Shown here: positions 1 through 64,000 of the stretch, in pieces
Layout of the letters: the number at the start of each line of letters is the position of its first letter
How positions within the stretch are numbered: the first letter of the stretch is position 1
Source of the DNA: Ruditapes philippinarum
Taxonomy: Eukaryota
Assembly (NCBI RefSeq): GCF_026571515.1
Contig: NW_026854547.1
Span: 1-64,000, forward strand
Direction: 5' to 3'
DNA: 64,000 nucleotides
The notes under the pieces: generated by a model
Database searches by the model: none
Told to the model about the DNA's origin: nothing
The model's input: the letters and a program-made list of their open reading frames with translations, nothing else
Made by a program: the position numbers and the translations under genes

Positions 1-458
1 GGAAAAAAAATGAAACAACAATGCACAAATCAAGTAGCACGTTAAGCACACAATTAAAACGTATTTAAAGAAATCAAGAAAAATCATTGCATTAAGAACA
101 TTTTCAAAAAAAATAACATGTGAAATATTTTTGTTTTAAAGTGCTAGAGCCATTTGGCATTCTGAACAATTGTTAATAGAAGAAGTATCTGTATGAAAAG
201 CATGCTAATTAAATAGATTTAATACAAATGGTTTTGATGGTTGAAACAACTTTATTGCCCCCAAGCTTTGATTTATTTAACTTGCAATAGATCGTATGGT
301 GTAATGTAAAGCCGTTTGCTTATTGTGTTCATATCAGTTTTATCAAATAAATAATTGCTGAAAGATAATATTTATGTATGTATGTTAAGTATATTTGAGA
401 ATGTAAATGTAACTTAAGTATGACAATATCATTTAACTTATATACCACTGCTTTATAG

Positions 459-1670
459 GTAAACATGATTACCGCCTGAACATTGCAAAGAAAGCAGGAG
501 CAAATTTCGCACTGAATGTGTCATCGGTCAAGGACCCAAAAGAAGTTGCAAAGATGGTTATAGATGCATTGGGTGGCAAAGCTGACATGTCTATAGATAG
601 CACTGGATTCCAGAGCAGTATCCAGGCTGCTATCTATGTAAGTTTAAAAGAAAATGTGCATAGGTACTTTTGTCAAAATAACTTTCAGGCTGTTAATTCA
701 TTATTTTATAAATACCTGGTATTTATACATATATCATAAATAATAAAAAAGCAACATTTCCCAATAAACATACGATTGTCTGTCTGTCAGATAAATCAGG
801 AGTAGTGTCTTGAATTTACACATATAGCGCATTAAGTTTGTACTAAATTCTAAGCATACTGGTACTAAACCTACTACAGTATTCAAAATGTGCTCGCAAG
901 CCTTATATTCTATTTCTTAGTTAGAGTAGAAAAACAGATTTAATACTACTCAGTTATTTAACAATCCTGTCTTCTTGAACTATCAACTATAGATATAGTT
1001 TCTTTTTCTAGGCAACCGGCAATGGCGGCAACGTTACAATCAGTGGACTGAGAGAAAATGTTGTTACATTACCAATAATAAACGCTGGCTTAAGAGAAGT
1101 TGATATCCGTGGAGTGTCCGTGAATGCACATTGTTACCCAATAGCACGTGAAATGATAGCCTCAGGTAGACAATACATTTGTATATTCTTTTTCCAATTG
1201 CAAAGCATTAAAATATGAGCTTTTTTCTCTGTTTGCATTTACTATGTGATTTATACATTTATAAACATGCATAAATTCAACTTACTAGTATGTGATAATG
1301 ACATATTCATCAACAATAAACATGCTGTGTTCAAGGACTCACCTTCAACGATTTGCAGCGAAGCCTTTGTTATAGCCTTTGTTATAGCTACATGTTATAC
1401 GACATTTTAACAAGTCACCTTTCTTGTCCTGAAGTTTATTATATAATATATATCAATGAATGTTTTGATTCAAATATTTGAACAGAGGAGGGGATGGGTA
1501 TATATTCTTATATTATATTTGGTTATTTGTAAAAAAAAAACGTTTGCTTGTTGCAGGTCGGTCAGTGAAAATCTTTGGTTAACCCGGGTTTTCCTTTGGG
1601 AAAGGGTTTAACGAGGCTTTTTAAGATGGCGAGGCAAAAAATGCATGAAATTAGTCGTTTGTAATAAAAT
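459..1670 (+). CDS. SORD-like zinc MDR dehydrogenase, copy 1 (partial; last three exons only, terminal exon frameshifted as assembled)
   Basis: Exons 459-637 (xKHDYRLNIAKKAGANFAL...IDSTGFQSSIQAAIY) and 1012-1165 (ATGNGGNVTISGLRENVVTLPIINAGLREVDIRGVSVNAHCYPIAREMIASG) have AG/GT boundaries and the same phases as exons 7-8 of copies 2-4. The last exon starts at 1557 after ttgcag and resembles VKxLVTHRFPLEKVNEAF but has several indels. End coordinate is approximate. Confidence 0.85.
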
Positions 1671-3339
1671 TAGACTTTGATAACAAAAAATTGGGTTTTC
1701 TTTTAGTTAAAATATTATGTAAAAGCGGAACTGTTATTTTATTGTAACTTTTTAAATTACATTAAGAAATTTTATGAATTTTTTTTTAATAAGTAAAACC
1801 TGTTAGAAAAACGAAAATTTTGATTTAGAGGTTCTCAAAAAAAATTAATCTACTTTAAACCTTTAGTGAGTATCTTTTTTTAAAAGATACCTCTTGTATT
1901 TGTTTATGTCATTGTCGTTTCTTATGTACCGTATGTTGCAACTGTCATGAAAATTATTATTTTAGAATGTATGAAATAATTTTATCATGCTATACTGAAT
2001 TGGTTAAGATGTGATTTAATTTTAATCCTTTCACTTTTTCTTTTTTTTTATATATCCTCCTTTCTTTTTTTTTGTTATGTTTTGTAGATCTATATATTTT
2101 GGATAAATATGTAATAAACATAAAAATAAAAATAAACATAAAAATGAAATGTACTTATGGTAAAATATTAAATATTTTGGCCTTATGTTTATCGTTACTT
2201 GTTCTTTATACGGGTTGCCAAAATAACTATATATTTGAACATTTTTTATTCATTTGCACGTTTGAGTATTTAAATCAAATTAAATTTTGAAATAAACAAT
2301 TGTGGTTAAACTACTAGTATTTGAGTTCATGTTCCTTTGGCGTTCCATAGATTTATGTATTTTTGTGTTAGTTGTTACCTGTAAAACGACTGAAGGTTAC
2401 ATATGAGGATGTGGTTTTTGTTCAGATTTATAGGACGTGACGGATATCATCAGTGTATACGACTATCATAATTATAACACATGAAATATACTTATGTTTC
2501 TTAAACCTTAAACATACCTTTAACTGAGATATAGTCAGCGTGTACATTTGATTAGCCACAAAACAAATCAAGTTTTCTTCTTTTTTTAGAAAGGGCAAAC
2601 GTCTGTTTTATAATTTCTAAATAATTGCTTCAGAGTTAAATGTTTATCATCTAAAGAAAGTAAGGCTGGATTTGGAATTATTTGTCATGAAAGAAGCAAA
2701 ATCTGAACAAAGATGTTTTTTTACTTTTACTTTTACTTCTATACAAAATAAAAATGTCATATAACTGTACTAATTGACAAAAAGCATCAGAGACAAAAGA
2801 CAGTTCAGGAAATTGGCCAAAAAAGTACATGTAACTGAAACAGGACACCAAGAAAAAGAAATTTGAGTAATAAAAACCACAACATTTATTGAGCATAACT
2901 GGCCTTTAAGACGGATTACATGTATATCATTTACCATATTGCGTCTATTCAATGCGTTTTTTTATCATAAGAATATTATTATAGAATCCTTACCACACTT
3001 TCATGTTGATTCAGTAACAGTGTCGTGCTTTTGTTAAAAAAAGAAATATCAGAAAGTCTTAATTACGCGAAATTAACCATAAACAAATGCAAAAAGGAAA
3101 TAACACGAAACATAAATCCAACTAATTAGAATTCATCATAAGCAGCGTGTACATTCCATACTTGTACTTGCATTGAAAACCAGTCACAATTTACATTTAC
3201 CCCGTTAAATTTGTTAAATCTATTTAGAAAATGAAATTTAGAAAAAGCGAGATCCTTCAAGGGCAATGAAGACAAAACTAAACATGTGAAAATAAGAGAC
3301 TTGTTTTGTGTGTCGCGTAATTCTGTTCATGGGCCTTAA

Positions 3340-4084
3340 GGCCTCAACAGACGGTAGGATTTTGAAGTACAACACCAATTAAAACTAAGATGTACAGACA
3401 AATCTTAATGTGTGAAGGCTACAATTTCTTGATTTCGGAAACCTTATGTCGAGATGTAAGGGATAGGACATGTTCTATTTTGAAAATCTTGTCGTATCGA
3501 TTTTTACAGACCTCCCACAATGACAAGTAACAGATAAGCAAATTATCTCCTGATAATGGATGTAATGAATGAAATTCCAGAACAATTAGGGCTAAAAGGT
3601 AAACATAGTAGTAAGATGGGGTAAAATGATGTTGAAAAACTCTTCAGGAGACCCAAAGTTGTGTTGTGTTCGAATCCCAAATTATTCCGAAAATGATTAT
3701 GTCACGGTATTGAGTTGTTCTGTAATTACATGAATTTGGGGAGGGGAGGTAGTTTGTAGGCGGCCACATAGCTAAGTCAGTAGAGCCGCAGTACGGTATT
3801 CCGAGGGTCCCAGGTTTGAGTCTCGATCAGGCTTCACATTAAAAAAATATATATATTTATATATATTTTTAATGGAGGTGTTTTCAATCATCATGGCGAA
3901 AAAAAGTATTAAGTGAGTAAAGTATGTAAAGGATCAATGTAAAGGGATCCTTTTCAGGGGAAACCTCAGAAGATTCTTACAGTATAGAATTGCCGTCTGA
4001 ATGCAAGTGTTGTATAGCTTTGAAAATTGTACATCTTATCTCTAATTAGTGCTGTACAACTAAATCCTACCGTCTGTTGAGGCC
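3340..4084. mobile_element. Non-autonomous DNA transposon (Kolobok-like MITE)
   Basis: 23-bp TIRs GGCCTCAACAGACGGTAGGATTT / AAATCCTACCGTCTGTTGAGGCC, flanked by TTAA at 3336-3339 and 4085-4088. TTAA TSD plus purine-purine termini fits Kolobok. Confidence 0.8.
3759..3840 (+). mobile_element. tRNA-derived SINE head / tRNA-like fragment nested in the Kolobok-like MITE
   Basis: A-box-like TAGCTAAGTCAGTAGAGC and B-box-like GGTTTGAGTCTC at tRNA spacing. The cloverleaf is imperfect. Confidence 0.55.
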
Positions 4085-4816
4085 TTAAATTAGTGAACCT
4101 TTCTATATGCCTGTAGACCGTAGAATGTTTAAGGTAAGCGAAAAGAAGACTATTATTTACTAATTATTTCCTACAATTTCTAACAATCGCCTAAACATAT
4201 TTGTGTGTGAATCTAAACTCACCAAAATGCAACTATGATACGATACTCCAAAGCAAAAGGCATCCCCCTAGTTTTCCTTCCTCAGACTGCACCTTTATTA
4301 TAACCGAGCTAGCTCTTGTGGAAGACATTTTCACGGTCTTGCTTTTGATATGGAACTATATCAAAACATTACAATAAAGCAGTCAGGAACAAAGACTATA
4401 ATTATTATACTGGGATATTTGTAAAGTTTGTTCTTGAACACACAAGTTTTGGGTTGATGAACACATTTTTTACATCGTTAGACCGAGTACATAATACAGA
4501 CATAATTGTAAAGTATTGTGAAATACAGTTAACAAATATCATAATTGAATCACCATCACATATTCGCCACGGATTGACGACGTTACACGTCAAATACTCA
4601 AGGTCAATTTTACATTTTTTCTTCTTCAAAATAAATGCAAGTTAACACCATTTCTGTTAAACCCTATAAACTTTTCGTACTTAAACGGTAGTTTAACTTT
4701 TTATTACGTTTATACTTGGCGGAGCTTTAGAGCGCGCAACATTAGTAAAACTTACTTCGTGTTGTTCTGGTGTAACACAATTAGATTTTTTTATGTTTTA
4801 TCAATTCTAAAATATA

Positions 4817-7800
4817 ATGACTGAGGCAAATTTAACAGCTGTATTTCATGGAATAGAAGATGTCCGCTTGGTAAGTTGGTTTGATTTAGACAAAAGCAAT
4901 TTATTTCTAAAAATATCTAGTTTAGAATTTTTTGCATACAACAACGTACAGACTATAATTTCTTTCAATGTGAACTTACCAACAATAGAGGGTAAATGCA
5001 TCATTTTTCGTGCATGTCATCTGCATGGGCGCATTTAAAGCCCGAGCCCACAGGGCAAATGATAAAATGAGGCCGATGGTTTCTGCAGATGAATGCTCGA
5101 AAAAGATGCATTTGCACTATTCTTGCATAAAAGGAAATGTATGCTTCGGTAATGTCGCGTTTCGTTGTCTAATTTCCTAAAAGAAATCGGCTTCGTCGTG
5201 CTTTTTATGTGCTAGTGCGATGTTATTTAACAGTAATGGTTTGATAATGAAATTACTGGGTCCGTCTTTTCAAGAAGCTATTTTACGTGGCGCCAAAACT
5301 TATATTAAAATGTACAGCAACGGCGCAGACACGCGTAATGTTATCTGGCAATGCATGTTTTATTCCCTGTGAACGAAGTTTTTATACAAAAATAATGGAC
5401 AATACCAACCCTTAATCTTTGTTGGGTGTATAATTATTGTTATAATTTCAAGTAGATCTTCGGAGCGAACAAAGTACATCTTATGGACATTTAACATAGA
5501 TAGCGAGCTTTATCTCCATATCAAGCTTTCAATTATTATGTTAGATTTTGTTATTTATTTAAAAAAAAAACACAAAAAAAACAAAGAAACAAACAAACTA
5601 AAAAACGAGAAACTATTTAAACAAGACATACATAATTAAGTTTAAAACTTTTAGCCTAGATTTTTCGACCGCATTATGATTGTACTTCTCAAACCAAAAC
5701 GTTGACCTCAGTTAACCAGAGATTTACATATATATCATTCTTGCCCCGAGGATATTTGATATGTTGTATTTTTTTTTTACCTCAAATTTTTGTATTTGTT
5801 ACATGGACAGTTAAGTTAGTCCTTGAATGTATAAAGGCTATATCTTACAAAAGTAAATACAAATATCATCATGAACAGAACAGAACAGAACAGAGTTTAT
5901 TTCATAACTTGTACACACATAGGTACATCGTTATTACAAACATTTTTAAATATAATTATAGGTCACATATTTTACAATTACACATAAAGAAAAAACAAAT
6001 CAATACAATACTGAGCAATGGGATATTTAATACATACAATGTGATACATTACATACACTGACAAAACTCCATTTATCAATTATATATCCATTTTTTTAAA
6101 TTACTTCTGTAAATGAATAATGAAGAGTACTAAATTTAAGCGGAGAACAAACTATAACTTCGCTTTTAATCGAATTTGTTTGATAAATTATTTATATAAT
6201 AATATACTGAAAAAACATCAAGGTATATATAATCAAAACTGCATCATAATACTATTGAAGATTTCTGAAGTAATCATTTCGTTTGATGTTTGCCTTTTTT
6301 AAATAATAACATAAGTTTGTAAGTACTTTATGACTTTTAGATTGTAGTAGTTCTATAAATTTGGCCATACTAGGCCTAATGTAAAAATATCGCTTAATGT
6401 ATTGACTACGTAGATTTTCATAAGCACTGCATTTTAAAACAAAATGATATTCGTCTTCGAGTTCGTTAGTATCACAGAATTGACAAGTTCTTTCGTGGCG
6501 TTCTACACGGCCTCGACCATACCTTCCGGACTCAATTCTAAGTCTGTGAGAGGACACTCGAAGGCGTGTAAGAGCGCTTCTAAAAGATTTACAATTAATC
6601 TTATCTAAATATAATTCATAACAGAACTGATCTTTTACATATGAATATAGATGACTGAGCACACCATTACTAGATACATCTGCACGCCATTCTTGTAAAT
6701 AACAATCGATAAGTCTTTGTTTAAAAACAGGTAAGAACTGTTTTAACAATACACTATCGGGAAATTCCATATTTCGGCAAAACCAAGTACCGCAAGCAGT
6801 TTTTTAATTTTACATGGCCAGTTATTTGTGCCATTTTCACATTTGTCACTGGCATTTTCGTAAATGCATTTTAATATAATGTTATCCGTATTCAGTAATT
6901 TAAACCAATACTTTATTATATGTGTGTACCTAATGATAAATAACGGATACCTCCCTAATTCCCCGTAGACCGATACGTTACTTGTACTTAATTTAACGCC
7001 CAAAATCGTTTTACAGTATTTGAGATGTACACGTTCTAACTCTTTGGACTTAGTGAAGCCCCAAACCGGGCAGGCATAGTTTAAGATAGATCCCACAAAA
7101 GCATCAAACAATTGAAGCGATATCGAAGGGCTAAGTTCATATTGTTTTATATTATTTAGCAGTATATTTGAGGCTTTTAAGGCCTTTCCGACTATGTACT
7201 GGTTATTTAATACGAATGAGCCGGTATAATTAAACACCACCCCTAGGTAGTTGAAGTCATTAACTATTTCTAGAGGCACATTATTGAAATGCCAGCGCTC
7301 ATTACATTTTAGCCCACCCCTACGACGAAACACCACTATCTTGGTCTTAGATGTGTTGACTTGTAGGCCCCAGTACTGGCAGTACTCGTATAATTTGTCT
7401 AAACTGGCCTGCAAATCTTCAACAGAATGGCCAATAATTGCCATATCATCGGCGAATAGCAGTATGATAAGGCACATATCATAAATAGATAAACCTGATT
7501 TAATGGATCCTTGCAGGAAAAGTTCCAAGTCTTCAAGAAAAAGGGCAAACATGACTGGCGAATTATTTAGGCCTTGCCTCAATCCAATGGAAATATTGAA
7601 AAAGTCAGAATAGGAATCAGAATGTTTAACACAAGACTTAACTATATTATACATAGACCTAAACATTTTTAAAAGTTTTCCATCCAACCCAAGATGATAC
7701 AATTTAAACCACAGTGCCTGTCGATAAACGGAGTCAAAAGCCTTTTGTAGATCTACAAATGCACATGGCAAACGTGACCCTTGCGAAATAACATGTTCTA

Positions 7801-10800
7801 TGAGGTTATGTAATGCAAATATAGCATCTACAGTGCTGTGACCCTTTCTGAAACCGAACTGGGCGTCAGATAGAATATTATAACTTTCGAACCATTTCTC
7901 AACCCTAGCTGTTAACACACCAGTGAATAATTTTCCAAGGTTACTCAAAAGTGTAATGCCCCTATAGTTGTTAGGGTCATTTTTACTTCCCTTTTTGTGG
8001 ATCGGTATTATATAATCTTGTGCCCATATATCTGGGAAATAACCTGAATTAAAAACAATATTAAAAAGATCTGTTAGATGGCCTCCAATGATATCAATCG
8101 ATTCGATTAAGTATTCATTTAAAATATTGTCACTGGGACATGGCGATTTGTTTCGGCCGAGTCGCTTGACTGCAGCGGTTACCTCCCCTAGTGTGATAGG
8201 TAAGTTAAGCTCACCGTATGTAGGATCATGTAAATTTAAATCATTATTATCGTTAAAATTTTCAACCTCATTTATAACAGTTGTCGGAATATTATTAAAC
8301 AAATCTGAAAAATAATTTTTAAAATGCTCTACTGTTATATCATTTTGACATGACTGATTATTAGATTTAAAATATTTCCAAAACTCACGCGGTTTACTTT
8401 TTCTTAACTCCGAAAGCTTCCTACCTTCTTTCAATTTGTAAGCGCGTTTTTTCTTGCGCACTATATATTTATACGTTTTGCGCTGTTTGCAAAGTTCAAT
8501 TCTATTTATTTCGGACTGGTTACTGTTTTAATTGTGCAACGCGCGTTTATAAAGTATCTTATGGTCTACACATTCCTTATCATACCATATATTTAGATTT
8601 GCTTGGGAGGGTACTTTATTTTTATATTCACGTTTGAACAGAGGCGACGCAACTTCCGAAATGATGTTTGTAAACATATCCACTGTGTAATCTATTCTAT
8701 TTAAATCACTACAATCCGCACTTACAATAAGGATTATTGAAATCGGGTAATTTAGCTATAAGGCCGCGCCGAAAGATTTCTTTGTGTTCCGTGTTCCATT
8801 TGTAAACTGTGTGAACGCGAGATTCGTTGTTATTAACAATATCCTCCGTTAATGGTTTAATCGCTCGCATACTTAATCTCAAGGCAGCATGATCACTAAA
8901 TATATTAAAGGGGCAAATTTCGAACATACTAAGCGTATCAAAATCGGGCTCTTTTAGAAGTAAATAATCAATTACACTATGCGCGCCTCGGCTATAATAG
9001 GTAAAACCACAATAATTATCTAACTGGCCTAATCTCCCGTTAGCTACCCGCAAACCGGTTGCCTTACACAATTCAAGCATTTTGTGACCGCGTGTATTGG
9101 ACAAATTATCAAGCGAGGCCCTAACAAGGTGATTATCGGAAACATAAAAGTCCGGATCATAATTTCTAATATTTTTGTCACAAACAATATAGTCAGGTTT
9201 GTTACCAATACGACAGTTCCAATCACCTGCTACATATACTCGACCCGATTGTTCAAAATTAAAGACATCTTGTTCTATGACATCAAAAAGGTTAACGTCT
9301 ATAACATTTGCAGCAGGAGATTCATCCGGCCATAAATATAAACAACAAAAATAAACATCCTTATCAAAATTGAAAAAATCACAATCAAATTTAAGCCAGA
9401 CAATAGTGTCAAAATTATTCTTAACTATAGATACACCTTGATTGAGGCATTCACGTACGTAAATTGACATTCCACCACTATTACGTCTTGCCCTTTTATG
9501 TTTGAACTTTCGATATAAATTATAGCAACGATAGCCTTCTATAGACACATTTGAATTTTTATCGGTCCATGTTTCACTTAAAACAATATTATCATTATCA
9601 GTTAAAATGGAAAGAAAATCTTTATCAGAACGTTTTGTGTCAGTTAAACCATTTAAATTCCATACTAGAATACTAAGTTCATCCTCCAATAAATCCTATT
9701 CGTACTTGACTGGGGTTCCGTCTATGTAAAGGGTGTCGTAAACAAACCAGGCTTTCTTCTTATCCTTTATAGCAGCTTTCAACTTCGGTAACAGTTTACG
9801 GCGTCTAGCGACAATTTCAGGAGGGAATTGCTCGTGCAAAAAATAATCCGTGTGATCTAAAAGTTTGTTTTGTCATCTAACTATTTCACGGTCTGAGAAA
9901 TAAGCGAATCTGCAGACAACTTTGCGAGGCTCCGTTGTATTACCCTTAACTTGGCCTAATCTATGTACTCGCTCTATTTTCATAGAATCAACAATACTCT
10001 GTGCCACTTTTAAATTATCCACAAAGAATTTGCGCATAACGCTATCAAGATTTTCATCTTCCTCTTCCTTGAATCCCCCGAATCATGTCTATACAACTGA
10101 CGTTTATAGTCGAGAACGAAACAAGCGGAAACAAACACGGCCCATTGTGTTATTCGTTCTTACAAATGCCGTACATGAGTATAATAACGGCTTATACATC
10201 GTTAAGAATTGAAGACAAGGACTTTGACTCTATCAATTGAGCAAATTCAACAATATTTCGCACCTTCTTTTTATCATAAAGACAGTCTTAATTTGAAAGA
10301 AATGGGTAAATTTTAGGTTTAAAAACATGTTGTATGCTTTCAAAGAAATCTTTATTAGATAGTAGGTGTTTTAGTGAAATGCTGTCAGCTTTTAATAATT
10401 CCAAGCGATAGATAAAGAAAGAAGACAGGATATGACTAGGAAGAGTTTCTGGTTACAGTTAATGGGGGAATAAAATCTTACATTTGCATATTCACATTCA
10501 CATGGTTCTGTTCAGATAAGTAGTCTGGTCTTTTAAAGCTTTATCCTGAGGAAAATGTGCTATAAACAGTCCGCATGAATGCTTTTTAACAGTTAATTTT
10601 AGGAAGACACTGTTTCTACAAATAATGTTGCAGAAGTCAAAGATATTTTGAAAATTGAAGCAGTAAAGATTTTTTTAAATTACTAATTGCTCATGACATT
10701 TAACACTTTCTTCATATATCTGTTTTAAAAGATTAACTGAACTTCAGTTTTAATCTTACCCTAAAGACAAAACCTTTGGTTTTGCATTATTCTTCTTTGT

Positions 10801-13800
10801 AAACATAAACATATATATATGAAATAGCTATATTATATTTTTCATATGTGAAAATATACTTTTATTTTACTTTTTCAGCAAGTCGAAAAAATACCAGAAC
10901 CAGGCCCTGGAGGTTGGTATTTCTATTTGAACAAATCTGTCAATACGGAATCGAAAAACGTACCATTTGGATCAAAAGTCTGAAACCATTATCATTGTAT
11001 TTAGTTGATAGTTGCTCTTATTTACTCAAATAACTCATATATTTCATTCTACGGCATCTGACCATTTTTGGTCTATTTTAAAAGTTTTGATTAGAATTTT
11101 GATTTGATTTCATTCTTGTTAAATATGGCTGCGTTATATACATCAAATTGAAAGACATTGATTTCTTGAACCTGTAGAGATCATTTAAATATTCTTGCAG
11201 AGGTACAAATCCGTGTAGAAAATGTTGGAATATGTGGTTCGGATCTTAGTTTCTGGAATCATAACGGAATTCCGGAATGTATTGAAAGTAAGGATCCCTA
11301 TGGTTTAGGACATGAGGGCGCAGGCATTGTGTCAAAGCTAGGTGAAGGTGTCACTTCTCTAAAGATCGGTAAACTGAACCCTATTTATTTAGCTTTACTA
11401 TCATTATAAGCATATTTATTCACTTATACTTTAAATGAATTTATTTAAAAACTTTTTATATCTTCTTAGGCATCAGGCAAGGAAAGAAACTTTATTTTAC
11501 ATCATTCTTGTACAAAATCGGTGGTAATGTAACCACTAAGCAATAACCATCCGCTTTTAGATTTTTTGTTATTTTCAGTATACATGTACCTTCTGTACAG
11601 CAAAATGAAAATACTAACTATACAAATAATTGAAATTTATAGGTGACAAAGTTGCCATGGATCCATTTTCCTATTGTGAAACGTGCTCTGATTGTAGAGA
11701 AGGAAAGTTCAATTTATGTGAGAAGGCAGCGATACATGGTTTTCCTGGACATTGGGGTTACATGGCACGATATTGTGTTGAGAATGTTAAGCACTGTTTC
11801 CGGTAAGTGACACTTTCAAGAGAATAGATGTCTTTATTACAAAGTGCATGCTACATTTTCTAATGCATAACTGCCTATGAGTGTCATTGAGAATACGTTG
11901 AAGTAACGCAATTAATTTTATCAACTTAAACCTAATATTTTCCAGGTTGCCAGACCACATTAGTACAGAGGAAGGCGCTATGCTCGAACCTCTTGCTGTC
12001 GCCCTGCATGGATGCCGCCGTGTTGGAGTGTCTGCTGGAAACAATGTTCTCATTACTGGAGCAGGTACAGTTATAATTTATACTATAATAATTAACGATG
12101 TTTAAATTAAGTGAATTGATGAGATGAGTAAACAAAACTTTGGATTGTTTGGGTGCTTTGAAGGAGGGGGGAGGAACTTTTTAAAAAAGTGCGTGCCAAG
12201 TTTGTACCCTTTATTGGTTCATGTATAAAACAATTATGTAAAGGGATAAAAGGCTTGACTGTTAGACTATTTGTTAAGTTATGAGAGGAAATATTAGTAC
12301 CAAATTAATATTTTGTTATAGTTGTTTTGGGTTAATGAATTTTATATAAATATATAAATTATAATATAATAACTTAGTAAAATGATATTTGATTTATAGG
12401 ACCCATGGGTTTACTGTCAATGATGGCTGCCAGGGTGTTTGGAGCTACAAACATTTGTGTTACAGGTTATCTTATCAATTTTTTATTTATACAGTGTATT
12501 ATATAAAATTCTACATGACGTTTCTGCTGAAGAACATGTTTATATGGAAATTTCTAAAAATGATATTTGTCATTATTACGAAATTTCTATAAATATAATG
12601 GAATTTAAGAAAAAATTCGAGATGTGGAAAATAAACATAATTTGACACAAAGATTCACAACCTAAACGCCTATGATATCACACGCGGTATCTTTTTTTAT
12701 TCCTGTTGTGGTAATGGTTTAACTTGCAAGTTATTTCATGTTTTCATGGTTTGATTAGATTGTAAATTTTTGTTTGACAGATGTGCTTGAATCTCGTATT
12801 AAACTGGCAAAGCAGTTAGGGGCTGATTATGCACTAGACGTGAGATCAAAAGAACCAGAGGAAATTGAAAAAATGGTAGAGGAGTGTTTTGGTGAGAAAC
12901 CACACGTTGCTATAGAATGTAGTGGTTCACCAAGTGCTATAAGGGCAGCCATACGAGTGAGTTGTTGTGTTTGTTTCACTTGCAGCCCTTTAGTACAGCA
13001 ATCTTTTATAAACATCACTTTTTTCAAATGGCAAAGGATAATGTTTTGTAAATTAAATATGCAATAAGTAAGTTGTTTTTTTATGAAAAGAAGAAACAAT
13101 CGGATGAATAAGTTGCTCAATGTCTTGACCATTTTATATCGTTCAACGTTTTAAGATGTTCACCCAGTCCTTCGGTATATCAAATTATATTATTTGCATG
13201 CCTCTTTGAATTAGTCTGCCATATCGACCAACAATTATCGTTTCTGAATAAACTCAAGGAATGAAGAAATATAAGGTTATGTCTCTGCAATGTTTGTTAA
13301 AAGGGGTGTTTCCTATTAAATTTTAGTCTACAAAGAGTGGTGGTCGTGTGGCACAGGTTGGGCTCGGAGAAGCAAATGTTACTGTACCAATTATTAACGC
13401 ATCATTTAGGGAAGTGGATATATTAGGTGTTCGGGCATACCTATATTGCACACCACTGGCAATTGACCTTGTATCATCTGGTAAGTCATATCTTACAGCA
13501 TTTATACTCATTCATAATTCAAAAATAAAAATGTATAAAAAAAATATAAAAAATCACCTTATATATTATGCAGTTATACGGTGATACTTATGAAGTCCCC
13601 ACTTTTGTTTTTAAATTATATCGGACAGTGATATTACAAGTCATATAACTTTTATGGAAACGGCATACAAAATAAAATGTCAAGTTCTAGATATATTTGA
13701 AATTTTATATCGTTTTCTAAGTGAAGAGATAAGAGAAATGCATTATTTACTAGAATTTATATGATACTGTCTTTGGAATTAACACCAGAATGAATACAAT

Positions 13801-14243
13801 GCTGATCCAAATCTACAAATTGTACACTTAGTACTTTAATAAGTATACATCGAAGTCATCTGCTCTGAAACTAACAAAAAATGTGTGTTTGTTAGGAATA
13901 ATGACATGTCTTCGTCATTTACACAGGGCCAAAAACAACAAACACGCACATCAGGTTTTCTCATCTTATTTGAATAGTAGCCAGTTTCATCTCAGACTCT
14001 ACAATAACTGTAACTAAAAAAGGGAATTGAGAATGTCAACTCAAAAATATGAAAAATAGATATTATCTAGATATAGGTCCATCGAATTACCTTACTTTAA
14101 TTGATTTACTTTCAATTCCAGGTCAAATGGACATTAAACCTCTTGTCACGCATAGATTTGATTTGGAAAATGTCACTGAAGCTTTCGAAAAGGCACAGTC
14201 ACGTGATTGCGGAAAGGTCATGATCAGATGTAGCAAGAATTAA
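4817..14243 (+). CDS. SORD-like zinc MDR dehydrogenase, copy 2 (9 exons, 350 aa)
   Basis: Exons 4817-4870, 10879-10912, 11201-11368, 11643-11802, 11946-12064, 12400-12465, 12781-12956, 13327-13480 and 14122-14243 are all GT-AG and join in frame to 1053 nt. Motifs: GICGSD, GHE, CxxCxxCx7[27 protein letters not shown]. Confidence 0.95.
4977..5428. mobile_element. Probable MITE in SORD-like copy 2 intron 1
   Basis: Degenerate inverted termini CCAACAATAGAGGG ... CCCTTAATCTTTGTTGG. Confidence 0.35.
5874..10081 (-). mobile_element. 5'-truncated LINE retrotransposon (RTE-X-like): partial ORF1 plus ORF2 with APE endonuclease, RT and CCHC
   Basis: Endonuclease ORF 9689-8709 (WNLNGL, LSETW, AGDWN, IDY, SDH), RT ORF 8461-6743 (QFGFRK, FVDLQKAFDSV, GLRQG, LLFADD, YLG) and C-terminal 6770-6252 (HRLRIESGRY...CQFC...EDEYHFVLKC). 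ORF1 C-terminus at ~10081-9697 (HEQFPPEIVARRRKLLP). 3' end is AATAAA plus (TTCTG)n. Candidate TSD ATCATG at 5868-5873 and 10082-10087. ORF2 has two frameshifts and one stop. Confidence 0.92.
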
Positions 14244-15347
14244 AAACCGTAGATTTATAAGGTGTCTTCGAACATATACTGTAAATACATATTGATAAGA
14301 GATTTCAGTAGGGCCTGTTTTTTTCTATTTGTATCATTTTCATTACTGACTTAAATTGTTTAATTTTATGTACATATATTTTATAAATGTTTTAGCCAAT
14401 TTTGTTCGAATGCTTATTTTATTATATACTCGCATACTATTTTAAATGTTATTTTTTTATCGGGTTTGTTTCTTCTGACATTGAATTACCTAGGACCTAT
14501 AAGCTCGTTTTTATAACATGCCTATTAGTATTTCTGGTAACATGGTCTCCTTCCGACATGGCGGTAGATATATTCACTGATTTATTTTCAACATAACAGA
14601 AAATATATGATAAACTTCATTGCATATTAAAACATGCATGTTTATGTACTATGTACTTATTGTTATTCAGTATTATACGGTCACATTTAATAAACATGTA
14701 TGTATATATATTTGTTCATTAAAAATAGAAAGACCATTTGCAATGTATCAATGTTTCTTTCTTTTGCCTCTTTGTAGTTTCCTTCCAATAGCAACGATAT
14801 ACTATTGCCAATCAAGACCAAATATACCGTCATGACGTAGTTTTTTTTACCAACACCAATTTCTATATATTGTGTACGTATAGTTTTATTAATTTCTTTT
14901 CTTTTGGGTGGGATAATAAGAGGGGAGATTACTCTCATATTTATAATTAAAGACCCTTTGCTAGAAGGTAATGTAACTATCTCTCATGATATAGACTCAA
15001 TAAAATCAATTTGCCAGAAAAATTTCTTGTCTAGGAATCTCTCCGTGTTTTTTTTCTTTTTGAAAGCGGGAATCAAACTAAACGTAAGATAAAATATTGA
15101 TAAGTTTTACTAATTTTGAAACATACGATTGCATTTACAATATTTTATAATTTTGTATAGAGTACATATTTATTGAAATGCAAAGATTAGAATACAAAAT
15201 TTACAATCTTCCAAATAAACTTACACGATAATTGCGGTATATATCAAATGAAATGTTTGATGCATGATTTGTGAGATAGAGATAAACCAATGTTTTTTAT
15301 AACACTATATCTCGTATAATAACATTATAATATTTACACCTCTAATT

Positions 15348-15410
15348 ATGTCTAGAGCCAATTTAAAAGCCGTATTTTATGTGAAATAGGGCCTACTGGA
15401 TATAAGTTAG
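15348..15410 (+). pseudogene. Orphan exon-1 remnant of a fifth SORD-like paralogue
   Basis: ATG TCT AGA GCC AAT TTA AAA GCC GTA TTT TAT encodes MSRANLKAVFY, versus [11 protein letters not shown] (copies 3/4) and MTEANLTAVFH (copy 2). An in-frame TAG follows, and no downstream exons were seen. Confidence 0.7.
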
Positions 15411-15574
15411 GTTGTGGAATCACCCTAATTCTCTTTAAATTGTAATAATCCTGCTAAATTACCATTACTATTTAATTAAAATGTATTATTTCTCAACATA
15501 ATGATTACTTACAGCTTTATATGTTTACTCTGTATTCTGTTTACTCATTCTAGGGTGGGAATTCCTAACCGATT

Positions 15575-15647
15575 CTGATTGGCTTAGATAAATCTTAAGT
15601 GCAATCTGATTGGTCGGGAATCCTTAACGGCTCAAATGTTATAAATA
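15575..15647 (+). promoter_or_regulatory. Two inverted CCAAT boxes 31 bp apart plus a TATA box (probably TE-borne)
   Basis: CTGATTGG at ~15575 and ~15606, TATAAATA at 15640. No intact gene downstream. Confidence 0.35.
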
Positions 15648-16058
15648 GAGCGACAATCCTTATATTTTTGAACAACAACGCCCACTTAAGTTGCTAAGGC
15701 GCGATAATTTAAAATTGAGCAGAAAGCATAAAAACTGAATTTTAGTAAGTTTTCTATTTAGGAAAGACTCCTAAATCACTTTGGAAAATGTATTAATCTT
15801 TTATTAAACAACATTCCCTGAATAAGAAGTGACGTACTTCATGTCATAACTTTTTATCCTAAATTAAACGAATATTAGACCAAAGAATCCAAACTTGATA
15901 AAAGCCCTGTTGACTTATATTTTAGGAAATCCTAAAATCACTGAAGATTTAAAATTAGGGAGTTGGCCCTTCCCACACAGTCTCAACAATAGTAAAAAGA
16001 TGTGTATAAATTCGCTAGTATAATGGTACATATTACTAAACAAACAGTGCCAAAATAA

Positions 16059-17020
16059 TTATCTCAATCCTTGAAAATACGCGCCTCCATGTGATATACA
16101 AAGTTTAAGTCTTTTGATCCAATTTTAAATGCGTTTTCATAATCTTTTCGAGGTGTCCAGTATACTGTCCAGACTTTGGAAAATAGCCGAACCGAGATTT
16201 TTTCGCGTTTGATTCTTTCTTCTGTAGCAAAGTGTTTTTTTAGCCCCGGAAATAGGAAAAAGTTACATGGGATAAGATCTGGCGAATAAGGAGCGTGAAG
16301 AAACTCGACAACCTTTTCCTGTGTACAATGGCCGCTTTGTGTGACGAAACATTTTCATGCACCACGGAGACCAGTTGCTGGTCGACGGTTTGTCGACGGT
16401 TTTTGAAATATTTCTTTTATTTATGAAGGACCTTGCCTTTGTAAAACTTGGCATTTACAGATTTACCCTTTGGTACGGCAATTTGAATAGCAGGACCTTG
16501 ATTAGTATAAAAATACATACATGACCTTTTGGACGCTCATGATGCGCTTTGTAATGCAAGGTCTTTGACTTCCATTTGTTGCCCATATTTTGTTATGTAT
16601 CTTTCACTTTGGCTCATAAAAGTGAATCCACGTCTACTCGTTAATGATGATTTTTGCGAAAGATCGATTGTTGTTTTTAAGGAGCTATTTCAACAATTGT
16701 TTTGGAGATTCTTACCCGAGAAAGTTTTTCCTCTTTTAAGGAGATGGGGTATTCATCTGGCACTTAACCTTCTCATTTTTAAATCACGCCAGAGAATTGT
16801 ATGAGCGGCTCCTACAGAGATACCAACGCATTTAGCTATATACGTATTTGTAAATCTTGCATCAGTAGCAATCAAATCCTTTACTTTTTCAACCATTTTT
16901 TGTCAAGTTGCAGTTTTCGGACGGCGTGCATGAAGTTCATATTTTCACTGAATCCACAACACTATTTATTTATTACACCACCGTGTGACAGATAAAAAAA
17001 AGTTCATTGTTCCCCAAAGG
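16059..17020 (-). mobile_element. Degenerate mariner (DD34D) transposase pseudogene
   Basis: Minus-strand fragments VEKVKDLIATDARFT..IAKCVGISVGAAHTIL, SAR*IPHLL (WVPHEL), E*TWIHFYEPK, HENVSSH, HAPYSPDLIPCNFFLFPGLKK (YSPDL) and WIKRLKLCISHGGAYF. Many stops and frameshifts. TIRs not resolved. Confidence 0.88.
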
Positions 17021-19816
17021 AAACAAATAAAATTTCTTTAAAATGTTTTTTCGCCTTTTAACTAATGTAACAAAATGGTTTTAAAACACAGGGTAGATTT
17101 TTGGTTTAAATTCTTTTTATTTTTTCCCCAATTTTACATATCAGTCAATATAAAATGTCATGACGAATATACAATAATTTCTCTGTTGAATTCTTTAATC
17201 AAGGAAACTAAAATGACATAATAAAAACAAGTTTGCACATATAATTATACAATAAATTAAGAAACTTTTTAAATAACATCTTAATTAATTTATAGACTTA
17301 AGATCACTAAAATGAAAAAAAGAAATTTGGGAAACTCTTTGTTTTTCCCAATTTAAACTTTAAATTTAAATAATGTTTACTTTATTAAAAAAGGTAAAAA
17401 ACCCAACAAAACTCTTAAAACTTCAAAAATCTATGGGATCTTAAGCCTGATTCCACAATAAACCAATGACAAATCATATCACTTCACAATCACAATACAT
17501 CCTGTCTCACGTGAAATGGTTTTAACTGTGAAACAAGATTAAAACATAATAATACATGCTGGTTATAAAAATATAGAATTGAAAGAAGAAAGTAAATGAC
17601 TGCCATTTTGGAACATTCAACGCGCTGTAAAAATACAACATTGCAAAATAAAACCGAATAATAAATAATCATTTCAGCCATCACCAAAACTACCTTAAAA
17701 TACTTCCTCACAAACACTTGGATAGCTCAACCAAATGTAAATCATATAAACAAGTTCCCAAAATTAACAAGAAGTGGTCCTCTACATCAACCACGTAAAC
17801 TCTTTTTCAAAACCTGCGCACAAGAAAAGCATTGATGCAAAGCATCAAAAAGGGCGTCCAAAAGCAAAAAAAATGCGGGCCAATGAAGATGAACTAGTAC
17901 ACATATAAATGAAAAAGATATTTTTTATAAACAAACCAAAAAATTTGTATACCACTTATGAATGGGGGAAACCAAGGGGAAAGACTTTGTTCTTTAATGA
18001 ACTTTGATTGGCAGCTAGAGTTTAGAAATTAAACTTGTTTTTCTTTTATGTTTCGTGGTTTTTAATAGCAACGGATAACATGTATGCAATCATTTAAAAA
18101 CCCCAATATGGGGTAACGCATGATCAACACGAAAACCAAAACCATTTGCCCCCCTTTTTAATGAAACATTTTTATTCGCTATTAGCGAAGACCCCCTTAA
18201 GGTATTGTTCACATTTTAAGTTGGGTAAAATATGCCCCCGGGTTTATTTTAAACCATGTTGACCCAATGTTGACAAAATTGTTTTTTTTAAATACAATAA
18301 TTGTAATATCTATTAATTTTAAATTTAAAAAAAATTTACAAATTTTTATGAATATTGTTTTCTTTTAATTCTTTTTGGTGTTTTATGTGCTATTTTAATA
18401 CTGAGTTTTTACGTAACTCTTTTTTATTAAAATTGTAAATTTTTAATTATTTTAAGATTTCAAATTGTCTATTGACCGGACGATTATAAGTAAAAGAAAT
18501 TAACTGGGAAAAAAGGTCAGTAAAATTATGGTTTAAAATTCTTTCAATTTATATAAATATTGTTTAATTCTTAAACCATGTACATGTACATTGTATTTTT
18601 TCTTTATCATTTTTTTAAATTATCGATCCAATTGAATAATTCCCATAAATCTAATTTGTAACTTTGAAATTTCCTCGGCAATCTTTACTAAACACGGATA
18701 ACAAAATTGAATAATTAAATAAAAATGTTTCAAAAGTTGGGATAATGTCATTTTAATCCATAAAAAATGTACTTTTTTTTTCTCAATTATTGTACATATC
18801 CCACGGATTTATATTACATATAAATCCGTGTACATAATTTATTGTTTTTTATCTCATATAGATAAAATGAAACATGCTATTTGTTTGTTTTTTTCCAATT
18901 GTAACGAATATCAAACATCTACTCCAAAATCGGGAGAGACCGGACAATAAACGTGTGGTACTATTCCCGCCGTCACTAGTAAATCCTGGTCAAAAATAGA
19001 ACCGGGAGAGACGGCAATTTACCGATAGGAGTGATAAAAAAGATATATCTATAAATAGGTTTTTGGAATAATTTAGGTCATCAACTGAATCATTCTAGGA
19101 TACATGTACAACAATAACAATACCATGAATGAATAACCCGACTGTGTACTACAAAAATGATAAATAAAAACCCCGAAGAGCAGGCGATTTATTGACGGAA
19201 AAGTTATTTCATTTGTAATGTTTGGGCATTGCGAAAATTCAATTGACATATCGCGACAATTTCATTCTTATTTTAATAAATCAAGGGCACCCTCAATGAC
19301 CGGATAACGGAAATTTTCGGCTTTAATTAGGGACCGGACCTAAAAAGGCTCGAGAAGTTTGCTGTCGCCCTTTCACAAAATCTGATTCTCATTCCATAAA
19401 GAGCGCGGGCGCTTCGGGACGCCAACAGAACATTCCCGAGCCAAAAACTCGGGGGCGAGATCAACACAGAAAACAAGGAAAATAAAAGACCAGCAAGAAC
19501 TTATCAAAACCTAAAGAAATAAAACACCGGAAAGAGCTGACACGTTTCATAATACTGTCATACGAAAATATGACCCTGCTACACTAAGAACACAGCAACC
19601 GTATTTGGTCAGTGAAAGGAGAGCTTTTTCCAACCACTTTATCTTTAGTATACACGAGTGCTAGACTGAACTGATTTACACATGTGAGCTTACATAACCA
19701 TGTACATAGTTCGTTAAAAGCGAGATATTGGCCTAGTTGCATTCATATTTGAACACCCCTCGTAGGTTTCTGTGATTACATATTTTGAATAATTTATAAT
19801 GACACCCCGTCCGTTT

Positions 19817-20046
19817 CAAAGGTGCTAGTGGCATTGATTTGACCTAAAATGTGTTGAACCTTGTTATTTATGCACTAAAACATCAATATATTAAAAAAAA
19901 AAATTAAAAAAAAATTTTTCACTGTTATATTATTATAGACAGTAATAATATAACAGTGAAAAAAAAATTTTTTTTTTTTTAATATATTGATGTTTTAGTG
20001 CATAAATAACAAGGTTAAACACATTTTAATGCCACTAGCACCTTTG
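19817..20046. mobile_element. Fully palindromic (fold-back) MITE, P-element-like
   Basis: Arms of ~105-115 bp with termini CAAAGGTGCTAGTGGCATT / AATGCCACTAGCACCTTTG. Exact 8-bp TSD GTCCGTTT at 19809-19816 and 20047-20054. Confidence 0.85.
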
Positions 20047-22186
20047 GTCCGTTTTAGGTTTGTTGTTTTTTTGCCCGTGCGCTGTTTGGTGTCCTGCTGT
20101 GCTCGATGCCGGTGGTCCTTTGTTAGGGGATGCGTTCATTGAATGCCGCCCTTCGTTAATGATTTTGTTTTTCATATTTGAGGCGGTGCAACTTTTTCTT
20201 TAAATTTAGTTTTGAAAGAGAAATGAGTAGGAGTATTTCGGGTATCAAGATCTAAACTGTTCAATGATTTAATAGAAGATGGTATAACTGATTTTGAATA
20301 AATTTATAAACGTCGGGTAATACATTTTTTAAGTGACATTATGCTACGTTGTTACATTGTCAAGTTAAGTTGAATTGACTACATATTTTAAAAGATTGAT
20401 TAATATAATGGTGATTGACAGTTGATACTGGAAAATGTTTATGATAAAATATTAATCTGCCTAAAATATGAAAAGACGGTCCTACTCTTTTTTTATAAAA
20501 TTGAACATAACAGGTAAAATTCGATGAATATTTACAGATATTTCCCTTAATCTTGTGAGTTTTTTCATCACTTAATACTTATGTGTAGAAAATTCTAAAA
20601 ATGAAAGAAATTATGGCAAAATGTAAACTTATTTTAACTTTCACCTGTAAACTCACTATATACCCTTGGGTGAACATTATGTCACTTTAAATTATATGTA
20701 CTATCATTACGAACTATTTCCGAAAAGGTATTACTCAGATAACAGGGAAGCCCGCCTTGATTTAGTTTCAAAACTAGGCTAATTTTTTTTTCATTTTCCT
20801 TCTGTCTGCAAGTGATACCCAACCAATTTCATGAAGAAAGTACGCGACAGATACTGACCTTGTTAGATCAGTCATAATTTGCGCGGCATAGTATTCAATG
20901 TTTTCAAGTATGTTTTGTTCATACAAAAAACAACAGTCCCACACTAAATATGCATATTCAATAATCTTTCTTAAATTCGCTATATAAATTTGATTCAGCG
21001 TTTTTCTTTTCTTTTTAATTCAAACTTTAGCATATGCATTGTTCCAAGAATGTTATAAGCAGAGGTAAAAATAATGATAAATTATTAATGTAATAATATA
21101 TGTTTAAATATGAAAAGACTGTCCAAGTCTAAATAAATAATTACTGAATGTTCGTGTTTGTGTCACTTTTATGCCACCGCATGTTTGTGTGGCTTGGCTG
21201 TTTATTATAAGCAGAAGTAGTAATATCCGAAATATCTTGATGCCAAGAACCATCCTCTTTTGATGCTTATGAAAGTAAATGCCGGGAATCTCGCGATTAT
21301 TTTTGGTAAATTGATGTGTTCGGTATAATAAAAAAAATCATATCGCACTGCGGGTGATAGAACTATAAAAGCTTGACCTTGACTCTAATGTGTTAGCGCG
21401 ACGTATATCCCTACCGAAAATGCATTTGTGCATGACATTCTGTAAAACAAAATCATTTTAATCTGATCAACGTACGACTACATTTGCAAAATGTAATCAT
21501 TTTTATTAAGTACAAGCTCACTGGTACGCAACGATTAACATTAAAGTTTAATTTTAAGTTGCATGTAGATTTTGTTGCCCGTAAGTGATTGATATGTATG
21601 CAAATGTAATCAGTTAAAGTGGTGATAAGTTTACAGACGTTTTAATAGCTGAAAACGGTCATTTTATCAAGGGTAATGTCAGGTAATAATATATTACATC
21701 AGCATAGCCAACATGTTCTTTATATCTAAGTTGACTTTTTTATATCAACTCTTATGCAGTTATTCTCCAAATACATGTACATTTATAAATGACACACATT
21801 GACTGTACCACATTTTTGCTATTCATTCCATACACACGGAAATTGTATTGCAGTCCATAAACTCGGGGATTAAATTTGAATAAAGAATGATTAAATGTTG
21901 TATTCTTTACTAATTTGTTTAAATTAGAAATTTATTTAAACTTTTATTGCATAAGAATTTATTTTATTTTTTTTTTTTTTTTTTTTTTTTTTTTGTTACA
22001 AATAGTTTTCATTTTTAACGTCTAGGACGTAATATTATGCCCCAGTTTTACGTAGTGCATGCTCAAGTATGACAGATTTAACCTGCATAATATTTGCATT
22101 ACGAATAGTGAGATAGAGAATTAGATGTAACTGTGCATTAACTCCGGGTTTTCTAGTATAATACCGTATTAATTTGACTTCTTGAT

Positions 22187-25100
22187 ATGTCTGGAGGAAA
22201 TTTAAGAGCAGTGTTTTATGGAAAAGAGAATATACGTTTAGTAAGTTGTTTCATGCATTTTTAGTAAATATGTTTGATTTAAAAACATCTTGTAATCTTC
22301 TTTTTGTATACAAAGATGTACTATAAACTGCAAGTCGACACAAATACAAGACAAGGTCAATCTTTGTCGCTTTAACTTTGTCGATCCCATCGTCTAATTT
22401 TATTTTAATCAATTAAAGTAAATATGATATAATTAGGTTATGCATATATATTCGTATCGGTACAACAAATTAACACAATGATCCAATTAGGCCAGCTGCG
22501 TTGTTAATTTGAATTACTGAACAGACTGTCATTTTTTCTATTTAGAGAGAAGAACAGATACCAGAGCCAGGCCAAGGACGTTTGTATTTCTATTTACTTT
22601 TTATAAATCATTAAATCAAGGAGATATTGACGGCCATTAAAATACAACTCGTTTTCTCTTTCTCTTTTGCACTGCTATTAAAGTTATGAATTGAATGTTT
22701 CAATGCGTTTGTACTATTTATATACACCATGCAACAGATGTCAACATAAACCGATTTCTCTATGCAAATATGACAAATACAACCATTTGAAACATGCAGT
22801 TAAGAGAATTTAAAGACAAAAATATATAACGATGATAACATAATAAAATGAGAAACTGCTTGAATGCAAATTCTTTCCATCTGTCCAACAAAACATTTTA
22901 GCAAATAGGGCTAGTGGAGTTTTGCTACCAAGCGATGACTTTTATTTCATGATAATATTTTATATAAAATATAGATATAATAAAGCTTAAGCTATATCAA
23001 AGGAGCTTGATATTCTATCATAATAATCGCTCTAAAGTCCGATTAAAAATCCAAACCTTGAAATTCTATCGGACTTTAGAGCTTGAAATTCTATATAGTC
23101 CGATTTAAAAATCCATACCTATGCATTTTTATATATAGGTATTGAGTTTTTAAATCAAACTTTAGAGCGATTATTGATAGAATTTCAAGCTTCTGTGGCT
23201 ATAAAAAGTTTAAAACAATTTTGCAGAAATACAAATCCGTGTAGAAAATGTTGGAATATGTGGTTCGGATTTAAGTTTCTGGAATCATAACGGAATCCCG
23301 GACTGTCTTGAAGGTAAAGATCCCTATGGTATAGGACATGAGGGCGCGGGCATTGTGTCAAAGATAGGTGAAGGAGTCACTTCCCTAAAGATTGGTAATG
23401 TATTCCTTCTCTTTTATGTAGTGTATTACCTTTTTAATCTATGATAATTGGAAATGTATCCACGTTTTTAATTTTTACATTACTGTCATGTTATAACAGT
23501 GTCTATCATTAGTTTCGTTTTATTTGCGACCATTCATTTTATTTTATTTTCAATGTCATTTCACTCATTATTTGCATAAATGCGCATAACGCTCAGTGTG
23601 TTACAATATTCTTTGAATCTGCCAAATTTTTCATTTGTCTGCACTATCCATTTGTTCACACCCATAGCTCATTAATGTCTGTTACTTTGGCCGTTTGTTC
23701 TGTTGCCTAACTTGTCTGTTTCGAATTATCCACAATGTCCATTTTCATTGACAATTTACTCTGTTGTCGTGTTCATTATTCGTATTGTGTTGCACATATG
23801 TTCCATTGTATTGTCCACTTTATCCTGCAGCATTGCTAACTTGTTTGTTGTATAATCATTCTTATTGTCCATTTATGTATGTTCGATTTTCCAATATCAG
23901 TTGGTTCTGTCGCATCACTCATCACAGGTTATCTACATTGCGTTTTTTTTTTTTTCTTTTCTATTGTATTGTCCATTTCCTCTGCTGCATTGCTTATGTG
24001 TTCTGGTGTATTATCTTTAAAGACTAGGGTTTCATCAAAATATCAATATATTTTTTACATTTTGTGTACGTAAATTTACTTTTTAACATTTAACAAATTT
24101 TCTGTCTCGATTTACTTTTTTTCAATTGATGTGTCATTTAAGCTCATTGTATAGCTTCATCTTATTTTGGCAAGTGCATGAATTTGAATAATTTTAAAAC
24201 ATCTGTAAATATCTCTGCAGTTCATACTTCTGTTTTATAAAACGTTTTTTTTGAACAACTATAAATGAACATATTGTCAGCAAACAAAGAAAATACAAGT
24301 CAGATTAATTTGAATTCTGATAAAGCAAAACTAATGTTCTATGCTTTGCGTCAGTGTGATGACCTCTCGTATTTATGCCTTGAGCATTTCTCTACGTTTT
24401 TTGATACATTCAAACAAAATTATTCCTAACACGTGCAAAAATAAAATTCATATAGGCGACAAGGTTGCCATGGATCCATTGTCCAGCTGTGAAAGGTGCT
24501 ATGACTGTAAAACGGGACGGTTCAATTTATGTGAGAAAGTAACGATATGTGGTTTCCCTGGACATTGGGGCTACATGGCAAGATATTTCGTCGAGAATGC
24601 TAAACATTGTTTTCGGTAAGTCGTATTTCTATCTGTTTAAGAGAATGAAGAGATTAACTTCAAAAATATACTGTGGTTACGGGCAATGTACATTATAATT
24701 TAATGCATGTACTTAAATAATAAATACATTGTCAATTTTATGTTTGATATATATTATTTATCACCTTTTTAAGAAATAAAGAACCCAGCTTTTGTTTCAT
24801 CAAATGATTTTGATTAATTTAAATAATACATTGTTATTTAGCTTTTGAAGCTAGTTTTTGTCAAATTCAGTTAAGTTAAATGTTAATTCCAATTAATACA
24901 ATAAAGTTGATTTTTTTAGGTTACCGGATCACCTTAGCACAGAGGAAGGTGCTATGCTCGAGCCTCTTGCTGTCGCCCTTCATGGGTGCCGCCGTGCTGG
25001 AGTGTCTGCTGGAAACAATGTTCTCATAACTGGAGCAGGTATATCATTGTGTCAAAAGAACCTTATAACAATACATGCATATCGAATCACTTTAACGACA

Positions 25101-27936
25101 TGTTTGCAGATGGATCTGCCCTGTTTTAATATTAAGAATAGGAACAATTAACATTTGTAAGTTATGTTGTCAATTTTACAGTTCCTTAAAGTTCCCATTA
25201 GGGGTGTACTACCTTAGCCCGTTTATGATATAGAAGGTTGAAATAAGTCAGCAGACTGGCTTGACTTGATGCAAAGTCATTCAGGTAGCGCGGATTCAGA
25301 GGCAGGATCCCCCTCAGGGATTTGGCTGGTACATCTATCATTCTGAGATTTGGAAATCAGCTTACGTTTTCTTTGTGACACTCAAGCAAAAGCTAGCACA
25401 AATCACTAAAACAGTTTGACTCATAACCCCTCTAGAAAAGAAATAATTGTCATCCCCTCTGTGAAATATGCTTTCTTTTATTAAAGTTCTGCGACACCCT
25501 CAGGTAACAGGTAAAAAAATTCCTTCATCCACGCCTGAGCACAGTAACGTAACGGGCACCAAACTTGACAACGTTTCATGTATAAATTGCAGATTATATT
25601 TGAAGTGAACGGTCTTATGATAAGATAAATATTATCATCCTTCTCTAGAGCAGAAAATGAATGAATGAATGAATGAATGAATGAATGAATGAATGAATGA
25701 ATGAATGAATGAATGAATGAATGAATGAATGATGTTTTAATCTACAGATTAATTAAATTAGACATTGAATGTTATTTTATTTTCAGGTCCTATAGGACTA
25801 CTGTCCATGAAGGGAGCAAGAGCACTTGGTGCTTCAAACATTTGTGTAACAGGTTTTTTGTTTGTCTACTTTTCATTAAACAAAAATGAAAACATTTAGT
25901 CGATTGTGTGTTCATAAAATATAATACAGATAATATTTTCAGTTAGAAAACAAACTTGTTTGATAGGCTGCTTAATATAGAACGTTGCTCTGTACACAAA
26001 TTGGTAGTACTCGACAAGATATTTAACTTGTCAAAGTTATGATTTAGAATGAACTTTGAGGTATATAAATTTTAAATTTTGTATGTGCTTATGTAAACTC
26101 TTAGTCCCTTATCATGGTGATATCTTGAGAAGTCTTGGAAGTATGTGATAGTGTTTGATAATGTATAGTATTTTATAAGTCGCCAGTAAATCAAATATTT
26201 GATTGGTTTCATATACAATGTACATGTATGTATGTATGCCATTGTTTTATCTTGTACTGTACATTGATTGAATTATACATATTTGTTATTGAGACTCTAA
26301 TACATAAATAAATAAATAAATACTTTTTCTATATATAAGTATGTATCAATTCGTAATTCTTGCTTTACATAACATATGCAGGTGTATGTGATTCAAAGAG
26401 TAATAGTCCTTTATTAATGAATATTGTAACCGCCTCCGTGGTTGAGGGGTTAGAGTCGATGACTTCTAATCTAGTTACCTCTTTGGCGTGTGTTCGATCC
26501 CCGGGAGATGCTTTGGTAGTTTAAGGCGGAGGAAGGTAGTCTAGTTCTGGTGTTACTCTCAAGGACCGCTGGTTAGGAAACTACCCGCCTATATGACTGA
26601 AATACTGTTGGAGAAAGGCGTAAAATGAAACAAACAAACAAACAATGAATATTGTTGTACTCTGTATTTGTGCACTATTTCTCTATTTTATTTGACTAAA
26701 ATTTGTATTATTTTATATGTGTGTACCATTTATCACATTATTACAGATGTTAATGAAACTCGTGTAAAACTGGCAAAGCAATTAGGAGCTGATTACGCAT
26801 TAGACGTTACTTCAAAAGGAGTATTGGAAATTGAAAAAATGGTAGAGGAGTGTTTTGGAGAGAAGCCTCACATGACAATAGAGTGCAGTGGAGCACCGAC
26901 TGCCATTCAATCAGCCATTAGGGTAAATTATCTAATGTGAACTAACTGAACGTTTTTCAGTACACCGACGGTTATGTGCATCTCGAACATTGTATTATGA
27001 CTGATTATTTAATTTAGATATGGAAGTTTATGCAATTAACTTATTCACAAAACTAAAGATGATCTAAATATAAAGGAATAGAAAAACGAGGGACTTTCAT
27101 AATAAAATACACAAAAAATGGTGATGAACCTTAAAATTGACTAAATGACGAGTAAGCATGATTACTATTAGTATTTGCAGTTTCCAGCTCAAAAGTATGG
27201 TTTTTTGATAAGACCTAATCATAATTTGGCTAAAAAAAAGATTTTAAGACAACGTTGATGTACATAGATTATGTGACAATATTTCGATTTTACATGCATG
27301 TCATTTGTTGCATGATGACAATGTGCACAGCGGTTGAATCCATGTGTTATTTGTATCATCTATGTTTTTTGTTTTCTGTTTCCCTTCAAGTCTACAAGAA
27401 ATGGTGGCCGTGTTTCGCAGATCGCACTAGGGGAAGGAAATGTCACAATACCGTTGATTAACGCCTCCTTTAGGGAGGTCGATATTTTAGGGATTAGGTC
27501 AAACCCGTATTGTACCCCATTGGCTCTGGACCTTGTTGCTTCCGGTAAATACACTCTACTTGTAATCTTGAATAGGATAGATTGGATCTTTCTTCAAATA
27601 ATAAAATGCACTGTAGATTTTTTTGAACATGTAATTGTTCATTTAATTGTTCAAAATTAATATATGTGAAATAGTGTCTCCTTTCCCATCTTAAACAGTG
27701 TCGCCCCTTTGAAAAACGTTTTATGCTGTTATGACTAGACAAATAAATATAAATAAACTAATAAAACAGATATGTATTACAAAACAGTATATATTGTTGT
27801 GATATTAATTTCAGGCCAGATTGACGTTAAGCCCCTTGTTACACATAGGTTTGATTTGGAAAATGTTGCTGAAGCTTTTAAAAAGGCAGAGACACGTGAC
27901 TGTGGGAAGGTCATGGTCAGATGTAACAAGGACTAA
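22187..27936 (+). CDS. SORD-like zinc MDR dehydrogenase, copy 3 (9 exons, 350 aa)
   Basis: Exons 22187-22240, 22546-22579, 23227-23394, 24456-24615, 24920-25038, 25787-25852, 26747-26922, 27391-27544 and 27815-27936. Lengths and phases are identical to copy 2 and the frame is open through to TAA. Confidence 0.95.
23003..23191. mobile_element. Small fold-back MITE
   Basis: AGCTTGATATTCTATCA..ATAATCGCTCTAAAGT is inverted against ACTTTAGAGCGATTATTGATAGAATTTCAAGCT. Confidence 0.55.
25656..25732 (+). repeat. (TGAA)n microsatellite, SORD-like copy 3 intron 5
   Basis: About 19 perfect TGAA units. Confidence 0.95.
26428..26643 (+). mobile_element. tRNA-derived SINE (MetaSINE-like)
   Basis: A box, B box GTTCGATCCC, 3' ATATGACTGAAATACTGTTG...GGCGTAAAA, (AAAC)n tail, and a 12-bp TSD AATGAATATTGT at 26416-26427 and 26644-26655. 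Confidence 0.88.
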
Positions 27937-29130
27937 TTGTTGTCATGACATTTGACTGTAACAGTATGTTAAACAAGAACAACAAACAATTATGAAACAT
28001 ATCTATGAGGACAGTGTCATTTTAACACGATCATCTGTTCAAATATGAATGATTATATTTTTATACAAATCTTAAGTATTTAATGCAGGTAAACTGGTTG
28101 ATAAGAAAATTGATATATTATAATCTTTGGTAACCATATTTGATGACCTAAGTTACAGTCTGGTTTGAAAATGAAAAGATCAATGTTGTGAGATTGTGCT
28201 TGTTTACTATAATATTTGCAATTGTATTGAGATTCAAAAAGAAATGTGTTGCTTTTAAATGAAAACAATTGAAGCAAGACATGTCTGTCTGTTATTTTTA
28301 TGTGAGATATAAGAATCTATCAAATGTACTAACAAATATATTTCGTATGTTATAATTATATATAGAATACATTTATATTTATATATACATACATATATCT
28401 TTATGGTGGTGATTTTATCATATACATATATAGTAACTAAATATGAATCTGGTGTGTTGTTTTTTTTTAAATTATTAAACGCTTGTCTGTTAAGGTAAAC
28501 AACTAAAAATGGGCAATACTGATCACTTTGTTATGTCCATTTTCCTACAGACGTGTCTTGTCCCGACTGTCAAGTTTCCCCAATTGAATTGTACCAATAT
28601 TTACAGACACAATTTGTTATTGGCAGATTAGTTAACATATACAAAATGTAAAAATAAAATGGCAGATTTGCAAAAAAAAAATTAATTTAGGATAGATTTT
28701 ATGTATTATAACATTAATTAGACCAGACCAAAGAACACAATTATGGCTAGATGCCAATGGTATTATTTGGCACCAATGTCTATAATATTGCCAATGACAC
28801 AAATAGAATGATTAAATCCGTTCAGAGAAAATTGTCAACTAGTGGCATCAATGATTATTAATGTTACAAATTGTACTTTAATATAGTATTGATACCACTT
28901 AAAATACTTGGAACATTATCTTAAACAATACACGTCAATATTTTTTATCCGGAACTAGACAAATATTGGATTTTCAAAGCTAACCCTACAGTTCAAACAG
29001 TGGTTTACCGTAATAGCTTCAGGGTGCACTACTGTACATAAAAGAGAAGTCAACCTGTTGCGCTTATTTTCGACGATGGGGGGGGGGGGATGGGCACTCT
29101 TTAATAAGTCTATCAGGCTTTCTGATCTTG

Positions 29131-30263
29131 TTATGACACCTTCAAGGAAGTTTGGGTATATTGCTCTGTCGTTCGGTCGGTCCGTAGACTAAATGGTTTC
29201 CTGTCAATAACTAAAGAACGCTTAGGCCTAGGAACTTCAAGCTTAATATGAGGATTGTTCATGACCAGAAGATGACACCTGTTGATTTTAAGGTCAAGGG
29301 GTCAAAGGTCAAGGTCATCTTGACCTTGTACGTAAAACCGGTTTCCGATCAATAACTTGACAACCCATAAACTGTTTGCCTTCAAACTTTTGAAGATGCA
29401 TTGGTCTTGGCAAGTAAATGACCTTTTTTGATTCTGGGTCACGGGGTCAAAGGTCAAGGTCATATTAATAGTATAGATTAAAAGGGTTTCCGATCAAAAA
29501 GTTGACAACCAATAGGCCCTTTGCCCTCAAACTAAATAGGTGCATTGGTATTGGCAAGTCGATGACCCCTATTTATTTTGGATCAATGTGTCAAAGATCA
29601 ATGTCACATTGACCTTGTGGGTCAAAACGGTTTCCTATCAATAACTGGACAATACATGGACCCTTGACCTTGAAACTTCACAGACGTATTGCTTTTGGTC
29701 AGAAAATGACCTCAATGGATTTTTTGAGTCAAGTGAACAGAGGTCAAGATCACATTGACCTTACAGGTGAAAATCCTTTATAATCATTATCTCTTGGGCC
29801 TTTTACCTTCACACTTCACAGGTGCATTTGTCTTGGGAAGTATAAAACTGTTATTGATTTAAGGATCAAAGGTCAAAGTCACATTGACCTTGTATGTAAA
29901 GCCGGTTTCCGACCAATAACTCAAGAACTCAAGTTGCCTTGGTTGATATTTTTTATTAAACTAAAAATGCTTTTGGTATACACATTTCAAGGTCTAATGT
30001 AATATAACAAATTGGCTGTCATTAAGGAGGCCTACATGATTCATAAAATTTATGCATATATTATTTGGTAAGATTTGTGATAACTTTGTCATAAAATTGC
30101 TGCACACAACATTTACGGTCACAATTACCTAGTGACCAGTCATAATCAGTAAATAACCCCTTTTGATTTTGGTCACTAGGTAAAATATCAGTCACAATAA
30201 CCTGACCACATGACTAATTGGCTACCGATAGGAGAGGCATGTTTTACAAACATATCTTGTTTG
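29131..30263 (+). mobile_element. Helentron-associated (HINE/pearl-like) element with internal tandem repeats
   Basis: 5' GTCG/GTCC microsatellite, repeated ~150-bp units containing GGTCAAAGGTCAAGGTCA and GGTTTCCGATCAATAACT, and a 3' short hairpin ending TCTTGTTT. Confidence 0.7.
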
Positions 30264-30833
30264 CTATCTTTAGATCTTGCAATTCATGAGTTTGACTATA
30301 ATTGTAACTCAAAAATACGAAATGAAGAATATTAAAAAGAGGTATCTTGACATAGGAAAAACGTATACTTTTTTGTTTGTACATGTAGTATATATTTGGG
30401 CAAATGCAATACATTCTATTTTCCAAAAGAATCAACTACTGATTGACAGAACATTTTTCATTGTTGCAGTGAGTGTGTATTTACAAGAATTACGTCTTAA
30501 ACTAAGTTCAGAAAACACCTAGTCAATCTCTGTGGCCATATGCCTTCGTCTATACATTGTATCTACAACCACACCCTGGTTGCCGGTCACCCTGATATTT
30601 CAGTAGGGTAGGATCCATATGCAACACAGTGATTCACTTTTCAGTTCTTACTTTATTTAAATTTATATGACAATCGTTCTAAAGAAAGAGGATGAAATGT
30701 GAAAAAACAATCAAAATGAAAATTTCGTATTTTTAACAATGAATTATTCCTTAAAATAAGATAATAAGTTGCGTAATTATTTTTAACTTGAATACAAAAT
30801 AATACACCGCAGCATCACAGGCATATAGAGATT

Positions 30834-30837
<4 letters not shown>

Positions 30838-30869
<32 letters not shown>

Positions 30870-30929
30870 GGTGTGTGTGTTGGTGTGTGTGCGCGTGTGT
30901 TGGTGTGTGTTCGTGTGCGTGTGTGTGTG
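30838..30929 (+). repeat. Imperfect (GT)n microsatellite just 3' of the C1qDC stop codon
   Basis: Read directly from the sequence. Confidence 0.95.
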
Positions 30930-30989
30930 CTTTATGATTTTATCACAACAATACATATTTTTTTTCAATTTTTATTAATAAAGATATTA

Positions 30990-33900
30990 TTACATTGCAA
31001 GGAGCAAGTAACCAGAAAATGTTGAATATAATTCTCCACCAAGTGCAAGATCCGGGTTGTCAATTGTTCTCACCCATATTTGGTCGCCTTGGTTAACGTG
31101 TGTAAACACTGTTTGTGCACCCTGGTCACGATATGACCCCCCTTCAGCATGAGCGAATATTCGGCCAAGTACACGCTGGTTGTGTATAATTTCAGCATGC
31201 ACCATAACACCTTGAGATGCATCGTGATCCATCAGGGAGCAACTGAACACGTAGATACCTGATACTGGAGCAACGAACATGCCTGACTGGTTGTTGTACC
31301 CTCCTCCTATATCCGTTATCACTGTTTCAAACTTGATTGTGTCCATATGTTTGAGATGATAAACTACCGTTGGTTTAATAGCTGCTGTGAATGCCACTGG
31401 TCCTTCGTTGTTCATAACAAAACGCTTAGATTTCTCTACTGAAATATATTGAGGATAATATATCTCAGTAGCAAAGTGATAATAGTGACGAGATTAGATA
31501 CCATTCATAAACGAGAGCATTATAGGTCAACAATAAAAGTAAGCATAGTTCATTTACAAGAGAAAATAAGTTAAAATAAGATAGCAAGTACAATTCAGTA
31601 GTGATAGTCATTCCAGTGCAATAGCGACAGAAAGTACAGATCAATAACGATAGTCAGTACAGTTCAAGAGATAGTCAGTACAAATCAATAATGAGACAAA
31701 TTATAGTTCAATAATGATTTTCGGTACAGTACCATAACGACAGTCAGTAGAGCTCAATAACGAAAGTCAGTACAGTTCAATAATGATAGTCATTACAGTT
31801 CAATAACTATAGTCATTACAGTTCAATAACGATAGTCAGTACAGTTCAATAACGATAGTCAGTACAGTTCAATAACGATAGTCAGTACAGTTCAATAATG
31901 ATAGTCAGTACAGTTCATTAATGATAGTCAGTAAAGTTCAATAACGATAGTCAGTACAGTTCAATAATGATAGTCATTACAGTTCAATAACTATAGTCAT
32001 TACAGTTCAATAACGATAGTCAGTACAGTTCAATAACGATAGTCAGTACAGTTCAATAATGATAGTCAGTACAGTTCAATAATGATAGTCAGTACAGTTC
32101 AATAATGATAGTCAGTACAGTTCAATAACGATAGTCAGTACAGTTCAATAATGATAGTCATTACAGTTCAATAACGATAGTCAGTACAGTTCAATAACGA
32201 TAGTCAGTACACTTCAATAATGATAGTCAGTACAGTTCAATAACGATAGTCAGTACAGTTCAATAACGATAGTCAATACACTTCAAGTACGATAGACAAT
32301 ACACTTCAATAATGATAGTGTGTACACTTCAAAAACGATAGTCAATACACTTCAATAATGATAGTCAGTACACTTCAAAAACGATAGTTAGAACAGTTTA
32401 ATAACGAAAGTCAGTATAGTTCGTTCAATAATGATAGTCAGAACAGTTCAATAACGATAATCAGTACACTTCAATAATGATAGTCAGTACACTTCAATAA
32501 CGATAGTCAGTACACTTCAATAATGATGGACAGTACACTTCAATAATGATAGTCAGTACACTTCAAGTACGATTGACAGTACACTTCAATAATGATAGTC
32601 AGTACACTTCAATAACGATAGTCAGTACACTTCAATAATGATAGTCAGTACAGTTCAATAACGATAGTCAGTACAGTTCAATAATGATAGTCAATACACT
32701 TCAAGTACGATAGACAATACACTTCAATAATGATAGTGTGTACACTTCAAAAACGATAGTCAATACACTTCAATAATGATAGTCAGTACACTTCAAAAAC
32801 GATAGTTAGAACAGTTTAATAACGAAAGTCAGTATAGTTCAATAATGATAGTCAGAACAGTTCAATAACGATAATCAGTACACTTCAATAATGATAGTCA
32901 GTACACTTCAATAACGATAGTCAGTACACTTCAATAATGATGGACAGTACACTTCAATAATGATAGTCAGTACACTTTAAGTACGATTGACAGTACACTT
33001 CAATAATGATAGTCAGTACACTTCAATAACGATAGTCAATACACTTCAATAATGATAGTCAGTACACTTTAATAACGATAGTCAGTACACTTAAATAATG
33101 ATAGTCTGTGCAGTTCAATAATGATAGTCAGTACAGTTAAATAAAGATAGTCAGTACAGTTCAATAATGATTGTCAGTATAGTTCAATAACGATAGTCAA
33201 AACAGTTTAATAACGATAGTCAGTACACTTCAATAATGATAGTCAATGCAGTTCAATAATGATAGTCAGTACAGTTCAATAACGATAGTCAGTATAGTTA
33301 AATAGTGTTGTCAGTGCAGTTCAATAATGATAGTCAGTACAGTTCAATAACGATAGTCAGTATACTTCAATAATGATAGTCAATACAGTTCAATAACGAA
33401 AGTCAGTTCACTTCAATAACGATAGTTAGTACACTTCAATAACTATAGTCAGTACAGTTCAATAATGATAGTCAGTACACTTCAATAAAGATAGTCAGTA
33501 CACTTCAATAATGATAGTCAGTACATTTAAATCACGTAAGTCAGTAGAGTTCAATTATGACAGTAAGTACAGTTCAATAATGATTGTCAGTGCACTTCAA
33601 TAATGATAGTCAGTACAGTTCAATAACGATAGTCAGTACACTTCAAGTACGATTGACAGTACACTTCAATAATGATAGTCAGTACAGTTCAATAACGATA
33701 GTCAGTACAGTTCAATAACGATAGTCATTACAGTTCAATAACGAAAGTCAGTACAGTTCAATATTGATAGTCAGTACAGTTCAATAAAAACAGTCAGAAC
33801 AGTTCAATAATGATAGTCAGTACAGTTCAATAACGATAGTCAGTACAGTTCAATAACGATAGTCAGTACAGTTCAATAACGAAAGTCAGTACAGTTCAAT

Positions 33901-36900
33901 AACGAAAGTCAGTACACTTCAAGTACGATAGTCAGTACAGTTCAATAACGAAAGTCAGTACACTTCAAGTACGATAGTCAGTACAGTTCAATAACGAAAG
34001 TCAGTACAGTTCAATAATGAGAATCAGTACCGTTCAATAATGATAGTCAGTACATTTCAATAATGATAGTCAGTACACTTCAATAATGATAGTCAGTACA
34101 TTTCAATAATGATAGTCAGTACACTTCAATAATGATAGTCAGTACACTTCAATAATGATAGTCAGTACATTTCAATAATGATAGTCAGTACACTTCAATA
34201 ATGATAGTCAGTACACTTCAATAATGATAGTCAGTACATTTCAATAATGATAGTCAGTACACTTCAATAATGATAGTCAGTACATTTCAATAATGATAGT
34301 CAGTACATTTCAATAATGATAGACAGTACAGTTAACGATTGAAATTATAGTTCAATAATGATAGTCAGGGGTTAGTATCTCGAAGCTATCGTTAGCATAA
34401 CGACTATCATATACCTCTCGTTAAGGTTTTCACCGCTATCTCAACGCTCTCGTAATTAACGAATAATCGTTAACATGCCCAATTATTAACGGATGCCTAG
34501 AGGGTGTCGTAAGGCTCTCGTTACTATCATTTTGACACAAAAGTAAGAAAGGTGCGATTTTAAAGTACATAAAAATGAGAATTATATCATTTTATTGATA
34601 AAAAATGATGAACCGACATAAATATAGTATTGTATTTCTTTTTCTCATGAATTTTCACAGGCCCTTAATATATTTTATTTAAATTCACTCAAAGAACTCT
34701 TTAATACAATTCCATAAAAAAATATCATTGATTAGTTGAAAGAGATAAACTTGTATTCTTGGATCTAATTGGCTCATTTTTATTGTCATTTAGTAACTTT
34801 TACATAACATTTTAAGCCTATTATAGCATTCGACACGATATGGCCAGTTATATGTTGACGAGCCGTAAAAATCCAAACAAACAAAATTTTTCTCACATAT
34901 CAAACATATGTAAAGGTTCTTTACATTTTAATTTAAGACTTATATTTGAATGGCGGATGAAAAAAAAAACATATCATAACTTAAACAGCGAAAGGAATAA
35001 TCTCCGTAATGTGTAATTTTGCACAAGAAAAACATAAATAAATATATGCATACATCATGCTGAAAATTCAACAAAATTCAAACTACATAGTTACAAAAAT
35101 TATATTTCGAAAAGTAAACTGTGACGTATTAACTACCAATGGTAGGGATACTACGTCATCGCGCACCTGCTGAATGCTCCCACTTGGACCATTTTTCGTC
35201 GACTCGAAGGTATAATACAATTTTATTATAAGAAAACGTAAGAGTATCAAAAAATCATGTAGCGCACCAAAGAATGGCTATAGTACTTGAGATGATTGTA
35301 AATAAAGTTTATAGATTTATTGCCTGGTTTAGGCCTGAAAACGGGATAAGTGTTTTTCTCTGAATGCTCCCACTCGGACTTTTCCCGAAACATATAAGAA
35401 ATAAGGTTGAAAACCTTCTTGAAAATTATATTTTTAACGTACCGGAAACATAAACCGAGTCATGTTTACACTTTTCCTAGATTTTTAATTTCAATATTTC
35501 TATTTCAAAGTTAGTTTTTTTTTTTTTAAAGTTTATTTTATAAAAATGGAAAATGCTCCACTCGGGACTCGATTTCAGAGATGCTCCCACTCGGACCAAA
35601 TATATATACATTCTGAAAGCACATATTGACTGTGTTTAAGCTTTTTGTGGTTATTCACACAATTTTTACACATATATACCACCATTTTTGTCAATAACTA
35701 CTGTGTTTTGGCAACATTAACTTTTTCCTTCTTTTTACAGAGATCACTTTTTTATTCTGAAGAATGGCGTCGTTGGGCAAACAAGGTGGGCCTGTGAAAT
35801 TTCAACTGACAGGAAAATCAACTATACAGGAAAGGTGCCTTGCTTTTGGGTTGGAATCCGAAGGGATGATTCAAAATGATTGCCAACAACGAATAGGATA
35901 TAAGACTTTAGATGGAGTTTGGATCTAAATTTAAAAGCTTTGTTTGTGATGAAAAAATGTGGTGTTTTAAAAAAAAAAGATTAACATGTTTATTTCATAC
36001 GGGTTTTAAGTTCTTTTGGAAACTGAAACACAATAAAAGTCGCATTAATTCAATAATTGTGATTTAATATTTTGTTAAAATTTTTTAAAAAATTTTTTGG
36101 GTTTTTTTAAACTTGTGATTTAGATTTTAAAACAAATAATGGTACGTTTATGAAAATAAAGATTTCAAAAATTTATCGGTTGATTTGAGTAAGTTTTATT
36201 AAAAGAAAACAGTAAATATTTTTATCTAGCTGGTTAAAAAGTTGGGAAATCCCATACCAACAACAAAAAGCAGTCAACAAATTTGACAATTTGACAATTT
36301 TATGAAATTTTGATATTGAAAACGTATTTTTCCCTAAATAAAAAAAAAAATATAAAAAACAAAATCAAGTTTTTTCTTTATCAAAGTCTTTTTCCCCTAA
36401 TTTGGTATTTAAAGCCCTTGTAGTTAAAATTTTCGGGTTTTCCCCAAATTTTAAAATTTTTTAATAAAGTATTTTAATTAACTTAAAAAATTTTAAAAAT
36501 TTTTGGAAAATTGAAAAATAACTCTCAAAAGTTGTCCAATTAAAATTTTATTAAAAAAATACTTTATCATCATTTTTTAAAGAATAAAACTTAACACTTA
36601 AAAAGTAATATTTTCTTTTTCCTCCTTAATAAAAGTAAAGTCTATTATCTTTAAAAAAAATGCCTTTTAACAAACAATGGATAATTCTTCTTTGAGATTT
36701 TTTAAAGAAATAAAAAACAAAAAAAGTTTTTTCAGGATTTTTTAAAATAACGTTAAAAATAAAAAACAATATACAAGAATACACAAACAAAAAACCCCCC
36801 GTAAAAAGAGGAGAAACATTTCAAGGGGAATAAACCCTTACAAAAAGTAAAAATTTCCAAGTAATGCTTTCGTGAAAATTTTATGACATAAAAAATGAAA

Positions 36901-39900
36901 AAAATAAACCCAGAAAAAAGAAACAAAAAAAAAAACAAAAAACCCATTCTGAACATTTTGGTCTGTGCTCTGCTTTTTCCTTTCATTAAACTTTTTTTAA
37001 ATTTTAAATTTTCAATTTATATCTCAAAAATTTAAGGGGAATGGTTTGCAAACAAAACTTTGGAATAGAAAGGAAAAAACTCCAAAACGGGGAAGTTGCA
37101 TTCTTTTTTGCGGATTTTATTTTATTGAAACTATCCTCCATGAATTTTTATATAAATTTGACCCTTTATGCCCTTTTCCCAAAAAATTTAAACGCAAAAA
37201 CTGAAAAAAGAGGTTTTTTTAAAGAACAAAAATTCTTGTTTTTTCTAGAGTATTCCCCCTCATGGAACATCCACAGTTGGTATCTAAAATATTTGCTCCA
37301 GCTATGCCGTGCCAAGATGTCCTGCCATGTGCTTTCTTACGTCGCAATGTGGTTTATACCTTTTCCCATGCTGGTCACAAACACAAATACTTTCTGCAAA
37401 ACAGAACGTTATTATATTTTAAAAATGTATAATCCATTTCTTTCTGATTTCAGCGACTCTATTTTACGAGGAATTGTTTCAAACACAACCTTTTTTTCTT
37501 ATTCTTAGGCCGATAAACTGATCCTCTAAGAAGACATATTTACGAGACTGTTATGATAAAATATGTCACAATTTTAGTGATCTAAATTTTAGTATCGTAT
37601 TTTAAAAATGCTGTTTCATAGAATTCTAACTGATTATATGAATATATAAACGTGAATTATATAAAGATATTTATGCTTTCAAAAATGTATATATTTAGGT
37701 CCGAGTGGGAGCATCTCTTAAGTTGAGTCCGCGTGGGAGCATTTTCCATTTTCATAAAAAGAATTAACAAAAACTGATTTCTGAATAGAAATATTTGGAA
37801 CTAATATAGAATAAGGGGGTAAACATGACTCGGTTTATGTTCCGGTACGTTAAAAAACAATTTTCAAGAAGGTTTTCAACCTTATTTCATATATGTTTCG
37901 GGAAAAGTCCGAGTGGGAGCATTCAGAGAAAAAACACTTATCCCGTTTTCAGGCGTAAACCAGGCAATGAATCTATAAACTTTTTTTACAATTATCTCAA
38001 GTACTGTAGCCATTCTTTGGTGCGCTACATGATTTTTTGATACTCTTACGTTTTCTTATAATAAAATTGTATTTTACCTTCGAGTCGACGAAAAAATGGT
38101 CCAAGTGGGAGCATTCAGCAGGTGCGCGATGACGTAGTATCCTACCATTGACTACATCATGAAGAAAAGTGCATTACGTCAGCTGCAAAAATCGGTACCA
38201 CAAAAATGGATGTAATATATAGAAATGTTGTTTGTTTATCATTTCATAGTAACAAATATTTCACTTGCGAACACCAGTTGTTATAATTTAACTAGTTATA
38301 TTTTAATTTATAATACAGCAAACATCCTTTGTTTAAAACAAAATGAAATTTATCCATATTAATTAACAGCAGCCATGTATATATTTAGTAATACAGATTT
38401 TTGACAGGTTATATGGCCGTATATAAACGATAACCCGAGCCGCCAAGTGAGAGTTATATTGCAAACATAATTATATCGGCCATATATCCTGTTAAAAATC
38501 TTTATAACGAATTTACAATACTGCAGAAAAAAAGAGAGATTTCTTGATAAATTGACAGCAGCTATGTATATAAACTATATAAACGCCAATCAAAATTGAC
38601 GTACCAAACTTGCAGTTGCAGTAACAAACGTGTAGTATTATAAAAGACTTTTCATTGGAGAATCGTGACATTTTTATAGTTTTATATACACTGTTTCTGG
38701 CAATTTTCTAAGAAATCTCACCTTTTTTCTCAAAAAAAGGGAAGTTCGCGGTTTTATAAATTCGTTATAAACATTCCTGACATGTTAAATGGACCTTGTA
38801 GGCAATATAACCATCGCCTAGCGGCTCGGGTTATATTTCCAAACAGTCGTTTATATTACCAATATTACCTGTCAAAAATCTTTATAACTAATAATATAAA
38901 TGTCATGATTATCCAATGAAAATCGACTTTACATATTTAATATATATTTATGCTTATGAAGTAATTGTTTTGCTCATGGCGTCATTGTTAGGCGCATGAC
39001 GTCTTTGCAGCTTTGTAGCAAGTGGGATTTTAGAAAGAGTTGCTGTACATATGTTTGTCTAAAGCCTAAAGGGTAAAATTTCATTATGTTTCGTGAAAAT
39101 ATAGTCCATATTTCACTCAAACGGAAAGCAACAATGAAAGCAACATTTTCAAATTTGAATATTGACAGTATACTTACACCCTGTTCCCAGATTTTTTGAC
39201 TGGTATTGAGAAGAAGCTCCGCCAGAATATTGGCTTTAACTATGTAAAGTGTTTAAAATATGTGACTACACTGGCAGCCTCTGCTGCTAAATCTTCAGTC
39301 TCTGCGGTTCTATATACAGTCGTTTTTTTTCCAGTTTCTATGTTAAGTTCCCGCCCCGCCCCTCAATTAGAAATCACGCCTGTTTCATTGGAACTTTCAA
39401 CAGGGGCAGTTCCAATGACTGTTCTCTTTTTTTTAAGGAACCGTTTTCGTAGGTTTACCACTATCACAATTGATATTATCAAGGCAATCGGGATTTTCAT
39501 CGCAAAACAAGTCTATATTACTAGACGACAGACCGGCGGATCCTGCACGTGTCGTGTGATTGTGTTCCGGTTTAGCATGATCGTAACCTTATATTTACCT
39601 TCGTCTACGCAAAATAATGATTCGGTGAATATAAACACCGGGTGCATGTATTCAAATGATAACACAACGCAATCGTTAATAACTAACGAGTAAGCAACGA
39701 ACGATTGCTTAACTACTGCTTTCGAAATACCCGCACTAGTCTCTCGTTAACCAACCCTCCGTCTATTGTTAGCACGTTCGTAAACGCAAATATAACGATA
39801 GCTTCGAGATACTAACCCCAGAATAGTTCAATAAATTAACGATAGTCAGAACAGTTCAATAACGAGATTAAAGACTGGTCAGGAAACGATAGTAAAGACT

Positions 39901-41792
39901 GGTCAGGAAATGAGTGTTATTACACGACATCACACTGGCCATTGCTTTCGCAGAGCGATTGGTCCACCGCAGCGGCGGTGGAGTATTTGTCGTAGAAGCG
40001 GTGAAAAATGGCTGTTTGTTGCTGTCGGTTAGTTCATGGCTGAATTTTACTTTATGTTTAAATGTTTTACTGGAAACGCCCAGTGAGACAGAAGCCTATA
40101 TATGTACTCTTCCAACTTATCACACGCATTTTCAATTGTAGGATATTGGAAGCGGAACTCGGACATCTATTTGTATATACAACTTTATTGTATTAAACAC
40201 CAAATGTACACGTTTTGCTGGTGTCAAAGCAATTTACGATTGTACTCAATTGAAAAAGTGCCCCAAAACAGTTTTATTGGTATCAGGTCCACTGCATTGC
40301 GTTCCAATCGAATCCACTGTCGTCTGCGTTGTACGTTATCATTTTCTTTTATAAACAGCAATAACAATTTCTTAAATTTTTAAAAATGGTTGATTGTGAA
40401 TGTATCATACATACGATGCGATGCCAGTGTATTAAGGAGTCGCTTTGTTCACATTTGCAAAATTAGGCAAAAGTGGCGTCCCCTCGTCAAACTGTACATA
40501 AGTGCCAGTATAAAAGGCAGTGTGCATGATATAAGTTGGAAAAGTACACACGTTGGCTTCTTTCGCAATTAGCGTTTCCAATAAAACGTTTATCGTAAAT
40601 TTCAGTCATAAACTTACCAACAACAGCAAACGGCCATTTTTTCCACCGCGTCTGCGACAAATACTCCACCGCGAAAGATATGGCCAGTGTGGTCATGTAA
40701 CGAGCGAAATAACTGGTAAGGTAAGAAAGTAGTAAAGGCCAAATGACAAAAATAACAAGTGTTAATAAATAATATGCACGTGTTCTTACCATAACATCTA
40801 ACTACAATATTTCTTAAACAATTGATTAACTTCCTGAGGTAACTCGTTGTAACAAAGTCATACGATAAACAGTACATGTTTCTCTGATAGGCTAGAGTAA
40901 TAGTTTATTTTTTACCTTGGAACAAGTTCGTTTGTGTTTTGCATGTCGATTAATACAGGTCTAACTGATCCCTGCGTAATCAAATGAAATATATTACATT
41001 GTTGTACAAAAATTGACAAGCAATAAGTTACTGGATCTATTGTTCTCCTTAACTTATGCTATGTTATTCTCAACTTAAAGATATTGTTTCAATAGCTAAC
41101 TCATAGTTATTTTTATGATGTTATGCTATGTTATAATTACAATGATACAAAAGTAATAGAATATTTACCCTTTTCAAAGAAAGCTCTCCTTTGATTATTC
41201 TCAAGACGGAATTGACGCTGTACTGAGTTTGATCCAAATAACAGAGCATGACAGTCATGGTTCTCTTTACTTGTTTCTTGTAATTCTGCTATTGACTTAC
41301 GCAGGTCTTGATTTGACCTCTTTAACTCTGTATTGGTTTTACGTAGGTCTTCGATTTCAGTACCTTGAGCAGCGATTTCAGTACCTTGAGCAGCAACTGA
41401 AAATAAATATTTGTCGCAAATACTAAAATTATGATGCAATGTGCTGGTATATACAAAAAACATATATGTATCATCTGCTCTAGCAGTGAGTAAAAAAGAT
41501 CTATGCTGGTATTGATAGCTTACAGGAAATTAGTCACAATCAAATGATATTTTACCGTTCAAACGCTTAAAACCATTGCCTCCTCCTTTGTACATACCAC
41601 TGATTCTTTTCCTTGAGATAAAAACAAAGAATAATATACTTCATAAACGTGATAAATATCTTTATTACCTTTATCTTCCATGTGTTGCAATCTCTTTAAA
41701 ACGTTTTCTATGTCATGTGGAATCTCAGAACATAAAGCATTTTGAATGACAAGCAAACTTGCAAAGAGCGGTAAAGTTATATTCCACTTCAT
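30990..41792 (-). CDS. Secreted C1q-domain-containing protein (signal peptide, coiled coil, gC1q; 3 exons, 266 aa)
   Basis: Exons 41792-41669 (MKWNITLPLFASLLVIQNALCS...), 41396-41169 (coiled coil) and 31438-30990 (EKSKRF...PVAFTA...IKFETVITDIGGGYNNQSGMFVAPVSGIYVFS...GDQIWV...YSTFSGYLL). Phase-1 GT-AG introns join in frame to 801 nt. Confidence 0.9.
31600..34368 (+). repeat. 23-bp minisatellite, ~120 copies, consensus CA(G/C)TTCAATAA(C/T)GATAGTCAGTA
   Basis: Period 23 read directly. The left edge is degenerate and the array resumes briefly at 39819-39870. Confidence 0.97.
35137..38150. mobile_element. Unclassified DNA transposon with ~480-bp TIRs and 5-bp TSD
   Basis: 35137-~35620 is inverted against ~37673-38150. 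Termini are CAATGGTAGG / CCTACCATTG. TSD ACTAC at 35132-36 and 38151-55. Each arm has four ATGCTCCCAC(T/G)(C/T)GGAC-type motifs. Confidence 0.9.
38390..38892. mobile_element. Fold-back MITE nested in the Harbinger-like element
   Basis: AGATTTTTGACAGGT...ATAACCCGAGCCGC...GTTATATTGC is inverted against GCAATATAAC...GCGGCTCGGGTTAT...ACCTGTCAAAAATCT. Confidence 0.6.
39920..40700. mobile_element. MITE with ~100-130-bp imperfect TIRs
   Basis: CACACTGGCCAT...CGGTGGAGTATTTGTCG...AAAAATGGC is inverted against GCCATTTTT...CGACAAATACTCCACCG...ATGGCCAGTGTG. TSD not clear. Confidence 0.7.
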
Positions 41793-41900
41793 TGGCAATT
41801 TCTGTTTTTCTTCCGATCTACTAATTACAAAGAACGATTTAAGTTTTACTCGCGTGTCGTTTAAGTTTATTTATGTAGCACTAAAGATATGTAAAAGTTA

Positions 41901-42657
41901 GGCCGTGTCTACACCTATTCAAGTTTCTTACATGTCACATTTAGATAAGCTAAATATATGGCCCTTTCAACATTTTTTTCAGGCACAATTTTTACTAAAA
42001 TGTCTCATTAAGTTTGCCCAGGATTTATATCTTTGTCTTTGCAATACTATCATGTTTCTGTAAAATATGTGAAAAAAGCGGGAAAATGATGCAATTAGCT
42101 AAAACAGAATGGAGTAAATGAAATGCGTTCATTCTTTTTTAAAATTGAAAAATGTGACAAAAATCTATTTTGATGAAAATTCTTTATTTGATGAAAGTTA
42201 TTCACTAAATGAACAAGATCATTTTAAATCCATTTTGACTCTACTTGAAAAAGAGCTCTTTTTTATTTTTTTACAATGTATTTATTTATTTTTATTTATT
42301 TTTTGCTCTTCTGTGTATCAGCGTATTGATTTGTTCCTTTGACCAAGACATTGTAATCATTTACTGAAATTCAAAGGGCAAGTACACTGAATCAACAATA
42401 AAAAGTCAGAAAATAATAAAATTAACAGCACTATCAAACCTTCGGACACATGTTTTGTGTCAAATTGGTGTTATCAGTGTCTTGACAGCCAAAAATTTGT
42501 AGAAAAATAGAACGTGTTCTAACTTTCTTGCAAGGAATTTTCTTCTTGGATGTCACATAATTTCTCTTTAAAACTCATTCAAGTAGGGTGTCTACACTAT
42601 CCAATACAAGAGACTATGATACTTGCATTCAAAACTTGGATAGGTGTAGACGGGCCC
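41901..42657. mobile_element. PIF/Harbinger-type MITE in the C1qDC / SORD-like copy 4 intergenic region
   Basis: TIRs GGCCGTGTCTACACCTATTCAAGTTT / AAACTTGGATAGGTGTAGACGGGCCC, flanked by TTA on both sides. Confidence 0.75.
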
Positions 42658-43770
42658 TTAGATAACAGCATTAAATTGAGGCAATGCTGTTGACAGATTT
42701 ATAGATAAATTTTGGGAGATTTTCTTGTGCCAGTCAGATGGTAAACATTGACATTTTCATAGAGCATCTGGTCGTGCATATAGTAACTGATCAACTGTGA
42801 GCTCTGATGAACAGAACATTAAAATTCTGCAATTTTACTTTTTCGCGCATTTTTTTAATAAAAACTGAAATACATCTTTTTTAAAAATGCTGGTAAAACA
42901 AAGGAGGATTGCAGTAAATATTTAAAATTATTTTGAGTAATAAAGGCACTTTTGAGTTCATTGAAATTTTGCTGTTTTTTCATGTTTGGAACCTAATATA
43001 TCTTATATTCTATAGTTTTTTGTCATCATCTTTTTATAAAAATGGAAAAATTTTCCTACAACCTAATAGTATAACAATAAATTGGTCTAAAATGATAACC
43101 TAAATAAAATGTCCTATCTTCAGTCGTTGAATTTTGAAATATGTTTCATATGTTTCTTACTTGTTTGTTTATTTGTATCTCTTCAAACAATTGTCTATTG
43201 GTACATGATGGTGTATTTTTCTGCACTTGTACAGAAGTTGTCAACACCAGATGAAAAAAGTTAATGTATTTGAAGAAGTAATAAGTTATCTATGCAAGCC
43301 GTTTAATATTGCCGTTTATTTATTTAATCATGTAGAGATAAGAAAAAGTAAATAATGAACAGTAAGAGATCGTCAGATATTTGACAAATCAAAATGAAAA
43401 GTTGCTAAAACGCTGAATGATCAAGAATAATTATTAAAACTGTTGGACAAGGAAACCACGATAAGTACACATATACAGAATCTCCGCTGTATTATTGTTA
43501 GTGGACAACTACAAAGTTTTCTCAAATTACAGCCTTTGGGTCAAATGTTGCCCGCGGGGTGTGGGGCCTATCAAGGATTTTCGTTTTATATTAAGTTGTT
43601 TGGGGTTCAAGATATTTTGTTATATTACTAAACATGTAGAGATGTCTCCATTTTCAAACTGCTGTAATGATAAACAAGATATCAGATGTATGGCATGCAC
43701 TTATCATTGATGCATGGGATAGACATAACTGTGCATGAACATAAACTTTTTATTATAATACCATATTAAT

Positions 43771-46700
43771 ATGTCTGGAGGAAATTTAAGAGCCGTATTT
43801 TATGGTATACAAGATATTCGTTTGGTAAGTTGTAATTTCCATATCTTTCATATTTTGATAGTAAATGTATTTCTTTTTCTTAACATATATATAGTATCCT
43901 TCTTTTTAACACAAAGATAACACACATATATGTACGTTTAACTTGCAGGTCGTCACTAATATAAGTCAACAAGGACAAACTTTGTCGAACTAACTTAAAC
44001 ATAAACATAGTTTGCATAATATTGTCTAATATTCACTTCAAACAATTTTACATGTAAATACAATATAATCGGGCACATGTGGTCTTCCTCCTCCGGGGAT
44101 AGTTGTAAACTCGCCACATGCAATCACCTCAACAGTGTCTTTGCATTTAAAACCCAACCAAATTAATCTAGATCCGACTAATTTACTATTAGTATTTGCG
44201 TAACAATGTACGTATATATGCTTTCATATTGTTTTAACATGTCACTATTTATTTTTTAACATTTTTACCAGAGAGATGAACAGATACCAGAGCCAGGCCC
44301 AGGACGTTTGTATTTCTTCTTACTTTTTATAAATTATTCAATTATTGAATGTATGTAGCAACATCATATGTCCACAAAAAATCTCAAACTGTGTATGAAT
44401 TTCAATAATATTATATTTCTATGCAAATATGACAAAAACTTTGTATGCAAATATGACAATAACTTATATGCAAATATGATAAAAAAAAACGCTTGTATTA
44501 AAATGATAAATTAAATATACAATTTATGATATCTAATGACAAAAAAGTGAAGTATCTGCTGAGCAACACCTTTTAAAAGAACAAGACTTGCTGAGGGGTG
44601 TTGCTTTAGAGAGGTTTAATTAATTTTGAAATCTGATTTTGGACGAATTGATACGGTCTGTTGTAAAGAGGTTATTTCTTTACAGATGACCACTCAGCAG
44701 AGGTTACATAGCATGACGATGATTAAAAATAGAATGATTAGCTCATGGACCTAAAAAAACAACATTTTACAGCATCGCCATTTCTTGAAAATTGCGAACG
44801 TTTATTTGTTAATCAAAACCGTACTATGGAGGGTTTTTGTCACTGTTTTATTTCTTAAAAACGCTACAATAAAAAATATAACTATATAATATAAATATGC
44901 CAGAGGTAATGGCAAGAAGCGTTATCATTTTAAAAAAATATTGCAGAAATACAAATCCGTGTAGAAAATGTTGGAATATGTGGTTCGGATTTAACTTTCT
45001 GGAACCACAACAGAATTCCGGACTGTGTGGAAGGTAAAGATCCCTTTGGTATAGGACATGAGGGTGCAGGCGTTGTGTCGAAGCTAGGGGAAGGAGTCAC
45101 TTCCCTAAAGATTGGTAATTTACATGTGCATTATTTTTACATGCATTACCTTCATAATTGCACGTAATGATTGTTATATGAAAGTGACATTATGTTCTTT
45201 TTTCATTTTCAAGTTCAACTGCATTGGCTATATACATGTACATGTACTGTTAAAATGGTGACTGGTTAACCGTTGATATCAGAAAATGTTTAGGATAAAA
45301 TATAAATCTACCTAAGTATATAAGAAAGACTGCCCACTCTTTATAAATTGAATGTTACAGGTAAATTTCAATGGATTTCTACAGAAACTTCTGGAACAAG
45401 TGATTTATGTATCGTTCAGCAGTAAATCACTACAGACTTTATGGCCAAATGCAAACTTTCTTTTTAGCTCGACTATACGAAATATATGGAGAGCTGTCCT
45501 GCTCGCCCCGGTCCAGATTTCAGATTTAAGTTTTGGTGCAGTAAAATATTTTCACTATAACATTTTCATTTCTTAAGGTACCAATATTTATAGATTTATC
45601 TGCCCTTGAACTTTAAGAATTTTCTTAAAAAAATTAGTTTTTACTATAACTTTTTCATTTCTTAAGGTATCAACTTCAAACTTCAAATATATGTTCCTTA
45701 TCATCAACCACATCTTATGTGACAAGGTTCATAACTCTCTTGCATCAATATTTTCAGATTTGTCTACCCTTGAACTTAGAATTTTCCTTAACAAATATGA
45801 TCTTTTACTGTTACTTCTTTATTTCTTAAGGGATCAACTTAAAACTTGAAATATAATTATGTTCCTTATCATTAACCACATCTTATATGACAAGGTTCAT
45901 AACTCTAGCACCAATATTGCAAGAATTATCTCCCCATTTACTTAGATTTTTTTTTCTTTAAAAATGTTATTTTTTTTCTATAACTTCTTTAGTTTTAAAG
46001 GTATCTACCTCAAACTTCAAATACCAGATCTTATGTGACAAGGTTCATAACTCTTGAAGCAATATTTTCAGATTTATCTCTCTTTCAGCTTAGAATTTTC
46101 TTTAAGAAAATATTATAAATTCTTTACTTTTAAAGGTATCTTCTTCAAGCTTCAAATATATATTTCTTATCATTACACACATGTTGTGTGACAAGGTCCA
46201 TAACTCTATTTTGACTATTTCCAGAATTATTCCCCCTTGAACTTGGAATTTATGGTAACAACCTTAACTTTTGTCATAAGAAGAAATATATTTATATCAT
46301 AATTGATTTTTCTTTCATAGTTTTGTCTTCTTCCTTACTGCGTGCAGTATTTAATTAGTCGAGCTTTGCTGTCTCCTGTGACAGCTATTGTTCCCCTTGG
46401 ATGGCATAATGTCACTTTAAGTTTATTTATACTCGCCACCGGTTGCACATAAGGGCGAGTCCTCCAGAAGAGAATTAGTCATTTCAAATTTTGTAGGATA
46501 GTGCAAGACACAGATTCAGAAAGATAACCAAATGCCAGAAGCTTCTACTGGTTCTTTTTATTGTGCCAAGTGTTTAAGCACTCATAAACGGAACCACGAT
46601 TTAAAGTCTCATCCGAAAGACTGATTAGTTGGCCAGCCCGGGAATCGAACCCACAATGTCGAGTTTACAAGTCTCGCGCTCTAACCTATTCAGCTAAGTG

Positions 46701-49066
46701 GGCTGGTTATTCGAAGATGTATAATAACATCACAATATATATTAAGGTGACAAGGTTGCAATGGATCCATTGTCAAGCTGTGAAAGGTGCTACGATTGTA
46801 AAACAGGACGGTACAATTTATGTGAGAAACTATCCATATGCGGTTCCCCAGCAAAATGGGGCTACATGACAAGATATTTCGTCGAAGAAGCTAAATGTTG
46901 TTTTAGGTAAGGCGTATAAAAATCTGTAAAAGGAAAATAGAAAAAAACACATTATATATCTGTTGTTCCATTAAAAAGATTGTACATGTATATTGTAATT
47001 TTATATTTAGATAATACATATTTTGTAAATTTCATGTTCGATAAATGTGTCAAATCGAAACATTTTAATAGCATTTGAATTGACTTTACAAACTTATCAT
47101 TTGTTCATTAAAATGTCTTTGATTACTGTTCCAATAATAATTATGTTGTATTTTCTATCTTTGACGTTAAGTGTGTGTCGAATTTAAGACCGTTTAAACA
47201 AATTAATTCCAGTTTATGCAATAGAGATAATTTTTAGGTTACCAGACCACATAAGTACAGAGGAAGGTGCTATGATCGAGCCTCTTGCTGTCGCCCTACA
47301 TGGATGTCGCCGTGCTGGAGTGTCTGCTGGAAGTAACGTCCTCATAACTGGAGCAGGTACAGCATTGTGTCACATAAAAACTTATAACAATAGATCTAAT
47401 TGTTTGCGTTCTTAGTGAGATTGACTTACCCTATTTTGAATTTAGAACATTCCGTCATCAATATGAAGCATAGTACAAGTAAAACTCAAGTTGTTTATCA
47501 GAGGTAGATATAAAGACTGCACAGACTGTCTAGAAGGGCAGACTAGCTTAACTTTAGGGAAACTGTTTTGCAGTTTCAGATCAAGCAAAGTCATGTAATA
47601 GGCCCAGCACATTGACAAAGTTTTGATGTAAAAACTGAACGAGCATTGAACAGTTTTATGATATGACAAACATTGATATATTGCAAAGTTACGTTTAGTC
47701 ACATGATATTTGTTGTAACATAGTGAGCGAGCGAGTGAGTGAGTGAGTGAGGCTACAAATAATTTAATGTCATTTCATTTTCAGGTCCTATAGGACTACT
47801 GTCAATGAAGGGCGCCAGGGCGCTTGGTGCCTCAAACATTTGTGTAACAGGTTTGTATTTGTCTTCTCACATGTTTACTTTCTATGAATAGAAACGAATA
47901 TCAAGAGCAATATATAATAAACTATAAGGATATTGTCTAAGGCGTCTTACAAACTTATATAGACAGTCAGTTAATTCAGATTTCCTTGTGAAAAAAGATT
48001 AAAAAGATTTATGTTTTGTAATGTTCGTGCTACTTGACCAATATATCTATATATCCGCCTGTAAATAGTTGAAATGTTAAAGTTCTTTATTCATTAAAAC
48101 GATTCTGATACTTTAGCTATATCTGGTTTGGTTATCTTTGTATATAATTTCGTGTACGACTTCATCACTTTAATTATTGCAGATGTTAATGAAACTCGTG
48201 TAAAACTGGCAAAGCAGTTAGGAGCTGATTATGCTCTAGACGTGACATCAAAAGGAGCATTGGAAATTGAAAAAATGGTAGAGGAGTGTTTTGGAGAGAA
48301 GCCTCACATGACAATAGAGTGCAGTGGAGCACCGACTGCCATTCAAGCAGCCATAAGGGTAAATAATTTAATGTGAATTAGGTTCTGTCTAATGTGTGTC
48401 TTGTGTCACTCTTCAAACTCGTAACTGATTGTTTAATATGAAATGTCACGCAACGAAGTTATTTATATGACTGAAAATGACCTAAAAACAACTTATAAGT
48501 TAGAGATTTCGATATATATTGCAAATTAAATATAGAAAAGGTTAATGTGATATGTATAACATCTGTGATTTAGGTTTTCTGTTTTCTTCAAGTCTACAAG
48601 AAATGGTGGCCGTGTTTCGCAGATCGCACTAGGGGAAGGAAATGTCACAATACCGATGATTAACGCCTCCTTTAGGGAGGTCGATATCTTAGGGATTAGG
48701 TCAAACCTGTATTGTACCCCATTGGCACTGGACCTTGTTGCTTCCGGTAAATACCCTTTACTTGTAATTTTTGTAAGTGTATATTCATTCGTTCAAAATA
48801 TAGATTAGTTTATATTCAAGCTCTGACAATTTCTTATAATGTTCCTGTATATTCACTTAACCAATGTCGCACACGTCCTTTTGGTGAAACGTTTTGTATT
48901 AAAGTAGCCTGGCATATATTTATTAATTGTGATTATATTTTCAGGTCAGATAGACGTTAAACCTCTTGTTACACATAGATTTGATTTGGAAGATGTCGCA
49001 GAAGCTTTTAAAAAGGCAAACACACGTGATTGTGGGAAGGTCATGGTCAGATGTAACATGGACTAA
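43771..49066 (+). CDS. SORD-like zinc MDR dehydrogenase, copy 4 (9 exons, 350 aa)
   Basis: Exons 43771-43824, 44272-44305, 44947-45114, 46747-46906, 47238-47356, 47785-47850, 48183-48358, 48593-48746 and 48945-49066. Same lengths and phases as copies 2-3, with an open frame. Confidence 0.95.
45461..46392 (+). mobile_element. Helentron-associated (HINE-like) element
   Basis: Subterminal inverted repeats AGCTCGACT / AGTCGAGCT, internal ~150-170-bp repeats containing GACAAGGTTCATAACTCT, 3' hairpin GCTGTC-tcctgt-GACAGC and T-rich ends. Confidence 0.8.
46420..46708 (-). mobile_element. tRNA-derived SINE with V-domain-like core
   Basis: Minus strand TAGCTGAATAGGTTAGAGC...GGTTCGATTCCC, then GTCTTTCGGATGAGACTTTAAATCGTGGTTCC, which is V-SINE-like. 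Confidence 0.8.
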
Positions 49067-50204
49067 TCATATTCTTGAAACCTCCGACTGTAATAACAAA
49101 TTAAACAAAACTAGCATTAACATTTCATCCAGATCATCTGTTCAAATGTGAACGAATTTAGTGTTTATAACAAAATATATCTTATTGAACTGAGTTTCAA
49201 AAATAGAATATTTTGATTTTTGACCAAAGTATTATTTTGTTTGCTCATCTGAGCACAAAGAACTATTAATAAAAGCTTTTAAGGCAGATGGATGTCGGTG
49301 GCGGTGTTTGTCAACAAGTCTCTTAAACCATAGGACCAAATTTGTTTGAACTTGTCAGGGAGATTCGTTCACAGAGATTCGTTCTCTAAGATTTTCGGAG
49401 AAAAACATTCAGCTATTGCTAGTCATGTGGTCCAGAAACTTTAACAAAAATAAGTCAAAAAAATTTATGAATTGTCTTAAAACATGAACACCACATGACA
49501 AGGCCTTCAAGAAGACCATACAGAACTTGACCTTCACTTCAAGGTCAAATGTTTGATTTTTTTGCCATAATTGACAATAACTTTGTAATTGATCAATAGA
49601 TTGTCTTTTACATGGACACAACAATCCTTTGTTTGGGCATGACCTACAAACATATTAAATTGATTTGACCTTCACTCATCAATGACCTTGACGGTCAAAT
49701 TATTGAATTAAGCTCAGATTGTACTTTGTTTTCTATTTACATACTTGGTTTATAGAACCCTTAAGACAAAACCCAGATAATCAGTCATTCAAATACGATC
49801 TTGGCCTTATCTGACCTTGACTATCAATGTCAAATTATTCAAATTTGCTAAAATTTTCAAAACTTTATGTAATCAATATTTGGACAAAAAAAAACCCGGC
49901 AAAACCAACATGCTGAATTATTCTTTTTAATTTACTTTGCCCGTCAAGGTCATATTTTTAAAACTTGCTTAGTCATAACTTTTTGTTTTTTCTGTACAGA
50001 TTTGATTTATACTTGGACAAAAGAACAAATGTGACAAAACCAACATGTTGAATTATTCACTTATGACCTTTTCATTTTTAAATGAACTTGATGAACATGT
50101 AGTCAAATTATAAAATTAAGCAAAAACTGCCATAACTTTTTTATTGATGGATACAATTTATATTGAAACAAATGAAATATTATGAAAGAATTGACAATTT
50201 GAAA

Positions 50205-50740
50205 CAAAACAAGAACTGTCGGAGGACAATAACGCTTGACTATTCGAAAAGTTGTCACAAGGGTGTTTCATTGAGAATAATAATGCTTACCTATATGAAT
50301 ACATAAAATTGTCCGAAAAGGTACAAAGGCTTGCTATTACGATGTTTTATCAAGTTAATCTCTGCTTTATTATTATTGCATAAAATTGTGCCAAAAAAGG
50401 CACAAACACTTCAGTAGTTATGGAGATATCAGCTTACAATCAAAAACTTTACCTAGAATTTCTAAGTCGAAAAAGGGGCATCATTATGGAAAGAAACAAA
50501 CCAGAGTTATGGGACTTGTGCCAATCATGTAAGATAATCACAGAGAACAAATGTGTGAACTTTCAATCGATTCCCTTCAGTAGTTATGGAGATACCAGCT
50601 TACATGCAAAGAATTTTTAAGTCGAAAAAGGGGCATAATTATGCAAAAAAGAAAATTAGAGTTATGGGACCTGTGCCAATTATCTCAGATAATCACAGAG
50701 AACAAGTGTGTGAAGTTTTAATCCATTCCCTTCAGTAGAT
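50205..50740 (-). mobile_element. Truncated HINE-like element
   Basis: Reverse-complemented 3' end AGTCAAGCG..TGTCCTCCGACAGTTCTTGTT and two ~157-bp repeats (AAAAAGGGGCAT...AGAGTTATGGGAC). Confidence 0.65.
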
Positions 50741-52066
50741 TATTCTGCGAATAGTCGAGCTAAAAATGACCATGACCTAAAATAACATGGACTGTTTAGG
50801 TCATTCATGTCTTCCATAAATGGCAAAATTGTTAGGCCATGGCTTTCCAAATGTTGCAGACATATTTTTTTGTAGGGTTCTAACCAGTAGGGGACTTTGT
50901 ATTGCTTGCAATAATTTGACAATTGCTTAATATAATATTTACCTTTATATTAACATACCTTGTGCAAAAATTTCCCTTTAAGTGAAAGCAAATGAAACGA
51001 AACATGTTTGTATATTATATTTGTTTAATTATTAACAAAATACACAGTACATGAATTTATCAAATATACAAACAAATATGCATTTTTATTATAATTATAT
51101 AGAATATACAAGTACATATATACATGTATATGTTCATTATGGCCTTTTAACATTTTCATATATCATAGTACATATCATTGCAAGATCACCTGGTGTAACA
51201 ATATTTAAAATTTATCGGTTACCTTTTGCAAGTTGTGAAATAAAAGGAAACAACATAATGGTTATGCTTCATAGAAATCAAACAACATCTAATGATACAT
51301 CCCTATCTTCCCTCACACACTATACAATGAGGTCTACAAAATGCTGAACCTTTTCCCAATGCTTTCAGTATAACACTATTAAATTATACTCTGAATAAAA
51401 GAAAACAACATCAAAGCACAAAGCAGCTGGTTACCTTACATGAAGTTTACATACACTTTATATGAAGTTTATACATGTGTAACAAAGGCTGGTCACATTT
51501 CAGGTTTTATTCAAAATGTTATTTAACAAAACAACAAATAGTATCAATTCAGAAATATTTACAACAACTGGTCAAAGTTAAAGCTAAACTTATGGAGCCA
51601 AAACCTGATAGTATTGAGACATTGGTAAAAATCATGAGCCAAAGCAACTTATCACCAACAAGCAAAAGCTAATCATTCTCACAGAGTTGTATTTGATCGA
51701 TTCACAAGATAATTACTGCCATAGAATGAATATTTACATAAGCACATTTTAATAAAGAGGGAGATTTGTCCTCCTAGATAGTCATGCTGAATCATTTCAT
51801 CAATATGCACGAGTCAGAATAATCTAAGAATAAGGGTTTTACCCAGAGCACAAGTGGTGAAGTTATTGTTGAATTCTTGAAAAACAGGAGGAAACTAGAA
51901 ATGTGTGTGAAAGACACAGACACTCCCGCTATATATGTTAGGACATCAAATAATATGAATAAAGATGTTACAACAGGACAGATACTAAATACTTTTTCTA
52001 ACTACAAAATACCTTGATGTGTGACACTATCTCATCATGCTCAACATTTGTGCCAAGTTAATTTAA

Positions 52067-52110
52067 CCTTTTATCTCATATATACATGAAACAACGCACT
52101 TTCGACCCGC

Positions 52111-52141
<31 letters not shown>

Positions 52142-52609
52142 TCCCTCTTTTAAGCCTCAAATAGTGAAAAAATGTCCTGTTTGGGCCCAAAACACATGTT
52201 TTCGTTTGAGAAATGTTGTTAAAAAAAGTGACCCCAGGAAAATTTTGGACTTGTGAGAGGCTAAAAATGACCCCAGATCGATCATAAGGTAACGTGTAAC
52301 CAACGCTAAAAAGCATTTGACTCTATCTCAATCCATTGAGAAGTTGTAGCAGTTTGAAATCGATTTTGATGGAAAAAATCAACGCAAAAATGGTTATTCT
52401 TTGCAATTTTGAGATGTCCCCTCGTTGCCATGGTAACAGGAAATTTAAGCCTGAGCATGTTGTTACAAAGGCAATGGTCCAGTCAACATTTGTGCCAAGT
52501 TTGATTAGTATTAAAGCAGTTTTTATAGTATTATAGCAATTTGAACTTGTAACGGGAGACTTTTCAATGAAAACAGCCATTTTTCACAAAATGCCCATGA
52601 AGTAATTGG
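52067..52609 (+). mobile_element. piggyBac-like MITE, copy A
   Basis: TTAA on both sides (52063-66, 52610-13) and high identity to the copies at 56787 and 57721. Confidence 0.85.
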
Positions 52610-53133
52610 TTAATGAAAAAAATAAAAAATTCTACAAAACAACAATTTTTCTTCAATTTATATGTTAGGCCATGTTTAAACATGGAAAAACGCGATTTTG
52701 GGTAATTTCAGGAATGTTTAAACATGAAAAAACGCGATTTTGGGTAATTTCAGGTATTTTCATCATTTTTTGTTAAAATCTCTTGATGCATGAGAGTTTT
52801 GGGCTGGACAATATTTCCTAAAAATGCTAAATTAAATCAGAACTTCAAATCACAACCTTGTTTAAGAAAAAGTCAATCAGCTCAGTATTGAAAAACATTT
52901 TAGAATCTATACTCACTGTAATATAAACCTATCAAAGAAAATCAGTTCACAGCATCTAATTGATTAAATGCATGGCTGGAAATCAAAATGTTTAATAACT
53001 GTAGTAGTGAATCTTGTAAGTTTTGTTTTAGTTTTAAGCCTAACTGATCTCTCAACTACACCTTACCACCTGCAACTGGTCTGTAACTGTCTTTTTCTTT
53101 TAAGACATTGTAAATGTCATGTTTTAGCGGGTG

Positions 53134-53420
53134 CTTTATCACTGGCGTTTCATCCCTGGTGTTTCATCACTGGTGTTTCATCACTTCTGTTATCACTGGT
53201 TTTTATCACTGGCGTTTTATTGTGACATTTCATCACTAGTGTTTCATCACAAGTGTTATCACTAATGTTTATCACTGGTGTTTCATCACTGGTGATTCAT
53301 CACTAGTGTTTTATCATTAGTGTTTTATCATGGTGTGTTTTATCACCGGTGTTTTATCACTAGTGTTTTATAATGGCGTTTATCATTGTTGTTTCATTAC
53401 TGGTGTTTTATCTTGGTGTG
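53134..53420. repeat. 14-bp minisatellite (ACTGGTGTTTTATC) at the POP5 stop codon / 3' UTR
   Basis: About 20 degenerate units. Confidence 0.85.
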
Positions 53421-56400
53421 TCTGATTTTTCTCTTCTCTCCCAAGTACACATTACTCTTGTACTTGTCTTGCAACTTTCAACTATTGCTGCTTGAACTTT
53501 TTTCTTTTCATCTGCAATTAGATCATAAATTTATACATTTTTTCCACATTCTCATTTAGCATATCCTAATTTAGCATATTTGTTTCCCTTTCAATATTTT
53601 TAACAAGGATAAATTTTCATGTGTCTTTTTCTTATCAAACATTAAAATTTATATTATGAAACTTTCATGTCTTTTAACATTAACTTAAAACCTATTCTGG
53701 ATACAATTTTTTTATCTAAGCCCTGGGTCAAGTACTTTCTCTTTATAGATTTATTTTTAGCTCTCATGACATAGAAACACTTAGATAAAAGCAATTAGAA
53801 TAACATGCTACTGTCTTTTGATATCAAAATTTATCAGGTAAGGCAGATATCTGCTTGCCAAGGATCATTGTTGCTAAGTTTAATCAAAGTATTTTGAAAA
53901 AATTAAATGGAAATTGTTATAAACAACAAACTAGTAACAGCTGTACATGATTATCATTATACAAAGTTCACCTTTGACCACTATGTGCTTAAATATGTTT
54001 CAAATTAGCACAAGAAATGATGAATATTTAGTGTAACCATGCTAAAATTATGAAATGAACAGACCCTGATTTAAATACAGACTTGTCTATTACCAATATA
54101 ACGGATTTCATGATTAAAATGTCCAAATTGAGCTACTATCAGTATATATATTCTACACTAGAGGCACAGGTATGTTAGTTTTGTCTCAAATATTTAGAAA
54201 ATCAAATACCTTCAGTTTTACACTCCATCAAAAGTTGTGGTAGACGAGATCTGTGATACCTGATCAAAAACTTCAGACACGATCTTATTGTTCCTGAAAT
54301 ATATCAAATATATTGAATATATCAAATTATGAAATGTAACCAGAGATGGTTAAGAATAAGGTTAAACAAAGATATATGAGCCGTACCATGACAAAACCAA
54401 CATAAGAGAAACTGATAGCGAACAGCATAGATCCTGATCAGATTGCGCAGATGCACAGGCTGGTCTGGATCCATGCTGGCCGCAAATGCATTATGTTGGT
54501 TTTGTCATGGTGCGGCCCACATATTTAATAAGTACATTTTATACAATGTATCCAAATCAATAACCAGACAAAAGCATCATGTTCAACATTGCTAAGGTGA
54601 AAGATTGGAAGTTAAGACATTCTGGATATATAATTAGAAAACATTAGAAGAAACATTATTTTTACAGACAAAAACATTTTGAAGCCTTCGAAAGTGACAA
54701 ATTCACTTGCTTTGTCAGAAATTGATAGACAAATATAATGTTCCTGACAAAGTAAACTCATCTATCAAGGAGGAAAAATTTACTTTACACAGACATAATT
54801 TTTTTAAATTGGGTTTTACGTCGTGCCAACACAGTATAGGTCATATGGCAACTTTCCCGCTTTACTGACCTCAGGTACCCCTATGTACAATCAGTACATT
54901 ATTTAAAGCAGAAATGGGCACCTAAGAAGAAACACCGATGTTCTGTAAGCTAGCTGGATAGCTTTCTCATGTGTAGAATCTGACGATGCTTGAACAGCTT
55001 AAACCTACATCAGTGAGAGGAAAGTGGTTTGAAGTCAAAGACCTTATACACTCACAGACGCCCCTCACAAATATGATAAAGCATGTTCACAATGCATGTA
55101 GAAGACAAACTGCACCTGATGGATACACATACAAAGTATATTTGCCATAAAAAGCAACAAAAATTTTAAAAGTTATATACTTTTTTTCCAAAAGAGTACT
55201 GATATGTCAATTTTACCTCCAACATGTATGGTCTGTAGGAAAGCCTCTTCTGTATTTATCTTCTTAACATATGTGATAGCAGACTGTACAATCTTTAACA
55301 AATCTCTCTGGCATCTGATCAGTACCACACCAGTGTTCCCATCAATGTATCGCACTGAAATTTTGTAAAAAGTTTTGAAAAAGTGAAATTTTACTTACAG
55401 CTGCATGCCTCAAGATGAGCCAAAATATTTCATGAAAGTCAAACTTGAGAAAAATGTTCTTAGATTTTAAGAAAACCAAAAAGATTTAAGGTTCAAGTCA
55501 GAATTTACTTGTTATGTGTTATATATGACTGATTATATTGACTAAAACGGTAAGGGCTACTTGTATTTTTTACATATTTGACCTCTTTTTTGTAAGATAT
55601 ATGGACTGTGAGTGCTGTTTGCAATGTGTCGATTACTTTCTTTGTTCACTTTACAAGATTTTACATCAAAATCTGCACGAAAATTGGCATTATTCTGGAG
55701 GCATGCTGTTTTTACAACAAAATTAATGTTGAATAACACTGTAAAAGTGCCAGTTAAACGATGTGTAAGTTCATTGAAAATGCTTCACTGATGTAATACA
55801 TGTACTATCATGTATACTACAAGGTATTCCACAGACTTGGACAAAATGCATTGCAATTTATTATCCTAGCAAGAAACGCAGCAGTGTGAGGAAACCATGT
55901 TTTCAACGTTCATGTTTTACAGAAGCTTTATCATCCCTGGTGCATATTGTCAGCATTTTGCAATGCAAACATTTTTGGGGAATTATGGCTATTTGATATT
56001 TTTGGACACTGATGACAAAGCTTCTGTGAAAGTTTAGTCTCAGAAATGTAGTAGGAGTTGAGAACAGAAGTGTATTTTACTGTTTTTGGTTTTATTTCTA
56101 AATCATAAAACACTGACAACATGCACCAGGACATTTGATGTAAAAGTTAAGTCAAAATCAATTGTAAAATGTACTAGAAATTTAGAACAGAAGTGTATTT
56201 CACTGTTTTTTCAAGATACATGTAAAACAAATGGCCAAAATTTTGCAAAAATGTTTGAATCACAAAACACTGAAAATATGCACCAGGACACTTGATGACA
56301 AAGCTTCTGTGGAAGTTAAGTCAAAAATGCTTGAGAAATATAATAAGTTGAGACCAGTGAAGTGTATTTGATATAAAAACAGGTCCAGAAATATGGTGAA

Positions 56401-59400
56401 ATTACTGAAAAGACATGTGCCTGATGAACAAGATCAGTTGATCAATTAAACGCAATAAACCTCTTGTTCAGTTTATATTAATCAAATAGTATCAGTAAAT
56501 ATTAAATATAGTACAGCTGCCATGCAACAGACCTACCTCCAAAACTTGGTACATTCCTCAATGCAGCCAAAGCATAGTCACCATGTAATGCACCGATTTC
56601 ATTTTTAACTTTAGTATAAATATCGTTTTCATTGATTTTACATGTCTTTCTATTGCCAGTAAAAATCACCTTGCAGAGAATGTATCTGAAATATTGAAGC
56701 AAAAATATAGTTGGTTAGCCTCATGTACATGAAAATAAAATAATACAATAACTATGTGAAAATTGATTTGATCTTATGCTATTTAACCCTTTCCCCCATG
56801 AGCATATTGTGAAAAATGGCCGTTTTCACTGAAAAGCCTCCTGTTATAAGTTCAAACTGCTATGAAACTATGAAAAATGCTTCAATACTAATCAAACTTG
56901 GCACAAATGTTGACTGGACCATTGCCTTTGTAACGACATGCTCAGTCTTAAATTTCCTGTTACCATGGCAACGAGGGGACATCTCAAAATTGCCAAAAAT
57001 CACTATTTTGCCTCGATTTTTTCCATCAAAATTTATTTCAAAGTGCTGCAACTGCTCAAGGGATTGAGATAGAGTCAAAGGCTTTTCAGTGTTGGTTAAA
57101 CGTTACATTATGATCGACCTGGGGTCATTTTTAGCCTCTCACAAGTCCAAAATTTTCTTGGCGATGACGGGGGACTCCGCCCCCTTTCAAACCCCCCTAA
57201 CAGAAGGGGGCACATCCCCCTTCTGGTAACCCCCTGATGTATCTTTTGGATGGGGGCGGCGCCGAAAAAGTGCTCACTTTTTTAAGCAACATTTCTCAAA
57301 CGAAAACTTATGTTTTGGGCCCAAATAGGACATTTTTTCACTATTTGAGGCCTAAAAAGGGGGGGGGGGGGGTCGAAAGTGCGTTGTTTCGCGTATATAT
57401 GTGGTAAAGGGTTAACAGATTCCTATAAATTTTACATATTTTACGGACATATGCATTTTAACTGATCATCATATAATACTTTAAAACCGGGTATGTTTGC
57501 AAACATTAAAATAAGTTAGTACAAATTGACTTTTTTCTAAACAACAAGAACAAGATTGCTTTATCAATTCTGTTCACTTATTTAAACAAAGAAAATATTT
57601 CTTAAACAAAGTTATTCTACAAAAGTTCTATATTCCCCCTTTTTTAAATTTAAGGCATCATTATAATAATGAATATTGTAACAGCTACATGTGCTTTACC
57701 ATTTAAACAATTACTGTTAACCCTTTACCTCATATATACGCGAAACAACGCACTTTCGACCCCCCCCCCCCTTCTTTAGGCCTGAAATAGTGAAAAAATG
57801 TCCTATTTGGGCCGGAAACACATGTTTTCATTTGAGAGATGTTGCTTAAAACAGTGAGCACTTTTTCGGCGCTGCCCCCCATCCAAAAGATACATCAGGG
57901 GGTTGGCAGAAGGGGGTTTGAAGGGGGGCGGAGTCCCTCTCATCGCCAAGAAAATTTTGGACTTGTGAGAGACCCCAGGTCGATCATAAGGGAACGTGTA
58001 ACCAACGCTGAAAAGCCTTTGACTCTATCTCAATCCCTTGTGAAGTTGCAGCACTGGAAAAAATCGAGGCAACATAGTGATTTTTGGCAATTTTGAGATG
58101 TCCCCTCGTTGCCATGGTAACAGGAAATTTAAGACTGAACATGTTGTTACAAAGGCAATGGTCCAGTCAACATTTGTGCCAAGTTTGATTAGTATTGAAG
58201 CATTTTTCATAGTTTCATAGCAGTTTGAACTTGTAAGAGGAGGCTTTTCAGTGAAAATGGCCATTTTTCACAATACGTTCATTGGGGACTAGTTAAATGG
58301 TAGTACACAATAATTATATTAAATAATTAATAATATTATACCACTTAAAGGATAAATATCAGGCATGATAATTTAATTATAATTTATCAAGAGACATGAG
58401 TTTCTACATTTATTTAATAGCAAACAGAACATGTATATTGTTTTTAGAAATATCTCTTTCATATAGTTTTATAATTTGTGCGGCAACTTGCCATGCATTT
58501 ATAATAGACAAAATTAAGAAACTTTTCAGTTGATATATAAAGCATATTGTCGAATTTCAAGTTTAGGGAATTTTCTAGTAACCCACCACCTTAGTACCCA
58601 CTGCAGTTGCCATACTCTCTACCCTACAGCCGGTTCAGTGCAGCTAGCATAAAACACTCTAGGTGTCCAGCCCCCCATTTTTATAATTTTTCAATATTCT
58701 AATCTTCTTTTATCCTCTTTTAAATAACACTTTTTAACTTTCTAGCGATTTAAACTCGCAAATACATGTAAGTCTACGTCCCCGCAAGATTTTATTAAGA
58801 TTGGTCATGTGAAAACCTCAGACCAATGAAAATACTCCATACCAAAATAAAGGGGAACAATCTGGGGCACCAGTTACTTTCATTATTTGACATATTGGAA
58901 AAAAGCTTTGTTATAGTAACTTTCATATTATGATTTGATTGAACAATTATTACAAATAATTATTTAATTCTATCATATTTAAATGCACAAAGTCAATACA
59001 AAATATTTAAAAACTATTCATTCAGTCTGGTCATTTTCACAAAAACCCTGTGGTCACATCTCTCTTGATGTACACTTGCGTTGACTTTAAAGATTACATA
59101 TCTACTTATTACTTGTAATTATTTTGATAGCAGCTGTATTTTCTTTAAGAGTAATCAATTCCTGACCATTTGGTACCAAGATTTAGAAAATTGGTGAAAA
59201 AATTGTTGAATTAAGATGAGTACAATGTAAGAGTGCTGAAAAATGAGCAGCGAGTTGCATATATACCTTTTCTAAAATATATAGTACAGTATCAGTTGGT
59301 TTTTTTTTAAGCTGGAAATGAAGGAAATTGAACTAAAAGCATATTTCAAATATCTAAACAAATTCCAAATTAAAAATACTGCAGTTAACATTGTATGGGA

Positions 59401-61615
59401 CAGATAGGAGGGTGGTAGAGTGGGTAAGGGGAGGGGAGTGACCAATTATCACAGCACAGAACAGTTACACCTGTGATATTATTAAACACTCAGCTAAAGA
59501 ATTTTCAGCGAACAGGTTTTATAGTACTGCTAGACCTGTTCGCTGAAGCCAATCCTGTATCGAAAGTCAACCAGAACTGTGACATATTTATGTCATGCTG
59601 TAATTCAATAAATTTGCTTGATCTGGACAAAAGCTATTTTAACACAGGTAGTTAGATATATTTGGGACACTTCAGTCTATATTTTTGAACACAGAACATT
59701 AAAATGATGAAATAATGCTTCAAAGTTTATCAGTGGGTTCACATTTCATAAAATTCGCCGCCATTGCTGCGACTAGCGAGAATTTAGGTTCGGATACCTT
59801 TGCATGACATTTGGTGACACGTGACCAAAATGCTATTTTTAATTGAAAACATGGCTTTTGCAATTATGAATAACGGTGTATTTATTCAATAACAGACATT
59901 GTACGAAAAACATGTTGGATTTATATTGTTTTGAGTGATGATTCATAAATTATGTGTTTGTTTTTATTTAAAATCGTACACTTACTAAAAATAGTGTATG
60001 CTCCGTTACTAAAAATAGATGCTAGAATTCCCAAAACTTGAAGTCCCGCGAGATTTCATTTGAAAGCAGGCTCCATATTGGTAAACATTCTCTACATATT
60101 TCCCTGTTACACGATGTCATTGAAGTTTCATTTAAAAACAAAACATGAATTGATTCAAAATTGATTTGTTTATCAAAAGGTATTTTTATTTGACCCAAAT
60201 TTGATTAATAAATGTGATTTTAAGAGGTTTTTATGGATTGCTCACGAACTGCCAAAATTCTGGTAGCCTTTGCAAATAGGGTTGACCCATAACTTTACTG
60301 TCGCACAACGTCAAAATAAAAGCGACATATAAAGTTATGGAAGCCAGAACTATTAAACACTTTGAATGACATACCTTACATAATCATGATCTAACAACAG
60401 AATTGAGATAGAAACCATTTACGTGAAGAAATAAATGATGCTGTACTTCAGTAAATGTCAGTTTGTTTATCTGTTTCATCATAAAAAAGTGGGGCGAATC
60501 GTGAGATTTCGAGACGTTTCGGCCCCAAGACGTATCGGCCCCAAATTACCCAAGACGTTTCGGCCCTTTACCAAATCGGCCCCAGAATAATTACTGTGTT
60601 TTAAACCGGTATATTAAAAACTCATAGTTATAATAATCATAAATGACAATTTTCATAAAGTGGAACGCCAATTTCCAAATACCTTGACTTTATATTACAA
60701 CCATATATGAAAGAATTATGATACCTCTTATATATTTTACGTAAGATTAAATCTTAACCAAAACCATCAAAGTTTAGATACTTGTTGCATTTAATGTTAA
60801 CTTCATTGTTTATAAATATCTCACAATGAATTTCATTGTTTATAAATATCTCACAATGAATAGCTACTCGTAATTACTTCCTTGATATTGAAAAATCTAA
60901 CACATTTAATTATCAGGTAAGGAAAGTTAGTTGTTCATGCACGTGAAAATCGAAACATTCGGTCATGTAATTTTACAATGAAAAGAAAACAGAAGCCATA
61001 TTATCTATAATTATTTTGTCACTGTCAACATTGTTTGATTTAACTAATTAATAAATTGATATGATTTATACTTTACACCGTCATTTAAAAAAAATATCGA
61101 TTCCTATAATAACATGTGTTACAACTATTTTAGTTTTTTTAAAAACATTACACTGATCTTTCTTTTGAATTGGTGTATAATCTGGTTAATCAATCATTAA
61201 ATCAGTATATAATTATAGGTGTAATAGGTGCAATATATTAATTTTTGGGAAATCCTTTTTTAAATTTTTTAAAGAATTAAAGTGTCATAATTGTTTAATT
61301 GTAATTAAATTAATTGTTGTTAAACAATTAAGCAATGTACTATATAGTAGGGCCGAAACGTCTTGTGGAAAAGGGCCGAAACGTCCAGGGGCCGATTTTT
61401 CCACTGGGGCCGATTTGGTTTGGGGCCGAAACGTCCTGTTTGCAATCGTGATTGGGGCGAATGTTGTAACACTATCACCAGTTAATTGTAATTTTAAAAC
61501 TGCAATGCTTCGGTGAAAAAAAACAACAACAATTAGCCAAGATTTTTTAAACAACATATAACAGTTAATCATTTATATAAATATTCGGTTGTTACCTGCA
61601 CTTATACCGCACCAT
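53408..61615 (-). CDS. POP5: Ribonuclease P/MRP protein subunit POP5 (5 exons, 164 aa)
   Basis: Exons 61615-61596 (MVRYKCR), 56685-56537 (YILCKV...[12 protein letters not shown]), 55354-55217 ([15 protein letters not shown]...FLQTIHVG), 54293-54210 ([13 protein letters not shown]...) and 53511-53408. GT-AG, in frame, 495 nt. Matches the POP5 motifs MVRxKxRY and HVGGTIRxC. Confidence 0.93.
54374..54524. mobile_element. Short palindromic MITE
   Basis: GAGCCGTACCATGACAAAACCAACATAA / TTATGTTGGTTTTGTCATGGTGCGGCCC. Confidence 0.8.
54808..55065 (-). mobile_element. Degenerate MetaSINE-like SINE
   Basis: Reverse complement of the ATATGACCTATACTGTGTTGGCACGACGTAAAACCCAA tail, with a decayed tRNA head near 55000-55065. 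Confidence 0.65.
55990..56372. repeat. Degenerate tandem repeat (~3 units) in POP5 intron 2
   Basis: Recurrent GGACAC(T)TGATG, GAAGTGTATTT and AAAACACTGA..ATGCACCAGGACA. Confidence 0.6.
56787..57411 (-). mobile_element. piggyBac-like MITE, copy B
   Basis: TTAA|CCCTTTCCCC ... GGTAAAGGG|TTAA. Reverse complement of copies A and C. Confidence 0.9.
57721..58292 (+). mobile_element. piggyBac-like MITE, copy C
   Basis: TTAA|CCCTTTACC ... GGGGACTAG|TTAA. Confidence 0.9.
60505..61443. mobile_element. MITE with arrays of GACGTTTCGGCCCC subterminal repeats
   Basis: 4 copies on the left and 5 inverted copies on the right. Flanking direct repeat AATCGTGA at 60497-60504 and 61444-61451. Confidence 0.8.
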
Positions 61616-62268
61616 TTCTAACTTATTTGTTGATGCACGTTTTCAAGAAAACATCCAAACTGAAAGTAGGGCCACTTACATCAAAGGAGGTACAACTCAA
61701 CTTAACTTTTTACTTGAACGAAGATAAAGATCAAATATCATTGACAACTTAAAATGTATGTTACAATGATGATTTCCATCACAAATATAAACTTGTATTT
61801 TATTTTTAAAGAAAATTACTGAACTGCTGTTACAATATTTCTTTGATATAAACAATATTATAAAGTTCAAGGTCACTAACCACTACCAAAAGCAAAATAG
61901 TGGAAATGGCACTGGCCCATCAGGTATAAAAGATCATGAAACAGTTATCCATATTTACCCCCCTTTTATCCCTTGTAAAACCTATGTCATGCATTTTCCC
62001 TCAAAAATACCCCTAAACTTTAGAACCCCTTCCCAAGGTTTAGACGGTTCACCCCCCTGACATTTCACCCCAAAGTCATTTTTTGGAGGCACTTCACTCC
62101 CCAAACACTTGACCAAGCTTTTATGAAATCTGACTGACACAAATTACAGTCCAGTTCGGCCTGATGTCAAGATCACATTTTCTTTCTTTATTTCATATTT
62201 TTTAAATGTTGCATCTTCTATTGCCTTTAGCTGCAAGTGACTCGATGGGCGACATGTACATTAGGGAT

Positions 62269-63118
62269 TAGGGCTGTCATTGATAGAAATTTTTGTATCG
62301 ATATAAAGAAGGGTAAATATCGATGATACAAATTTGGATATGGGAACAAATTTGGATATGCAAACACACTGGAATAAATTATTCAAAATGTCTAGTTTTG
62401 TTTGTTACACATGTATGCATGGTTTTAAAAAAATATACAGTAAAACCAGATGAAACCCTCTTGTTATTTATAATCCTGAAAAAATTTTACAACTAAGAAT
62501 TATTTATAACTCACGGGAACTGAACTCACCGTCTGTCAGACACAGACCCATGTTTTCTGACGTTTCTGTCAATATGTGACCTTATATTTGTGGTATTGCC
62601 TCTGTATGGCATAATTAGATGGCAAACTTTACAAAGTAATTTCAACTCCAAATTTTTCCCATAAATCGCTCTTTTTTTAACCTTTTCAAACAAACTCGGC
62701 AATTTCTGACGTACATGTAGCTGCCATGTTGCTGTGCAAAGTTCAAAGCCTGCTGATTATTAATTATCATTGTCGTCTACAGATTTAGGACTCTAAATTT
62801 ATCGCACCATACATGCCATTTATTGCCAGAATTTTCAATTTCTAAATTTGGTAATTTTTGACCTGATGTCATTAGATTTGACGCATTAGCTAACAATGTA
62901 AACATTAATGGCTGCTGTTTTGCTTTAGGTTGGAGATTAAAATTTCAATTGCAAATGACAAACTTGGAATTTAATTTGAAATGTTCTTATATTTTATTCA
63001 TTGCTATTTGACACTTAATTCTGTTGGAATGATTAAATCGATTTTCAAAATTTTGCATCGATATCGACCCTTGAGAATCGGTGATACATCAATATCGCGA
63101 TTTCTGATGACGGCCCTA
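62269..63118. mobile_element. hAT-like MITE inserted in a HINE-like repeat
   Basis: TIRs TAGGGCTGTCAT / ATGACGGCCCTA, 8-bp TSD TTAGGGAT / GTAGGGAT (1 mismatch), and ATCGAT subterminal motifs. Confidence 0.8.
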
Positions 63119-63870
63119 GTAGGGATCACTTCTACATTGTCTGTCACAAAACTTATCTGGAATACTCCTCAAAAACTACTGGTGCAATTCATCCAAACTA
63201 CCAGAATATTCAGTACAATGTCAGGTTATGCATATCATCAGCATTTTTTGGTTCAATGATTTTTGTCATAGTTATGGGCTTTTAATAATTTTTATTTTTA
63301 AAGTTTGTCCGGACTAGTCCTCTTATACCACTAATGCAATTTCTATAAAACTTTACAGGATTGATTCATCATTGGTAGCTTACCGGTAAATACTTACGCA
63401 CATTCCACAGGTTTTCCACTTGAATGATTTTTGGCTGAGTTATGGTCCTTGAATAAACAGTTTTTGTTTTTTGTGTTGCCAGCCATACAGAAGCTTGTCA
63501 GGACTACTTCTAAGAAACTGCTGGTGCAATTTCATCCATACTTTACAGGAATGATCAGTACTATGTCTAGTTGTTCATATTATTGGTATTTTAAGGTTCA
63601 ATGGTTTTGTCAGAGTTATGGCCCTTGAATGATTTTTAAAAAAAAATTTAGGACCTCTGCTCTTATAATACAAATGAAATTTTACAGAATTGATAGGTGC
63701 CCCAAGTACCTGCATAAGTTATATTAAATGGGTTTTAAGGTTGAATAATTTGAGTTATAGCCCTTGAATAAAAAATGTGTTTTGCCATGTTAATGATTTT
63801 TGTGTTTCCTGCTACACAGTAGCTGAAAAATGTGAATGGCTATCATGAGGCAACACATGAGCTCTTGTTC
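63119..63870 (+). mobile_element. HINE-like element with ~160-bp internal repeats (5' part at ~62225-62268)
   Basis: Repeated AGTTATGG(C)CCTTGAAT / GGTGCAATT units and an end GAGCTCTTGTT. Confidence 0.6.
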
Positions 63871-64000
63871 TTATGGCAGATGTCTTTTGTATCTGGTAGG
63901 AACATAAATTGAGAAATCCTCTGCCTTTGGAAGGATTTAGGGATCAGTTTAGTCAAGGTCACCAGTATTAAAACTAGATTTATACACTTTTGCCAATACA

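What the first reader, a model, noticed from the sequence alone, without database searches (positions are those of the whole stretch)
459..49066. Tandem SORD-derived enzyme cluster with a rebuilt substrate pocket: probably not sorbitol dehydrogenases
Seen: copies 2-4 keep the catalytic zinc ligands (CGSD, GHE, EPL) and a four-Cys structural zinc site, but the polyol pocket differs from canonical SORD as recalled from the human sequence. SDVHYW becomes SDLSFW or SDLTFW (His lost, Tyr to Phe). GRIGNF becomes NGIPEC, NGIPDC or NRIPDC. FFCATPPDDG becomes [20 protein letters not shown] or SICGSPAKWG. The GVFRY motif becomes GVRAY (copy 2), GIRSN (copies 3, 4) and GVSVN (copy 1). Established: these positions line the SORD substrate site, and plant L-idonate dehydrogenase arose from SDH by pocket changes. 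Inference: this is a lineage-specific family of neofunctionalised carbohydrate oxidoreductases. Arg in place of the pocket Phe hints at an anionic (sugar-acid, phosphorylated or sulfated) substrate. Differing pockets could mean successive steps of one clustered pathway.
Basis: partly seen in the sequence, partly recalled or inferred. Interest (0 to 1): 0.78.

Follow-up and report, generated by a model that had tools for sequence, protein, structure and literature searches.

The report
Clam sorbitol-dehydrogenase offshoots with rebuilt pocket
A Manila clam gene cluster holds intact, transcribed copies of a sorbitol-dehydrogenase-like enzyme that keep the catalytic core but have lost about half of the usual sugar-binding residues, so they probably act on something other than sorbitol, though nobody has tested this.

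Summary
The window is from Ruditapes philippinarum. It carries three complete nine-exon genes, copies 2-4, which match RefSeq XP_060584312.1, XP_060584316.1 and XP_060584317.1 exactly. All are named "sorbitol dehydrogenase-like". It also carries the 3' end of a fourth gene, copy 1.

Zinc ligands C44, H69, E70 and E155 and the four-Cys site are kept. Nine of 19 published active-site positions differ from 34 other SORD-family proteins. R298, Y299, T121, A120, F59 and G57 are invariant in those 34.

The genes are functional rather than decaying:
- dN/dS is 0.15-0.19.
- Copy 3 shows spliced transcripts.
- Published primers for a heat-induced clam "SORD" match copy 2 exactly.
- Mercenaria has an orthologue with the same pocket.

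In the tree they form a clam clade, seen in two venerid genera, nested inside canonical heterodont SORDs. It is sister to a second derived clade (copy 1, P0153) in which the NAD-selecting Asp203 is Gly-Lys-His, so that clade is probably NADP(H)-dependent. A canonical FRY-type SORD exists elsewhere in the genome.

Changed specificity is well supported, but the substrate is unknown. I call this a new variant of a known kind.

The parts
459..1675 (+). Copy 1, 3' fragment only. Exon 7 is 459-637, exon 8 is 1012-1165, and the damaged exon 9 lies at about 1556-1675. It is a P0153/P0002-type paralogue.
   Evidence: tblastn with P0002, P0153 and P0159. AG and GT flank exons 7 and 8. Exon 9 has several frameshifting indels relative to the intact copy on contig C9832. 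The window's first 2.5 kb are only 85% identical to C9832 with 146 gaps, so either a pseudogene or an error-rich contig end is possible.
459..472 (+). Copy 1 coenzyme-site codons, (G)KHDY. Gly-Lys-His stands where canonical SORD has Asp203 and the two residues after it.
   Evidence: In the alignment P0002-type proteins have G 4/4, K 4/4, H 4/4, against D 34/34 in the other family members. Whitefly NADP(H) ketose reductase 1e3j has A-R-S at the same place.
1111..1125 (+). Copy 1 GVSVN, opposite human G295-Y299 (GVFRY).
4817..14243 (+). Copy 2 gene, which equals XP_060584312.1 (P0308, 350 aa). Exons: 4817-4870, 10879-10912, 11201-11368, 11643-11802, 11946-12064, 12400-12465, 12781-12956, 13327-13480, 14122-14240, then stop TAA.
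   Evidence: Exact spliced mapping with all introns GT-AG. Accession. Published qPCR primers for heat-induced clam 'SORD' match at 13352-13370 (+) and 14137-14155 (-) with 0 mismatches.
22187..27936 (+). Copy 3 gene, which equals XP_060584316.1 (P0303, 350 aa). Exons: 22187-22240, 22546-22579, 23227-23394, 24456-24615, 24920-25038, 25787-25852, 26747-26922, 27391-27544, 27815-27933, then stop TAA.
   Evidence: Exact spliced mapping. Transcript contigs of two runs carry GT..AG joints for introns 3 to 8, and one 1051-nt contig spans exons 3-9. Raw RNA reads of X23 show three of these joints.
43771..49066 (+). Copy 4 gene, which equals XP_060584317.1 (P0270, 350 aa). Isoform X2, XP_060584318.1 (P0305), skips exon 3. 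Exons: 43771-43824, 44272-44305, 44947-45114, 46747-46906, 47238-47356, 47785-47850, 48183-48358, 48593-48746, 48945-49063, then stop TAA.
   Evidence: Exact spliced mapping. A 350-aa protein from a 2030-nt Logan contig (P0306) is 98% identical. AlphaFold2 model has pLDDT 94.3.
11233..11280 (+). Copy 2 catalytic Cys plus pocket segment 1 ([16 protein letters not shown]), human positions 44-59.
23259..23306 (+). Copy 3 catalytic Cys plus pocket segment 1 ([16 protein letters not shown]).
44979..45026 (+). Copy 4 catalytic Cys plus pocket segment 1 (CGSDLTFWNHNRIPDC).
11729..11758 (+). Copy 2 pocket segment 2 (AIHGFPGHWG), human positions 117-126.
24542..24571 (+). Copy 3 pocket segment 2 ([10 protein letters not shown]).
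46833..46862 (+). Copy 4 pocket segment 2 (SICGSPAKWG).
13426..13440 (+). Copy 2 pocket segment 3 (GVRAY), human positions 295-299.
27490..27504 (+). Copy 3 pocket segment 3 (GIRSN).
48692..48706 (+). Copy 4 pocket segment 3 (GIRSN).

Best explanation
Copies 2-4 are functional, transcribed, zinc-dependent medium-chain dehydrogenases. They arose from the canonical sorbitol dehydrogenase gene by duplication in the lineage leading to venerid clams, evolved fast on the stem, and have been held by purifying selection since.

The chemistry is most likely unchanged: NAD(H)-linked interconversion of a secondary alcohol and a ketone at the catalytic zinc. C44, H69, E70, E155, S46, D47 and the NAD-selecting Asp203 are all kept. 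The part of the pocket that in SORD holds the far end of the hexitol is rebuilt (Y50F, G57P, F59C/V, F118I, A120G, T121F/S, F297R, R298S/A, Y299N/Y). So the preferred substrate is probably not sorbitol or xylitol, and copy 2, copy 3 and copy 4 may differ from one another (position 121 F/F/S, 298 A/S/S, 299 Y/N/N).

Copy 1 belongs to the sister clade (P0153 type). There Asp203 and the next two residues are Gly-Lys-His, so those enzymes are predicted to use NADP(H), as the whitefly ketose reductase does.

Shown: gene structure, identity with the RefSeq models, conservation and replacement of the named residues, phylogeny, purifying selection, transcription and splicing of copy 3, and the primer match of copy 2 to a heat-induced transcript.

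Inferred: altered substrate specificity, coenzyme preference, and any physiological role.
For: - Gene models. P0308, P0303 and P0270 map exactly onto the window with nine exons each and 24/24 GT-AG introns.
- Family. ADH_N plus ADH_zinc_N. Best solved relatives are sheep and human SDH and the whitefly ketose reductase, E 9e-98 to 2e-91. The AF2 model has pLDDT 94.3 and superposes on 3qe3, 1pl6 and 1e3j at TM 0.94-0.96, rmsd 1.5-1.7 A.
- Pocket. Of the 19 active-site positions listed for SDH/LIDH in PMC4404067 (passages read), 10 are kept and 9 changed in 5/5 copy-2-4-type proteins. The 34 other family members in the same alignment have G57, F59, A120, T121, R298, Y299 and D203 in 34/34.
- Selection. 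Pairwise dN/dS is 0.152, 0.188 and 0.149, with dS 0.76, 0.70 and 0.29.
- Conservation across genera. Mercenaria XP_053372630.1 (P0272) has the same pocket: F50, P57, I118, G120, F121, R297, S298, N299.
- Tree of 43 proteins. The derived clades are nested in heterodont SORDs at 97/96*, 100/99* and 100/100*, with stem lengths 0.59 and 0.41 against a median end branch of 0.17.
- A canonical FRY-type SORD is kept at C8176:1554-7734 and C13930.
- Expression. Spliced contigs and junction reads for copy 3. The qPCR primers of PMC12997834 hit copy 2 exactly, and that paper reports log2FC 2.59 (RNA-seq) and 2.26 (qPCR) at 33 C in gill.
- Coenzyme. P0153 aligns G-K-H to A-R-S of the NADP(H) ketose reductase 1e3j. 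PMC4404067 states that Asp rather than Ala at human 203 underlies NAD over NADP choice.
Against: - No enzymology exists for any member, so changed specificity is inferred from residues only. Polyol dehydrogenases are promiscuous, and S46, D47, I56, E155 and L274 are kept, so residual sorbitol or xylitol activity is quite possible.
- dN/dS in the pocket segments is below 1 (0.21-0.36). The only sign of faster pocket change is copy 3 against copy 4, 0.36 against 0.12, Fisher p = 0.028 on small counts.
- The AF2 model is less confident exactly in two pocket loops: residues 51-60 have pLDDT 76 and residues 291-300 have 87. I had no coordinates for docking.
- RNA depth on copy 3 is low in the two raw-read runs. 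Runs X1 and X3 are only guessed to be RNA.
- The predicted spliced amplicon for the published primers is 163 bp, while the paper lists 121 bp. The forward primer also matches the near-identical copy on C9832.
- The taxonomic range is known only from the 120 best rows of two database searches.
Confidence: 0.6

Rival explanations
1. They are still ordinary sorbitol/xylitol dehydrogenases. The pocket drifted without changing the physiological substrate, and the copies were kept for dosage or for differently regulated (for example stress-induced) expression.
For: - The catalytic core and the NAD site are intact.
- Copy 2 appears to be the 'SORD' induced by heat in gill, which fits regulatory subfunctionalisation.
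- RefSeq names them sorbitol dehydrogenase-like.
Against: - Six positions invariant in 34/34 other family members, including R298 and Y299, are replaced in 5/5 members. The replacements are themselves conserved between Ruditapes and Mercenaria.
- The stem branch is long, 0.59 changes per site.
- In plants, changes at three of the same positions accompany the shift to L-idonate and a higher Km for sorbitol (PMC4404067).
Confidence: 0.22
2. They are duplicates under relaxed constraint on the way to becoming pseudogenes. The odd pocket would then be decay.
For: - Copy 1 in this window is truncated and has a frameshifted last exon.
- Its fuller version on C9832 has Tyr at the otherwise invariant D47.
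- A degenerate partial copy lies at C3926:40216-41198.
- RefSeq predicts an exon-3-skipping isoform of copy 4.
Against: - For copies 2-4 the reading frames are open and all splice sites intact.
- dN/dS is 0.15-0.19 at dS up to 0.76.
- The pocket is conserved in Mercenaria.
- Copy 3 gives spliced transcripts.
Confidence: 0.05
3. They have a non-catalytic role, such as a structural or binding protein recruited from an enzyme.
For: Nothing specific here. It is merely not excluded, because no activity has been measured.
Against: All zinc ligands, the proton-relay Ser, E155 and the whole NAD-binding motif including Asp203 remain invariant or conservatively kept (D/E) in 5/5 members. That would be unexpected without catalysis.
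Confidence: 0.03

Closest known systems
Animal sorbitol dehydrogenase (SORD, EC 1.1.1.14; structures 1pl6/1pl8 human, 3qe3 sheep)
   Same: - Fold (TM 0.95-0.96) and domain architecture.
- Catalytic Zn ligands C44, H69, E70 plus E155, and the NAD-selecting Asp203.
- 43% identity to the structures, about 50% to molluscan SORDs.
- Phylogenetically nested inside bivalve SORDs.
   Different: - Nine of 19 active-site positions are replaced, including the invariant G57, F59, A120, T121, R298 and Y299.
- One extra residue after position 61.
- A four-Cys structural zinc site is present. The human enzyme lacks it, but other invertebrate SORDs have it.
Whitefly NADP(H)-dependent ketose reductase (1e3j)
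   Same: - A SORD-family enzyme with a four-Cys site, and the best or near-best solved relative.
- Copy 1 and the P0153 type share with it the loss of Asp203 and a basic residue next to it (G-K-H against A-R-S).
- The link of the whitefly enzyme to heat is my recollection and comes from no call. Copy 2 appears heat-induced.
   Different: - Copies 2-4 keep Asp203.
- The whitefly enzyme keeps the canonical pocket motifs opposite the clam changes: sdvhyy, tfcatppddg, vfryc.
Plant class II SDH / L-idonate 5-dehydrogenase (Vitis LIDH, Q1PSI9)
   Same: - A SORD duplicate whose specificity shift is attributed to changes at human-numbered positions 50, 120 and 121 (Y42H, A112G, T113S in LIDH numbering; PMC4404067).
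- The clam clade is changed at the same three positions. It has A120G in 5/5, and copy 4 (with the near-identical P0306) has Ser121.
   Different: - Position 50 is Phe, not His. Position 121 is Phe in copies 2 and 3.
- LIDH keeps F-R-Y (291F, 292R, 293Y) whereas the clam genes do not.
- The origin is independent. Nothing here points to L-idonate in particular.

Membership tests
Medium-chain dehydrogenase/reductase, polyol dehydrogenase (SORD) family | ADH_N (GroES-like) plus ADH_zinc_N Rossmann domain | tested here: met
   Pfam PF08240 at 90-92 bits and PF00107 at 86-90 bits, both above cut-off, in P0270, P0308 and P0303.
Medium-chain dehydrogenase/reductase, polyol dehydrogenase (SORD) family | Catalytic zinc ligands C44, H69, E70 and E155 (human numbering) | tested here: met
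   5/5 copy-2-4-type proteins, with alignment to 1pl6.
Medium-chain dehydrogenase/reductase, polyol dehydrogenase (SORD) family | Fold like the solved SDH structures | tested here: met
   AF2 model pLDDT 94.3. Foldseek gives 3qe3 E 1.9e-47 TM 0.95, 1pl6 TM 0.96, 1e3j TM 0.94.
Medium-chain dehydrogenase/reductase, polyol dehydrogenase (SORD) family | Descent from within the animal SORD clade | tested here: met
   In the IQ-TREE tree of 43 proteins the clade is nested among heterodont bivalve SORDs, 99/99* and 97/96*.
Sorbitol dehydrogenase in the strict sense (EC 1.1.1.14) | Canonical substrate-pocket residues Y50, G57, F59, F118, A120, T121, F297, R298, Y299 | tested here: not met
   All nine are replaced in copies 3 and 4. 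Copy 2 keeps only Y299.
Sorbitol dehydrogenase in the strict sense (EC 1.1.1.14) | NAD-selecting Asp203 | tested here: met
   D in copies 2-4 and E in Mercenaria P0272. Not met in copy 1 and the P0153 type, where it is Gly.
Sorbitol dehydrogenase in the strict sense (EC 1.1.1.14) | Sorbitol to fructose activity | not testable with these tools
   Needs recombinant enzyme.
NADP(H)-dependent ketose reductase (whitefly type) | Asp203 replaced by a small residue, with a basic residue following | tested here: met
   Met for copy 1 (GKH at 459-472) and for P0153, P0002, P0151 and P0152, 4/4, against A-R-S in 1e3j. Copies 2-4 do not meet it.
Plant L-idonate 5-dehydrogenase (class II SDH) | His50, Gly120, Ser121 (LIDH 42H, 112G, 113S) with F-R-Y kept | tested here: not met
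   Gly120 is present, Ser121 only in copy 4 (and P0306), position 50 is Phe, and F-R-Y is not kept.
L-threonine 3-dehydrogenase and other bacterial MDR equivalogs (NCBIfam) | Score above the curated cut-off | tested here: not met
   Best is TIGR00692 at 227 bits against a cut-off of 458. None of the 10 families listed reaches its cut-off.

The most novel reading that the evidence does not exclude
The clam cluster is a lineage-specific two-enzyme module. It would pair an NADP(H)-type reductase (the P0153 and copy 1 clade) with NAD-type dehydrogenases (copies 2-4) that have diversified pockets. Together they would make or interconvert a polyol or sugar acid other than sorbitol. The module would be switched on by heat and would serve as a stress protectant or redox-balancing shunt, a clam counterpart to whitefly sorbitol synthesis or to fungal alternating NADPH/NAD pentose routes.
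Probability: 0.15. Interest if true: 0.7.

Novelty: new variant of a known kind. Interest (0 to 1): 0.5.

Why it matters
These genes are annotated, and already used in a clam stress study, as "SORD". If their substrate is not sorbitol, pathway interpretations of clam heat-stress transcriptomes that rest on that name are wrong.

The cluster is also a clean animal example of enzyme diversification after tandem duplication. The catalytic core is frozen. The distal pocket is rebuilt at the same positions that changed in plant L-idonate dehydrogenase. A sister clade has apparently switched coenzyme. It offers well-defined proteins for finding a new polyol or ketose activity in molluscs.

Tried and rejected
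- The representative-library search with exon 4 of copy 3 gave 217 hits, none above 51% identity. It did not return the window's own proteins, but it did yield P0002 as a bridge.
- A region-restricted search with the C-terminus of P0002 returned only the query, so that search was wasted.
- An alignment of P0153 with separate exon rows (A2) was scrambled by MAFFT and I discarded it. A3 was clean, but its profile ranked canonical SORDs above the window's copies in a local test. A4 passed the local test and I used it.
- NCBIfam gave no family above cut-off, so I rejected reassignment to threonine, idonate, galactitol-1-P or scyllo-inosose dehydrogenases.
- I rejected positive selection among the three recent copies, because every dN/dS is below 1.
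- A literature search for the human pocket residues by name found nothing relevant.
- Four searches for this clam family found only the heat-stress paper. I therefore saw nothing in that library describing the expansion or the pocket. The supplements of PMC12997834 could identify gene evm.TU.xfSc0000147.20 more exactly, and those of PMC4404067 hold the docking figures.
- I could not run a branch-site test on the stem, because no coding DNA of Mercenaria or other venerids was at hand.

Full report
WHAT IS THERE. The window is AT-rich animal DNA, GC about 0.30-0.36. A self-comparison of stop-free frames showed nine exon families on the + strand. Each is repeated three times, and two of them a fourth time at the window's start.

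I searched the exons one at a time, and I never typed or searched a joined spliced model. Exon 4 of copy 3 matched the whitefly ketose reductase 1e3j, L-arabinitol 4-dehydrogenase and human SDH. Exon 3 and exon 8 matched the same SDH structures. A scan of 1.84 billion representatives with exon 4 gave 217 hits, none above 51% identity. The best full-length hit was P0002, a Mercenaria mercenaria "sorbitol dehydrogenase-like" protein.

A profile made of four P0002-type proteins, with the exon translations of copies 2-4 as separate rows (A4), then returned the annotated proteins themselves. The cluster look-up names them XP_060584312.1, XP_060584316.1 and XP_060584317.1, plus isoform XP_060584318.1, of Ruditapes philippinarum, on a contig of 89,267 bp. 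All three 350-aa proteins map exactly onto the window. Each has nine exons of 54, 34, 168, 160, 119, 66, 176, 154 and 119 nt, GT-AG at every intron, and stop TAA.

Copy 1 is only the last three exons, because the contig begins inside the gene. Exons 7 and 8 are intact. Exon 9 carries several frameshifting indels compared with the intact version on contig C9832. That part of the window is only 85% identical to C9832, with 146 gaps. I therefore cannot tell a pseudogene from an error-rich contig end.

I took the 19 active-site positions listed for SDH/LIDH models built on human SDH (PMC4404067, passages read) and converted them to human numbers with the printed alignments. I then tabulated them in a 44-protein alignment (A7; table).
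- The five copy-2-4-type proteins (copies 2, 3, 4, the Logan protein P0306 and Mercenaria P0272) keep C44, S46, D47, I56, H69, E70, E155, P156, V159 and L274.
- They are changed at Y50F, G57P, F59C/V, F118I, A120G, T121F/S, F297R, R298S/A and Y299N. Copy 2 keeps Y299.
- The 34 other family members in that alignment have G57, F59, A120, T121, R298, Y299 and D203 in 34 of 34, F118 in 33, F297 in 32 and Y50 in 31.

The four structural-zinc cysteines are present in all 44.

FAMILY CONTEXT. Searching the whole genome with P0002 gave 71 exon matches on ten contigs. I fetched these and read them with a canonical query.
- A canonical SORD with the sdvhyw, fcatpp and gifry motifs lies at C8176:1554-7734, with its 5' half on C13930. 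Directly downstream is an intermediate paralogue of the Mercenaria P0158 type.
- Two further FRY-type paralogues lie on C3334 (also C11901) and C11173.
- A divergent paralogue lies on C1454 (also C7628).
- C9832, read on its minus strand, carries P0153, a full copy 1 and a near-copy of copy 2. It is collinear with window 403-14876 at 81-94% identity and lacks the LINE. So it is an alternative haplotype or a recent duplicate, and the cluster order is P0153, copy 1, copy 2, copy 3, copy 4.
- C3926 holds another copy-3-like gene, collinear with window 20403-30049 at 79-87%, and a degenerate fragment.

PHYLOGENY. I chose 43 of the roughly 300 proteins held and built a tree with IQ-TREE (LG+C20). 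The result is (P0158 type, (P0002 type: P0002, P0151, P0152, P0153), (Mercenaria P0272, (copy 2, (copy 3, (copy 4, P0306))))). Supports are 97/96*, 100/99* and 100/100*. The whole group is nested among canonical heterodont SORDs (Mactra, Mya and unnamed transcripts, 99/99*).

The stems of the two derived clades are 0.41 and 0.59 changes per site, against a median end branch of 0.17. Both derived types occur in Ruditapes and in Mercenaria, so they predate that split. Copies 2, 3 and 4 multiplied afterwards in the Ruditapes line. In the 120 best rows, only three clusters are of the copy-2-4 type and four of the P0002 type, all from these two genera. Wider distribution is untested.

ARE THEY ALIVE? 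Nei-Gojobori dN/dS is 0.152 for copy 2 against 3, 0.188 for 2 against 4 and 0.149 for 3 against 4, at dS 0.76, 0.70 and 0.29. The pocket segments run somewhat higher than the rest. For copy 3 against 4 the values are 0.36 and 0.12, Fisher p = 0.028 on 11/7 against 23/51 differences. They never exceed 1.

Reads laid on 22100-28000 show contigs in two probable RNA runs with GT..AG joints at all six introns between exons 3 and 9, including a 1051-nt contig spanning exons 3-9. Raw RNA reads of run X23 support three of the joints, with 1, 3 and 2 reads. Depth in the raw runs is low.

The qPCR primers for "SORD" in a Manila clam heat-stress study match copy 2 with no mismatch, at 13352-13370 (+) and 14137-14155 (-). 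The study is PMC12997834, of which I read passages only. It reports up-regulation in gill at 33 C. Two caveats apply. The forward primer also matches the C9832 copy. The spliced amplicon I compute is 163 bp, whereas the paper lists 121 bp.

STRUCTURE. An AlphaFold2 model of P0270 with the 44-row alignment has pLDDT 94.3 and pTM 0.93, dipping to 76 at residues 51-60 and 87 at 291-300. Foldseek finds sheep and human SDH and the whitefly enzyme at TM 0.94-0.96, rmsd 1.5-1.7 A. I had no coordinates, so I did no docking or electrostatics.

COENZYME. Copies 2-4 keep Asp203 (Glu in Mercenaria). Copy 1 and all four P0002-type proteins have Gly-Lys-His there. This aligns with Ala-Arg-Ser of the NADP(H)-dependent whitefly ketose reductase. 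PMC4404067 states that Asp rather than Ala at this site underlies the choice of NAD over NADP. I reached it independently and checked the residues. The coenzyme preference itself remains a prediction.

INTERPRETATION. The most economical reading is a clam-lineage radiation of SORD duplicates that keep the zinc/NAD(P) chemistry but have a rebuilt distal pocket. I give 0.6 to changed substrate preference. The loss of the invariant Arg298 and Tyr299, and the fact that the replacements are held between two genera, are the strongest points.

The parallel with plant L-idonate dehydrogenase is real at positions 50, 120 and 121, but it does not identify the substrate. Copies 2, 3 and 4 differ at pocket positions 49, 55, 119, 121, 123-124, 298 and 299. 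They may therefore not be equivalent, but a stepwise pathway is speculation.

NOVELTY. The genes are annotated and named by homology. In four literature searches I found no description of the expansion, the pocket or the coenzyme split. I rate it a new variant of a known kind, of moderate interest.

Noticed in passing
window 5873-10222 (ORFs 6746-8461 and 8712-9689, minus strand): A LINE-type retrotransposon sits in intron 1 of copy 2. It has an RVT_1 reverse transcriptase (118 bits) and an Exo_endo_phos endonuclease (33 bits). It is absent from the collinear contig C9832, so it is an insertion difference between haplotypes or duplicates.
   Followed up: partly
window 30993-31415, minus strand: A single-exon ORF encodes a C1q domain (PF00386, 79 bits). 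It lies between copy 3 and copy 4. C1q genes are a family known to be expanded in bivalves.
   Followed up: partly
window 31575-34368: A minisatellite of about 122 copies of a 23-bp unit, 85% matches. A 144-bp repeat of 3.5 copies lies at 29270-29773.
   Followed up: partly
window 26434-26630 (intron 6 of copy 3): Read and contig depth is enormous here: tens of thousands in contig word depth, and about 380 in raw RNA reads against 0-6 in the exon bins. Many reads have loose ends. It is most likely a highly repeated, transcribed mobile element and not part of the gene.
   Followed up: no
L044, C9832:14617-14784 (minus strand): The fuller version of copy 1 on contig C9832 reads CGTYL where all 44 aligned family members have an invariant Asp (human D47). 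This suggests copy 1 may be catalytically impaired even where its frame is intact.
   Followed up: no
L033/L046, C8176:1554-7734 and 11145-17703: The canonical FRY-type SORD is followed in tandem by an intermediate paralogue of the P0158 type (sdvryw, fsgfppthg, gvmgy). That paralogue already has A120G and has lost R298, so it is a possible first step of the radiation. Exon 5 of the canonical gene looks damaged on C8176 but is intact on C13930.
   Followed up: partly
window 52323-52580 (-), 56816-57067 (+), 58025-58264 (-): Three copies of a related ORF of about 80-85 aa lie in mixed orientation downstream of the cluster. Pfam gave no match for the one I tested. It is probably an unclassified repeat.
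   Followed up: partly
window 43771-49066: RefSeq isoform X2 of copy 4 (XP_060584318.1, 294 aa) skips exon 3. That would delete the catalytic Cys and His. I found no read evidence for or against it, because reads were laid on copy 3 only.
   Followed up: no
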